Assembly: GCA_052168235.1 (NCBI GenBank)
Contig: JBQLZK010000055.1
Span: 1-52,094 of the forward strand
Direction of reading: 5' to 3'
DNA: 52,094 nucleotides
From: Thainema sp.
Lineage (GTDB): Bacteria > Cyanobacteriota > Cyanobacteriia > Phormidesmidales > Phormidesmidaceae
Part shown: piece after piece, positions 1 through 52,094 of the stretch
Position numbering within the stretch: the first letter of the stretch is position 1
How the letters are laid out: each line of letters starts with the position of its first letter
Notes under the pieces: generated by a model
The model's database searches: none
What the model was told of the DNA's origin: nothing
Seen by the model: the letters and a program-made list of their open reading frames with translations, nothing else
Made by a program: the position numbers and the translations under genes

Positions 1-57
1 AACTCCTGACCACGCAAGGTCTACACTCTATCACCTTTTAGCCGACCAGTGCCTTAA

Positions 58-639
58 TCAATAGGGTGTGCCTTTTTCATGGCGTTGGCGTTGCAGAGCT
101 TCTTCATACCATTCCAGTTCATCTAAGAAAGTATTGAACCGTTGGGTCAGAGATTCATTTTCAGGAATTCCCTCTGGATCTAGGGAGTTTAGAATCTGTG
201 AAATCGCAAACATCGAGGAAATCGTTGGCATGCCCATTTCGCCTAGAAAGGCTCTGAGCTGAATGGCTGCTCTGACACCTCCAAATCCTCCGATAGAATA
301 GGACACGATACCCGCAGGTCGAAAATAGTACTCTTCTAAGAAGTGATCCATCAAATTGCTGAGCCCTGGTTGAACAGAGTGGTTGTACTCTCCAGTAATG
401 ACGACAAAGCCATCGGCAGTACGGATATGTTCGGCAAGTGCTTCCATCTTGGCGGGTGCTTGTCCCGATTCATACTCTTTATACATCCGATCCAAGAGGC
501 CAAAATCATACTCCATAGCATCAGCAAAAACGGTCGTGTGGCCTCGCTTAGCGAGCTGGTCCAGCACAAATTTAGCGGCTCTAATGCCATTGCGATCGCG
601 CCGATACGAGCCATAGAAGACAACCGTTTTGAAACTCAT
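58..639 (-). CDS. NADPH-dependent FMN reductase (flavodoxin-like fold)
   Basis: GSYRRDRNG phosphate-binding loop, ADGFVVITGEYNHS and SYSIGGFGG motifs; ATG at 639 preferred over the upstream TTG. Confidence 0.88.
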   Translation of the reverse strand: MSFKTVVFYGSYRRDRNGIRAAKFVLDQLAKRGHTTVFADAMEYDFGLLDRMYKEYESGQAPAKMEALAEHIRTADGFVVITGEYNHSVQPGLSNLMDHFLEEYYFRPAGIVSYSIGGFGGVRAAIQLRAFLGEMGMPTISSMFAISQILNSLDPEGIPENESLTQRFNTFLDELEWYEEALQRQRHEKGTPY

Positions 640-734
640 AAGTAGATCCTTAAACAAAGATTTGCTGTCGCTGGAGCGTTGTTGCAACTACGGTCTAGAC
701 ACCCTCAAGCGTATTTTTAGAATGAAATAGCCCT

Positions 735-1009
735 AGCCATTATGGACAACTGCTCTGTTCATTTAGCTAAAGAGATAGAGGAGATAATTCATCAGGCCAG
801 AGCTTCTCTAATTGATTTACTGCCTTACTCTCCCGGATTTTTCACCGATTGAAAATTTCTGGTCAAAAGTCAAATCGGTATTACGATTGCTCGAAGCAAG
901 GACGTATCCCGACTTAGCCAAAGCTCTGGAAAAGGTATTCGGTGGAGTATTTTGGAAAGACATCGAAAACCGGTTTACAAATTGCTGTTACTGTATCTCA
1001 TCAGAATGA
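735..1009 (+). pseudogene. IS630-family transposase C-terminal remnant
   Basis: IMDNCSVH...LPYSP, then a frameshift into (D)FSPIENFWSKVK, matching the DDE_3 'DN..H' and 'YSPDF.PIE..W' signatures; no N-terminus. Confidence 0.8.
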
Positions 1010-1040
1010 GCAGTGCTGTCTACGATCAGTTCACACTTTA

Positions 1041-1886
1041 TTACTGAGCGATCGCGGAGCGGTCTTGAGGAGACATCGCGGCATGTTCAATCACTGCGGC
1101 GACGGCATCTGGATGGGAAACCATCACGACATGGGATGCACCTTTGACGACGACGGCCTCATTAGAGTTAGCCTGCTCTGCCATAAACGATAGGGCGACG
1201 GCTGGGATATTGAGATCGCGATCGCCATAAATAAACCAGGACGGGACAGACTTCCAGGCGGGCACATCAGAGGCTTCGTTCAATGCAGCTTCCGTAATGG
1301 GACGCTGGGTACTCGCCATTAACTGCGCGTCATTGACGGGCACATCAGCGGCAAACTGAGCGTGGAACTTGTCCTGTTGAATGTAGAGGTCTTTGCCACC
1401 CTCTGGTAGGTCAACGGGGGGTGCGAGGGTTGGCCCAAGGGTGCTGCCTGGGTAAAGTCCTGAGAGTTCAACTGCCGTCTCACCTGCATCAGGCGCAAAA
1501 GCCGCAACGTAAACCAATGCCTTCACGTTTTCGTTGTCCTTGACCGCATTGGTAATCACTGCCCCTCCATAGGAATGCCCCACAAGCACAATGGGACCTT
1601 CAATACCCTGAAGAACGCTGGCGACATAATCAGCATCGCTGTTGACTCCGCGCAGGGGATTGGCAACAGCAACCGTCGGATACCCTTTGGGAATGAGCTG
1701 AGTCAATACACCGTTCCAACTGGAAGATTCGGCGAATGCACCGTGAACTAAAACGATGGTCGGTTTACTGTCTTGAGCGCTGGCAGGATTCATGACAGTT
1801 CCTAAGGATGTGAGGGTTGTGGTGCCCAAAAAGAGTGCGACGATGAGCAACAGTCGGATGCCGTTCTTGAGTGCGAATCTAATCAT
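1041..1886 (-). CDS. Secreted alpha/beta hydrolase
   Basis: Hydrophobic N-terminal signal; LVHGAF, GHSYGG nucleophile elbow, GDRD and ASH catalytic motifs. Confidence 0.85.
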   Translation of the reverse strand: MIRFALKNGIRLLLIVALFLGTTTLTSLGTVMNPASAQDSKPTIVLVHGAFAESSSWNGVLTQLIPKGYPTVAVANPLRGVNSDADYVASVLQGIEGPIVLVGHSYGGAVITNAVKDNENVKALVYVAAFAPDAGETAVELSGLYPGSTLGPTLAPPVDLPEGGKDLYIQQDKFHAQFAADVPVNDAQLMASTQRPITEAALNEASDVPAWKSVPSWFIYGDRDLNIPAVALSFMAEQANSNEAVVVKGASHVVMVSHPDAVAAVIEHAAMSPQDRSAIAQ

Positions 1887-1994
1887 GGTTGGATTGCCTT
1901 CGTGCTGGGTGATTTTGTGAGGTAGCGTTTGATGACGCAACGTGAGTGGTTATAAAGGGTGTCAAGAGTTAAACGCCATTTAGGAATGCAGTTG

Positions 1995-2930
1995 CTACTT
2001 AAACATCAACTGCTGAAGTTCCTCTTGATTCCAGTTGCCTAACCTGGCGGCAGCTTCGTAGGTGCTTTGCAAGAACTCTAACAACATCTGATCGGGTGAT
2101 TCTGCCTCGCGGACCGCATCATAGGGCAAAACAAATTCACCCAATTCTTGACTGTAAAAGGCCGCATCGGGACGAACCTCAGCCTGCTTAAACCCATCGG
2201 GTTCTGGGTACGCATAGGAATAAAACGCTGGGTATGATAGTCCGGCTCCGGGCCAAAATCCGGCACTACTGACTTCCTGGGAATAGGCTTCCTGCGCTAC
2301 TGTATCCGGTAAATTGGGCACCCCTCCCGGATGCTCAGGAGCCGATCGCCCCGAAAAGCGAGTCACGGCTAAATCAAAACTGCCCCAGAAAAAATGCACC
2401 GGACTAACCTTGCCGGAAAAATGGGAGCGAAATTCTCGAAAGACGCGATCGGACTGTAGCAGCACTCGCCAGCATCGATTGGCATAATCCGCATCATAAG
2501 CAGCATGGGTTTCATCCTGCTCAAATCGAATTGGGTCAGGAACTTCATTCGGTTTGGTGTTGATGGTGATGTGAAGATCGAGTGCTCTCAGAGTTTCCAT
2601 CACAGTCTGGTAAAAATCAGCGACAGAGCGGGGGTAGAGGGCGATCGCTTGCTTTGCCCCTTCACTGGTTTGAATCAGCAGCTCATGATCAATGAAATCA
2701 AAGTCGATTTGAAAGATGCGGCTACCATAGGGAATCGTGGAGGTGGTCAGTCCCCGAACGGTTAAATAGAGGGGAAGATGCCAGGAATGATTAATCCACG
2801 GCGTTTGGGTAAACCGGATTTTGCCGATGATTTGCGTCCACATGTGCAAGGTGGTATAGGTCTCTTGCCATGCGTCCAGGGGTAAACTCGGCCAAATATC
2901 CGTTGAGGTTGGGGGCGGCTGATTCGACAT
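1995..2930 (-). CDS. DUF5996-family protein
   Basis: TLHMWTQIIGKIR, WINHSWH and VSPVHFFWGSFDLAVTRFSGR motifs recalled as typical of this family. Confidence 0.75.
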   Translation of the reverse strand: MSNQPPPTSTDIWPSLPLDAWQETYTTLHMWTQIIGKIRFTQTPWINHSWHLPLYLTVRGLTTSTIPYGSRIFQIDFDFIDHELLIQTSEGAKQAIALYPRSVADFYQTVMETLRALDLHITINTKPNEVPDPIRFEQDETHAAYDADYANRCWRVLLQSDRVFREFRSHFSGKVSPVHFFWGSFDLAVTRFSGRSAPEHPGGVPNLPDTVAQEAYSQEVSSAGFWPGAGLSYPAFYSYAYPEPDGFKQAEVRPDAAFYSQELGEFVLPYDAVREAESPDQMLLEFLQSTYEAAARLGNWNQEELQQLMFK

Positions 2931-2963
2931 GATGGTTTCCTCGTAAGTGGAAGCGGAACGTGA

Positions 2964-3239
2964 TCAGTAGTTCTTCTGCTGTTCATCGACAAAACACCAC
3001 AGCCATTGTTCTCCCAACTCGGCTGAACTAATCACCGCGTGTCCGCTCTCTTCGTAATGACGGCGAGCATGTTGATTTTTAGATGAGTCGCAGCACAACA
3101 TTTTGCCGCAGGTTTGGCAAATTCTTAAATGGACCCAGCGATCGCCAACTCGCAGGCATTCCTCGCAGCGGAATACCGGGTAATTGGCTTTAAAGATCAT
3201 ATTCTCTAGCGTCAGGTCGTTCAGGTGTTGACAAGACAT
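2964..3239 (-). CDS. UBP-type zinc-finger protein
   Basis: C-x-H...CEEC...WVHLRICQTCG...CCDSS..HA..H...GH...W.WCFVD pattern. Confidence 0.85.
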   Translation of the reverse strand: MSCQHLNDLTLENMIFKANYPVFRCEECLRVGDRWVHLRICQTCGKMLCCDSSKNQHARRHYEESGHAVISSAELGEQWLWCFVDEQQKNY

Positions 3240-3275
3240 GCAAGATTCCTGTGAATGGGCAAGATATGTACTTGA

Positions 3276-3866
3276 TCAAACGGGATATAGCCATTTGCGA
3301 AAGAGTTGAGTGAGGCGCGGCATAATCGCGTAAGTTAGCAGGGTCACCGTTAGACCTGTCACCAAAAGGGTTCTGAGCAATACCGGAAGCCCAACCAAGA
3401 GCGGTACTAGCCAGCGATTGAGAATCGATATCGTAAAAAACACTCCCAGCCAAGTCACGATCGCCATTTTGTAGCGCGGCGGTGGAGCCTTCATGGATTT
3501 GTTGGGCAGCGTAAACCAGGTTTCCAAACCCGTTAGAGTTTGAATGGTTTCAGGCTTTTCAATCAAGGGCTGCAATCGCTCTAGCCACTCCTGCCGCACA
3601 CTGGATTCCAGCCAGGTTTTGAGTTTGTCGTAATGATTAAATTTGACGATTGCCACATATTCACGATGAGCGTGATCAGCGGGACGGATCACACTCACCC
3701 CTAAATGTCCCTGAAATTGGTGGGCCGCCGTCGCAATGCCGTGTAACCATTCCTCATATCCTTGCTCACGTCCAGGTCGAATGAAGTGAGAAATGATGGC
3801 AGTGACCTGATGGTTTTCTTTATCTGTCCCGACTACCAACGGATCTAGCATTACCCATGACCTCAA
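3276..3866 (-). CDS. Antibiotic biosynthesis monooxygenase (ABM) domain protein with C-terminal membrane helices
   Basis: GHLG motif in an ABM-like N-terminus, TGLETWFTLP...PPRYKMA motif and two hydrophobic helices; exact start uncertain. Confidence 0.75.
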   Translation of the reverse strand: MRSWVMLDPLVVGTDKENHQVTAIISHFIRPGREQGYEEWLHGIATAAHQFQGHLGVSVIRPADHAHREYVAIVKFNHYDKLKTWLESSVRQEWLERLQPLIEKPETIQTLTGLETWFTLPNKSMKAPPPRYKMAIVTWLGVFFTISILNRWLVPLLVGLPVLLRTLLVTGLTVTLLTYAIMPRLTQLFRKWLYPV

Positions 3867-4004
3867 AAACTCTAGCTACAAGGAAGTGATGATGGTTAAT
3901 GGGCGATCGCCAGCGATCGCCCCTACTCTATGCACGAAATCATTCAGTGCTGCTGCAATACGGCAAATGAACTGGATCACTGAGCAATGACAACATCTAC
4001 TCAG

Positions 4005-4691
4005 TTACACACCAGTCATGAGGGGTTCACGATTGGCAGAGCCAGCGTTTGATGTTGTTGCCAGGAGCTGAAGTTCCCATGCCAGGGCCACTGCACTAGC
4101 ACCGCCATGCTCAAGAATAATCTCTGATACCCCCGCAGCTGTTTCTGTGCGTGCCCAGTCACGTTGCCATTCAGCCATTACCGCCATCCAGGTGATGGGA
4201 ACTGCACCCGCCTGCACCATCCGGCGAACCGCCATGTCATGAGCTTCCGCAGTCACACCGCCCGACGCATCGGTCACGATGAATACGTCATAGCCCTCAC
4301 CCAGCGCCTGGATTGCTGGCATTGCGAGACAGATCTCGGTCCAAAGCGCCGCGAGTATAAGTTGCTTGCGACCACTTTTCTTCACTGCATCTGTCACATT
4401 TGGATCTTCCCAGGTATTGATGAAAGTGCGGTTGATTGGTTTTTGATCAGGAAAAACATCCTGTAATCCCTTAATAATGTAACCCCCTCTTTCTTCAATG
4501 ACTGTAGTGAGAATTGTGGGTACATCAAACACTTTTGCCGATTTGGCAAGACCAATCACATTGTTAGTGATCATCGTCGGTTCATGGCTGTTTAAGTTGG
4601 TGAACTGATAGGGCTGGTGGTCAATTAGTACCAGGATGCTATCTTCTGGACGAAGCAGTCCTTCCAGACCAATTTTTTGATTTTTAGACAT
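4005..4691 (-). CDS. YcaC-like isochorismatase-family cysteine hydrolase (copy 1)
   Basis: LIDHQP, ALWTEIC (catalytic Cys) and TDASGG motifs. Confidence 0.88.
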   Translation of the reverse strand: MSKNQKIGLEGLLRPEDSILVLIDHQPYQFTNLNSHEPTMITNNVIGLAKSAKVFDVPTILTTVIEERGGYIIKGLQDVFPDQKPINRTFINTWEDPNVTDAVKKSGRKQLILAALWTEICLAMPAIQALGEGYDVFIVTDASGGVTAEAHDMAVRRMVQAGAVPITWMAVMAEWQRDWARTETAAGVSEIILEHGGASAVALAWELQLLATTSNAGSANREPLMTGV

Positions 4692-4789
4692 TGGACTCTC
4701 CTAATTTGAGTGGTTGGTGAATGAAGAATTGCCGAATGAAATCAAAATTAAATTGACTTGCTCGAACCATTTGCATGACTGTTTGCACA

Positions 4790-4934
4790 AATTCAATATA
4801 GGGGGTCGCCTTCAAGCTGTCGCCTACAGCAAGTTCAATTTTTTACAGTGCAAATTGATAGATTAACCATGCGATCGCAGAGTAGAAGGCTGGCTCTAAC
4901 TTAAGTTAGAATCCAGAGCTGATCGAAAGTACAT
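4790..4934 (-). promoter_or_regulatory. Leftward promoter with perfect palindrome TCTAACTTAAGTTAGA (4895-4910)
   Basis: Homologous in inverted orientation to 12325-12470; shared TATATT -10-like hexamer (4795-4800 on the minus strand). Confidence 0.7.
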
Positions 4935-5039
4935 TCATATCAAGATAGAAAGATCTCCACCAGGAGCTTTATATTCTGGAGTTTGGTAGGCGATATACTT
5001 TGGGAAACGGATGTCAGTCCTTTATCAAGGGAGCATTCA

Positions 5040-8000
5040 ATGGTCACCCTGCCTGGAGTTACTATCCACAGCAAAATCTATGAGAGCTTAGCTTCTTTGG
5101 TATACCGGGGCATCAGAGAGCAAGATAACTGTGCAGTAATTGCCAAAGTTCTCAAGCAGGATTATCCCTCTCCTCAGGAATTAACTCGCTATCGGCAGGA
5201 GTATGAAATTACTCGTTTTCTCAATATTGAAGGCGTAGTTAAGGCATACAGCCAGCAAGACTATCAGCGCACGCTGGTTCTTCTTTTGGAAGACTTTGGT
5301 GGAGAGTCTTTAGAATGCTGGATGCGGCAACAATCAGATTTCTCTCCCATGACGCTGTCGGTTTTTTTGAATATGGCGATCGCCATTACTGATACTCTGG
5401 GCAAAATCCATGCGGCTCATGTCATCCATAAAGATATTAATCCTGGCAACATTGTCTTTAATCCGAGGACTGGCGTTGTCAAAATCATTGATTTTGGCAT
5501 TGCTACTCGCTTCAGTCGCACCAATCCCACGTTCAAAAGTCTCCATCTTCTAGAAGGAACCCCGGCCTATTTATCACCAGAGCAAACCGGACGAATGAAC
5601 CGGATGCTCGACTATCGCACTGATTTCTACTCACTGGGTGTAACCTTCTACGAACTGTTGACAGGACAATTACCGTTTCCCACTAACGATCTTCTAGAGC
5701 TAGTCCACTGCCATATTGCCAGACCACCAATTCCTCCGCACAAATTGAACGCGGCGATTCCTCAATCCGTCTCAGATCTGATTTTGAAACTGATGGCGAA
5801 GAATGCAGAGGATCGTTATCAAAGTGCTTGGGGCATTAAAGCAGATCTAAAGCGCTGTACCCAACAACTGGTAGAAATGGGTCAGATTAACGCCCTACCG
5901 TTGGGACTGCAAGATGTTTCTGAGCAGTTCCGCATTCCTCAAAAACTGTATGGGCGAGAAGCGGAGATTGCAGCATTATGGATGGCATTTGACAGAGTGA
6001 CAGGGAGTAAGGCAGTCCGTGAAATGATGCTGGTCTCTGGTTATGCTGGCGTGGGCAAAACAGCATTGGTACAGGAACTCTTTAAACCGATCACCGCAAA
6101 CCAAGGCTATTTTATCTCTGGCAAATTTGACCAAGTTGGGCGCAACATTCCCTACAGCGCTATTGTGAATGCCTTGCAAAAGTTAGTGCAGCAACTCTTG
6201 AGCGAACCGGATGAGCAGGTGGAAGCATGGCGATCGCGTCTACTCACTGCTCTGGGCAGCAATGGACAAATCATCATTGATGTCATCCCCGAAGTTGAGT
6301 TCATCATTGGTAAGCAACCACCTGTGCCCGAAGTTGGAGCGATAGAAGCACAGAATCGCTTCAATCTCACATTTCAAAGATTTGTGCAGGCGTTTTGTGC
6401 AAAAGAGCATCCCCTAGTCATTTTCTTAGACGATCTACAGTGGATCGACTCTGCGACTTTGAAGTTAATCGAACTCATCTTATTTGATGAGCAAATCCAG
6501 TATCTGTTTTTGATCGGAGCCTACCGAGATAACAAACTGACTTCAACGCATCCGTTTGTCTTAACGCTAGAAAGCCTGCGAAACCAGGGAGTAGGACTTC
6601 AGGAAATCATCCTGACCCCCTTAACACTGGAACCGTTGACTCAACTGGTAGCTGAGACATTCCATCGCAATTCTGATACTGTTCGTTCCTTAGCCCAAGT
6701 CGTGTTCCGTAAAACCGAGGGCAACCCTTTCTTTGTGGGTGAATTTTTGAAGCTACTGCATAGCGAAAACCTGTTAACCTTTGATGCCCAACAGTTGAGT
6801 TGGCAATGGAACTTAACTGAGATTGAAGCTCAAGATATCACCGATAATGTGGTGGAGCTACTGCTGCGTCAGTTACAGAAATTACCGGAAGCAACACAGC
6901 AAATTCTCTCCATCGCCGCTTGTATTGGGTCTGAGTTTGATTTAGAAACGTTAGCGATCGTTTGCGAAAAATTACCGAAAGCAATTTTCCAGGATCTACT
7001 AGCAGCAATACAAGCGGGGGTAATTCAACCTCTGTCTGAATTGGACGAAGATTTGTTAGTTCAAGAGTATAAGTTTCTGCACGATCGCGTGCAGCAAGCA
7101 GCTAATGCCCTAATTGATGAGTCGTGCAAACAAGTGGTTCATCTCCAAATCGGTCGCAATTTACTCGAAAAAACTTCACCAGAGCAACGATCCGATCGAT
7201 TGTTTGAAATCATCGATCATCTCAATCAAGGACTTGAGTTAGTCACTGCTCAACCAGAACGAACTGAAATTGCCAGATTAAATTTAGCGGCAGGTCAGAA
7301 AGCAAAGCCATCGACGGCTTATGAAGCAGCTTTTAAGTATTTCACTACAGGTCTTCAACTCCTCAATTCAGAGAGTTGGCAGAGTAAGTATGACCTGACC
7401 TTAGCGCTGTACTCAGAAGCCGCAGAAGTGGCGTATCTCCAGGGTCGCTTTGATGAGATGGAACAGCTAGTAGAAGTGGTACTCGATCGCGCTAAGACAG
7501 TGGTTGACAAAGTGCAGGTTTACGATAGCAGAATTCAAGGATATCTATCACAGGGCAACCTGAAAGAAGCACTAAAAACTGGATCTGAAGCGTTAAAGCT
7601 CTTGGGACTAGATTTCATAGAAAATCCAAGTCAGGCAGATGTTGAAAGGGAATTGAAGTCAACGACTGCACTACTTGCTGAACGAGAAATCGAAGACTTA
7701 ACTAATTTACCAAAGATGACTGCACCAGAACCGCTGGCAGCAATGTATATTTTGGCGAATATCATGGGTGTTTCATATACAGTGTCATCAGAACTGATGA
7801 TGCTGATTGCTTGCAAAATGGTAAATTTATCAATCAACTACGGCAATGCTACTTGGTCACCGCAGAGTTATGCTGCCTACGGGTTTGTTCTATGTGGATC
7901 TGTTCAAGATATTGAACTCGGCTATAAATTTGGTCAATTGGCTCTAAGCTTGGTAGAACGATTGGATACCAAAAAAGGCAAGGCTAAAGCATTACAGATA

Positions 8001-11000
8001 TTTAGTGAAAATGTCATGCACTGGAAGGTACATCTTAGGAAAGTAATCCCAGTTCTGGTTGATGCTTATCAAAGTGGAGTGGAAACCGGAGACTTTGAAT
8101 TCGCTGGCTATGCTTTATATGGCACATGTTATCGCTCGTTTTTTGTTGGTGAGGAACTCAGCCAGTTGGACCAAAAAACAGCAATTTACAGCAAAGCGAG
8201 CGGACAAATCAGACGAGAAAATCCCTCGACTTGGATTGCAATAGTGTGGCAGACCATTCTTAATTTGTTAGATAGGTCTGAGAATCCCAGTCGCTTAGTT
8301 GGTTGGGTGTGTAATGAAGAGCAGGCATTACCACACGCCTTTGCAGTTAACGATAGAATTGCAATTCAAATGCTATATCTGCACAAAATTATACTGTATT
8401 ATCTATTTGGAGAACACCATCAAGCTGTACAGACTGCTATTTTGGCAAGGAAACATTTTGAAGAAGTAACAGCAATAAAGTTTTCACCTATATTTTGTTT
8501 CTATCATTCTCTGACGCTTCTGAGCCTATCGCTTGAGGCTTCAAGCTCTGAAAAAGCAACTTGGCTAAGTTGTGTTAGCTCCAACCAAGAAAAGGTGAAG
8601 AAATGGGCAGAACATGCCCCAATGAATTATCTACATAAATTTTATCTAGTCGAAGCTGAGAAAGCACGAGTCTCAGGGCAATTTCTTGAGGCTGAAGAGT
8701 TTTATGAACGAGCGATCGCAGATGCTGCCGAAAATGAGTATATCCAAGAAGAAGCATTAGCTTATGAATTAGCAGCTAAACATTATCTAGCGCGAGGTCG
8801 AGAAAAGATTGCTCAAACCTACATGAAAGAGGCGCACTATTGCTACGATCGCTGGGGCGCGATCGCTAAAGTCAAAGACTTAGAAAAACGCTATCCACAG
8901 TTCTTTTCTCAGTCGTCTAGAGCCGCTTCTGCATCAATTCCTATTACTGCTAAAACTATCTCTAATCCCTACCATACTGATTTCGATTTAGCAGCAGTGA
9001 TGAAAGCTTCGCAGGCGATTTCTCGTGAAATTGAACTGAAGCAACTGCTGCGATCGCTGATGCAAATTTTAATTGAGAATGCTGGCGCACAAACCGGATA
9101 TCTGATTTTAGAAAACTCAGGAGAATGGTTGATTGAAGCGGCTTCTGAACTCAATGCCGATGAGAATGCTTGTGCGACTCAGGTGTTACAGTCTATTCCA
9201 ATTGCCGATCAATTGCCGGAATCAATCATTCAGTATGTGATTCGGACTCTGAAGCCCGTCACCTTGAATAATGCGACTCGTGAAGGTGCTTTTATTAATG
9301 AGCCATACATTCAACAGCACCAGCCTCAATCTATTTCCTGTTTGCCGCTGCTAAATCAAGCCGAGCTGGTCGGTGTATTGTATTTAGAAAATCGGTTAGC
9401 AACTGGAGTATTTACACCAGAGCGATCGCAGGTCTTGCAGCTATTATCAACTCAAGCCGCGATCGCCATCGAAAATGCCAACCTTTACTCAGAACTGCAG
9501 GCTAAGGAAAGCAAGATCACCCAGTTCCTCGAAGCGATTCCAGTGGGAATTGCGATCGTGGATGCGACGGGTCGCCCTTACTATACCAACCAATGCGGCA
9601 ATCAACTCACGGGCAGAGAAACTGATACTTCCATAGCACCGGAGCAGATCTCAGAGGCTTATCAGCTTTATGTAGCGGGAACGGATCAAATCTATCCAGC
9701 GGAGAACTTACCTGCTGTGCGGGCATTAAGGGGCGAACGCCTCAGGACTGAAGATATAGAAATTCGTCGAGATCAGGTCACAACTCTAATTGAGGCACGG
9801 GGAACCCCCGTTTTTGATCAACAGGGCAATATCACGTATGCGATCGCGACCTTTCAAGACATTACAGAGCGCAAACAAGCCGAAAAACTCTTGGCCGACT
9901 ACAACTGCACTTTAGAGCAACAGGTCGCAGAACGAACTGCTGCGTTACGACAGAGTGAGTCCAAGTTTCGAGCTATTTTTGATAACTCACAGGTCGGCAT
10001 CTACCGAGTCCGCCTCTCGGATGGATTACTTCTCGATGCCAATCAACGCCATGCCAATCTGTTTGGCTTTGATTCACCAGAGGAAATCATTGGGCTTGAA
10101 TATGTCATAGGCTATTATGCAAATCCCAGCGATCACCAACACCTCATTGACTTGCTGAAGCGGGATCGGGAAGTGCGAAGCTTTGAAGCCCAGATGCGAA
10201 AACGAGATGGGACATTGTTTTGGGGGCTTTTCTCGCTTTATCTGAATGCAGACGGTGAATACACCGAAGGGGTGGTTGCGGATATTAGCGATCGCAAACA
10301 AGCAGAGGAGGCATTACAAAGCAGTGAAGCCAAGTTCCGCAATATCTTTGAAAACTCGCAGGTCGGCATCTTCCGAAACCGCATCTCGGATGGATTAATT
10401 CTCAATGCCAACCAACGCCTTGCCAACCTGTTGGGCTTTGATTCACCCGAGGAGATCATTGGGCTAGAACATAGCATCGACTATTTTGTAAACCCCAGCG
10501 ATCGCGAACACGCCCGTGAGGTGATGAAGCGAGATGGGGAACTGCGAAGCTTTGAAGCACAGTTGCGAAAACGAGATGGGACAGTTTTCTGGGGACTTAC
10601 CTCTTCTTATCTGAATGCAGCTGATGGATATGTCGAAGGGGTGGTTGCGGATATTAGCAATCTCAAACAAGCAGAAGCGGCTCTACAAGCGAGTGAAGAA
10701 CGACTACGCTTAGCATTAACTGCTTCAAAGCAGGGACTCTACGATATGAATCTCAAAACTGAAGAAATCGTAGTTAACCCAGAATACGCTCTAATGCTGG
10801 GCTACGATCCGGCAACATTTCGAGAGACCAAATCTAGGTGGGTTGAGAGTTTGCATCCTGATGACAAAGAATCAATGGTTGCAGTTTACAGTGGTTTTAT
10901 GACTGGAGAAGCCCCGAACTATCAAGCAGAATATCGCCTGCGTACTCGGAATGGTCAGTGGAAATGGATTCTTTCTGTCGGCAAAATTGTTGCCTGGAAT

Positions 11001-11687
11001 AAATCCGGTGAACCCGTCCGAGCGTTGGGAGTTTATATGGATATCGACGATCGCAAACAGGCAGAAGCAGCTTCAATTTTAGAAGAACGCAACCGCATGG
11101 CACGCGAAATTCACGATACACTCGCTCAGGCGTTTACCGGGATTCTGGCTCAGGTCGGAGCGGCAAACCAAGTGCTCACGGATGATGTAGAAGCCACTCA
11201 GGCACATCTAGATCTGATCAAAGAATTGGCGCGAACTGGACTGGCTGAAGCACGGCGATCGGTCGTCGCGCTCCGTCCTCAGCTTTTGGAGGAGGGCAGT
11301 TTACAGAGTGCTCTCCATCGTCTCGTCGCTCAGACTAGAGCTGCCGCAATGGATACCACTCTACATTATGAGATTGAGGGTGCAGTGTATGCTTTACCCA
11401 CTGAAGTTGAGAATAACCTACTGCGGATGGGGCAGGAAGCACTAACCAATGCGATTAGACACGCCAATGCTGACGAAATTCGAGTGGAGCTAGTCTACGA
11501 TCGCGATCAGGTTTGCTTGCGCGTGAGAGACAATGGACAGGGCTTTGGAGTTGGCAGTATGCCATCCTCTGAGGGTTTTGGCTTACTCGGCATGAGCGAA
11601 CGGGCAGAGCGCATCGGCGCACAACTCACGATTAGGAGTCAACCTGGACAGGGAACAGAGATTATTGTCACCGTCAATCGGAAGTAG
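5040..11687 (+). CDS. Hybrid Ser/Thr kinase - AAA ATPase - GAF - multi-PAS - HisKA_3 sensor histidine kinase (HstK-like)
   Basis: HKDINPGN/DFG/SPEQTGR kinase motifs; GYAGVGKT and FLDDLQW Walker A/B; GAF (LYLEN...FT); four PAS units; ERNRMAREIHD and EALTNAIRHA/DNGQGF; GGAG upstream of ATG 5040. Confidence 0.92.
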   Translation: MVTLPGVTIHSKIYESLASLVYRGIREQDNCAVIAKVLKQDYPSPQELTRYRQEYEITRFLNIEGVVKAYSQQDYQRTLVLLLEDFGGESLECWMRQQSDFSPMTLSVFLNMAIAITDTLGKIHAAHVIHKDINPGNIVFNPRTGVVKIIDFGIATRFSRTNPTFKSLHLLEGTPAYLSPEQTGRMNRMLDYRTDFYSLGVTFYELLTGQLPFPTNDLLELVHCHIARPPIPPHKLNAAIPQSVSDLILKLMAKNAEDRYQSAWGIKADLKRCTQQLVEMGQINALPLGLQDVSEQFRIPQKLYGREAEIAALWMAFDRVTGSKAVREMMLVSGYAGVGKTALVQELFKPITANQGYFISGKFDQVGRNIPYSAIVNALQKLVQQLLSEPDEQVEAWRSRLLTALGSNGQIIIDVIPEVEFIIGKQPPVPEVGAIEAQNRFNLTFQRFVQAFCAKEHPLVIFLDDLQWIDSATLKLIELILFDEQIQYLFLIGAYRDNKLTSTHPFVLTLESLRNQGVGLQEIILTPLTLEPLTQLVAETFHRNSDTVRSLAQVVFRKTEGNPFFVGEFLKLLHSENLLTFDAQQLSWQWNLTEIEAQDITDNVVELLLRQLQKLPEATQQILSIAACIGSEFDLETLAIVCEKLPKAIFQDLLAAIQAGVIQPLSELDEDLLVQEYKFLHDRVQQAANALIDESCKQVVHLQIGRNLLEKTSPEQRSDRLFEIIDHLNQGLELVTAQPERTEIARLNLAAGQKAKPSTAYEAAFKYFTTGLQLLNSESWQSKYDLTLALYSEAAEVAYLQGRFDEMEQLVEVVLDRAKTVVDKVQVYDSRIQGYLSQGNLKEALKTGSEALKLLGLDFIENPSQADVERELKSTTALLAEREIEDLTNLPKMTAPEPLAAMYILANIMGVSYTVSSELMMLIACKMVNLSINYGNATWSPQSYAAYGFVLCGSVQDIELGYKFGQLALSLVERLDTKKGKAKALQIFSENVMHWKVHLRKVIPVLVDAYQSGVETGDFEFAGYALYGTCYRSFFVGEELSQLDQKTAIYSKASGQIRRENPSTWIAIVWQTILNLLDRSENPSRLVGWVCNEEQALPHAFAVNDRIAIQMLYLHKIILYYLFGEHHQAVQTAILARKHFEEVTAIKFSPIFCFYHSLTLLSLSLEASSSEKATWLSCVSSNQEKVKKWAEHAPMNYLHKFYLVEAEKARVSGQFLEAEEFYERAIADAAENEYIQEEALAYELAAKHYLARGREKIAQTYMKEAHYCYDRWGAIAKVKDLEKRYPQFFSQSSRAASASIPITAKTISNPYHTDFDLAAVMKASQAISREIELKQLLRSLMQILIENAGAQTGYLILENSGEWLIEAASELNADENACATQVLQSIPIADQLPESIIQYVIRTLKPVTLNNATREGAFINEPYIQQHQPQSISCLPLLNQAELVGVLYLENRLATGVFTPERSQVLQLLSTQAAIAIENANLYSELQAKESKITQFLEAIPVGIAIVDATGRPYYTNQCGNQLTGRETDTSIAPEQISEAYQLYVAGTDQIYPAENLPAVRALRGERLRTEDIEIRRDQVTTLIEARGTPVFDQQGNITYAIATFQDITERKQAEKLLADYNCTLEQQVAERTAALRQSESKFRAIFDNSQVGIYRVRLSDGLLLDANQRHANLFGFDSPEEIIGLEYVIGYYANPSDHQHLIDLLKRDREVRSFEAQMRKRDGTLFWGLFSLYLNADGEYTEGVVADISDRKQAEEALQSSEAKFRNIFENSQVGIFRNRISDGLILNANQRLANLLGFDSPEEIIGLEHSIDYFVNPSDREHAREVMKRDGELRSFEAQLRKRDGTVFWGLTSSYLNAADGYVEGVVADISNLKQAEAALQASEERLRLALTASKQGLYDMNLKTEEIVVNPEYALMLGYDPATFRETKSRWVESLHPDDKESMVAVYSGFMTGEAPNYQAEYRLRTRNGQWKWILSVGKIVAWNKSGEPVRALGVYMDIDDRKQAEAASILEERNRMAREIHDTLAQAFTGILAQVGAANQVLTDDVEATQAHLDLIKELARTGLAEARRSVVALRPQLLEEGSLQSALHRLVAQTRAAAMDTTLHYEIEGAVYALPTEVENNLLRMGQEALTNAIRHANADEIRVELVYDRDQVCLRVRDNGQGFGVGSMPSSEGFGLLGMSERAERIGAQLTIRSQPGQGTEIIVTVNRK
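9957..10690 (+). repeat. Tandem intragenic PAS-domain duplication, period 369 bp
   Basis: caggtcggcatc at 9990 and 10359, with long shared stretches (tttggctttgattcacc-like, cgaagctttgaagc, gaaggggtggttgcggatattagc). Confidence 0.85.
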
Positions 11688-11694
11688 CATTACG

Positions 11695-12324
11695 ATGAGC
11701 CAAGCCACGATTATTCGGGTTTTGATTGCGGACGATCACGCCATTTTTCGGCAAGGATTAGCCACGATTATTAACCGTGACCCCGAGATGCAGGTGATTG
11801 CCCAAGCCGAAAATGGGGAACAGGCGATCGCCTTATTTCAGGAACACCAACCGGATGTCACGCTGATGGATCTCCGCATGCCCGAAGTAGAAGGAGTTGC
11901 CGCCATCGGTGCAATTTGTGCGACGGCTAAATCGGCTCGGATTATTGTACTGACCACCTATGATAGTGACGAAGATATTTACCGGGGATTGCAGGCAGGC
12001 GCAAAAGGATACCTGTTGAAAGAAACTGAACCGGACGAGCTTCTAAACGCCATTCGTACCGTTCATCGGGGTCAGAAGTACATTCCGCCCGATGTGGGAG
12101 CAAAGTTAGTTCAGCGACTCAGCAATCCAGAACTGAGTGAAAGAGAACTAGAAGTACTCCGTTCACTGGCACAGGGAATGAGTAATGCAGATATTGCGGC
12201 GGCTTTGAGCATCGGTGAAGGCACGGTTAAATCCCATGTGAATCGGATTTTGAATAAGTTAGATGTGAGCGATCGCACTCAAGCTGTGATTGTCGCCGTC
12301 AAGCGCGGCATTGTCAGTTTGTAG
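11695..12324 (+). CDS. NarL/FixJ-family response regulator (REC + LuxR HTH)
   Basis: IADDH, MDLRMP, GYLLK receiver motifs; LSERELEVL...GMSNADIA...TVKSHV helix-turn-helix. Confidence 0.93.
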   Translation: MSQATIIRVLIADDHAIFRQGLATIINRDPEMQVIAQAENGEQAIALFQEHQPDVTLMDLRMPEVEGVAAIGAICATAKSARIIVLTTYDSDEDIYRGLQAGAKGYLLKETEPDELLNAIRTVHRGQKYIPPDVGAKLVQRLSNPELSERELEVLRSLAQGMSNADIAAALSIGEGTVKSHVNRILNKLDVSDRTQAVIVAVKRGIVSL

Positions 12325-12470
12325 GATGTACTTTCGATCAGATTCGGATTCTAACTTAAGTTAGAGACTACCTTCTATTTTAAGAAGGAGCGACTGCTCC
12401 ATCAAATTACAGCCTGAAAATGTTAACTCACTGTAGACGACAACTAAAAGCCAATTTCTTATATTGAATT
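12325..12470 (+). promoter_or_regulatory. Rightward promoter with perfect palindrome TCTAACTTAAGTTAGA (12350-12365)
   Basis: Inverted homolog of 4790-4934; TATATT at 12460-12465. Confidence 0.7.
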
Positions 12471-12526
12471 CATATGAATTGAGCAAGTGAATCGCAGGGT
12501 TCCATGCTTGATACAGATGTAGAAAG

Positions 12527-13084
12527 ATGATCGACGACCCTAGTTCCAGTTCTTTAGTTGTGCCAGCTTCAACCCAAGATCACAGTCAAGGTGTGCTAAG
12601 TGCCGCCGTGGTGTTAGTGATGTATGGGGATTATCAATGTCCTAGAAGTGCAGCCGTTTACAAGCTGATTAAAATCATTCGGCAAAAGCTTATGGTTTCG
12701 TTTGGAGAGGATTATTTATGTTTTATCTTCCGCCATTTTCCACAGATCCAGATTCATCCCCAGGCGCAACGGGCCGCCCAAGCTGCTGAAGCTGCCGCCC
12801 CCCAAGGAAAGTTCTGGTTAATGAGCGATACTTTATTTGACCATCAACAACGCTTGGAAAACGGTTATCTGGTTGAGTACGCCAATGATTTAGGGCTTGA
12901 CATTCCTCAGTTTCTCAAAGAGTTGTCTAAACAAGTGCATGTCGATCGCATCAATGAAGATATCGAAGGCGGAATACAGAGTGGAGTGACGACTGCTCCG
13001 GCCCTGTTTATCAACGGAAGTCGGTATATCGGGCACTGGAACACAGCAGAGTTGACCGCAATCATTACTTCTGCAAGTCATTAA
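12527..13084 (+). CDS. DsbA/thioredoxin-fold protein with a CxxS active site
   Basis: YGDYQCPRS, FRHFP...HP.A..AA.AAEAA..QGKFW and GV..APALFING motifs. Confidence 0.85.
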   Translation: MIDDPSSSSLVVPASTQDHSQGVLSAAVVLVMYGDYQCPRSAAVYKLIKIIRQKLMVSFGEDYLCFIFRHFPQIQIHPQAQRAAQAAEAAAPQGKFWLMSDTLFDHQQRLENGYLVEYANDLGLDIPQFLKELSKQVHVDRINEDIEGGIQSGVTTAPALFINGSRYIGHWNTAELTAIITSASH

Positions 13085-13276
13085 GCTCCCCGATCTTTGC
13101 TCACAATTGATATTTAATTTGTCCGTAAGTGCTGACAAGCTATCTAGTTCTGATGGCCAGCTTTTGCCTGTTTTGTTAAACAAATTTCTACTTTTTTAAC
13201 CATGACGATAACTGATTCCTGCGTTTGACTTCGTGAATTGCAAATCAGTATTTCGTATTTTATTGAGGCTAATTTC

Positions 13277-13480
13277 ATGACGCATTTACTGGTACAAAGA
13301 AAGAACAATTTTGGGAATGAAGGTACACCTCAACCTGATTCTCTTCGCGATTCCTCAGTTAATCATGCCCTGATTGCGATCGCGCAAGAAGTCACTGAGT
13401 TGCTGAAACAAGCTTACCCATTACAAGTTGGCGAAATTGATTGCATGGGATTAACAGATTGGAACAGTTCTGCTGATTGA
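13277..13480 (+). CDS. Small hypothetical protein
   Basis: GAGG upstream of ATG 13277; lies between co-oriented operon genes; no recognisable motif. Confidence 0.4.
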   Translation: MTHLLVQRKNNFGNEGTPQPDSLRDSSVNHALIAIAQEVTELLKQAYPLQVGEIDCMGLTDWNSSAD

Positions 13481-13574
13481 TTGCTTACTAAGTTGGCGGA
13501 GTCTTTCTAATGAGATAAGCAACGCTTTCATATGGATAAAAACACACCATCAATTTACAAAGGAGAAACCTCTC

Positions 13575-14411
13575 ATGCCTTACATTACCGTTGGTCAAGA
13601 AAACTCTGCAAACATTGATATTTACTACGAGGATCTGGGAACAGGGCAACCCGTTGTGCTGATTCATGGATTTCCATTGAACGGGCATTCCTGGGAGAAG
13701 CAGGTTTTAGTTTTCCTGAATGCAGGATATCGAGTCATTACTTACGATCGCCGAGGATTTGGCAACTCCAGTCAGCCCTCATCTGGCTATGACTACGATA
13801 CTTTTGCCGCCGATTTGAATACACTCATGACCAAGCTTGACTTGCAAAATACCGTGCTAGTCGGCTTCTCAATGGGAACAGGTGAAGTCACGCGTTATCT
13901 TGGCAAATACGGCTCAGAGCGGGTGCAGAAAGCCGTGCTGATGGCTCCCGTTCCACCGTTTCTGTTAAAGACAGACGACAATCCAGAGGGTGTTGATCAA
14001 AGCGTTTTCGATGGCATTATGAAGGCGATTGTTGACGATCGTCCAGCTTATTTCTCTGCCTTTTTCAAAGAGTTCTTCAATGTTGATGTGTTGCTTGGCG
14101 ATCGCATTAGCAAGGAGGCCATTCAAGCTAGTTGGAATGTGGCAGCAGGGGCTTCTGCCAAAGGGACTTTGGATTGTGTTCCGTCCTGGCTTACCGATTT
14201 CCGCGATGATCTGCCCCGCATTGATGTGCCTACTCTGATTATTCATGGCGATAGCGATCGCATTCTACCGCTTGAGTCCACCGCCGCCAGACTGCCAAAG
14301 CTGATTAAAAACAGTCAGCTTGAGATTATCCCTGGCGGACCGCACGCCATCAACTGGACTCACGCTGACCAGGTCAATCCCCTGTTGCTCGACTTTCTTC
14401 AGCAGCAATAG
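13575..14411 (+). CDS. Non-heme chloroperoxidase/perhydrolase-type alpha/beta hydrolase
   Basis: IHGFPL, YDRRGFG.S, GFSMG, HGDSDRILP and GGPH motifs; AGGAG RBS. Confidence 0.9.
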   Translation: MPYITVGQENSANIDIYYEDLGTGQPVVLIHGFPLNGHSWEKQVLVFLNAGYRVITYDRRGFGNSSQPSSGYDYDTFAADLNTLMTKLDLQNTVLVGFSMGTGEVTRYLGKYGSERVQKAVLMAPVPPFLLKTDDNPEGVDQSVFDGIMKAIVDDRPAYFSAFFKEFFNVDVLLGDRISKEAIQASWNVAAGASAKGTLDCVPSWLTDFRDDLPRIDVPTLIIHGDSDRILPLESTAARLPKLIKNSQLEIIPGGPHAINWTHADQVNPLLLDFLQQQ

Positions 14412-14536
14412 TCAGTAATCTGTCGCATTTCTGACTGGTAAAAAAACTGTAATTCATTCGTTGATCAGGCCCACACGCGAGGGCATGTCTACACAGTAAA
14501 TTCTGCAAAGTAAACATTGAATAGAGGCTTATAGCA

Positions 14537-15202
14537 ATGTCTGAAAATTCAAAAATCGGCCTAGAAGGACTGCTTCGTCCAGAAGATAGCATCCTGGTAC
14601 TGATTGACCACCAGCCCTATCAGTTCACCAACTTGAACAGCCACGAACCGACGATGATCATTAACAATGTTGTTGGTCTTGCCAAATCGGCAAAGGTGTT
14701 TGATGTACCCACAATTCTCACTACAGTCATTGAAGAAAGAGGGGGGGTTATCATTAAGGAATTACAGGATGTTTTTCCTGATCAAAAACCGATCAACCGC
14801 ACTTTCATCAATACCTGGGAAGATCCAAATGTGACAGATTTAGTGAAGAAAAGTGGCCGCAAGCAACTGATACTGGCGGCGCTTTGGACCGAGATCTGTC
14901 TGGCAATGCCAGCCATCCAGGCGCTGGGTGAAGGTTATGACGTATTCATCGTGACTGATGCGTCGGGCGGTGTGACTGCGGAAGCTCATGACATGGCGGT
15001 TCGTCGTATGGTTCAGGCGGGTGCCACCCCCATCAACTGGATGGCGGTACTGGCTGAATGGCAACGTGACTGGGCGCGCACAGAAACAGCTGCAGGGGTA
15101 TCAGAGATTATTCTTGAGCATGGCGGTGCCAGTGCTGTGGCCCTGGCCTGGGAACAGCAACTCCTGGCAACACCCCCTCTAGTGACCGCAGGTGCACATT
15201 AA
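14537..15202 (+). CDS. YcaC-like isochorismatase-family cysteine hydrolase (copy 2)
   Basis: About 11 amino-acid differences from copy 1 over the first ~212 residues, counted by eye. Confidence 0.88.
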   Translation: MSENSKIGLEGLLRPEDSILVLIDHQPYQFTNLNSHEPTMIINNVVGLAKSAKVFDVPTILTTVIEERGGVIIKELQDVFPDQKPINRTFINTWEDPNVTDLVKKSGRKQLILAALWTEICLAMPAIQALGEGYDVFIVTDASGGVTAEAHDMAVRRMVQAGATPINWMAVLAEWQRDWARTETAAGVSEIILEHGGASAVALAWEQQLLATPPLVTAGAH

Positions 15203-15237
15203 TACTTGAGGTTTCCTCTACGAAAGCAACAAGTAAA

Positions 15238-15280
15238 ACAGGAGGCAGCATTTTGAAAAAGATGACGTGCTGTCTCCTGT
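15238..15280 (+). terminator. Stem-loop downstream of ycaC copy 2
   Basis: acaggaggcagca / tgctgtctcctgt inverted repeat; no clear U-tract. Confidence 0.4.
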
Positions 15281-15492
15281 ATGAAGTTAAGCATTAGTTC
15301 TCACTACATTCAAGTTAGCGAAGGCAAGGACAGTCTAGGAGTATTTAGACAACAGGCATTTTGGCTGTCGCGACGGCTATGAGGGTTTGATGTGCAAAGG
15401 CTAAGAGCGATCAATGCTCACTAAGATAGCCGTCCGTTGATAATTAGCAACCGGATCCAAGCACCCTATACACACCCATCAAGGAAACGGAG

Positions 15493-16476
15493 ATGGCGAT
15501 ACAAAGTACTGAAAGAACGGAGCAAATCAAGGCAGAAGCGAAACAAGTCACTTACGTGCAGGCCGCGCGGTGGGGTAAGTATCAGTGGTGGCGGTATCTT
15601 CTGGGGCTGATGATTATCCTCTTTGCCTGGATGGTCGCCGCCAACGTCGCCAGCGCACTCGTCGCACTGGCACTGGGCGGCCAAGAGGGTTTTGCGGCGT
15701 TCAGTCGACTGGATTATGCCGCGTTCGGTCCCGTATGGGGCTTCGTCGTGGTCATGGCGGGTTTTCCGGTGTTCCTCGCGGGAATTCTCATCGCTGTCAC
15801 CCTCATCCATCGGCGTCATCCCCGGACGCTCGTCACGGCGAGAGAGAAGATTAGTTGGCGGCGCGTCGGTCACGGCTTCGTGGCTGGGTTCGTACCGTGG
15901 GTTCTGCTCGGTGGGCTGGGGCAGTACCTCCTCTACCCTGATAGCTTCTCCTTCAACTCTGACCTCAAGACGTTCGCGCTCTTTGTGCCGATCTCATTGG
16001 TCATCACTGCGATCCAGACGACCACCGAGGAGCTTTTCTTTCGCGGGTACATCGTGCAGGGTGCGAGCCTGATCTGGTCTAACCGCTTGTTTCTAGCAAT
16101 CGTGTCGGCTGTGCTCTTCACCCTGCCGCACGCCACTAATCCAGAATCACAGGAGGGTGGCTGGATTGGGATGTTTCTCGGACTCTTTGCTGGCACGGGT
16201 CTGCTGTTTGCGATCGTTTCATTGATCGACGGCACCACCGAGCTTGCGATCGGCGCACACTTCGCCAACAACATTGCGTACTTTCTTTTGTTCAACTGGT
16301 CTGGCAGCTTCTTCACCACGCCAGCTTTGTTCAGCATCAGCGAGTACCATGCGAGATTCTACGACTTCACGGCGATCGTGCTGATTCCTGTTTTCCTAGT
16401 AATTGTTTTCTGGGTGTTCAAACGCGACAAGGCATCCGAACCCATTTCCCAGAGCCACCGAAAGGGTGGTCAGTGA
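15493..16476 (+). CDS. CPBP (CAAX/Abi)-family intramembrane metalloprotease
   Basis: EELFFRG, F.L.H and AIGAHFANN motifs; multiple TM helices; visibly GC-richer than its neighbours. Confidence 0.88.
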   Translation: MAIQSTERTEQIKAEAKQVTYVQAARWGKYQWWRYLLGLMIILFAWMVAANVASALVALALGGQEGFAAFSRLDYAAFGPVWGFVVVMAGFPVFLAGILIAVTLIHRRHPRTLVTAREKISWRRVGHGFVAGFVPWVLLGGLGQYLLYPDSFSFNSDLKTFALFVPISLVITAIQTTTEELFFRGYIVQGASLIWSNRLFLAIVSAVLFTLPHATNPESQEGGWIGMFLGLFAGTGLLFAIVSLIDGTTELAIGAHFANNIAYFLLFNWSGSFFTTPALFSISEYHARFYDFTAIVLIPVFLVIVFWVFKRDKASEPISQSHRKGGQ

Positions 16477-16639
16477 CCTCGCCGAGATCTCTCACAGCAG
16501 CAGGGGCGATCTGGCTGGCTTTCGTCATCTACGACGTCGTTAACCCGCCCACAATCCCGGTGATGGTAGCCGCTGGCATGGGCAAACAAACTCGTTTCAG
16601 CAAGGCGAGATAGAGTCAAACAACTATATAAGGAACGTC

Positions 16640-17041
16640 ATGAGTCAACCCAAGTTTTTTGTCACCCCTGGTTATGGGGAATACATGCTGAATGAATTGC
16701 ATTACTCGCAAGCGGTCAAAATTGGCGATCGCGTGGAGATATCAGGTCAAGGTGGCTGGGATGACAATCTGCAAATTCCTGAATCGCTTGTGGACGAAAT
16801 TACTCAAGCGTTTCGGAACGTAGAGCGAACCTTAGCAACCGCTGGTGCGGGTTGGGAGCATGTTGTCCACGTCAATTCTTACCATGTTGGCGGGTTGCCC
16901 CCAGAAGTTAACGACGTGATGGTCAGGCTATATCGCCATTACATGCCCAACCATGCCCCCATTTGGACACAGGTGGGAGTCGCGGCGCTTGGACTGCCAA
17001 CGATGCGGATTGAAATTCGTGTTACGGCAATTGTTCCGTGA
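16640..17041 (+). CDS. RidA/YjgF-family protein
   Basis: YSQAVKIGD..EISGQ, QAFRNV, W..VGV.AL...MRIEI motifs. Confidence 0.85.
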   Translation: MSQPKFFVTPGYGEYMLNELHYSQAVKIGDRVEISGQGGWDDNLQIPESLVDEITQAFRNVERTLATAGAGWEHVVHVNSYHVGGLPPEVNDVMVRLYRHYMPNHAPIWTQVGVAALGLPTMRIEIRVTAIVP

Positions 17042-17147
17042 GTTTGCACAAGCGGCAACAGGCTACTGCGAAGTTAAGGAGTTACCCCCGCTGAGTGATA
17101 TCGAAATCCCGTCACTGTTCACTTTAAATCAAGGAGAGTTGGTACAG

Positions 17148-18116
17148 ATGGAATCTATGAAAGCAGCCGTATTAACTGCGTTTGGTGATGCTGAGAAGTT
17201 TGAAATTCAAACGGTTCCCACACCAAAACTGAAGGCGAATCAGGTGTTAGTCAGAGTTTGTGCAACCTCCATTAACCCGGTCGATTACCAAACTCGTCGT
17301 GGTGATTACAAGGAACTGGTTCAACTACCCGCCATCCTTGGAGTCGATGTCTCAGGGGTGATTGAGGCAGTTGGCGAAGCTGTGACTGATTTCCAGGTGG
17401 GAGACAACGTGTATTACTCGCCGCAAATTTTTGGAGAATTTGGTAGCTACGCTCAGTATCATGTGGCTGATGCAGCGATTGTGGCATTGAAGCCTGCAAA
17501 TCTATCGCATATTGAAGCCGCGTCTTTTCCGCTTGCAGGCGGAACTGCTTGGGATTGTCTAGTGACTAGGGGCAATCTACAAGTGGGTGAAACAGTTCTC
17601 ATCCATGCGGGTGCAGGTGGAGTGGGTTCGATCGCAATTCAACTGGCCAAAGCGATCGGGGCATACGTTTTTACGACCTGTAGTTCTAGAAACCGAGATT
17701 TTGTGACAGAACTGGGCGCAGATCGGGTGATTGATTACAAAAATGAAGATTACGTAGAAGTCATTCGTCAAGAAACAAATGGACTGGGTGTGGATTTAGT
17801 TCTAGATACGATCGGTGGAGAAACCATTCAGCGTAGTCTAGAAATCATCCGTCCCTTTGGCAGGCTTACAAGCATTGTAGACGTTGCCATACCGCAATCG
17901 CTTCTGGAAGCATGGGGCAAGAATCTGACAATTCATTTTGTTTTTTCACCCCAGTACCGAGCAAAATTAGAGGCTTTGACAAAACTCATCGAGCGTCAAC
18001 AGCTTCGCCCAGTGATTGATTCAGTATGGTCTTGGGATCAGGTCGTTCTGGCACATCAGCGTCTAGAGCAGGGAGGAATACGGGGAAAAATTGTGCTGAA
18101 GTTCACAGAAAATTAG
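17148..18116 (+). CDS. NADP-dependent oxidoreductase, zinc-binding dehydrogenase/quinone reductase (MDR) family
   Basis: SINPVD, LGVDVSG, HAGAGGVG and GKIVL motifs; AGGAG upstream of ATG 17148. Confidence 0.88.
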   Translation: MESMKAAVLTAFGDAEKFEIQTVPTPKLKANQVLVRVCATSINPVDYQTRRGDYKELVQLPAILGVDVSGVIEAVGEAVTDFQVGDNVYYSPQIFGEFGSYAQYHVADAAIVALKPANLSHIEAASFPLAGGTAWDCLVTRGNLQVGETVLIHAGAGGVGSIAIQLAKAIGAYVFTTCSSRNRDFVTELGADRVIDYKNEDYVEVIRQETNGLGVDLVLDTIGGETIQRSLEIIRPFGRLTSIVDVAIPQSLLEAWGKNLTIHFVFSPQYRAKLEALTKLIERQQLRPVIDSVWSWDQVVLAHQRLEQGGIRGKIVLKFTEN

Positions 18117-18202
18117 ACCAGCTTTACGGGTTGGTAATGGCTAAACAGATCGGAGTTTGATTGTGTGCTGAAGGTCAATATTGATTGGAACAGGAGAAAC
18201 AG

Positions 18203-18362
18203 GATGATACTGCAAGATAAAGTGGCTTTAGTTACTGGAGAAACATCGGAAATTGGCAGAGCAACTGCGTTAGCGTACCCCTACGGGGAAGCAAGCTACC
18301 CGCAGCGTTCCGTTGGCGCAGCCTCTCGTAGAGAAGGAAAGCTTGATGAAGTTATCGTTTAA
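18203..18362 (+). pseudogene. Short-chain dehydrogenase N-terminal remnant
   Basis: MILQDKVALVTGETSEIGRATALAY (degenerate TGxxxGIG), then disrupted by small repeat insertions and a stop. Confidence 0.7.
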
Positions 18363-18371
18363 AGCATCTCA

Positions 18372-18530
18372 TTGAACGGAGGAGAGATTCAAATATCAGC
18401 CAAAAACAAAGCCATTTTAGAGGCAGCAAACGCGGCGATCGCTGAAGGCAACAATGAAGGATACTTGTCATTCTGTGCCGACGATACGAAATGGACGTTT
18501 GTCGGCGACAGTACCCTTAACGGAAAAGAA
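18372..18530 (+). pseudogene. SnoaL/NTF2-like protein remnant
   Basis: NKAILEAANAAIAEGNNEGYLSFCADDTKWTFVGD..L.GKE, after which similarity is lost. Confidence 0.6.
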
Positions 18531-18746
18531 AACAATCGTCATGATGCAATTCATGACGATTGTTCTGAAAATGCTGAGCGGGACGTGCGATCGCAGATCT
18601 AGCGTATTGAACAGCCACAAAGTGTCAGCTAGAATCTTTTGCAGCTGAGCTTCAGTCAGTCAAGTCCTTCATTTTCTGAGGAAAGGCCTGCTATGGGTAT
18701 AGCGAGCCTTCCTCAAAAAATTGTCGCAGGGCAGCGCTAACCACGA

Positions 18747-21098
18747 CTAGCAGATTGACATAACCTGAGCGCGTTCAGCTGGTACATCAAAGCGATCCAG
18801 CATCATCACCTTATGCCAGGCCTGAACAAAGTCCTTGACCATGCGTTCATGGCCGTCGTTAGCGCCGTAGACTTCAGCAACCTGGCGCAGCTCTGCGTTG
18901 GAACCAAAGATCAGATCACAGCGGGTCGCAGTGAATTTGGTTTCGCCCGTTTTGCGATCGTCGATGCTGAAGGTCATTTCATGCTCGTCGGCAGGCTTCC
19001 ACTCGTAGTCCATGCTGGTCAAGACGCGGAAGAAGTCGTTGGTCAAGACACCGGGGCGATCGGTAAAGATACCGTGCTTGGAACCATCCCAGTTCTGATC
19101 CAGCGATCGCAGACCGCCGACAAGAACGGTCCACTCAGGCGCAGTGAGCGTCAGCAGGTGAGCGCGGTCGAGGAAAATCCGCTCTGGCTGCACCTTATAA
19201 CCAACCTCCTCATTGTGATAGTTGCGGAAACCATCGGAAACTGGCTTCAGCCATTCAAAGCTTTCTACATCGGTCAGCTCCTGAGTAGTATCCATCCGGC
19301 CTGGGGTAAACGGCACCGTGACCTCAATGCCCGCATCGTTTGCCGCCTTTTCAATCGCCGCGCAGCCACCAAGAACAATCGGGTCTGCCAGGGAGACTTT
19401 TTTGTTACCCGCTTGAGCGTTATTGAATTCGGATTGGATTCCCTTCAGGTTCGAAAGCACCTGACTAAGTTCTTGGGGGCGGTTTACCTCCCAGTTCTTT
19501 TGGGGATCGAGCGCAATCCGAGCACCATTAGCACCGCCACGCTTATCAGAATCGCGGTAGTTTGACGCCGATGCCCAAGCAGCTGACACCAGCGCTGAGA
19601 CTGGAAGCCCAGTGGCCAAAATCTTTTGCTTAAGAGACCGGATATCGGCTTCATTGACGACTTCGTGATCCAGTACTGGAATCGGATCTTGCCAGGACAG
19701 TTCTTCCTCCGGAACTTCTGGACCGAGATAGCGCACTTTGGGACCCATATCTCGGTGAGTCAGCTTGTACCAGGCCCGTGCGAAGACATCACTAAAATAA
19801 TCGAAGTCACTGATAAAGCGCTCACAGATTTCGCGATAGGTCGGATCAACCTTGAGTGCGATGTCTGAGGTCATCATCATCAACTCATTTTCAACGCCGG
19901 GCTGGTGAGCATCTGGCGTCTTGGGTGCAGTTGGGTCACTTGGCTTCCACTGAATGGAACCAGCTGGGCTCTCAGCCCGCTCCCACTCGTACTTAAACAG
20001 GTTCTCTAAGTAGCTGTTGTCCCACTGGATTGGATTTGGCGTCCAAGAACCCTCAATGCCGTTGGTCATGGTGAATTGAGCAAATCCAGTCCCTTCGGGA
20101 TTCTGCCATCCCAAGCCCATCGCCTGAATCGGCGCGGCTTCTGGTGCTGGACCAATCTTGTCCGACGAGACCATGCCATGACTCTTACCGAAAGCATGAC
20201 CACCCGCGATTAGCGCAACCGTTTCTTCATCGCCCATTGCCATTCGGGCAAAGGTCTCACGAATGTCACGGGCAGACAAGGCCGGGTCGCCTTCGCCGTT
20301 TGGCCCTTCAGGATCGACATAGATTAGCGACTGGTGCGAAGCTGCAAGCGGATTCTCAAGATCGTAATAGTCTTCGCTGGGCTGTCCTTGCCAGCGAATC
20401 GTACGGGTGACCATCTGGTCGGGATGGCCTTCGAGCTGCTTGCCGTTGCCGCCATTCTGCTGCTTGCCGTTTGCGCCAAAGGGTTGACCGTTCCAAAACT
20501 CAGGTCCCCAGTAGGTGGCGCGGTCTGCTTCCCAAGCGTCGATACGACCGCCGCCATAGCCAAACGTTTTGAAGCCCATGATCTCTAGGGCGCAGTTACC
20601 GACCAGGATCATCAGATCAGCCCAACCCAGGGCTGAGCCATATTTTTGCTTGATCGGCCAGAGTAACCGCCGGGACTTGTCGGTGTTGCCGTTGTCCCAC
20701 CAGGAGTTAATCGGGGCGAAACGCTGCATCCCTTGACTCGCTCCGCCGCGACCGTCGGCGATTCGATAGGTACCAGCGGAGTGCCAAGCCATGCGAACCA
20801 TCTGAGGGCCATAGTTGCCGTAGTCAGCAGGCCACCAGTCTTTTGAATCCGTCAGCAGTGCTTTGATGTCACTCTTGAGTTGCTGGAAGTCGAGCTTTTG
20901 GAACGCCTCGCGGTAGTCAAAGTCTCGGAGCGGGTTAGCTAGGGGTGAATTTTGGTGAAGCAGCTCGACCTGAAGCCGATTTGGCCACCAGTCATCGGTT
21001 TGTGGCTTGGAGCCAAGGGCACCGCCAACTCGATCACCTCGAAAAGGACATTTTCCAGGAGTGGCTTGGGGGGTGTTAGAGAGAGGGTTACTGACCAT
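18747..21098 (-). CDS. katG: Catalase-peroxidase
   Basis: [46 protein letters not shown] and [11 protein letters not shown] motifs; start at MVSNPL (21098) preferred. Confidence 0.96.
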
Positions 21099-21894
21099 AG
21101 ATTTTTTTCTTGGGGTTCGATTAGTTGCAATAGACCGCAATTTGAAAGGCATCAGAACGTCTGGTCAGTTGGGTTATAACCGACCTTTTCTCGTTGCCAG
21201 CATGAACGGTGCTGGGGTAAGGGTTACGTAATGGGAGGGAGGCGGAGACGATCTCGATAATCAGCTAATTACCCGCCATCACAGCGTCGATGCTCAAGTC
21301 TAGAGCGGCAACGATACCGACACCGACGAACAGATGGCCGTTGCGCCGATAATCTGAGCGATAGTTGCCTGGAGGAACAGCAGGCGAGAAACAGATCCGT
21401 TTCTATCTACATTGATCTGCAACTGCAGCGTAGCGGAAGAAAAATTTTCTTTAAATCATCCTCAGGGAAGTTACAGCAAAACAGAGAAAATGTTGCCCGA
21501 TGCTCTGCCCGTTTCTCGCTCAATTTGCCAACTAAGAATTGCCTGGTGGAGCGAGTTGCAACAAGCCATTGTGTCAGCTTGGAAGGCTCCGAAATTGACG
21601 CGGATTGCTTGCCATCGCAAGGGTTTGAGACTTGCAGGATCTGCACCGGGATGGAACCCTCAGATCCATGAGGTGAATTTTTTCATCACCTGAATGCAAA
21701 ACCTTAATTTTCCTAAACAAACCTGAAGTCTACATCCAGCCATCCGATAGCAGTGAACCAATTTAGCCCTTAGATTTCACAAAGTCTTCGACTCATGTAG
21801 GCGCTAAAGCAACCTCACAAGGTGTACTTTACCTGAAGGTTTGTTGAGGAGTGTTCAGGTCTTAATTTCAGGTGTTCTGTTTGGCTGATGGAGA

Positions 21895-22017
21895 TGCGAT
21901 CGCACAACAGACCCAAATGACCATCTAGCTGACAACTTATACTATTTATTCGTGTTACTTTAATCGTTCAACACCAAAGCAACACGAATAAAGTTTGTGA
22001 CATTGGAAGTGAGATCG
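21895..22017. repeat. HIP1-bounded ~120-bp element, copy A, with 17-bp inverted repeat (21945-21961 / 21976-21992)
   Basis: Direct homolog of 44950-45073; first 67 nt differ at only 5 positions. Confidence 0.85.
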
Positions 22018-22043
22018 TTGCAACTTGTTCTTTAACCACATCC

Positions 22044-24072
22044 GTTTCAATCCCTGAGAGGGTTTGAGGGTGATCGCAACCAAAACGTTGTTCTCCCGTT
22101 CCTGGTCAAGCGATTGGTTTCAATCCCTGAGAGGGTTTGAGGGTGATCGCGACCGTAAGTCCGGCCAGAACGCTGCCGCCCGCTTTGTTCCATCGTTTCA
22201 ATCCCTGAGAGGGTTTGAGGGTGATCGCGACTGGTCGTACCTAACAAAAACTGAGCACCAGCCAACAAGCTGTTTCAATCCCTGAGAGGGTTTGAGGGTG
22301 ATCGCGACGCACCATCGAAGCTTATGGCGGTGCTGGCTCGGCGTTTCAATCCCTGAGAGGGTTTGAGGGTGATCGCGACAATGCTAGACAAAGATCGAAA
22401 GCGATCTATAATCGGGTTTCAATCCCTGAGAGGGTTTGAGGGTGATCGCGACGCCGCCGCGACCGGGCGGAACTTTTTTGGATCTCCGTTTCAATCCCCG
22501 AGAGGGTTTGAGGGTGATCGCGACACTCTCTGCAAATGCCTATCCTGGCTGCTTAATGGGTTTCAATCCCTGAGAGGGTTTGAGGGTGATCGCGACTCGC
22601 CATAACGACCAACCTTTACCCGGCGGCGAATGGAGAAGTTTCAATCCCTGAGAGGGTTTGAGGGTGATCGCGACGCGGAAATCTTTCGATGCGATCGCAA
22701 ATTAAAGTCGTTTCAATCCCTGAGAGGGTTTGAGGGTGATCGCGACCCCCGGTATGTCCTCAGCAGTGGGAACCTCTCCTGTGTTTCAATCCCTGAGAGG
22801 GTTTGAGGGTGATCGCGACGCCCGACCAATCGACACCATCAAGAGATTGAAGCATACGGTTTCAATCCCTGAGAGGGTTTGAGGGTGATCGCGACGCCCC
22901 GGTCATCGCTCAGAACAGCCTGCCAGCACTTTGTTTCAATCCCTGAGAGGGTTTGAGGGTGATCGCGACCGAATCGAAACCGCTGTTTTACCTCTCGTGA
23001 ACTGGCTGAGTTGTTTCAATCCCTGAGAGGGTTTGAGGGTGATCGCGACTCGCGACGCATCGCCAGAGGGCTTTAACACTCGTCTAAATTTGTTTCAATC
23101 CCTGAGAGGGTTTGAGGGTGATCGCGACTACCCCGCTGGATTGGATGCAGCAGCACTATTCCGTTTCAATCCCTGAGAGGGTTTGAGGGTGATCGCGACG
23201 ATTAGCTGCAAGTCCTTTGGGTCTAAGTCGGGGTGTTTCAATCCCTGAGAGGGTTTGAGGGTGATCGCGACGGAGTTGTTAAAGCTGACAGTTGTCATTT
23301 TCAACGTTTCAATCCCTGAGAGGGTTTGAGGGTGATCGCGACCAGTAAATAAGCTCAAACCCCTCAGAACGGTCGTTTGGTTTCAATCCCTGAGAGGGTT
23401 TGAGGGTGATCGCGACCGGCTGGAGCAGATCAGCAGCCAATACGACTGGCAAAGTTTCAATCCCTGAGAGGGTTTGAGGGTGATCGCGACTACCCGGCAA
23501 GCCCCTAGCAATAGACAGGCAATGGTTTCAATCCCTGAGAGGGTTTGAGGGTGATCGCGACGGCTCCACGGCAATAGTCACCATCCCGATTTACCAAGTT
23601 TCAATCCCTGAGAGGGTTTGAGGGTGATCGCGACATGACCCGTTGACTTAGCTAGTGCGATCGCATCCGTTTCAATCCCTGAGAGGGTTTGAGGGTGATC
23701 GCGACTAAGCACCTGTCTGAGCATGGCATTGAGCATGGCCTGTTTCAATCCCTGAGAGGGTTTGAGGGTGATCGCGACCGGGCCTCAAAAAGCTATCCGG
23801 GGGGATGTACTCGGTTTCAATCCCTGAGAGGGTTTGAGGGTGATCGCGACAAGAAGGATTGAGCCGTAGCAACATTATCAAAAAAATGTTTCAATCCCTG
23901 AGAGGGTTTGAGGGTGATCGCGACACCCAGCAGTCGCCAACGGAGCGACATGGCATCCAGCACGTTTCAATCCCTGAGAGGGTTTGAGGGTGATCGCGAC
24001 AATGTATCCGGCCTATGCAACGTTGGTAGTGAGGCGTTTCAATCCCTGAGAGGGTTTGAGGGTGATCGCGAC
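22044..24072 (-). CRISPR. CRISPR array: 28 repeats of 37 nt (GTCGCGATCACCCTCAAACCCTCTCAGGGATTGAAAC) and 27 spacers of 34-43 nt
   Basis: Repeats counted directly; variants at 22044 (leader-distal, ...GCAAC on +) and 22488 (CCCCGAG); ATTGAAAC 3' end and leader next to cas2 give the orientation. Confidence 0.98.
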
Positions 24073-24323
24073 GGCGGGAGGCCGTAATGCCTATTATATT
24101 TAGTTTTCAAGGTGCGAATGCGCGAATCGCTCACATTATCGTATCGAAACTGGAGAGCGATGGAAAACCACATCAGTTAAAAATCCTAAATGCCTTGTTG
24201 TGCCTACCGTTCAGCAACTGCGCGAACCTCAATCTCAGTTTCATCATCTGTATCCCTTGCCACGTCAGCCATTCAGCCTGCTCTAGTCCTAATCGCTGAT
24301 TTGAGACCACCCCATCCGCGCAA
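24073..24323 (-). promoter_or_regulatory. CRISPR leader
   Basis: Non-coding stretch between cas2 and the first repeat; TGCGCGAA at 24119 and 24219, plus an inverted CCGCGCAA at 24316. Confidence 0.75.
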
Positions 24324-24596
24324 TCAGGCAAAGAATATGGAATCATCGCGAACCGGTTCCCCACCAATCCGTTCTACCTTATTTGAACAGCACGCGCACA
24401 GAAAATAGAACCGGATACTGTCCTGCTCCGGCTTAATCATTTGGTTCAGCCGCGATCGCAACTTAGCATATTCCGTCTCCGTCACATCACATTCAAACAA
24501 ACTGAACTGCATCCACTGCCCATAGGACTTGAGCACCTTGTGAATGCGAGTGCGGCGCTTATCGTCTGAGATATCGTAAGAGACAACAATATGCAT
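24324..24596 (-). CDS. cas2: CRISPR-associated endoribonuclease Cas2
   Basis: VVSYDISDDKRR..., YGQWMQFSLFEC and DSIRFY motifs. Confidence 0.95.
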   Translation of the reverse strand: MHIVVSYDISDDKRRTRIHKVLKSYGQWMQFSLFECDVTETEYAKLRSRLNQMIKPEQDSIRFYFLCACCSNKVERIGGEPVRDDSIFFA

Positions 24597-24625
24597 AACT
24601 GACTACGACTGGCACGGTGCGATCG

Positions 24626-25627
24626 CTACTTCAAAATCAGCGGTGGATACTTCTCAATGTCCTGCATCAAATACTTCGCGAGCAGTCGAGCTTGAATCTC
24701 AAACACCTCTTGGTACGTACATTGTCGGCCCATCACGGGATGCTTGAACTTTGACTGCTTCTTCTGTTCATACAGGCGCAAAAACGTGCGACGCCCCTCA
24801 TCCGACAGTGACACCGCTCGACTCAACGGCTCGCTCTCGAAATCCTTTGGCAGCAAAGACTTGCGGTTGATCGCTGTCAACACCACTGCATCCACCACCA
24901 ATGGACGAAACTCTTCCATCAAGTCCAGTACGAGAGATGGCCTGCCATAGCGTTGCATATGGAGGTAGCCCAGATAGGGATCAAAACCAACGATGTTAAT
25001 CGCGCTTTGAATATCGTGCCGCAGAATCGCATAGCCAAAGCTCAGCAACGCATTCACCGGATCGGTTGGTGGCCGCCGCTGTCGAGTTTTGAACGTGAAA
25101 TCCGGCACGCGAATCAGCTGGTTGAAGCTACCGAAGTAAGCCGCACTGCCTGCGCCCTCCAAGCCGCGTAGTGAGTCAATCGATTGGGTCTTGTTGATCG
25201 GCGTAATGGTCTGTTCCAGCTTCGTGATCGCCGAGTGCAGATTCGCCCCCGTATCCCGCTGCTATCGCAACAAGCTATTGCGATAGTTCTTCAGCTTGCC
25301 CCGGATAAAGCCCTGTACGACATGAACCGCTTGCTCTGTTTGGCCTGCTGCCTGCCACTGAGCCGCCCGCACAAAAATATTATTGGTTAGAGGCGGTTCC
25401 AAACGCCCTAGATAGCGACCCGTTCCGGTCAGGAAACTGAGCGGGATTTTGCGCTCAAGCAGCTCCATCAATGCCGCTGGTGACACCGTAGCTCGCCCCA
25501 GCACCACCACACCATCGACCTTGATCATCGGTACATCCAGAATCGTTCGCCGATTGGAGCGGACGCGCAGGCGCTCATCGGTCTTGCCAATGAAGGCATC
25601 ATCGGTTGTTATGTAGACGGTTCCCAT
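24626..25627 (-). pseudogene. cas1: Type I-D Cas1 interrupted by one in-frame TAG at 25262-25264
   Basis: The frame reads straight through the stop (LLR*QRDTGANLHSAITKLEQ...LRGLEGAGSAAYF); NALLSFGY, GYLH and DLMEEFR are intact. Confidence 0.92.
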
Positions 25628-25629
25628 TT

Positions 25630-25732
25630 TCTTTAGTTATTAGTTCTTAATTTTGAGTTTTGAGTTATTAGTTTTGAGTTGAAAGTTTTGGGTTTTGGAT
25701 TGCTAATTCAAAACTCAAAATTCTTAACTCTT
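25630..25732. repeat. STRR-like heptamer tandem repeats forming an inverted pair (TTTTGAG / CTCAAAA)
   Basis: ttttgagttttgagttattagttttgag ... ttcaaaactcaaaa between cas4 and cas1. Confidence 0.75.
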
Positions 25733-26326
25733 CTACTCGCTTTCTCGATATCGGCTCACTTTTTGTTGTGCTTGGGGTAAACACTGCTGATATAAGCTGC
25801 AACCCCGGCAGCGTTTGCTGCAGATGGCGGGTGGCATCTGGCCGGTTTGGAATAGGGTTTGTACCGCTTCAATGGTTGCGATCGCAGTCACTCGGAGTAA
25901 CTCAGAAATCTCAACCAACTGTCGTTGATGAGACTGGGCATAGTAGAGATAGCCTTGGCCAATCGATTGTCCGGTCATGTCTTCTAGACAGAGCGCTTGC
26001 GCACAAACTTGCAGCTCGTCATTATCAAACTCGCCCCGTTTGCCCCGCTTGTATTCAACTGGATACAGGGTGCCATCAATCTCTTCAATCAGATCCGATT
26101 TGCCAATCAAGCCATAGCGATCGCTCTTGAGCCAAACCGCTCGCACTTGCCAGGTCTCGGGACGACTTTCCTGCCCAACCGTATGCACCCGGTCATGGAG
26201 GTTGGTGCCTTCAACCGTGTACTGATTATCCACAAAGCCATCGGTACAGAACATGCGCCAGCAGCGATGGGGACAGTAGGCATATTGGTTGAGGGCAGCG
26301 ATGGGGATTGGGTCGGGTATAGTCAT
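25733..26326 (-). CDS. cas4: CRISPR-associated exonuclease Cas4
   Basis: YCP Cys, D...VEYKRG RecB motif, Q..AQALCLE and C-terminal CxxCxxxxxC. Confidence 0.95.
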   Translation of the reverse strand: MTIPDPIPIAALNQYAYCPHRCWRMFCTDGFVDNQYTVEGTNLHDRVHTVGQESRPETWQVRAVWLKSDRYGLIGKSDLIEEIDGTLYPVEYKRGKRGEFDNDELQVCAQALCLEDMTGQSIGQGYLYYAQSHQRQLVEISELLRVTAIATIEAVQTLFQTGQMPPAICSKRCRGCSLYQQCLPQAQQKVSRYRESE

Positions 26327-26408
26327 GAGTTTTGAGTTTTGAATGTTGAGTTTTGAATGCAGAGTTCATGAGCTGGGAATTCTAGGTTTTTGGGTATGGG
26401 GTGTTGTT

Positions 26409-26756
26409 GTGGCTGAGAGCGTTATTCAGAGAAAAAGCTTTGAGTTTGCTTTAAAGATGATTGAGCTTTATCAAAAGCTGGAAAAGCAAAAAGAGTTTGT
26501 TCTTTCTAAGCAGTTGTTACGCAGCGGAACTAGCATAGGTGCCAATGTTGAGGAAGCAACAGCAGCCCAAAGTCGTAGAGACTTCTTATCTAAAATGTCG
26601 ATTGCCTCAAAGGAAGCACGAGAAACCAAATACTGGTTAAAACTCCTACAGGAATCAGAGTTGACCAATCTCGATCTAACATCAGAAATTAATCAAGCTG
26701 ACGAAATCATTCGCATTCTTACCGCAATTGTAAAAACCACAAAAATCACCTCTTAA
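26409..26756 (+). CDS. Four-helix-bundle protein (bAvd/S23-IVS-like)
   Basis: KQLLRSGTSIGANVEEA...DFL.K..IA.KEARET.YWL; antisense to the cas genes; flanked by heptamer repeats (26326-26400, 26752-26816). Confidence 0.85.
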   Translation: MAESVIQRKSFEFALKMIELYQKLEKQKEFVLSKQLLRSGTSIGANVEEATAAQSRRDFLSKMSIASKEARETKYWLKLLQESELTNLDLTSEINQADEIIRILTAIVKTTKITS

Positions 26757-26817
26757 CTCAAAACTCAACATTCAAAACTCTCAATTAAACTTCACACTCA
26801 AAATTCCTAACTCTTAG

Positions 26818-27744
26818 CTAAATCCTTTTGCATATCCCCATGCCCATCGTCGTCTTTCGACCCACGCCCGCATAAAGCGCAAAGTCAGCCAGCGTATTCA
26901 ACTGCTTGATCGTGCTGGCATCGACGTTACCTAGAATCTGGTACGTCACCGTGCCAACGCAGCCCATGAACTGATTGCAGGGACTCGTTTTCGCGCCCGT
27001 ATGCTGAAACTGGTCGCGCGGATCGGTAGCGACTTGGGTTTCAATATCAAATTGGCTCGGCTGAATCACGTGCAGAATCTCATCCGAAAAAGGCAGCTCA
27101 CTGTACTGGTTCCAGCGGCGCAGCAGGCTACCAAAGACACGCTCCGGAGTGGGCAGAGCCGAGTCGTATTTACCCTGTCGAAAAGCTGTCGGCGTACAAA
27201 ACTGAAGCATCAGTTTGCGAGAGTGCTTTGGGCTGACTGCGTCAACGCGCTCAGAGGCTTGCTCATAAAGCTGCTGATAGTTGCAGAAGTTGGCCCAGGG
27301 TTGCGTACTTTGGGGCGTACCTAGAATGCTGGTGATCTGCAAATCAGCGGGTCCCAAATGCCAGGGTTGATTGGGATTGAGATTGAGCCAAAGCTGACTT
27401 AAGCGACCAAATAGGCGATCATCCAGCAACGAAATGCGCCACCAGCAGGGAGTTCCAGGTGAAACCGGTTGCCGATATTGCCATCTCATCAAACTCGGAG
27501 GCTGCGGCTTGGCAGTGCGGGTAGTTTTGGGCTTAGGTAAGTGCGATCGCGATGAATGCTGTGCAAGCTGTAGGGGGCTGAGGGTAAAAGATTTGTTGCT
27601 CCGATTCGCGTGCAGTTGGTTGCCCATCTCAACATCCACGGAGCTAACCAAATTGAGAAAAAGGGCATGCAAATGTTTACCTGAGGTGAAGCCTGGAGGA
27701 ATGGGCGATTCAGGTAAAAGGTTGAGGACAAGACTATGTGGCAT
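26818..27744 (-). CDS. cas6: CRISPR-associated endoribonuclease Cas6
   Basis: MPHSLVL, HLHALF, TPTAFRQ and C-terminal YAGVGRKTTMGMG glycine loop. Confidence 0.95.
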   Translation of the reverse strand: MPHSLVLNLLPESPIPPGFTSGKHLHALFLNLVSSVDVEMGNQLHANRSNKSFTLSPLQLAQHSSRSHLPKPKTTRTAKPQPPSLMRWQYRQPVSPGTPCWWRISLLDDRLFGRLSQLWLNLNPNQPWHLGPADLQITSILGTPQSTQPWANFCNYQQLYEQASERVDAVSPKHSRKLMLQFCTPTAFRQGKYDSALPTPERVFGSLLRRWNQYSELPFSDEILHVIQPSQFDIETQVATDPRDQFQHTGAKTSPCNQFMGCVGTVTYQILGNVDASTIKQLNTLADFALYAGVGRKTTMGMGICKRI

Positions 27745-27851
27745 GGCGGTTACTGAGTTCTAAGCTTGTGGTTTTGAACGTAGGCACTAGAAAGTTTTAG
27801 CATTGTGATTAAGCTGATAATCTGAGCCGTGCAATCAAAGGAGAGGGTTGA

Positions 27852-28256
27852 ATGCAAATTGATGATTATGGACAGGCGATCGCCCTCAAGAACAAATTGG
27901 AGGCGGCATTACCGTTTCGAATTCGACCGGGTCAGCAATTGCTGAAAGCGATGAAGGATGAACCCATTTCGGCAACGACCTGGCTGGACGTAGACTCAGT
28001 CATGTATGCCGGGGATGAAGGCGGCATTTTGCTAAATTTGATTCCCAGTGGTGATAGTTCAAAATCGGTGTATTCCACATCGTTGACCCATGTCGTATTT
28101 GATCCAAGACATGAGTTGGCGGCAGAGGTGCAGGCATATCAGCGGGAGAGAACGCGACGATTAATGATGCAGGATCGAGGTGGCTTTGCGGCAGAGTTGT
28201 TAGCGCAGCGACCTTCGCAAAGACGTAAGACGAAGCGCAAAGGGTTTGGCAAATAG
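27852..28256 (+). CDS. Hypothetical protein (antisense insert in the cas operon)
   Basis: AGGAG RBS; 134-aa ORF ending in KGFGK; no recognised family. Confidence 0.65.
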   Translation: MQIDDYGQAIALKNKLEAALPFRIRPGQQLLKAMKDEPISATTWLDVDSVMYAGDEGGILLNLIPSGDSSKSVYSTSLTHVVFDPRHELAAEVQAYQRERTRRLMMQDRGGFAAELLAQRPSQRRKTKRKGFGK

Positions 28257-28281
28257 AAAGAGAACAGGAGATTCAAGGGTA

Positions 28282-28545
28282 TCAACGTCCGTGCCAGTCT
28301 TCTTCCGCAATATGGTTATAACTATGCAAGTAAACAACAGGCGTCATAGGAACTTCTGGTAGAGGTTCTGGATGTTCATCATTGGAACCGTGAGCCCCGT
28401 AGTACCAGGTTTTGTTGATGTTGAGCTGCATAGAAAGCGGCTTGACTTCCTGAATATCGTTGTAACCACTTTCGTAGCCACGCACGACAACAGGTGTATC
28501 TGGCGGAAATTGAGAGAGCGCTTCGATGAGTTCTTGGACAGTCAT
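28282..28545 (-). CDS. Hypothetical protein
   Basis: Starts 2 nt after the csc1 stop; MTVQELIEALSQFPPDTPVVV.GYE.G looks like a real small mobile-element protein. Confidence 0.65.
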   Translation of the reverse strand: MTVQELIEALSQFPPDTPVVVRGYESGYNDIQEVKPLSMQLNINKTWYYGAHGSNDEHPEPLPEVPMTPVVYLHSYNHIAEEDWHGR

Positions 28546-28547
28546 GG

Positions 28548-29261
28548 CTAATTGCTGAATCGGTACTCCATATTTACGGGCAGTTTTAGGGGCTCTCTCA
28601 ATCCTTCGAATGAGTAGAACTCGCCGACCATTCGTACGTTGCGGATAAGGCTAACGGGCGGCATGTTGATGGTGTCATAGCTCAAGACCTGGTTCGTGAA
28701 CATGACATCTAGTGGATTGATCGGATACGGAAAGGTAAACTCCCTGGCCGAATTCTGTCTGGGAGTTGATAGCTCCTTCACTGCCACTTCTGCCTTGCTC
28801 ATCCATTTCCCAAGCCGGATCCACCGGGGAAAGGCTAGGGACTGCTGGGAGATAGCAAAAAACTCGAATTGGCTTTCAGGGGCAATTTCCTTTGCCCGAC
28901 CAAAGCTGGGGATGTTCTTCTGGGTTTTCTGCATCTCAACGTGGTAGCGGTTGTCCGCATACTTCCAGGTGTTGAGTACAGCGGCATGACGCACAGTCCT
29001 GGCGGGAGTGACGTAGATACCCTGCTGATTCAACGGGGTAAGATGGGCCTCGTACATCGGCACTTGCTCAGGGCAAAAGTAGCGGTAGCTGTGGTCTTCA
29101 CCTACAGTCGTGGCATATTTCTCGCTGTCCACTAGCCCCAGGGCATAGCAGAGGGCGTAGTTATGCAGTACAGGCTCAGTTTCGTAGAGTCGCCCAATTT
29201 CCCGCGTGGCGTAGTAGAGGCTGTCGTGCAGTTCTAAGGTGCAGCGATAGACATGAGGCAT
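28548..29261 (-). CDS. csc1: Type I-D Cas5 (Csc1)
   Basis: LHDSLYYATRE.G, LHNYALCYALG and WIRLGKWMSK motifs; position after csc2. Confidence 0.92.
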   Translation of the reverse strand: MPHVYRCTLELHDSLYYATREIGRLYETEPVLHNYALCYALGLVDSEKYATTVGEDHSYRYFCPEQVPMYEAHLTPLNQQGIYVTPARTVRHAAVLNTWKYADNRYHVEMQKTQKNIPSFGRAKEIAPESQFEFFAISQQSLAFPRWIRLGKWMSKAEVAVKELSTPRQNSAREFTFPYPINPLDVMFTNQVLSYDTINMPPVSLIRNVRMVGEFYSFEGLREPLKLPVNMEYRFSN

Positions 29262-29263
29262 GG

Positions 29264-30274
29264 CTATGACCTCGCGCTAGCGGCTTTTTTCTTACCAATG
29301 TGTTTCTCAGCATAGGCTTTAGCCTCGTCATCAGCCTGTTTCAGAATGGATTTGATCCCCTCTTCACTAGCGGTTAAAGACTTCACCTCAGTCAAAAGTG
29401 ATTGGAAGTCATCACCAATGAAATCAGTATGCACAATGAATTCCTCATTCATCAGGGTTTGAATCGCAGTCTTAGCTGCTTCGGCAACCTCATCTTCATC
29501 TAGAGGATCGGGAGCTTTGAGCGTACCGTCAGCTTTCATCTGGTCGTAGATGGCTTGGGTCCAGCGCAGATTGCTGACGATTTCGCCATCAGCAAACACC
29601 ACGCCGATTAGCTCATTCCGAACCCGGCCTGTGCGGGTAGTTTGAGCACTGTAATGGCGAGTTCTCAAAATGTTATTGAAGACATAGAGGAAACTGGCTT
29701 CCGTAGGGTCTTTCAGGGTAACGATGCTGGGGAAGAAGACCTGGGGCCGAATGTGATCTTGCTGGTTAATACGGCTAGTCACTTCACCCGGCTTGGAACC
29801 TTTCTCCCCTTTAGACGCCATGGTTCCATTTTCAAAAGGTGCATTCAGGGTAAACGTTTCGTGGGACTCGTCGAAGGCAGTGATAGAAAAAGCTGTATCA
29901 ACAACGACTTTGGATTTTTCAGAGCCAGAATCACCGATCGCAAACCCGTAGATGATGCAATCGGGATTGTCCATACCAAACTCAACGTTGTACTCGCATT
30001 CTTCAGGTTTCACGAAACCGTAGGTGCGAAGAAGTTCTCGCCCAACTAGCCGCTCTGGCGTGGACTGCTTGCGCTTAAACATCGATAAGCGGCTGATAGT
30101 ATTTTTATCTTCAACACCAGCACGAACTCGCGCCTTATTCAGTTCGCCATCGGTCTGAAAAAGTGGATAAGACTCAGTAACGCGCACCGTGAGGAAGTGG
30201 GCATATTTTCCCATCGGCTTGTACTGAAATTCTGGGTGAAAGAACTTGTCGTCTAAAGTTTTGAGGAATTTCAT
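29264..30274 (-). CDS. csc2: Type I-D Cas7 (Csc2)
   Basis: FKRKQSTPERLVGRELLR, DCIIYGFAIGD and AQTTRTG motifs. Confidence 0.93.
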   Translation of the reverse strand: MKFLKTLDDKFFHPEFQYKPMGKYAHFLTVRVTESYPLFQTDGELNKARVRAGVEDKNTISRLSMFKRKQSTPERLVGRELLRTYGFVKPEECEYNVEFGMDNPDCIIYGFAIGDSGSEKSKVVVDTAFSITAFDESHETFTLNAPFENGTMASKGEKGSKPGEVTSRINQQDHIRPQVFFPSIVTLKDPTEASFLYVFNNILRTRHYSAQTTRTGRVRNELIGVVFADGEIVSNLRWTQAIYDQMKADGTLKAPDPLDEDEVAEAAKTAIQTLMNEEFIVHTDFIGDDFQSLLTEVKSLTASEEGIKSILKQADDEAKAYAEKHIGKKKAASARS

Positions 30275-30307
30275 GATTGCTAATCCTTGGTAGTAGAGTG
30301 AATATTT

Positions 30308-30913
30308 TCAGGCTAAAAGTGACTGAACTAAAATGCGTAGCAAGGTTTCTACATCTTCAGGAACACGGTAGCTTTCAAGGCCCTGATGAATGTGTTTAGT
30401 TTCTCGATTAAGCTGGCTAAACTGCCATAATGATCCTGTCGTAATTGCGCCAATCAAATGCTTCTGGGGTGATTCCATCCACTGATCTAAAGCAATCATT
30501 TCTACAGCAAGTTGTTTTATGCCGTTGGTCAGGTCTTCTTTTTTGGCTTCAATGACAATCATCTGCCTGTCAGTTCTTAATAAATAATCAAGAGAACCTT
30601 GAAGCTGTTCTGAGACCTTGAGCGGATATTCAATCCTGAGCTGGGCTTGAGTATAATGAACGACTTCAGTGACTACGCGAGAAATTAAGATTTCTCGACG
30701 GGCAATTTCAGTTGTCAGATTCACAAAAGGTAGAATTTCCTCAATGCGATCGCGCAACTCCTGAAGTCGTCCTAACTCGCCACTATAGACGGGCAGATTG
30801 AGCTTTTCACGGGACAAAGAGTATCCGAAATCGGCAACGATATCATCAGCTTCAGCGTTGAGATCAAAAAACTTACTGAAAGTGTAAGACTCATTGGGAT
30901 TCAGAATCTTCAT
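30308..30913 (-). CDS. PD-(D/E)XK / HsdR-N-like nuclease-fold protein
   Basis: G.LDYLL...IVIEAKKED...G..QL...GAITTG.LWQF; overlaps the cas10d stop by 4 nt. Confidence 0.65.
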   Translation of the reverse strand: MKILNPNESYTFSKFFDLNAEADDIVADFGYSLSREKLNLPVYSGELGRLQELRDRIEEILPFVNLTTEIARREILISRVVTEVVHYTQAQLRIEYPLKVSEQLQGSLDYLLRTDRQMIVIEAKKEDLTNGIKQLAVEMIALDQWMESPQKHLIGAITTGSLWQFSQLNRETKHIHQGLESYRVPEDVETLLRILVQSLLA

Positions 30914-31446
30914 TCTTCTTCTCCAGATTTAGATTTTGGTGATTCATTCTTCTTAGCTTTTTGATTTTCTTTGTCTTGCTCCAGACGATAGAGAAATACG
31001 CAGCTATCACGAATTAGATTGAGCTGCTTTCCAGCTAAGCGGGCGCGATCTCCGGCAAATGCTTTCTGAAATACTTCATGTACAAAGTATTTTGAGAACG
31101 CCAAAATTGCCTGTCGCTCCTCATCACGTTGTTTACCATTAAATACCCAACGTCCCTCGGCATTCGAGCTATGTACTCGATCCATTAATCTTTCTATAGC
31201 TGCAGCCACATTTGCCACTGTTGAGTTTTCTTGAAAGTCTGGATTACTTTCTTTGACTTCAGCAAGCAATGTATCTCCATCTTTCATGCTCGGATCTATT
31301 TCAAGAACCACTTTTGCAGCAGTATCAATAGGTTTGAGGATTGCATTTGCTTTGGGTGTGTATTTATCTTTTGCTCTGTAGAACTTTCGAAAAAGAAAAG
31401 TCAAGTTGACTGGATGGTTTAATTGCGATTTTTCTTCGTCTGTCAC
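30910..31446 (-). CDS. cas11d: Cas11d small subunit from an internal in-frame start within cas10d
   Basis: GGAG, 9 nt, then in-frame GTG just before TDEEKSQLNHPVNLT...FYRA; internal cas11d translation is established for type I-D. Confidence 0.65.
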   Translation of the reverse strand: MTDEEKSQLNHPVNLTFLFRKFYRAKDKYTPKANAILKPIDTAAKVVLEIDPSMKDGDTLLAEVKESNPDFQENSTVANVAAAIERLMDRVHSSNAEGRWVFNGKQRDEERQAILAFSKYFVHEVFQKAFAGDRARLAGKQLNLIRDSCVFLYRLEQDKENQKAKKNESPKSKSGEEE

Positions 31447-34400
31447 GACTAATTTCTCCAACTGAGAGTCAAACACTACATAGGGGTCAAAACAGGGGTA
31501 GAAGTGGTGGGCGTAGAGCCTGATTTTTTGCGGGCTGGGGGCATCGACTTTCTGCCCTCGGCTCCACTTGGCGAGATAGGAAAAGACGTACAACGGGCTG
31601 GTTTCGATATCTTTTGCCAACTCCGTGAAACGCCCCCAGTTGGCGTCATAGCCGCTTTTGCCCTGCTTGGCATTAACATCCATGTGGATGGCATAGGCAG
31701 CGGTCAGCGTATTCAGGGGAGCCGGACGTTGGATGCCGCTCTCATCGGTCCAACCTTCAAGGATGAAGTCCAACCGGAATCGGTCTCGGCCAACTAAAGT
31801 TCGGAAGGCATGGGGAGCACTGTCGAGAAAGACGCTTTCCTCAAACTCAGCCCCATCGGTAAAGGGCGGAATCGGGGACTCAGACACGACGGTTTTGACA
31901 TCCAGAATCATGGGGAATGCGAAAGCTAACCAGCTTGGCATCACCCAGGATTCGGTATCGGTGCTATCGCGCCCTGGAGGCAGGGCCATGAAATAGAAGG
32001 TAAGAGGCTTGTCTTCGGGATACGAGAGTTTGAAAGTGCGATCGCGTTTGAAGTTCGGGTCGTCATCGGGCAACTGCTTGCGCTGGGCCAGGTCTTCATC
32101 CATCAAGAAAGCATCCACGGTCTGATACTTTTCGCGGCTGAAGTTAGCCTCTAGCTGCTTGCTGATGAAGTGGTTCCGAATGCTGGTATCAAAGCGGGTT
32201 TGGGCAATGTTGCTATAGGCCCGATGCAGAAACGAATTAGTTTCAGGGGTGAAGTAGTAGGTCGGGTAAAAGTAGAGATAGCGGTATTTGCCATCTTCAA
32301 ACCGTTTGCCCACAGCCTGGGTCTGATTCATCAAAATTTGCCGCAGCATCATCTCGATGCCTGCAATGCTGGAGATGTTACGTTTGGCGTTAGAGCCGCC
32401 CAGGTGTTGCTTGTTGGTATAGACCTGGGGCGTAAACAGCACTGCCGATTCCATCTGCTCGTTGACCGAGTAGGGCGAATGGGAGATGGAGCAAATCATC
32501 TGTCGTCCTCGTCCGGGCTTTTTAGCGGCGTTGTAGTAAGCCAGTTCTTTCAAGAAAATGTCGACTTGTTCTGCCGTTGAAGTTTCCTGGGCTTGCCCTG
32601 GCAGCATCACCACTTTGCCGACCCATTCCCGCACGTCATCCCAACCATCGGCGATGGGGTACTGAGCCACAATAGGTTGTGTGAGCTGTGTGACATAAGC
32701 AATAACGTTGCTACAGGTTTCACGCAGATCTTCAATGCCGGGATGCTTTTCTAAAAATTTTGCGGCTAAAAAGTACCACTCATAGGGCACTCCGCCGGTA
32801 TTGCCTTTGAGCTTCAGTTCCTTCAGCTTTTCGTTGATGCGCTGAATTTCCCGAATCTGAGGTGAATATTCGGAGAGTTGCCAAAATTCAGCCACTTTAT
32901 GAATGATGTTTTCGGGCAAAACCTCAGACTTAATTTTCGGGAGTTCCGGCAAGTCTTTTTGCTTCTTCCTCTCTTTGGCTCGTTCCTTGATGACGGTTTC
33001 TAGCTGGTTGACCCGTTCTCCCCAAATTTTGCGGTTCATCAGATCACCAAATTCAGCTAGCTGATCGATGCGGATGTCATCGCTGAATGAAAAATCGTAA
33101 TCGGCTGAGAGAACGCCACGCTGTTGAAACGCCGCTAAGTTTTCGCTGCGCTTCGTGGCTACCGAACCTTTGTTGGGGTTCAAAATACGAAGCGTGGCAT
33201 CGAGAGCCACCTGCATTAACCCTGGATCGTCAAAAAATAGGTTGTAGTAATCGGCATATTTCATGCCCTTGCCATCGCGCCCAAACCCTGTTTGACGAAG
33301 GCTCAACTGTCCAGCACATAAAGCTTTAATGCCATCTACCACTCGGTTAGGCAGGCTATCTGAAGAAATTTGCGGGGCATCACGACTAGCTAAATAAATG
33401 GCTCCTGTCGGTAGGTAGAGCAGAGTTGTGTAATGTGGATTCTCGGAGTCAATATTTAAGCTTTCGTAGGCATCCATCAGGGCATTGTTGACCACATTGG
33501 TCAGTACCCCTCGGTTTTCGGAGATGGCATGGTAGGTGAATCGAAGCTGTCCGTCACTGAGACCATGAATGATGTCGTTGAGGCCTGCATTCTCAGCGTC
33601 TTGGGGATGTTTGATGATGGAAGCAAGGCGATCGGCCAGACAGGTAAGGTCTGCAAGGCAGCGCAGGGTGCGATCGCGCAGCACTGGATTCAGCCCATCA
33701 TCAGACAGGTTCAGGTTCGTGTCATTGCGCCGCTGGGCGTTGTAGGCCAGAAACAGCAGATCATCCAGATACTGCTGCCAGTCGTTTGAAGTCGCTGGAC
33801 AGATGAAGCGGTCTAGTTCCAGCGTCTTTACCAACACGGTAATGATTTCTCGATGCTCCTCAAGCGATCGCTTCCGGATATCGCCTTCTGGATCTCGCCG
33901 GATAGCCCTGAAGGATTGCGGCATTTCGGGAATCAGGTCATAGTCAAATTTTTCAAAGTCATGCAGGATAAAGCCGGATACCAACAGGCGACGCTCTCGT
34001 TCTTTGACCTGTCTTCTAACCGTTGTGTCGAGCGTTTGAAGCCGCCGCTCGATTAAATTGGCCGGGAACAAGCCATTCAGCAGGTGAGTGTTGAGAGACT
34101 GGTCAGCCGCATTGTCGCGACGAATCGGATCTTTGCCTGCGGCAATGCGCTGAGGATTGATCACTCGATCCAGGTACTCGGCAAAGAACTTGCCTCCTTT
34201 GGCGGTGACGCCCACGGTGTACTTCAGTAGATTGGGCAATACAATCTCTGCAAAATCCTGCATGACCACATCGCCAGGATTTTGGTGTTGAATGGCTTCT
34301 CGCAAAAGCTTGAGAGTCAGGAGTTCTCGGTCTACTGGCTCTACCGTTCTGTCGCTTTCCTCATCTAACCCAAGGTCGCCGTCGAGCCAAGAATCATCAA

Positions 34401-34482
34401 GTTCTTCAAATTCGGAATCTTCGTTTTGAGTGTCTAGCAACGACAGTTGTTCTGGATTGCCGGACTGATTAGGACGCTCCAT
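30910..34482 (-). CDS. cas10d: Type I-D large subunit Cas10d (Csc3) with N-terminal HD nuclease
   Basis: DQSLNTHLLNG, LHDFEK and CLADRLAS HD-domain motifs; AGGAG upstream of ATG 34482. Confidence 0.94.
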   Translation of the reverse strand: MERPNQSGNPEQLSLLDTQNEDSEFEELDDSWLDGDLGLDEESDRTVEPVDRELLTLKLLREAIQHQNPGDVVMQDFAEIVLPNLLKYTVGVTAKGGKFFAEYLDRVINPQRIAAGKDPIRRDNAADQSLNTHLLNGLFPANLIERRLQTLDTTVRRQVKERERRLLVSGFILHDFEKFDYDLIPEMPQSFRAIRRDPEGDIRKRSLEEHREIITVLVKTLELDRFICPATSNDWQQYLDDLLFLAYNAQRRNDTNLNLSDDGLNPVLRDRTLRCLADLTCLADRLASIIKHPQDAENAGLNDIIHGLSDGQLRFTYHAISENRGVLTNVVNNALMDAYESLNIDSENPHYTTLLYLPTGAIYLASRDAPQISSDSLPNRVVDGIKALCAGQLSLRQTGFGRDGKGMKYADYYNLFFDDPGLMQVALDATLRILNPNKGSVATKRSENLAAFQQRGVLSADYDFSFSDDIRIDQLAEFGDLMNRKIWGERVNQLETVIKERAKERKKQKDLPELPKIKSEVLPENIIHKVAEFWQLSEYSPQIREIQRINEKLKELKLKGNTGGVPYEWYFLAAKFLEKHPGIEDLRETCSNVIAYVTQLTQPIVAQYPIADGWDDVREWVGKVVMLPGQAQETSTAEQVDIFLKELAYYNAAKKPGRGRQMICSISHSPYSVNEQMESAVLFTPQVYTNKQHLGGSNAKRNISSIAGIEMMLRQILMNQTQAVGKRFEDGKYRYLYFYPTYYFTPETNSFLHRAYSNIAQTRFDTSIRNHFISKQLEANFSREKYQTVDAFLMDEDLAQRKQLPDDDPNFKRDRTFKLSYPEDKPLTFYFMALPPGRDSTDTESWVMPSWLAFAFPMILDVKTVVSESPIPPFTDGAEFEESVFLDSAPHAFRTLVGRDRFRLDFILEGWTDESGIQRPAPLNTLTAAYAIHMDVNAKQGKSGYDANWGRFTELAKDIETSPLYVFSYLAKWSRGQKVDAPSPQKIRLYAHHFYPCFDPYVVFDSQLEKLVVTDEEKSQLNHPVNLTFLFRKFYRAKDKYTPKANAILKPIDTAAKVVLEIDPSMKDGDTLLAEVKESNPDFQENSTVANVAAAIERLMDRVHSSNAEGRWVFNGKQRDEERQAILAFSKYFVHEVFQKAFAGDRARLAGKQLNLIRDSCVFLYRLEQDKENQKAKKNESPKSKSGEEE

Positions 34483-34533
34483 AGCGGATCTCCTGTAGAT
34501 CAAAAACTGTTTTGCGGCGGTTGACTGCGGTTG

Positions 34534-35094
34534 CTACCCCAGCAGTTGATCGACCGTGAATTGAATGTCGGTAAATGCCTGAAATGCGATCGCCTGCCCT
34601 CGGCGGCAGGTCTGTAATTGCTGGTAGCCTGCTTCACTAGGTTCTCGATAGATCTGCACCGCTTCAGCATTGAGGTCCACAATCCAGACTTCAGCGATAT
34701 TGTCTTTGGCATAGATGGGGACTTTTACCGTGTGGTCAAACTCAATGGTGGTGTCAGAGACTTCAATCAGGGCAAAGACATCCTGGGGTTGAGGATGGCC
34801 ATTGGCATAGAAGTCAGACCGCCGTTGCAGAATGGCAAAATCTGGTTGGGGTTCAGACCGAGTGCTCAACTGAATCGGGTTTTGCACCCGCACGATCGCC
34901 CTGCCGACTAACTCCCGCACTAACAACTCATTCATCCGATCTACACAGGCGGCATGTTGCATGCCAATGGGCGACTTCTCGATAATTTCTCCCTGAAGTA
35001 GCTCAACGCGATCGCGATCGGTCAGAATGCCGGACTCGATCATCTGGTGGTACTGCCCCACCGTGAATTTCTTGCGCAGAATTGGGACGGTCAT
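34534..35094 (-). CDS. Uma2 (DUF820) family endonuclease-like protein
   Basis: FTV..YH.M...G, VELL.GEI, EPQPD, LIEVSD and YA...I.EVWIVD motifs. Confidence 0.88.
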   Translation of the reverse strand: MTVPILRKKFTVGQYHQMIESGILTDRDRVELLQGEIIEKSPIGMQHAACVDRMNELLVRELVGRAIVRVQNPIQLSTRSEPQPDFAILQRRSDFYANGHPQPQDVFALIEVSDTTIEFDHTVKVPIYAKDNIAEVWIVDLNAEAVQIYREPSEAGYQQLQTCRRGQAIAFQAFTDIQFTVDQLLG

Positions 35095-35100
35095 AATGCT

Positions 35101-35457
35101 CTAACTCTCACTGAAAGGGCGAATTCGTACTCGGTTTAACTCAGCGGTAACGATGGCACCCGCCGTTAGTTCATCGCCATAAAGCTCCAGCACCCGCAGA
35201 CAGACGGCTCCTTGTTGCCGACCGCTGAGATTGACTAATCGCACAATGCCGCAGTGGGGAGTCCCTTTGACAATGGCTAATTCACCAAAATCCTTGTCGA
35301 GCGTAATGAGAATGCGGCCATCCCGGTAAGCCATCGCTAGGATCTCTTCATCGCCGGGGTCTGTGTCCCATTCGCCAGACCAAATGACATCGTGACTGGC
35401 GGCCTCAAGGGCAGATTTGACCCCACCCCACACGCAGGTATCCATAAGGATTTTCAC
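35101..35457 (-). CDS. DUF5615 PIN-like toxin
   Basis: MKILMDTC, DEEIL..A..DGRILITLDKDFGEL PIN acidic motifs. Confidence 0.85.
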   Translation of the reverse strand: MKILMDTCVWGGVKSALEAASHDVIWSGEWDTDPGDEEILAMAYRDGRILITLDKDFGELAIVKGTPHCGIVRLVNLSGRQQGAVCLRVLELYGDELTAGAIVTAELNRVRIRPFSES

Positions 35458-35705
35458 TGCTGAGTCTCCACAAGCAGTGGCTCTACCCGCTCATGGGCAA
35501 CCAGGCGATAGGCGTAGGCAAAGCAGGCCAAAACATCCTCCCGCTCTAACCAGGGGTAGCCTTCCAGCAGAGTCTCGATGGTGTCGCCTGCCGCCAACAT
35601 GCTGAGGACATGTTCAACCGCGAGGCGACGCCCTCGAATAATGGGCTTGCCATTGAAAATCTGGGGATTAGTCGTAATGCGGTTCAAAAGTTCCTGGTCG
35701 TTCAT
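35454..35705 (-). CDS. DUF433 antitoxin
   Basis: RIT.NP.I..GKPIIRG.R..V..VL..LA.G....LLE.YP.L..EDV; 4-nt overlap with the toxin gene. Confidence 0.88.
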   Translation of the reverse strand: MNDQELLNRITTNPQIFNGKPIIRGRRLAVEHVLSMLAAGDTIETLLEGYPWLEREDVLACFAYAYRLVAHERVEPLLVETQQ

Positions 35706-35735
35706 GGTTTGCTCCTCCTAGGGTGGAAGTATTGT

Positions 35736-35818
35736 TCGCGATCGGTCAGAATGCCGGACTCGATCATCTGGTGGTATTGCCCCACCATGAATTTCTTTCG
35801 CAGAATTTGGACAGTCAT
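35736..35818 (-). pseudogene. Truncated 5' copy of uma2
   Basis: 83-bp near-identical direct repeat of 35012-35094 (MTVQILRKKFMVGQYHQMIESGILTDR). Confidence 0.85.
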
Positions 35819-35860
35819 ATTCAGCTCTACTCGCTGTGTATCAATCGTTAATAGAAAATG

Positions 35861-36409
35861 TCACCATTTAGATGGATTTTGGGGATGAAGCTGGTCATGC
35901 TTCCATTTTTGAGGATTCTGCTCAATATATGTGCGTAATTGGGCAAGAGATCCTTCACTGCGAATAATGTGTTCGTAATAATTGCGCTGCCAAAATTTAA
36001 CTCCAGTCAAATCTCGCGCTGCGTTAATTAGTTTGGTTGATTGATATTTGAAATAAGCAACAATTTGGCCTAATGTCGGCTTCTTAGAATTTTGCTTCGA
36101 CACTAAATCTTTGGATTCTTGTTTAATGAGAAAACTCTCTTCAGAAATCACAATAATGCCGTGAAAGTGATTGGGCATAATCACTGCTGCATCGAGGGTT
36201 ACAAATTGAAAGTGAAGCGGAATTTGGTGCCAAACCTGTTCGACAATGACCCCATACTGGCTGAGAGAGAGCGCGCCATTTACAACCTCGCCAAGCAGAC
36301 ATTCCCTTCCCTGGGTGCAGATCGTGACAAAATAAACACCCGCTTGGCTGTAGTCGTAATCCTTCAAGCGGATCGATCTCCGATGGTGAATTGCCGGATC
36401 ATATTTCAT
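35861..36409 (-). mobile_element. REP-associated tyrosine transposase (RAYT, Y1 HUH)
   Basis: RRSIRL..YDY...G.YFVTICT, MPNHFHGII (HUH) and WQRNYYEHIIR...YI..NP motifs. Confidence 0.9.
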
Positions 36410-36593
36410 CGCCGTAGGGGCGAGGTTTCCTCGCCCAATGCAGGATTTCCAAACCCAACCAACGTTTCATATTTCATCGCCGTAGGGGCGAGGTCTCCTC
36501 GCCCAATGTAGGATTTCCAAACAGTTGGCATGTTTCTACATTTTGCCCTGGGCGGGGAAACCCCGCCCCTACCCGTAATCAACCCGCCCCTAC
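36400..36593. repeat. GTAG-type REP cluster upstream of the RAYT gene
   Basis: GTAGGGGCGAGGTTTCCTCGCCC (36414), GTAGGGGCGAGGTCTCCTCGCCC (36482), inverted GGGCGGGGAAACCCCGCCCCTAC (36550) and a partial copy at 36583. Confidence 0.88.
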
Positions 36594-36599
36594 CCACGA

Positions 36600-38765
36600 T
36601 TACACAACCCATATCTCACCTCCTTCGCGCCTGAATCGGTGGGCAAGGGTGTCAATCAGCAACGCTGACTGACCAAATGCCACTGAGTAGGGCGCGTTGG
36701 CGTCATGGATACTGTTCGCATCGCTAATGGGATAAATCTGAAAGTGCATGGGTAACTGTAACCGCAACCGCACCTCTCGCACTGGCTTGCGCAGCACGTA
36801 ACAAACTAGAGCTTGCTTTTTCAATCGCTGGTTAATCGCACTGGCCCAAGGATTATCCGGTTGCCAGACCTGTAGGCCGAGTAACACCTGTACTTTGTAG
36901 GCATCGGCAATGGGCTGGAGATCTCCGGGGTAGGTAAACTTCCAGTTCAAGCGCTCTTCCCGATCGCTCCGCAGTTTCATAAAGCCCAGGCAATGCTTGA
37001 AGCGGCCTTTGGCAATGGGCTGCCCGGTGCGCTTTGCCGTTTCGTCGAGCATGTCGAGAAAAGCCGTTTTGCTCCACATCTCGATCTCTAGGTTGCTGAG
37101 CACACCGGGAAGGTCGTAGGTTTTGAAACGATCGCGCTCATTAGCTTCAGTTAAGTCATACAGACCGCACTGTAGTGGACTAGACCCGCGAAAGCTTCTA
37201 GCGTCTTCAGCAATGGGATTACCTGTTTTTTGTCCCGACAGAATTTGCCATTCCTCAGCCCAACCTTTGACCCGTCCAAACACTTGACCAAATCGAGCCT
37301 CAAAAACCTGCTCGCAAGCCTGTTGAAACTTCTGGACAGAACCTTCGTATTGAGACTTCACTCCAGGGTGAGAGAGCTGTCGTCCCAAAGAAACCGATTG
37401 AACGGCACCCCAGCGTTTGTAATAGCCCTCAAAGTTATTAATCTGACGATATTTTTCACGGATGAGATTTTGGAAGTGGATGCGATCGCACACTTCCCCA
37501 TTCGTCAAAACGGCTTCATCCCCTGCGAACAGCCGCTCCACAAAGAAGTTCGGCACCAACGCATAGGCTCTAAAGCCATCAAACGAACCGCCTTGAATAT
37601 TTTTGTCATGTCGGCCCAATCGGCCCAATCGCTGGATGAAGTTGCCTGCATCCGAGGACTCAAAAATTAGAAAGTTGATCTTGAAATCCACCCCCACATC
37701 AATAGTGCTGGTACCAACCACCAGATCAGCCGCCAGGGATTCAGCTTTTTCCTGCCCTCCAGACAGACCGGTATTTTCCCGAACCGTAAGGCCATGCTGG
37801 GCAAAGCATTCTCGAAAAGCAGGCGTCAGACGCTTCACCGCTGCAATGGAATTGAGGATAATAGCTCCCTTGCTGCCGGGGTGTTCCAGAAATTGGTTGA
37901 GAATGGATTCCTGATTCTCCTTTAGCCAGGTTTCAGAGGCTTTGGACGTTGGTTCCATTGGCACAAAGGTCAGGTCAATGGATCGCGCCACCTGTCGCCA
38001 ATGCTCTGCCTGTAAAGCCTCTGCTTCAGCCTGAGTCTCGGGAAATTGGTACTTGCCTTCATCAGTGGGATTAATGATTCGACAGCGCAACCCCGCCTTG
38101 TCCAAACGCTTCAACAGCGAATCGCTAGGAGTAGCTGATAGAAACAAAAACTTCTTTCGCCGATTGGTTGCTTGAATCAATAGCATCGTATTCAAGACGC
38201 TGGCAACCTGGGGCGCAGCAAAAACGTGAAATTCGTCAAAGATGAACAGATCGAAGTCCTTGTCGATGCGATTCCAGAGCTTGTCAGGAGTATCCTTACC
38301 CGTCAGATAAGCACCCCGATGGAGGTAATGAAAAATGTCGGGGTTGGTGATGAGGACTTCTGATTGCCCCGCGCGGGATGCGATCGCGCTGCCCTTCCGC
38401 AAACCCTCATTCTCCGAGTAAATTTCAAGCTCAGGCCCACTTAAACGATTTACCCTGGGCTCATTCGGCGGCTGAAAGTCATCAACGTAGCTTTGAACCT
38501 GGTTCTCTTGATCAGCGGCTAGAGCATTGGTGGGATAAAGGGCGACTGCATGACAATCTCCCTGCAAAATATCTAGATAAGCGGCAAGGCTCTTGCCATC
38601 TCCTGTCATCGCAGTATTGAAGATCACGTCAATACTGGAATCTCGCAAAGCCTTCCAGGTTTCAAGCTGATGCCACGAAAGTTTCCAGCCTTCAGGCAAG
38701 GAAAGCGCTGCTGGAACTTCTGAGGCTGGACAGGAATAAACAGGTTTTAGTTGGATTGAATACAT
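36600..38765 (-). CDS. cas3: Type I-D helicase Cas3' (no HD domain)
   Basis: TAMTGDGKS, DEFH, SATP and QRLGRLGRH SF2 motifs. Confidence 0.94.
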   Translation of the reverse strand: MYSIQLKPVYSCPASEVPAALSLPEGWKLSWHQLETWKALRDSSIDVIFNTAMTGDGKSLAAYLDILQGDCHAVALYPTNALAADQENQVQSYVDDFQPPNEPRVNRLSGPELEIYSENEGLRKGSAIASRAGQSEVLITNPDIFHYLHRGAYLTGKDTPDKLWNRIDKDFDLFIFDEFHVFAAPQVASVLNTMLLIQATNRRKKFLFLSATPSDSLLKRLDKAGLRCRIINPTDEGKYQFPETQAEAEALQAEHWRQVARSIDLTFVPMEPTSKASETWLKENQESILNQFLEHPGSKGAIILNSIAAVKRLTPAFRECFAQHGLTVRENTGLSGGQEKAESLAADLVVGTSTIDVGVDFKINFLIFESSDAGNFIQRLGRLGRHDKNIQGGSFDGFRAYALVPNFFVERLFAGDEAVLTNGEVCDRIHFQNLIREKYRQINNFEGYYKRWGAVQSVSLGRQLSHPGVKSQYEGSVQKFQQACEQVFEARFGQVFGRVKGWAEEWQILSGQKTGNPIAEDARSFRGSSPLQCGLYDLTEANERDRFKTYDLPGVLSNLEIEMWSKTAFLDMLDETAKRTGQPIAKGRFKHCLGFMKLRSDREERLNWKFTYPGDLQPIADAYKVQVLLGLQVWQPDNPWASAINQRLKKQALVCYVLRKPVREVRLRLQLPMHFQIYPISDANSIHDANAPYSVAFGQSALLIDTLAHRFRREGGEIWVV

Positions 38766-39043
38766 GGACTATCAGACTCCTAACACCTGCGCCAACTCTT
38801 CTCGCATCGTCGTGACATCAACCTCCTACCATTACTCCCAAAAGCACACTGCATATCCGCTAATCCGCAACAAAGCCTTTGAAAACACCAAACTCCGCGA
38901 TCAGGATTTACGTTCCTTCGTAAACTTAGATTGGTAAGCATTTAGTGTGCGCATTTCGTTGTATGAACTCATAATGGCAAGGATAATAGAGTTGAGCAAC
39001 AGATAAACGCATGAAGTGTGCGCACAAATAGTCAAGAATCACT

Positions 39044-39919
39044 ATGCCTCGTAAACGGTCTTCCTTTAATCTCTCCATTGCCGATCACGAAAAAGCTCGG
39101 CTGGAGCAGCTTGCACTGGAATTTGGTCAAACTTGGGGAGATAATCCCAATGTTTCAAAACTTATAAAAGCGATCGCAAGAGGCCAGTTGCGGATTGCGG
39201 TTAACAACAATTGGAGTCCAGAGCGAATCAATACACTGGTTCGTATCTTTGGCTGGCTAAAAGATACTGACCAAACCAGTGATGCCCTAGAAGTCGCAAA
39301 CCTACTGCTAGAGCGCAGCGAACTCAATATTCCGCTCCGCCATGAACTTCAAGCATGGGTCGATCGACCCAGCGCACCTTGGCGAATAGATCTGGATTGC
39401 TGTATTCGCCAGCAACGCCCCTTCCGAATTGCCTATCAGGATGCGGCTGAACGTCTGTGGAACTTCACTATTCGTCACGCCATGATTCAGCGTCATGAAG
39501 AGCGGCAATACCTTGACTGCTGGTGCGATGAAACCGAGGGCAATCAAGATGTTGAAGCCCTCCAGCATAACTGGTCACTCCGCCTCGATCGCATTCCTGA
39601 AGAAGCCGTGATTGCTCGTGCAGAAGGTCACTGGCAACCCGAACTCAACTATATCGAAGTTGAATTCCATCTGCTCAATGGCTTGGCGTTGGGCTACCGC
39701 TCCAAAACGAAGGCCGACATCATCAACGACTGGATGCCTGAGCAAAACATCCGGCGTGTTGTTCGACGAATTTACAACACCTTCTGGTTCTTCCGCGAAG
39801 TGCGCCGCTATGGAGCCGATTGCGTATTGATCGGGCCAGAGGATGTGTGCGAGCGTTACAAACAAGACTTAATTAAAAATATTACCCAATATGGGTTCTC
39901 AGTCCTTCAGGTAAATTAA
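39044..39919 (+). CDS. WYL-domain transcriptional regulator of the type I-D locus
   Basis: N-terminal ribbon-helix-helix-like segment, YLDCWC...NWSLRLDRI WYL motif; divergent from cas3. Confidence 0.88.
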   Translation: MPRKRSSFNLSIADHEKARLEQLALEFGQTWGDNPNVSKLIKAIARGQLRIAVNNNWSPERINTLVRIFGWLKDTDQTSDALEVANLLLERSELNIPLRHELQAWVDRPSAPWRIDLDCCIRQQRPFRIAYQDAAERLWNFTIRHAMIQRHEERQYLDCWCDETEGNQDVEALQHNWSLRLDRIPEEAVIARAEGHWQPELNYIEVEFHLLNGLALGYRSKTKADIINDWMPEQNIRRVVRRIYNTFWFFREVRRYGADCVLIGPEDVCERYKQDLIKNITQYGFSVLQVN

Positions 39920-39956
39920 ACCTTCAAGCTGCTCCTGCATTTGTATAGCCTACATG

Positions 39957-40242
39957 GCCATCCAATAGTAATGGAGCAATTTGGCCAGTAGACACAAAAC
40001 ACAATCATGAAAGCTAGTGCAGACAAGCATTTCCAGACTTCACTCTTTCTTATGCGCTGTCTCCTTAAAGAGTAATCTTTGATGATCCTCTACTGTTCGA
40101 TCTTGAACCATTAATGGAACAGTTCATTCCCCCGAGCCTCTATTTGTAAGGCTTTCAGGATATTCTCTAATAACAACTCAAATACTGTAAATGGGACAGT
40201 TATTCTTCTGCTAGCCAAATTGCTCTATTACTATTGGATGGC
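39957..40242. mobile_element. MITE-like non-coding element with 36-bp terminal inverted repeats
   Basis: gccatccaatagtaatggagcaatttggccagtaga (39957-39992) matches the reverse complement of 40207-40242 with 3 mismatches. Confidence 0.7.
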
Positions 40243-40614
40243 TTATAGCAACCGAACCAAAACGGACGCTAAGCTGTCCAGTTTTGTGGACAGAGCCAGC
40301 GCAACGCCCTGTGCAAAAAGTTTTTTGTTGAATAGGTGACTAGCTGGATCCGCGTGCGCATCTGAACAGAAAGTTACGGTTTCGTCTGAAACTCCTTCAA
40401 AATAAGGGCTTCAAAGCCAGTCGTTTCTCCTGAGTATTTGCTGGACTATGCAGGCTTACCCAGCATCCCAAGTGAGATCGCACCCAAAACCCGCTACGGC
40501 TGAGCCTTTTGGCGCTATCACTCACTAAACGACCAGGACATCGGCCTAGCGGTAATAGACATACGCAGCGCAGATGCTTACGATCGGCAGTAGCGACTCT
40601 AAAATTCACGCTCA

Positions 40615-41088
40615 ATGCCCCCAACACTGAATGAATCCCTTTCCCTCGAAATTTCTGAACAAATTGAAAGCAAAGCAGGCGCTCCCTTTGACAACACCCA
40701 TCGAGCTGTGCTGACAATGACTGGAGCCACCTACGTCCAAGGGTTTGTGGTTGTTAATAATGGGCAGTATGAGCCTATCGAACACGCCTGGATTGAACTG
40801 GGTGAAGATATTATCGACCCGACGCTACCGCATATAAACAAGACCCGACAAGAAATCTACTACTTTCCCGCCCAAAGCCTCAGCATCAAGGCATTAAAAG
40901 CTTCTATTGAAGAGGCCAAGGAAGATTACCCAGACGATCCTCCACTGCCGATTTACGGTGCTCCGCCTTACGAGTATTACGGTGACGTGATGCTAGGGGG
41001 AAAAAGCTACGTGAATGCTTATCAAGCAGCCGAATTAAAGAGCAGAGAACTCAAGGCAGCTAGAGCAGAACGCAAACAAAACCCCTGA
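40615..41088 (+). CDS. Hypothetical protein
   Basis: 157-aa ORF with YVQGF...PIEHAWIE...IIDPTL, a possible transglutaminase-like H/D remnant. Confidence 0.7.
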   Translation: MPPTLNESLSLEISEQIESKAGAPFDNTHRAVLTMTGATYVQGFVVVNNGQYEPIEHAWIELGEDIIDPTLPHINKTRQEIYYFPAQSLSIKALKASIEEAKEDYPDDPPLPIYGAPPYEYYGDVMLGGKSYVNAYQAAELKSRELKAARAERKQNP

Positions 41089-41374
41089 TGTTGTCAAATC
41101 ATTTTGTTGCTGGCATAGGCCTATGCGGCGATTGGATGAGATGGTTTCAGAGTTCCTATCGATTCTGATGATGCTGCACCGGATAAGGCGCAGGATGTTG
41201 AGCAGTGCTGAGTGTGGTATGCCGCTCTCAGTGCCGGATGGTGTTCCAACTCATTAAGAATTATAGTAAGGTTTGCGGCGCGACAGTTTGCAACAATTGG
41301 TTGTGAAATAATCCCAACTCAAATGCTTATTTGGCTGGGGTCACCTCGGCACCATCTTTGGAGGGCTGCTGCTT

Positions 41375-42442
41375 GTGTTTAACCTGAAATTGTTGTGTTG
41401 CGGGACAATTGTCATTTCCCCCGTGTTCGTGGAGCCTGTTGCCGCTGCCACCTTTGAGTATGGGGAAACCGCAGCTCAGGAAACCTACTACCTTTCTGCC
41501 GAACTAGCTGGCCGCAGCGTCGGCTCTGCTCAGGAAGCCAACACTGTGCAGTACCTCAGCAATCGCTTGGTAGAGCTAGGTTACACCCCAATCCTGCAAC
41601 CCTTTACCTACGATTTTCAGGGCACCCTCCTGACCTCCTATAACGTGATTGCTGAACGGCAGGGCACCTCTAATAAACACATCATCCTCGGGGCCCACTA
41701 CGATACTGCCCCTAGCAGCGCCACTTTAGATCGTTCAGCCCTGGAAGGCACCAATGACAACTCTTCTGGGGTCGGTGTACTGTTGGAGCTTGCTGAACGG
41801 CAGGCGCTAGATCCCACTGTGACTAGCAAGTTTGTCTTCTTTGGAGCCGAGGAAATTGGCCTCGTGGGCTCGGAGTTTTACGCCAACTCCCTCTCAGAGA
41901 CGGAAATTGCCAATAGCCTGTTTATGCTCAACCTCGACAGCCTGGTGTTTGGCGATTTCATGTATTTCAATGCCGGAAGAGGAGCGACGGATAACCCAGA
42001 TTGGTTTGAGTACCGCGACCTAGCACTAGAAATTGCCGCCGAAAATGGCATTGATGCCCGCACCAATCCGGGTCTAAACGAGTTTTATCCGGCCGGAACC
42101 GGCTGCTGTAGCGACTTAGAATCCTTCGACTTCTTGATGCCAGTACTGGCTGGAGAAGCGACTAACTGGAGTATCGGCGATCTCGATGGTTACACCCAAA
42201 CCGCCGATCCCCGCGTTCCCAATGGCCGCACCTGGCACGACCCGGCCACAGATAACCGAGCGTTTATCAATGAGATTTTCCCTGGGCTGATTGAGGAGCG
42301 CACTCGCGACTATACCCTCGTGCTGGACAAACTCATCGGAGAGGTAAATGCCAGCTATGCTTCTGTGCCGGAACCAACAAGCACCTTGGCGTTCGTGTTG
42401 GTAGCAGCGGGAGGTGGCCTACTGATGCGTCGACGTGTTTAG
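41375..42442 (+). CDS. M28-family aminopeptidase with PEP-CTERM sorting signal
   Basis: GAHYD, NDNSSG, GAEEIGL.GS, NLD and WH zinc ligands; VPEPTS + TM helix + RRR tail. Confidence 0.9.
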   Translation: MFNLKLLCCGTIVISPVFVEPVAAATFEYGETAAQETYYLSAELAGRSVGSAQEANTVQYLSNRLVELGYTPILQPFTYDFQGTLLTSYNVIAERQGTSNKHIILGAHYDTAPSSATLDRSALEGTNDNSSGVGVLLELAERQALDPTVTSKFVFFGAEEIGLVGSEFYANSLSETEIANSLFMLNLDSLVFGDFMYFNAGRGATDNPDWFEYRDLALEIAAENGIDARTNPGLNEFYPAGTGCCSDLESFDFLMPVLAGEATNWSIGDLDGYTQTADPRVPNGRTWHDPATDNRAFINEIFPGLIEERTRDYTLVLDKLIGEVNASYASVPEPTSTLAFVLVAAGGGLLMRRRV

Positions 42443-42610
42443 TGATAGCTTTCCTATCACTCAGCAGAACTGGCTTTATGTAGGACAGCAAATCTGCGAT
42501 CGCGCCGATGTTGCTTTGATGTAGTAGGAACAGAGCAAGAAAGCCGATATCGATCAGGATTTGCCCAACGATTAGGATTTTCAGCCAGCGGGGGATTTGG
42601 CCTATGTATA

Positions 42611-43290
42611 GACACTGTTGGCGAACTAGGATGGCAGCAATCAAGCAGGTTCTAGCGCCTTAAATCGAGACACTCTCGTTTTGGCCAATGGTACGTTCTG
42701 GAACCAGTTGAAGAGCCGATCAATATTAATGGCAGCGCCGATAGCCATGTTCTGTAAGTGCGTCTTAGCCAGACCCATATAGCGATAACGTCGTAGCCCG
42801 CAGCTGGTAACGGCTTGAGCAATCGTACTCTCGATGCCAGCACGGCGACGATAACGCTCCTAGCCTTCGGTTGCCGTTTGTACCAATCGGGCTTTTTCTA
42901 ACGCCTCGTATTCGGCTTGTGGCAGCAGATGGAGTGTACGGCCAGCGGTTGGCTTAGCTTTGGTACAAAGCGAGCGAACCGGGCAATCAGCACAGTCTTG
43001 AGTGCCAAATCTAGTCAGGATATAGGGTTTACCGGAATCTTGCGGGCAGGTTACCTGTTCGTTTTCCCAATCAATCTCGAAGTGGTTCAAGTTGAAGGCC
43101 CCTTCAGTGCGCGTTTGCCAACTGGTATCAAGGCGTGCTGGCCCAACCATCTCAATGCCTTGACTCTGTGCATTCACTAGCAGGAACGCATTAACATAGG
43201 CTGTATTGGCAAAGTGCTCCTTGGGCCGAAGATGCTTGCCGATTAGCGCCTGGTGAATGTGAACACGACTCCTGCATCTGTTAGCTGTTG
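42611..43290 (-). pseudogene. IS1182-family transposase 3' remnant
   Basis: F.IDWE...VTCP, CxxCPVRSLCT, then after a stop YRRRAGIESTI.Q.V...GLRR.RY.GLAKTHLQ; frame ends at 42641. Confidence 0.8.
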
Positions 43291-43478
43291 CAATGCAGGC
43301 GATCCAACCTTACTCTGCAAGGGGTTGAGCGATACCAGCAAAATGACTGGACTAGAAATGGACTGATTTTTCTAAATGGCCACAAATTTGAAACGAGAAA
43401 TCAGGAGTTTCAAATTTGTGCCAGGTTTTCGGATTTGGATGGTTTAGTCCACCAGTTGTCTCTAGAGTAGTAAAACTG

Positions 43479-44379
43479 GATTGTGCCTCAGCAAAGTGTG
43501 GGATAGGTCACCAAATCTTGCCACGTCCAAGGATGCGCTGTCAGCCCTGCCCGTTGTGCAGCAGTATTCTTGAACCGAGAGTGTTGCCAAATCCAGTTGA
43601 AGTAACTGACGACCAGCCGCAAGGTGACAGCGCTCTGCTGCCAGACTTTGCCGAATTTATTCTGTCGCCGATGCCACCGTCCGGTCTGTTGACGCAGGAT
43701 TCCATTGCTCCGTTCTAACCGCTGCGTTAGAGCTTTGCTGACTTCATGGGTAACCTTGTCGGGTAACTGGCGAGCATATCCGTCCCAACCGTCTGTTTGC
43801 CATCGGTGGCAGGCGGTTTTCCCTTCCGTGTTGACCACTAATGCCTGGGCTAACTCATCGGTGTGTTTTCCGATGCGACCACTGAGCAATAAACCACTGT
43901 CCTTCGCTAGACTTAAGGCCACCCAGCAGTCCCCTATCGTTAACTCGCTGGGTTCACAGTGCTTCTGCTTTTTTTCACAAAAGACCATAGCTCATCGGCA
44001 TTGATCACCTCAGTGTCCACTGCCTGTACTTCCCCATTGTGAATCAGTTGCCCTTTCTGACTGGCGGCTCGAATGACACTGACACAGGTGTTGTAAGCTA
44101 CCCCAGCGATGCGTGAGAGCCCCCGCAGACTGCTCCCTTCGCTATGGGATTGGAGAATTGTATCAACCGTTGCCGGGGAAATCTGACGGCGATAGTAGAG
44201 GGTATCAAAGGTCTCGCTAAAGGTTTGTTGGCAGTGGGGGCAACGGTAACGTTGGGAACCTTTACTGGTTTTGCCGTGCTTGTGGGTCTTCGGATGACCG
44301 CATAGAGGACATTCCATCGGGGGCAGTAGAATTCAACTTCTCTAGGTTTAGCAAACCCACACTTTATTGATGCACAACC
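43479..44379 (-). mobile_element. IS1-family insertion sequence (insA 43940-44317, insB 43488-43988, -1 frameshift)
   Basis: CPLCG..KHGK..GSQRYRCPHC zinc finger plus HTH; DELWSFV and TDGWDGY DDE motifs; A7G slippery site at 43969-43975; TIRs GATTGTGCCTCAGCAAAGTGTGGG / GGTTGTGCATCAATAAAGTGTGGG. Confidence 0.92.
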
Positions 44380-44949
44380 GTTTATCCTTCGAGATTCACT
44401 CGATGCTAGAAGACGAAAGGGTATTTTCGTCACCTAGACAGCGCTATTGGATGGTCTCATTCGGTATTGCCAGCTGCGGTATGGATGGTGCCCAAAATGC
44501 TGATACCGTACTTAAGAAGAGCGAAGTGGCGATTTTACGCTTGAGAGGTGGCAGACGGTAACTCGGCGATGGCGTTCAAAACCAAAAGCTTTTGCAAGTT
44601 CTATGGGGCTTTGGGTGCCGAGAGGGGGAAGAGATGCAGCAGAGGATGGGTAAGATTGGCCGTGATAGATGACTCGCATAGCGGGGGCTGCTTGGGGAGA
44701 TCAAATGGTTTCCTGTCCGTTTCCTATGCTTCACGGCCAGCCTGAATATTCTCTGATCCCGTTCTGAAGATTATTTAAGGGGTCGATGAGAAACCTGAGT
44801 GCTGATTCAGCACAAAATCAGGAATGGTGAACGCCGCTAGCAGTTGCGATCGCACTTTTATGAGAGCGGCAAACCTGCGATCGCACCTCCACCCATCACC
44901 AAGCTCACCTCAGCCTAATCTTCGTGATTGGGCTTTTTAGTTGGGAAGG

Positions 44950-45073
44950 TGCGATCGCACAACAGGCCCAAATGACTATCTAGCCGACAATTTATACCAT
45001 TTATTCGTGTTACTTTTCTCTGAGTCATTAAAGTAACACGAATAAAATTGTGACGCTAAAAGTGCGATCGCAC
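44950..45073. repeat. HIP1-bounded ~120-bp element, copy B, with perfect 17-bp inverted repeat (45000-45016 / 45030-45046)
   Basis: TTTATTCGTGTTACTTT-N13-AAAGTAACACGAATAAA between two GTGCGATCGCAC sites. Confidence 0.85.
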
Positions 45074-45150
45074 TCTCGACCCATCCGCTCCCTCTTTCAG
45101 CGGTCTCGCTATGATTGAGCAAGCCCCCTCTATGACTCATCCTGCTCCCA

Positions 45151-47370
45151 ATGACCGCTGCCGATCTGCCCGCCCTAATTCATCTGCATGGCGTTGTTGA
45201 ACGCCTCACCTTCCATGCCGATGACACGGGCTATACCGTCGCTCGCCTCAACGTCACCCGTGAACCCGAGCTGATTACCATCGTCGGCACCTTTGCCCAT
45301 ATCGAACCCGGCCAAACCCTCAAGCTGTTTGGCTTCTGGCGTGAGCATCCCAAATACGGCAGCCAATTTCAAGTCAAACACTACCAGGAAACCAAACCCG
45401 CTACCCTCACGGGCATTGAAAAGTACCTCGGCAGCGGCTTAATCAAAGGCGTTGGCCCCGTTACTGCTCGCCGCATCGTCAATCACTTTGGCCTAGAAAC
45501 GCTGGATGTGATTGAACAGGATATCCAGCGACTGATTGAAGTGCCGGGCATCGCGCGCAAACGGATTGAGCTGATTCAAGCTGCTTGGGTCGAACAGCAG
45601 GCCATTAAAGAAGTGATGCTGTTCCTGCAAGGTCACGGTGTCTCCACCACCTATGCCGTCAAAATCTACAAAACCTATGGCAACGATGCCATCGCTGTCG
45701 TGACCCATAACCCCTATCGTCTCGCTACCGATGTCTACGGCATTGGCTTTGTCACCGCCGATGCCATTGCCCGGAACCTGGGCATTGCCCCTAACTCCGA
45801 ATTCCGCTACCGAGCCGGACTAGTTCATGTTCTGAGCGAAGCCGCTGACCAAGGCCACTGCTATCTGCCCAAAGCCGAACTGGTGCAGACAGCGATGAAG
45901 CGGCTCACGATTGAGGATCATCAGCCCCATCCCGAAGTCCTAGACCCGCTGATTGAACAGATGGCCACCGAGCAAGAGCTGATCCTGCATCATCATGACG
46001 AGCAAGCCTGCTGCTACAAACCCGCCTTCTACGTCGCCGAACAACACCTGGCCCAGCAGGTGCAGCTGCTCCTCTCGCACCCCGTAGCCGTCGATGTCGC
46101 CCGCGTCCAGCGCTGGATTCAGCGCGTGATTGACACCACGGGTCTGCCGCTCTCCCTCGAACAACAGCAGGCTGTAGAAATGGCCGCCAGCCACCGAGTG
46201 CTAATTTTGACCGGCGGCCCCGGCTGCGGCAAGACCTTCACCACCCGCACCATCGTTGCCCTCTGGCAAGCGATGGGAAAACGCCTGCTGCTGGCCGCTC
46301 CCACCGGACGAGCGGCCCAGCGCCTGAGTGAGATGACTGGCAAAGAAGCCAAAACCATTCACCGCCTCTTAGAGTTTGACCCCAGCCACCTGAGCTTTCA
46401 GCGACATGAGGCTAATCCGCTCGATACCGATGCCGTCGTAATTGATGAAGCCTCCATGCTGGATCTGTTCCTAGCCAATGCCCTGCTCAAAGCCATTCCA
46501 GCCCAGGCGCACTTACTGCTGGTAGGCGATATCGACCAGCTGCCCAGCGTTGGCCCCGGTAACGTGCTGCGCGATCTGATCGACTCTGGCTGCATTCCCG
46601 TGGTGCGACTGACGCAGGTGTTCCGGCAGGCCCAGGCCAGTCAGATTGTGGTCAATGCCCACCGGATCAACCACGGCGACTTTCCTCAGCTGGAATCAGT
46701 CTCTCCCCGACCCCGTAGCGACTGCCTCTGGCTCGGAGCCCCCGAACCGGAACCGGGCATTCAAGGCATGAAAGACCTAATCCAGGAGCTGATTCCGACC
46801 TTAGGCTTTAATCCCGTCCGCGATGTGCAAGTGCTTTGTCCCTCCCGGCGGGGAACGATGGGCACCCGCAATCTGAATCAGGTGCTGCAAACCTGGTTGA
46901 ATCCGGCTCATCCCCAAACCGCAGAGCTAAATCGTGGTAGTCAAATCCTGCGGGTGGGCGATCGGGTGTTGCAGCAGGTGAATGACTATGAGCGAGATGT
47001 CTTCAATGGTGACTTAGGTACCGTCGTTGAGATCGATGCCGAGGAGCAGGCAGTGAAGGTGCAGTATGACCAGCGGTGGGTGACGTATGACGCAGCAGAC
47101 TTAAATGAACTGACCCTGGCCTGGGCAGTCACGATTCATAAATCGCAAGGCAGCGAATATCCGGTGGTAATTCTGCCGCTGTTTACGCAGCACTACCTGA
47201 TGCTGACCCGCAATCTGCTCTATACCGGACTCACCCGCGCCAAGCAGTTAGCGATTATTGTGGGTCCCAAGAAAGCGGTTGCGATCTCAGTGGGACAGGT
47301 ACGCGATCGCCAGCGATATACGCTGCTAGACTGGCGCATCAACGCTAACATTTCCGAGTATCAATTGTGA
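45151..47370 (+). CDS. recD2: ATP-dependent RecD-like SF1B DNA helicase
   Basis: N-terminal OB/HhH region (IKGVGP), TGGPGCGKT, DEASM, GDIDQLPSVGPG, TIHKSQGSEY and LYTGLTRA motifs. Confidence 0.93.
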   Translation: MTAADLPALIHLHGVVERLTFHADDTGYTVARLNVTREPELITIVGTFAHIEPGQTLKLFGFWREHPKYGSQFQVKHYQETKPATLTGIEKYLGSGLIKGVGPVTARRIVNHFGLETLDVIEQDIQRLIEVPGIARKRIELIQAAWVEQQAIKEVMLFLQGHGVSTTYAVKIYKTYGNDAIAVVTHNPYRLATDVYGIGFVTADAIARNLGIAPNSEFRYRAGLVHVLSEAADQGHCYLPKAELVQTAMKRLTIEDHQPHPEVLDPLIEQMATEQELILHHHDEQACCYKPAFYVAEQHLAQQVQLLLSHPVAVDVARVQRWIQRVIDTTGLPLSLEQQQAVEMAASHRVLILTGGPGCGKTFTTRTIVALWQAMGKRLLLAAPTGRAAQRLSEMTGKEAKTIHRLLEFDPSHLSFQRHEANPLDTDAVVIDEASMLDLFLANALLKAIPAQAHLLLVGDIDQLPSVGPGNVLRDLIDSGCIPVVRLTQVFRQAQASQIVVNAHRINHGDFPQLESVSPRPRSDCLWLGAPEPEPGIQGMKDLIQELIPTLGFNPVRDVQVLCPSRRGTMGTRNLNQVLQTWLNPAHPQTAELNRGSQILRVGDRVLQQVNDYERDVFNGDLGTVVEIDAEEQAVKVQYDQRWVTYDAADLNELTLAWAVTIHKSQGSEYPVVILPLFTQHYLMLTRNLLYTGLTRAKQLAIIVGPKKAVAISVGQVRDRQRYTLLDWRINANISEYQL

Positions 47371-47856
47371 TAATCTTTGATGTCTTAAAGATGGCAATAA
47401 CGGCATCCAGACTGGCAACGCTGAGTAATTTCCTGCATGAGTTGAGACTAGCTAGAGTACTGCAAATACGCAGTAACGCTCTCTACCATTAAGCTTAGGA
47501 AATATCAACAACCAAGTTGGATGCCGTTAGTTGGATGTGAAACAGATTCAATCGGAAATCGATACTGACCTCCTTTTACTGAGCAATTGAATTGTTCCTT
47601 GAACGAGGAGTTTTTTAGCTCCTTGCTAATAGAATACCCCGTTGATGTTGGGGATTCCGCAGGGCGGATACCAAAGTTTACGATCCCGGATGCAGACAGA
47701 TTGTTTCTCTTGTGTTTGCACGTTATTCGTCCGAGCTAGGGCAAAAGAGTCGAGGTAATGGGCGGTTATCGGTCTCAGGTGTAGATTTCCGATTTGCTCA
47801 GTGCCCAAACCGAACACTTTGAACGGATCTGGCTTTGGTTTGGGGTCTACACACTG

Positions 47857-50800
47857 CTAGGCCAACAGTGTTTGAGGTAGGGGCTCAGACAAGGTTTGCT
47901 GATGGGTAAACACATCAAGATAGGTGTAAATCGTTTGTCGATCCACGACTGGGCAGGTAATAGTGCTACCGTTGAGGGCTGAGATCGCATGGCTACAATC
48001 AAAATCTGCCGTGTTTGTATAAAGTTCTAAAATGGTCAGCTTTTGGTCGTAAATTTTCTCATTGAGAAAAGGCAGTAGCGGATAGAGAGCATTGCTTTGG
48101 GAGCGACGGCACTGGCCTGAAAGCCGCTCTGCCCAAGCATCATACGGCATTCGCTGGAGAGGATAGCCATAGTCTTGCACCCACTCAAACAGATCATTCC
48201 AAGCGAAATCCTTGGCGGCTGACCAAGGGGTAATGTGGAACGTACCGCCAATGGAGTCTGGCTGTTGAGACAGGTGTAAAATGGCCCGACTGGCATAGTC
48301 TACCGTCACCACTTGGTTCTTAAAGTTGACTAGGTCGGGGTAAGCACCAAGCTGAATGCAACCCAGCAGGGAGCGGGAGAGAAAGTCTTGAACATTGGCG
48401 GCTCCGGTGCAGCTGTTGCCCGTGATGAAGCCAGGTCTGAACACGGTGATCGGCATCCCCTGAGCTTTCGCAGCTAGCAGCATTTTTTCAGCCACCCACT
48501 TACTTTGAGCATAGCCATCGTCCCAGCAGAGGAAGTCGCGGCTGATATCGAGGTCGTCGTCTTCATGGACCATTGACTGACCCGTAAAATATGCGATCGC
48601 GCCAAACACGCCGACTGTTGAAATATAGTTGACTGGTTTCACCTGTCCCTGGCTAGCTAGCTTCAGGATTTCCCGCGTGCCCATAACATTTTCGGCTTCG
48701 AGTGCGGAGTAAGGTTTGACAAAGTTCACCATCGCCCCGGAATGGTAAATCATGTCTACTTGGTCGGCTAGTCGGGCAAACTGCACCGAGGAGAGTCCAA
48801 AATGAGGCTGATTGAGATTACCTGGCACGGGTACCACTCGATCAATCAAGTGAGTTGTCGGTAATCCATATTTGGTGAAGGTTGTGCGGAGGCGCATCAG
48901 CCCTTCTCGGCGACTACTGGCTCGGACTAGGCAGAAGATGCGGGCTTCCGTTTGTTGTAGTAGTTCATGCAGCAAGAAAGCGCCCAGAAATCCCGTTGCT
49001 CCAGTCAGAAAAACAGCGGTAGGAGCTTCAAGACGATTCTGATCCGGCGCATGTTTGGATCGTTTACGGTTAGCAATTTGCGGCGGTTCGGGAATGGGCT
49101 GGGTTGTCAAATCAGTCAGCACAGCTAAGGGGTTGCCGCCCGCTTCCTGTAAGGTTTGCAAGGTCTGAGCTAGAGTGATGACTGTGGGTGATTCATACAC
49201 ACAGCGAACGGGCAGCTCAATGTCCAATGCGTCTGCTAGTAAGCTGACGAGCTGAGCTGCCAGTAGGGAACTGCCGCCGAGTTCAAAAAAGTTGTCCGAG
49301 CGGCTCACGACTGGGATTTGTAATACGTTGCTCCAGATGTCAGCCACCTGCTGTTCGAGCTGAGTCTGTGGCAGATCGGTTGCAGCTAATTGAAGATTGT
49401 GTAGCTCTTCTGGAGCAGGCAGCGCCTTGCGATCCACTTTGCCGCTAGGACTCAGGGGCAGACTATCTAATACCAAAAACTGCGCCGGAACCATGTAGCT
49501 CGGCAGCTTGGTTTGCAGATGGGCCTTGAGTTTAGCGATCCAGTTGCCGTCAGTCGTCATCTGGCTAGTATCTGGCAGTACATAGGCTACTAACCGCCGA
49601 TTCCCCAAGGCATCGTTAGGAGCCAGCACGATTGCTTCCTGTATGGTGGAATGCTGATTGAGAACCGCTTCAATTTCAAATAGCTCGACTCGAAAACCGC
49701 GAATTTTGACTTGGTGATCGGCTCGCCCTAAAAATTCCAGCACGCCATCACCGCGATCGCACACCCGATCGCCACTCTTGTACATGCGAGCTGAGTCATT
49801 GGGAACAAACGGATCGGATAGAAACCGCTCTGCCGTTAGCTCTGGGCGATTCAGATATCCTCGCGCGACTCCCACACCACCGATATAAAGCTCACCAGGC
49901 GTTCCCGGTGCGACGGGTTGCATTGCTTCATCCAACACATAAATTTGTGCGTTGGGAACGGCTCGACCAATGGGCGAATTTTCAGCTCCAGCCACAGCAT
50001 CTGGCCCCGCCAAATCACACATCGTTGCTACAATCGTGGTTTCAGTCGGGCCATAGGTGTTGACTAGCCGTACCCGATCTCCCACCTGCTGCCGCCACTG
50101 AGCCAAGCGAGCAGAAATCGCCTTTTCACCACCGATGATGACTAGACGCACGCTCTCTGGCGGAGTCAATCCAGTTCGCTCTAGCTCTGTGGTCAGGAAA
50201 TGCCAGAAGGCAGTCGGCAAATTCCAAACCGTGATGCCCCACATCTGAGATCGCGCCACAAAAGACTGAACCGAACCAATCATTTCTTCGCTCCGCAGCA
50301 CCAAAGCGGCTCCCCGCACCAGACAGGGATAGATTTCTTCTGCTGACGTATCAAAGCTGATCGACGCGAACTGCAAGACCCGATCGGCTGGCTGTATGGC
50401 ATAGGCATCGGCTGCGGTTCGCACATAGGCCGCCAACGAGCGATGTTCAATCATCACTCCTTTAGGTTTGCCTGTGGACCCTGACGTATAGATGATGTAG
50501 GCCAAGTTGTGAGGCTGTACCCGGTTAGGTAGATTTGCGGCTGACTCTTGAGCAATTGCTTCCCACTCAGCATCAAGACAGACGACTTGAGTATGATCCG
50601 TCTGCATCCAGTCAGCAGCGATCGAGCGGTTCGTCAACAGCAGCGGAGCCTGAGCGTCCGCCAGCATAAGTTCTAAGCGCTCCCTGGGATAGCTTGGATC
50701 CATAGGCACGTAGGCTCCACTAGCCTTGAGAATGGCAAGTAGAGCAATAATCAGTTCCGGTGATCGCGGTAAACAAAGTCCGACGAGCACCTCTGACGTT

Positions 50801-50973
50801 ACCCCTTGCTTTTGCAAGAAATGGGCTAAACGGTTAGCGCTGGCATTGAGCTGACGATACGTGAACTGACGTCCCTGATCGATTAAGGCCACTGCATCAG
50901 GCGTTTGCTCAACTTGAATCTCAAATTGCCGATGAACTAAATCGAATACACAAAGTTGAAGCATATCTTTCAT
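47857..50973 (-). CDS. Single-module NRPS-like enzyme: adenylation - PCP - thioester reductase (A-T-R)
   Basis: YTSGSTGKPKG, YGPTE, YKSGD and GKVDR A-domain motifs; FFELGGSSL PCP serine; TGATGFLG and YAQSK reductase motifs; no C domain. Confidence 0.92.
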   Translation of the reverse strand: MKDMLQLCVFDLVHRQFEIQVEQTPDAVALIDQGRQFTYRQLNASANRLAHFLQKQGVTSEVLVGLCLPRSPELIIALLAILKASGAYVPMDPSYPRERLELMLADAQAPLLLTNRSIAADWMQTDHTQVVCLDAEWEAIAQESAANLPNRVQPHNLAYIIYTSGSTGKPKGVMIEHRSLAAYVRTAADAYAIQPADRVLQFASISFDTSAEEIYPCLVRGAALVLRSEEMIGSVQSFVARSQMWGITVWNLPTAFWHFLTTELERTGLTPPESVRLVIIGGEKAISARLAQWRQQVGDRVRLVNTYGPTETTIVATMCDLAGPDAVAGAENSPIGRAVPNAQIYVLDEAMQPVAPGTPGELYIGGVGVARGYLNRPELTAERFLSDPFVPNDSARMYKSGDRVCDRGDGVLEFLGRADHQVKIRGFRVELFEIEAVLNQHSTIQEAIVLAPNDALGNRRLVAYVLPDTSQMTTDGNWIAKLKAHLQTKLPSYMVPAQFLVLDSLPLSPSGKVDRKALPAPEELHNLQLAATDLPQTQLEQQVADIWSNVLQIPVVSRSDNFFELGGSSLLAAQLVSLLADALDIELPVRCVYESPTVITLAQTLQTLQEAGGNPLAVLTDLTTQPIPEPPQIANRKRSKHAPDQNRLEAPTAVFLTGATGFLGAFLLHELLQQTEARIFCLVRASSRREGLMRLRTTFTKYGLPTTHLIDRVVPVPGNLNQPHFGLSSVQFARLADQVDMIYHSGAMVNFVKPYSALEAENVMGTREILKLASQGQVKPVNYISTVGVFGAIAYFTGQSMVHEDDDLDISRDFLCWDDGYAQSKWVAEKMLLAAKAQGMPITVFRPGFITGNSCTGAANVQDFLSRSLLGCIQLGAYPDLVNFKNQVVTVDYASRAILHLSQQPDSIGGTFHITPWSAAKDFAWNDLFEWVQDYGYPLQRMPYDAWAERLSGQCRRSQSNALYPLLPFLNEKIYDQKLTILELYTNTADFDCSHAISALNGSTITCPVVDRQTIYTYLDVFTHQQTLSEPLPQTLLA

Positions 50974-51457
50974 CCAGCAACAAATAATGTGATTTTCGAT
51001 ACATGAAAACCGCGCCGATCAAGATGTTGCTCGGCAGTTATTCAGGGAAAAATCCCGCTATTTTTTCAAAACCTTAGGTGAGATCCGTAAACGTACTCCC
51101 GTAGAGACACTTAGGTTTTATGACCTTGAAGCGCTCTTTATTTCATGGGCTCAGAATATCCACGGAGTATCTCGCTTGGCTTCCGTAATAGTACTGAAGC
51201 GATAATGTTTTTTCTGTAAGACAAAATTTTAAGGAACGCCTGCTTTTACTTAAAAAGCAAGCGTAAAAGTACGTGTATTTTGCAAATATTGTGCAAGATC
51301 TTTTAGAAGATAATGCTTAGCATTAGTATAAATACTGTAATTTTTCTAAAAGTTAGTACAAGTTCTTTATTGATAATTTGCATTTATCTGCGTATTGGTC
51401 AGTGGACAGCCGAGCTAAATTTGCTGTGAATTCCAAGATGCCGAAGATAAAAGTATG

Positions 51458-51497
51458 AAAGTGACACGAATAACCTGGTGAGAAGGTGCGATCGCAC
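51458..51497. repeat. Right-half copy (C) of the HIP1-bounded element
   Basis: AAAGTGACACGAATAA ... GTGCGATCGCAC aligns to 45030-45073; the left arm is absent. Confidence 0.6.
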
Positions 51498-51512
51498 CGT
51501 GAATACTAAAGT

Positions 51513-51701
51513 TTATGATTCCTGAGAGAGGCAGACTGAGGTAATCGACGAGTCCCCCAAATCAAAGCCCAGAGCATCCTCGCCATCATTAGCTAACTCT
51601 CGCACATGTCCCATGCTGGCCTTGATGATCCAGCCTGAGCCTAAAATCTGGCCCAGCTTTTTCAGCTTACCCGGACTTTCAATCAGCAGTAGATTTGGCA
51701 T
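51513..51701 (-). pseudogene. topA: Type IA DNA topoisomerase N-terminal (TOPRIM) fragment
   Basis: LLLIESPGK.KKL..ILG.GW.IKASMGHVRELA; stops after about 62 aa. Confidence 0.85.
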
Positions 51702-52094
51702 GATAATTGCGTCTTGACCTCGTGATTTAATAGTACACTTAAACCACTTTATTGCTGATAATAGGCGACTTACTTTGTCATCAACTTCGCCGTGGCACAG
51801 CAGGTCGGAGGCGTCTTAAGGTGGGCCTATCCAGAGGTTATGTGCTTGGCCTACACGACGTTAGCGCGGAATTCTCCTGTCGTTATAGTTTCAGGCATAT
51901 TATCCGCATCTCCTATCCATAAAGGGTTGGGACGCTTTTGGGACGCTTTGGCGACTCTTCTTTTTTTATTCTTGCATCAGGTCAAGTAACTCATCCAATT
52001 AATCATCGTCCTAATGGGTTTATTGGTGGGATACTAGCCTCCTTTCTCTCATCTGGAGTTTAGACTAAAGAGCGAAAGAAAATCGCGGTCGTGC

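Follow-up and report, generated by a model that had tools for sequence, protein, structure and literature searches.

A conserved palindrome within the HIP1-bounded repeats flanking a type I-D CRISPR-Cas block

This locus raises the question why a CRISPR-Cas block of about 23 kb lies between two copies of one hairpin-bearing repeat. The window, i.e. the whole stretch of DNA that was analysed, is an entire contig of 52,094 nt. Copy A (21895-22017, plus strand) opens with a HIP1 site at 21896-21903, followed by a 5' part (21903-21944), two arms (21945-21961 and 21976-21992) enclosing a loop (21962-21975), and a tail ending in a degenerate HIP1, GAGATCGT, two mismatches off the motif. Copy B (44950-45073, plus strand) is built alike, with HIP1 at 44951-44958, the 5' part, perfect arms at 45000-45016 and 45030-45046, a loop at 45017-45029, and a tail with an intact HIP1 at 45064-45071. 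The arms of both are TTTATTCGTGTTACTTT, 17 nt each, and pair with a single mismatch in copy A (A.C on the plus strand, G.T on the minus strand) and with none in copy B, while the loops, of 14 and 13 nt, cannot be aligned to each other. Both copies run in the same direction and differ at 5 positions in the first 67 nt; identity is 91% in a 70-nt block (repeat family D6) and roughly 82% over about 126 nt, and no more than 18 consecutive positions are identical. The preliminary description had the homology, its orientation, the unrelated loops and the intact and degenerate HIP1 ends right, and the unit of about 125 bp is present in two genuine copies flanking the CRISPR-Cas genes. The arm 17-mer, with up to three mismatches allowed, has six matches in the window (0.09 expected), and the 33-nt 5' part has two (0.00 expected). 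A half copy, C (51455-51498, plus strand), consists of the right arm with two mismatches, the tail and HIP1 at 51488-51495; it lacks the left arm, its alignment to copy B begins mid-loop, and it lies beside a truncated N-terminal fragment of topoisomerase I (Toprim; 51513-51701, minus strand).

Repeat detection places a CRISPR array of 28 repeats at 22044-24072 on the minus strand, its direction being deduced from how the repeat ends and from the order of the cas genes. Since the minus-strand repeat ends in ATTGAAAC, reading starts on the cas2 side, which puts copy A, at the distance of 26 nt described before, beyond the variant repeat of the trailer end (first repeat-like unit at 22044). The type I-D block (24324-38765, minus strand) comprises cas2, cas1 (two ORFs), cas4, cas6, csc1, csc2, cas10d and cas3, with Uma2/DUF5615 and a RAYT-like ORF between cas10d and cas3. 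Leftward of copy B, the first gene is an IS1-like transposase of two ORFs (43488-44317, minus strand), and recD2 (45151-47370, plus strand) starts 77 nt after this copy and 104 nt after its palindrome, confirming that copy B sits directly upstream of recD2. The earlier statement that no recombinase is encoded in the window holds for the tyrosine and serine site-specific types, none of which was found among the 39 ORFs scanned, but not for the RAYT-like Y1 transposase, the IS1-like transposase and a DDE transposase fragment, all inside the block between A and B.

What delimits the repeat is HIP1, the cyanobacterial motif GCGATCGC (10.1101/2024.09.10.611283; PMC13756078), for which the preprint proposes a Chi-like role in recombination (10.1101/2024.09.10.611283). 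The motif is very abundant in the window (54 sites versus 0.88 expected), at a density of about one per kb inside and outside the block (23 sites in 21895-45073 versus 27 in the preceding 21.9 kb), and A and B cease to be homologous at HIP1 on both sides, which fits HIP1-anchored short-patch recombination or gene conversion. The HIP1-targeting mini-element suggested previously is not supported: among 47 copies elsewhere HIP1 occurs within 80 nt on either side in two and on both sides in none, and the 33-nt 5' part was found in none of the 76 loci scanned. The 125-bp unit of the window has HIP1 at its start and its finish, and this genome carries about one site per kb, whereas HIP1 is not a component of the palindrome family elsewhere; it is the boundary of the local repeat, not of the palindrome element.

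The palindrome itself recurs widely. One scan of species-representative genomes with the palindrome, allowing lengths of 30-58 nt, returned 77 stretches, from which the consensus T-ATTCGTGTTAC-TTTT / variable 8-12 nt / AAAA-GTAACACGAAT-A collects 48 copies at 43 loci in 28 assemblies of Leptolyngbya-like cyanobacteria. Of these loci, 37 are titled cyanobacterial, and the other six, titled 'uncultured bacterium', were included because consensus and context match the family. The core measures 40-45 nt in 47 of the 48 copies, while the lengths of the 32 non-family matches are scattered over 30-58 nt; loops are hypervariable at fixed spacing, and only the palindrome is shared with the window copies, not their 50-nt 5' part. 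A covariance model search of 614,973 nt recovered two degenerate copies beside the 48 intact ones, so that orphan copies do not resemble decaying relics, and copy C is the sole clear half site in 667,067 nt. This palindrome family is conserved and previously undescribed, and the proposal that conserved arms with a free loop reflect selection on a structure or a dimeric site is strengthened by the recurrence of the arms, the fixed length, the unrelated loops and the covariation of the outer stem.

Outside the window the palindrome has a preferred neighbour. In seventeen copies the end lies 2-9 nt short of the start codon of an uncharacterised small gene, which is termed geneX here and exists in two forms of 117 aa and about 240 aa. 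Among ORFs that begin 2-9 nt past the palindrome, the best one at 16 loci is geneX or what is left of it; tblastn places geneX at 17 loci, and at the seventeenth (L044) the palindrome immediately before it is degenerate. Upstream, the palindrome has changing neighbours (two ParB families, a Rep-like gene termed comp6, an integrase, kinases), and yet the pair of palindrome and geneX is constant. The pair stands directly after parA-parB, or after an iteron-like array of tandem repeats and the Rep/primase-like comp6 of about 650 aa (weak primase match, E 0.004); ParA/ParB, a relaxase and a Rep-like DUF3854 gene are nearby, and one locus (L054) is titled an unlocalized plasmid scaffold. That geneX always has a palindrome is a biased impression, because the loci were selected via the palindrome, and the paralogue at L049 14509-14841 has none. 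Conversely, 31 of 50 palindromes have no adjacent geneX, and a palindrome followed by a geneX remnant of 20 aa (L070) indicates that orphans can arise through loss of geneX. The product matched nothing in Pfam, NCBIfam or PHROG; its AF2 model (pLDDT 87.7, confident) shows a helix, three strands and a long helix, with no recognisable DNA-binding fold and nothing below E 0.2 in the PDB by Foldseek. In favour of the product as a candidate DNA binder, a C-terminal Dam-type DNA methyltransferase domain is present in 3 of 39 distant homologues.

As judged from these sequence comparisons, the palindrome is probably a control site recognised by a protein, not a device moving the CRISPR block. The fuller reading, which we hold tentatively and at slightly less than even confidence, is that A and B are orphan copies of such a protein-recognised cis-element from a plasmid-type backbone, sitting in a genome-specific HIP1-bounded repeat, and that the bracketing is incidental. 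Operators of global regulators next to partition genes are known from IncP plasmids (KorB/OB and KorA/OA). These are likewise repeated palindromic sites, some at backbone promoters beside parA/parB and others distant from promoters, but the half-sites of the palindrome are 18-22 nt apart instead of contiguous, its stem covaries, the same palindrome follows two ParB families, and binding is only predicted here. For copies between convergent genes (L002, L013, L076, and L036 at 1723) an operator role makes little sense. Neither within nor next to the window copies did consensus scans detect a sigma-70 promoter, and -10-like hexamers in the loop show no strand bias (8 of 16 sense versus 9 of 16 antisense to geneX). 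Constraint on the element is visible in its outer stem, where the pair 5-53 is formed in 36 of 48 copies, by four pair types, and the pair 4-54 in 28 of 48, a covariation reached by none of 500 shuffles; it fits a folded structure better than an operator of duplex DNA alone, although subfamily-specific half-sites could mimic it.

A second explanation is that the element is an RNA hairpin which ends or stabilises transcripts (for copy A, the pre-crRNA trailer end) and, as a 5'-UTR hairpin, controls translation of geneX. Copy B folds at -41.8 and -46.3 kcal/mol on its two strands (z -6.7 and -6.5) and copy A at -35.4 kcal/mol on the minus strand (z -3.7). The sole mismatch of copy A becomes a G.U when read in the direction of the array, and on the sense strand every one of the four core mismatches of the geneX-linked copies is likewise a G.U. 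Many copies lie directly past stop codons or between convergent genes, and hairpins before geneX end 2-9 nt from its ATG with no Shine-Dalgarno motif visible in between. However, G.U and A.C mismatches are balanced over the entire stem (16 versus 14), the stem is A+T-rich with no U-tract after it and is not called by a consensus terminator scan, the Rfam search of the window gave no family match, and the arm sequence itself, beyond its pairing, is conserved across genera. We consider an RNA function of this kind unlikely.

The same hairpin forms on both strands, as would be expected of a plasmid signal on single-stranded DNA that a primase or replication protein recognises as an ssi-like priming site, comparable to ssiA/ssiB of RSF1010. 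Covariation agrees with this, and five copies directly follow Rep/primase-like genes (comp6 in L032, L036, L043 and L044; DUF3854 in L029), but four of the five are geneX-linked as well, so that the association with primases is confounded, and the window has no replication gene; such a role seems very improbable. The ssDNA promoter-like hairpin suggested before is not supported: in Frpo-type ssDNA promoters the stem must hold a -35/-10 pair, for which, on inspection, stems of 17-21 bp are too short. A plasmid origin of the window itself is unproven. The recD2 of the window shares about 70% identity with RecD2 of many cyanobacterial genera, encoded in some of them on contigs of Mb size. Gene content common to the window and the palindrome loci comprises, besides recD2 (L030/L028), the Toprim fragment (L045), a CAR-like gene (L032) and a 291-aa ORF (L069).

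The presence of a RAYT-like gene suggests another origin: the palindrome could be a hairpin-forming selfish element of the REP/REPIN or MITE type, non-autonomous, spread in trans by a transposase and without a host role. REPINs are described as extragenic palindromes whose arms are conserved and whose spacer varies (Bertels and Rainey, 2011, PMC3116915), and the palindrome shares this inverted-doublet build, the predicted hairpin and the occurrence of several copies per genome, with eight in cf. Phormidesmis LEGE 11477 and with intact copies far exceeding degenerate ones. The RAYT-like ORF (35861-36409, minus strand; with its repeats 35861-36522) matches NCBIfam REP_Tyr_transpos at E 3.7e-16, under the family cut-off, but it is flanked by hairpins of its own, two GC-rich 56-nt repeats GGGCGAGG-TYT-CCTCGCCC (36399-36522, repeat family D7) that differ from the palindrome of A and B. 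Near palindromes elsewhere, none of 145 flanking ORFs scanned matched Y1_Tnp at E 1e-5, and no transposases flanked by single arms were found. Copy number is low (2.5 in the 52-kb window, about one per 20-kb locus elsewhere), and the sequence is conserved across genera at a fixed place before one gene family whose identities fall to 35%. We therefore regard this origin as doubtful.

A further explanation concerns the bracketing directly. The palindromes could be crossover sites that shuffle gene modules, the CRISPR-Cas block being one; they would serve a site-specific enzyme encoded in trans or provide 40 bp of portable homology. Palindromes do occur at module junctions in related DNA: in L043 palindromes enclose an extra segment of about 2.25 kb, made up of two genes separated by a further palindrome, whereas in L036 one palindrome stands at this place, with the same 150-nt flank after it; two Stenomitos loci (L049, L075) have closely related geneX sequences (89.6% over 702 nt) joined to ParB genes of different families; L020 differs from L045/L054 by a 92-nt indel 14-16 nt from the palindrome; geneX has palindromes on both sides in L036 and L043; and copy C is cut mid-loop. 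This evidence is anecdotal, with one clear insertion, and any conserved intergenic element ends homology blocks. The ORFs scanned in the window include no tyrosine or serine recombinase, no site-specific recombinase is associated with the palindrome elsewhere, and integrase-family ORFs account for only two of the 145 flanking ORFs scanned (L055, L058). Tyrosine recombinases use an overlap of 6-8 bp, far below the arm separation of 18-22 nt, and a crossover in the central spacer would be hindered by the differing loops of A and B. The likeness to integron attC and Xer-type pdif sites, which are imperfectly conserved hairpins between modules and directly upstream of the next ORF, extends to the one palindrome-bracketed insertion, but the palindrome lacks GTTRRRY/RYYYAAC cores, its stems are perfect with no extrahelical bases, and no IntI or Xer-like gene is linked to it. 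Neither HIP1 density nor GC content sets the CRISPR-Cas block apart from the rest of the window. A role in module shuffling appears improbable.

We return to the control site recognised by a protein. The home position of the palindrome is 2-9 nt upstream of the geneX start, in a plasmid-type maintenance backbone, where a sequence-specific protein, with the geneX product as first candidate, would recognise both arms, and the element would control geneX and further sites, either as duplex DNA (operator) or as a hairpin. No geneX, parAB or comp6 was found in the window, so the gene for the binder would have to lie elsewhere; A and B would be orphan sites inside a unit of about 125 bp specific to this genome. 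Being direct repeats of imperfect identity, in which at most 18 nt match without interruption, they could on this reading support no more than rare deletion. The unit may have been copied by HIP1-anchored short-patch recombination or gene conversion, and the bracketing of the 23-kb CRISPR-Cas block would then be a by-product of the places where the copies landed.

The window carries two homologous copies of a ~125-bp repeat in direct orientation, copy A at 21895-22017 and copy B at 44950-45073, which differ by five mismatches over their first 67 nt, share a 70-nt block of 91% identity (repeat family D6) and are roughly 82% identical over ~126 nt. Both contain the 17-nt arm TTTATTCGTGTTACTTT together with its complement, perfectly in copy B and with one mismatch in copy A, and the enclosed loops (14 nt in A, 13 nt in B) are unrelated, with no alignment between them. 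Each copy starts at a site of the cyanobacterial repeat motif HIP1; copy B also ends at one, and the end of copy A is a HIP1 site with two mismatches. The preliminary description is borne out in all of these respects, but to the two copies that it counted a third, half copy C (51455-51498), has to be added. It comprises the right arm and the tail plus HIP1, and its alignment to copy B begins in the middle of the loop. Allowing up to three mismatches, the arm has six matches in the window versus 0.09 expected, and the 33-nt 5′ part has two versus 0.00, so that chance is not the explanation of the repeat. HIP1 by itself is unremarkable here (54 sites in the 52-kb window versus 0.88 expected). 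The homology between A and B ends within a few bases of the terminal HIP1 sites, and the longest identical run is 18 nt. In the window, a covariance model of the palindrome, the hairpin core formed by the arms and the variable loop, matches copies A and B only, and no Rfam family was matched. Copy C adjoins a truncated topoisomerase I fragment: the ORF at 51513-51701 (62 aa) corresponds to the topoisomerase I N-terminus (topA_bact, E 1.2e-8), is truncated ~45 nt from copy C, and has a homologue of its Toprim fragment at 119-262 in L045, one of the palindrome-bearing loci described below. Ahead of copy B, a terminator-like hairpin with a T-run (44912-44934, plus strand) ends 15 nt before the repeat, and something in the unannotated stretch 44434-44912 may be transcribed toward it.

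A scan of a collection of species-representative genomes with the pattern ATTCGTGTYRC-N(8-36)-GYRACACGAAT returned 77 stretches, from which a family of 48 copies in 43 loci and 28 assemblies was defined. Cyanobacterial titles are attached to 37 of these loci (Phormidesmis, Stenomitos, Pantanalinema, Elainellaceae, Leptolyngbyaceae and others), and six “uncultured bacterium” loci were included because they share the same consensus and context. Copies A and B fit the pattern but are not among the stretches returned, so the source genome of the window is not in the scanned collection. The consensus, T-ATTCGTGTTAC-TTTT ... AAAA-GTAACACGAAT-A, is longer than the search pattern, and 47 of the 48 copies measure 40-45 nt where 30-58 nt was allowed; the lengths of the 32 matches from other phyla are scattered over the full 30-58 nt. 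With the window copies the loci have the palindrome alone in common. The 33-nt 5′ part of the window repeat is found in none of 76 loci, and HIP1 at the ends is a feature of the window copies only: elsewhere HIP1 lies within 80 nt of the palindrome in two of 47 cases and on both sides in none, and a HIP1-bounded or HIP1-targeting element was rejected. The 125-bp HIP1-bounded unit is thus specific to this genome, and only the core is ancient. An extended copy is also seen in cf. Phormidesmis LEGE 11477, where a ~800-nt duplication (89%; L022 9945-10731 versus L053 932-1) includes a palindrome 56 nt from one homology end, paralleling the situation in the window. Stenomitos frigidus ULC18 and Leptolyngbya sp. 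Cla-17 are further carriers of the palindrome. Neither a full-text search for the arms nor a topical search of the literature yielded a description of the palindrome or of either arm, and the family looks new among dispersed palindromic cis-elements.

The stem is constrained beyond the positions that the pattern fixes. It extends outward with covariation, pair 5-53 being formed in 36 of 48 copies by four pair types and the outer pair 4-54 in 28 of 48, and none of 500 column shuffles reached the observed covariation score. The loops are hypervariable, even in the pairs L003/L064, L022/L053 and A/B, whose members otherwise resemble each other. Over 614,973 nt of the loci the covariance model finds two degenerate versus 48 intact copies, so that palindromes lacking a dedicated neighboring gene do not look like decaying relics. 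Whether such a stem would act as RNA was considered, and an RNA hairpin is an unlikely reading. Stem mismatches have no overall strand preference (16 G.U versus 14 A.C), a count that is uninformative on this question. Scans for sigma-70 and intrinsic-terminator consensus sequences match the palindrome in neither case; the stem is ~70% A+T and is not followed by a T-run, and an intrinsic terminator was rejected. A −10 box in the loop was likewise dismissed as a general feature, being present in 8 of 16 cases on the strand of the adjoining gene and in 9 of 16 on the other, with no strand bias, and TATAAT occurs in the loop of L055/L073 only. Known systems to which the palindrome was compared are integron attC sites, pdif sites, the operators of KorB, plasmid ssi signals and Frpo promoters. 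In a Frpo-like single-stranded DNA promoter, the stem must be long enough for duplex −35 and −10 boxes; measured against this requirement, the stems of 17-21 bp speak against the promoter-like hairpin proposed in the preliminary description. A role as a single-stranded DNA priming signal appears very improbable.

The palindrome has a preferred place in the genome. In 16 loci it ends 2-9 nt upstream of the ATG of a small uncharacterised gene, here named geneX, and in the 17th geneX locus (L044) the covariance model detects a degenerate palindrome at the same place; as the loci were chosen via the palindrome, this count of the association is biased. An autoregulatory operator, expected at a fixed distance over the promoter or start of the gene that it controls, was considered in view of this spacing and of the loop hexamer counts given above. 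Locus L070 combines a palindrome with a 20-residue geneX remnant, and L036 and L043 have a second palindrome 3′ of geneX. Partition genes are frequent neighbors: the palindrome lies just after parB of a parA-parB pair in L016, L020, L045, L049, L054, L071 and L075, and near parAB in L017, L021, L023 and L076. A parS centromere of a ParABS system, where a palindrome next to parAB is bound by the adjacent ParB, was considered in view of these positions; two different ParB families precede one and the same palindrome, and many copies, as well as the window, are without parAB nearby. Upstream of the palindrome-geneX pair, L032, L036, L043 and L044 encode a protein of ~650 aa that weakly matches a primase, and single cases have an integrase or a kinase in this position. 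Upstream of the ~650-aa gene, Tandem Repeats Finder confirmed iteron-like tandem repeats in L032 (7054-7627) and L044 (4729-5098), with periods of 25/31/56 nt and units such as GCCTATCGGTTTGGCGTAT; periodic repeats at L043 1-203, also upstream of this gene, and at L035 16179-16506 were flagged by a k-mer screen alone. The iteron-like repeats probably represent a plasmid origin. No CRISPR array was found near the palindromes elsewhere, the periodic repeats there being iteron-like. The remaining 31 palindromes are orphans with no geneX beside them and occupy varied accessory contexts, some between convergent genes; their neighbors include a relaxase, XisH/XisI, a zeta toxin, Uma2, BREX BrxB, a DUF3854 Rep-like gene, NACHT and caspase genes, IS elements and metabolic genes. 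We tentatively favor the reading, to which we give somewhat less than an even chance, that the palindrome is a cis-element which belongs to a plasmid-type backbone module and is recognised by a protein, the geneX product being the foremost candidate. Under this reading, the window copies would be orphan sites inside a genome-specific repeat limited by HIP1 sites, bracketing the 23-kb CRISPR-Cas block only incidentally.

The geneX product occurs in two forms, one short (117 aa) and one long (~240 aa), with the invariant block ER.PAGG(T/S)AS ... CKYARLR.G.G..L.NGKKS.Y. It belongs to no Pfam, NCBIfam or PHROG family, with coiled-coil noise at most, and all homologues that carry a name are “hypothetical protein”; one of the homologues is from Synechococcus sp. 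PCC 7335. The family is small, with 99 representatives at E <= 0.001 among 1.84 billion proteins. An assignment to DUF6788, suggested by the ESM Atlas, was not confirmed by Pfam scans. The AlphaFold model (L043 2856-3206; pLDDT 87.7) predicts one helix followed by three strands and a second, long helix, for which Foldseek returned no PDB neighbor below E 0.2; the weak matches at E 0.2-1 are mostly GGQ-domain proteins, namely RF1, RF2, ArfB, ICT1 and PrfH. Given this model and the invariant PAGG(T/S)AS loop, a likeness to the GGQ domain of release and rescue factors is no more than a lead and falls short of significance; a sequence-profile search against the PDB gave coiled coils only. A C-terminal Dam-type DNA methyltransferase domain in three of 39 distant homologues is the sole hint that the geneX domain may act on DNA. 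In a tblastn search of PLSDB, 76 records matched the long form, all through its C-terminal domain alone, with the query aligned from residue 81 on. Judging from these matches, this domain is common on cyanobacterial plasmids, and because they start at residue 81 the N-domain is not found in PLSDB.

A different explanation is that the palindromes serve as crossover sites at recombination junctions, which we consider unlikely. It would account for 2.25 kb of extra sequence, bracketed by palindromes, in L043 as compared with L036 (one case), for the linkage of geneX to different ParB families and for the half copy C, but no recombinase is linked to the palindromes, and their spacers are long and differ. 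Indeed, Xer/dif (pdif) sites have two 11-bp arms and a 6-8-bp spacer, and in the palindrome 18-22 nt separate the 11-nt core arms, as counted in 47 of 48 copies; a dif-like site was therefore rejected. Integron attC sites have R′′/R′ cores (RYYYAAC ... GTTRRRY), extrahelical bases and intI nearby. The palindrome consensus is without such cores and its stems are perfect, and no integrase is present in the window; an attC site was likewise rejected. By analogy with these systems, the palindrome could be the recognition and crossover site of a hairpin-based, attC/pdif-like module shuffling on cyanobacterial plasmids and islands, with geneX or a partner as the factor, the 23-kb type I-D block as one cargo module and copy C as a hybrid site from an aberrant event; we regard this as quite improbable. 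The claim that the window encodes no recombinase stands for tyrosine and serine site-specific recombinases, none of which is found among the 39 ORFs scanned, but transposase genes are present.

A complete type I-D locus is located between copies A and B. It comprises a CRISPR array of 28 repeats (22044-24072) and, on the minus strand, cas2, cas1 (two ORFs), cas4, cas6, csc1, csc2, cas10d/csc3 and cas3; the block also contains a Uma2/DUF5615 pair, a RAYT-like Y1 transposase ORF, an M28 peptidase, a DDE fragment and an IS1-like element. Read on the minus strand, the CRISPR repeat ends in ATTGAAAC, which, with the minus-strand cas genes, would place copy A 26 nt past the trailer end of the array. 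Neither GC content nor HIP1 density sets the block apart as compositionally distinct, and nothing observed here supports the palindrome moving it. Since their longest identical run is 18 nt, the A/B repeats would mediate at most rare deletion. Compared with PLSDB plasmids, as the preliminary description had suggested, the element gave no match, and no close relative of the window was found among them. Homologues of geneX, ParA, ParB, comp3 and comp6 (the ~650-aa Rep/primase-like gene) are absent from the window at E < 0.01. Common to the window and the palindrome loci are recD2, a carboxylate-reductase-like gene, the Toprim fragment and a 291-aa ORF; the window recD2 shares ~70% identity with RecD2 from numerous cyanobacterial genera, in some cases encoded on Mb-size contigs. 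The window spans its entire contig, and an origin from a plasmid is putative. Within the block, cas1 is split into ORFs 24626-25162 and 25262-25627, and cas4, together with a 23S-rRNA-intervening-sequence-like ORF encoded on the other strand (26343-26756), lies between A+T-rich direct and inverted repeats of the TTGAGTTTTGAG type (region 25627-26790). The 5′ end of the Uma2-family gene has an 84-nt duplicate (94%; D5) at 35012-35095/35736-35819, 724 nt apart, which is probably a gene fragment from rearrangement. Outside the block, two isochorismatase-family paralogues form a 638-nt inverted repeat (93%) at 4056-4693/14535-15172, which together with a further inverted repeat of 145 nt (4790-4934/12326-12470) flanks ~10 kb with a 2234-aa kinase/AAA/GAF/PAS/histidine-kinase gene and a LuxR-type response regulator; this segment may be invertible or duplicated.

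Like REP and REPIN sequences, the palindrome is an extragenic inverted doublet that can fold into a hairpin, and a selfish REPIN- or MITE-like repeat was accordingly weighed. REPINs number tens to hundreds of copies per genome. The seemingly low copy number of the palindrome (2.5 repeat copies in the 52-kb window and at most eight exact-pattern copies in one draft genome), its conservation across genera and its fixed place before geneX make this origin doubtful. The RAYT-like gene (REP-associated Y1 transposase type) of the window, moreover, bears different hairpins: the ORF at 35861-36409, which interrupts the cas operon and has the Uma2/DUF5615 pair on one side and cas3 on the other, matches NCBIfam REP_Tyr_transpos at E 3.7e-16, below the family cut-off, and is flanked by GGGCGAGG..CCTCGCCC hairpins, so that a REP/REPIN with a cognate RAYT was rejected. 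These GC-rich hairpins belong to two 56-nt repeats beside the ORF (region 35861-36522), which have no other site in the window. None of 145 flanking ORFs near the palindromes matches Y1_Tnp at 1e-5. MITEs with the terminal inverted repeats of a full-length IS were also rejected, as 667,067 nt contain three single arms outside palindromes, none flanking a transposase. A MITE-like unit of another kind, with 36-nt inverted arms (92%) and 214 nt between them, lies at 39957-40242, just after the 291-aa ORF (39044-39919), a homologue of which is near a palindrome in L069.

The size of the repeat is ordinary; what distinguishes it is a core that is a sequence-conserved palindrome across several filamentous cyanobacterial genera, tied to an uncharacterised gene that adjoins plasmid replication and partition genes. 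The HIP1-limited homology tract would be compatible with short-patch recombination, and it offers a natural example relevant to the Chi-like role proposed for HIP1 in a preprint (10.1101/2024.09.10.611283; on HIP1 see also PMC13756078). If the palindromes are recombination junctions, they would account for the movement of defense and cargo modules, type I-D CRISPR-Cas among them, from one of these replicons to another. If the palindrome and geneX instead form a regulatory or DNA-handling pair, they would represent a new backbone function for the poorly understood plasmids of cyanobacteria, and such a pair could be used as a transferable control element in strains in which engineering is difficult.
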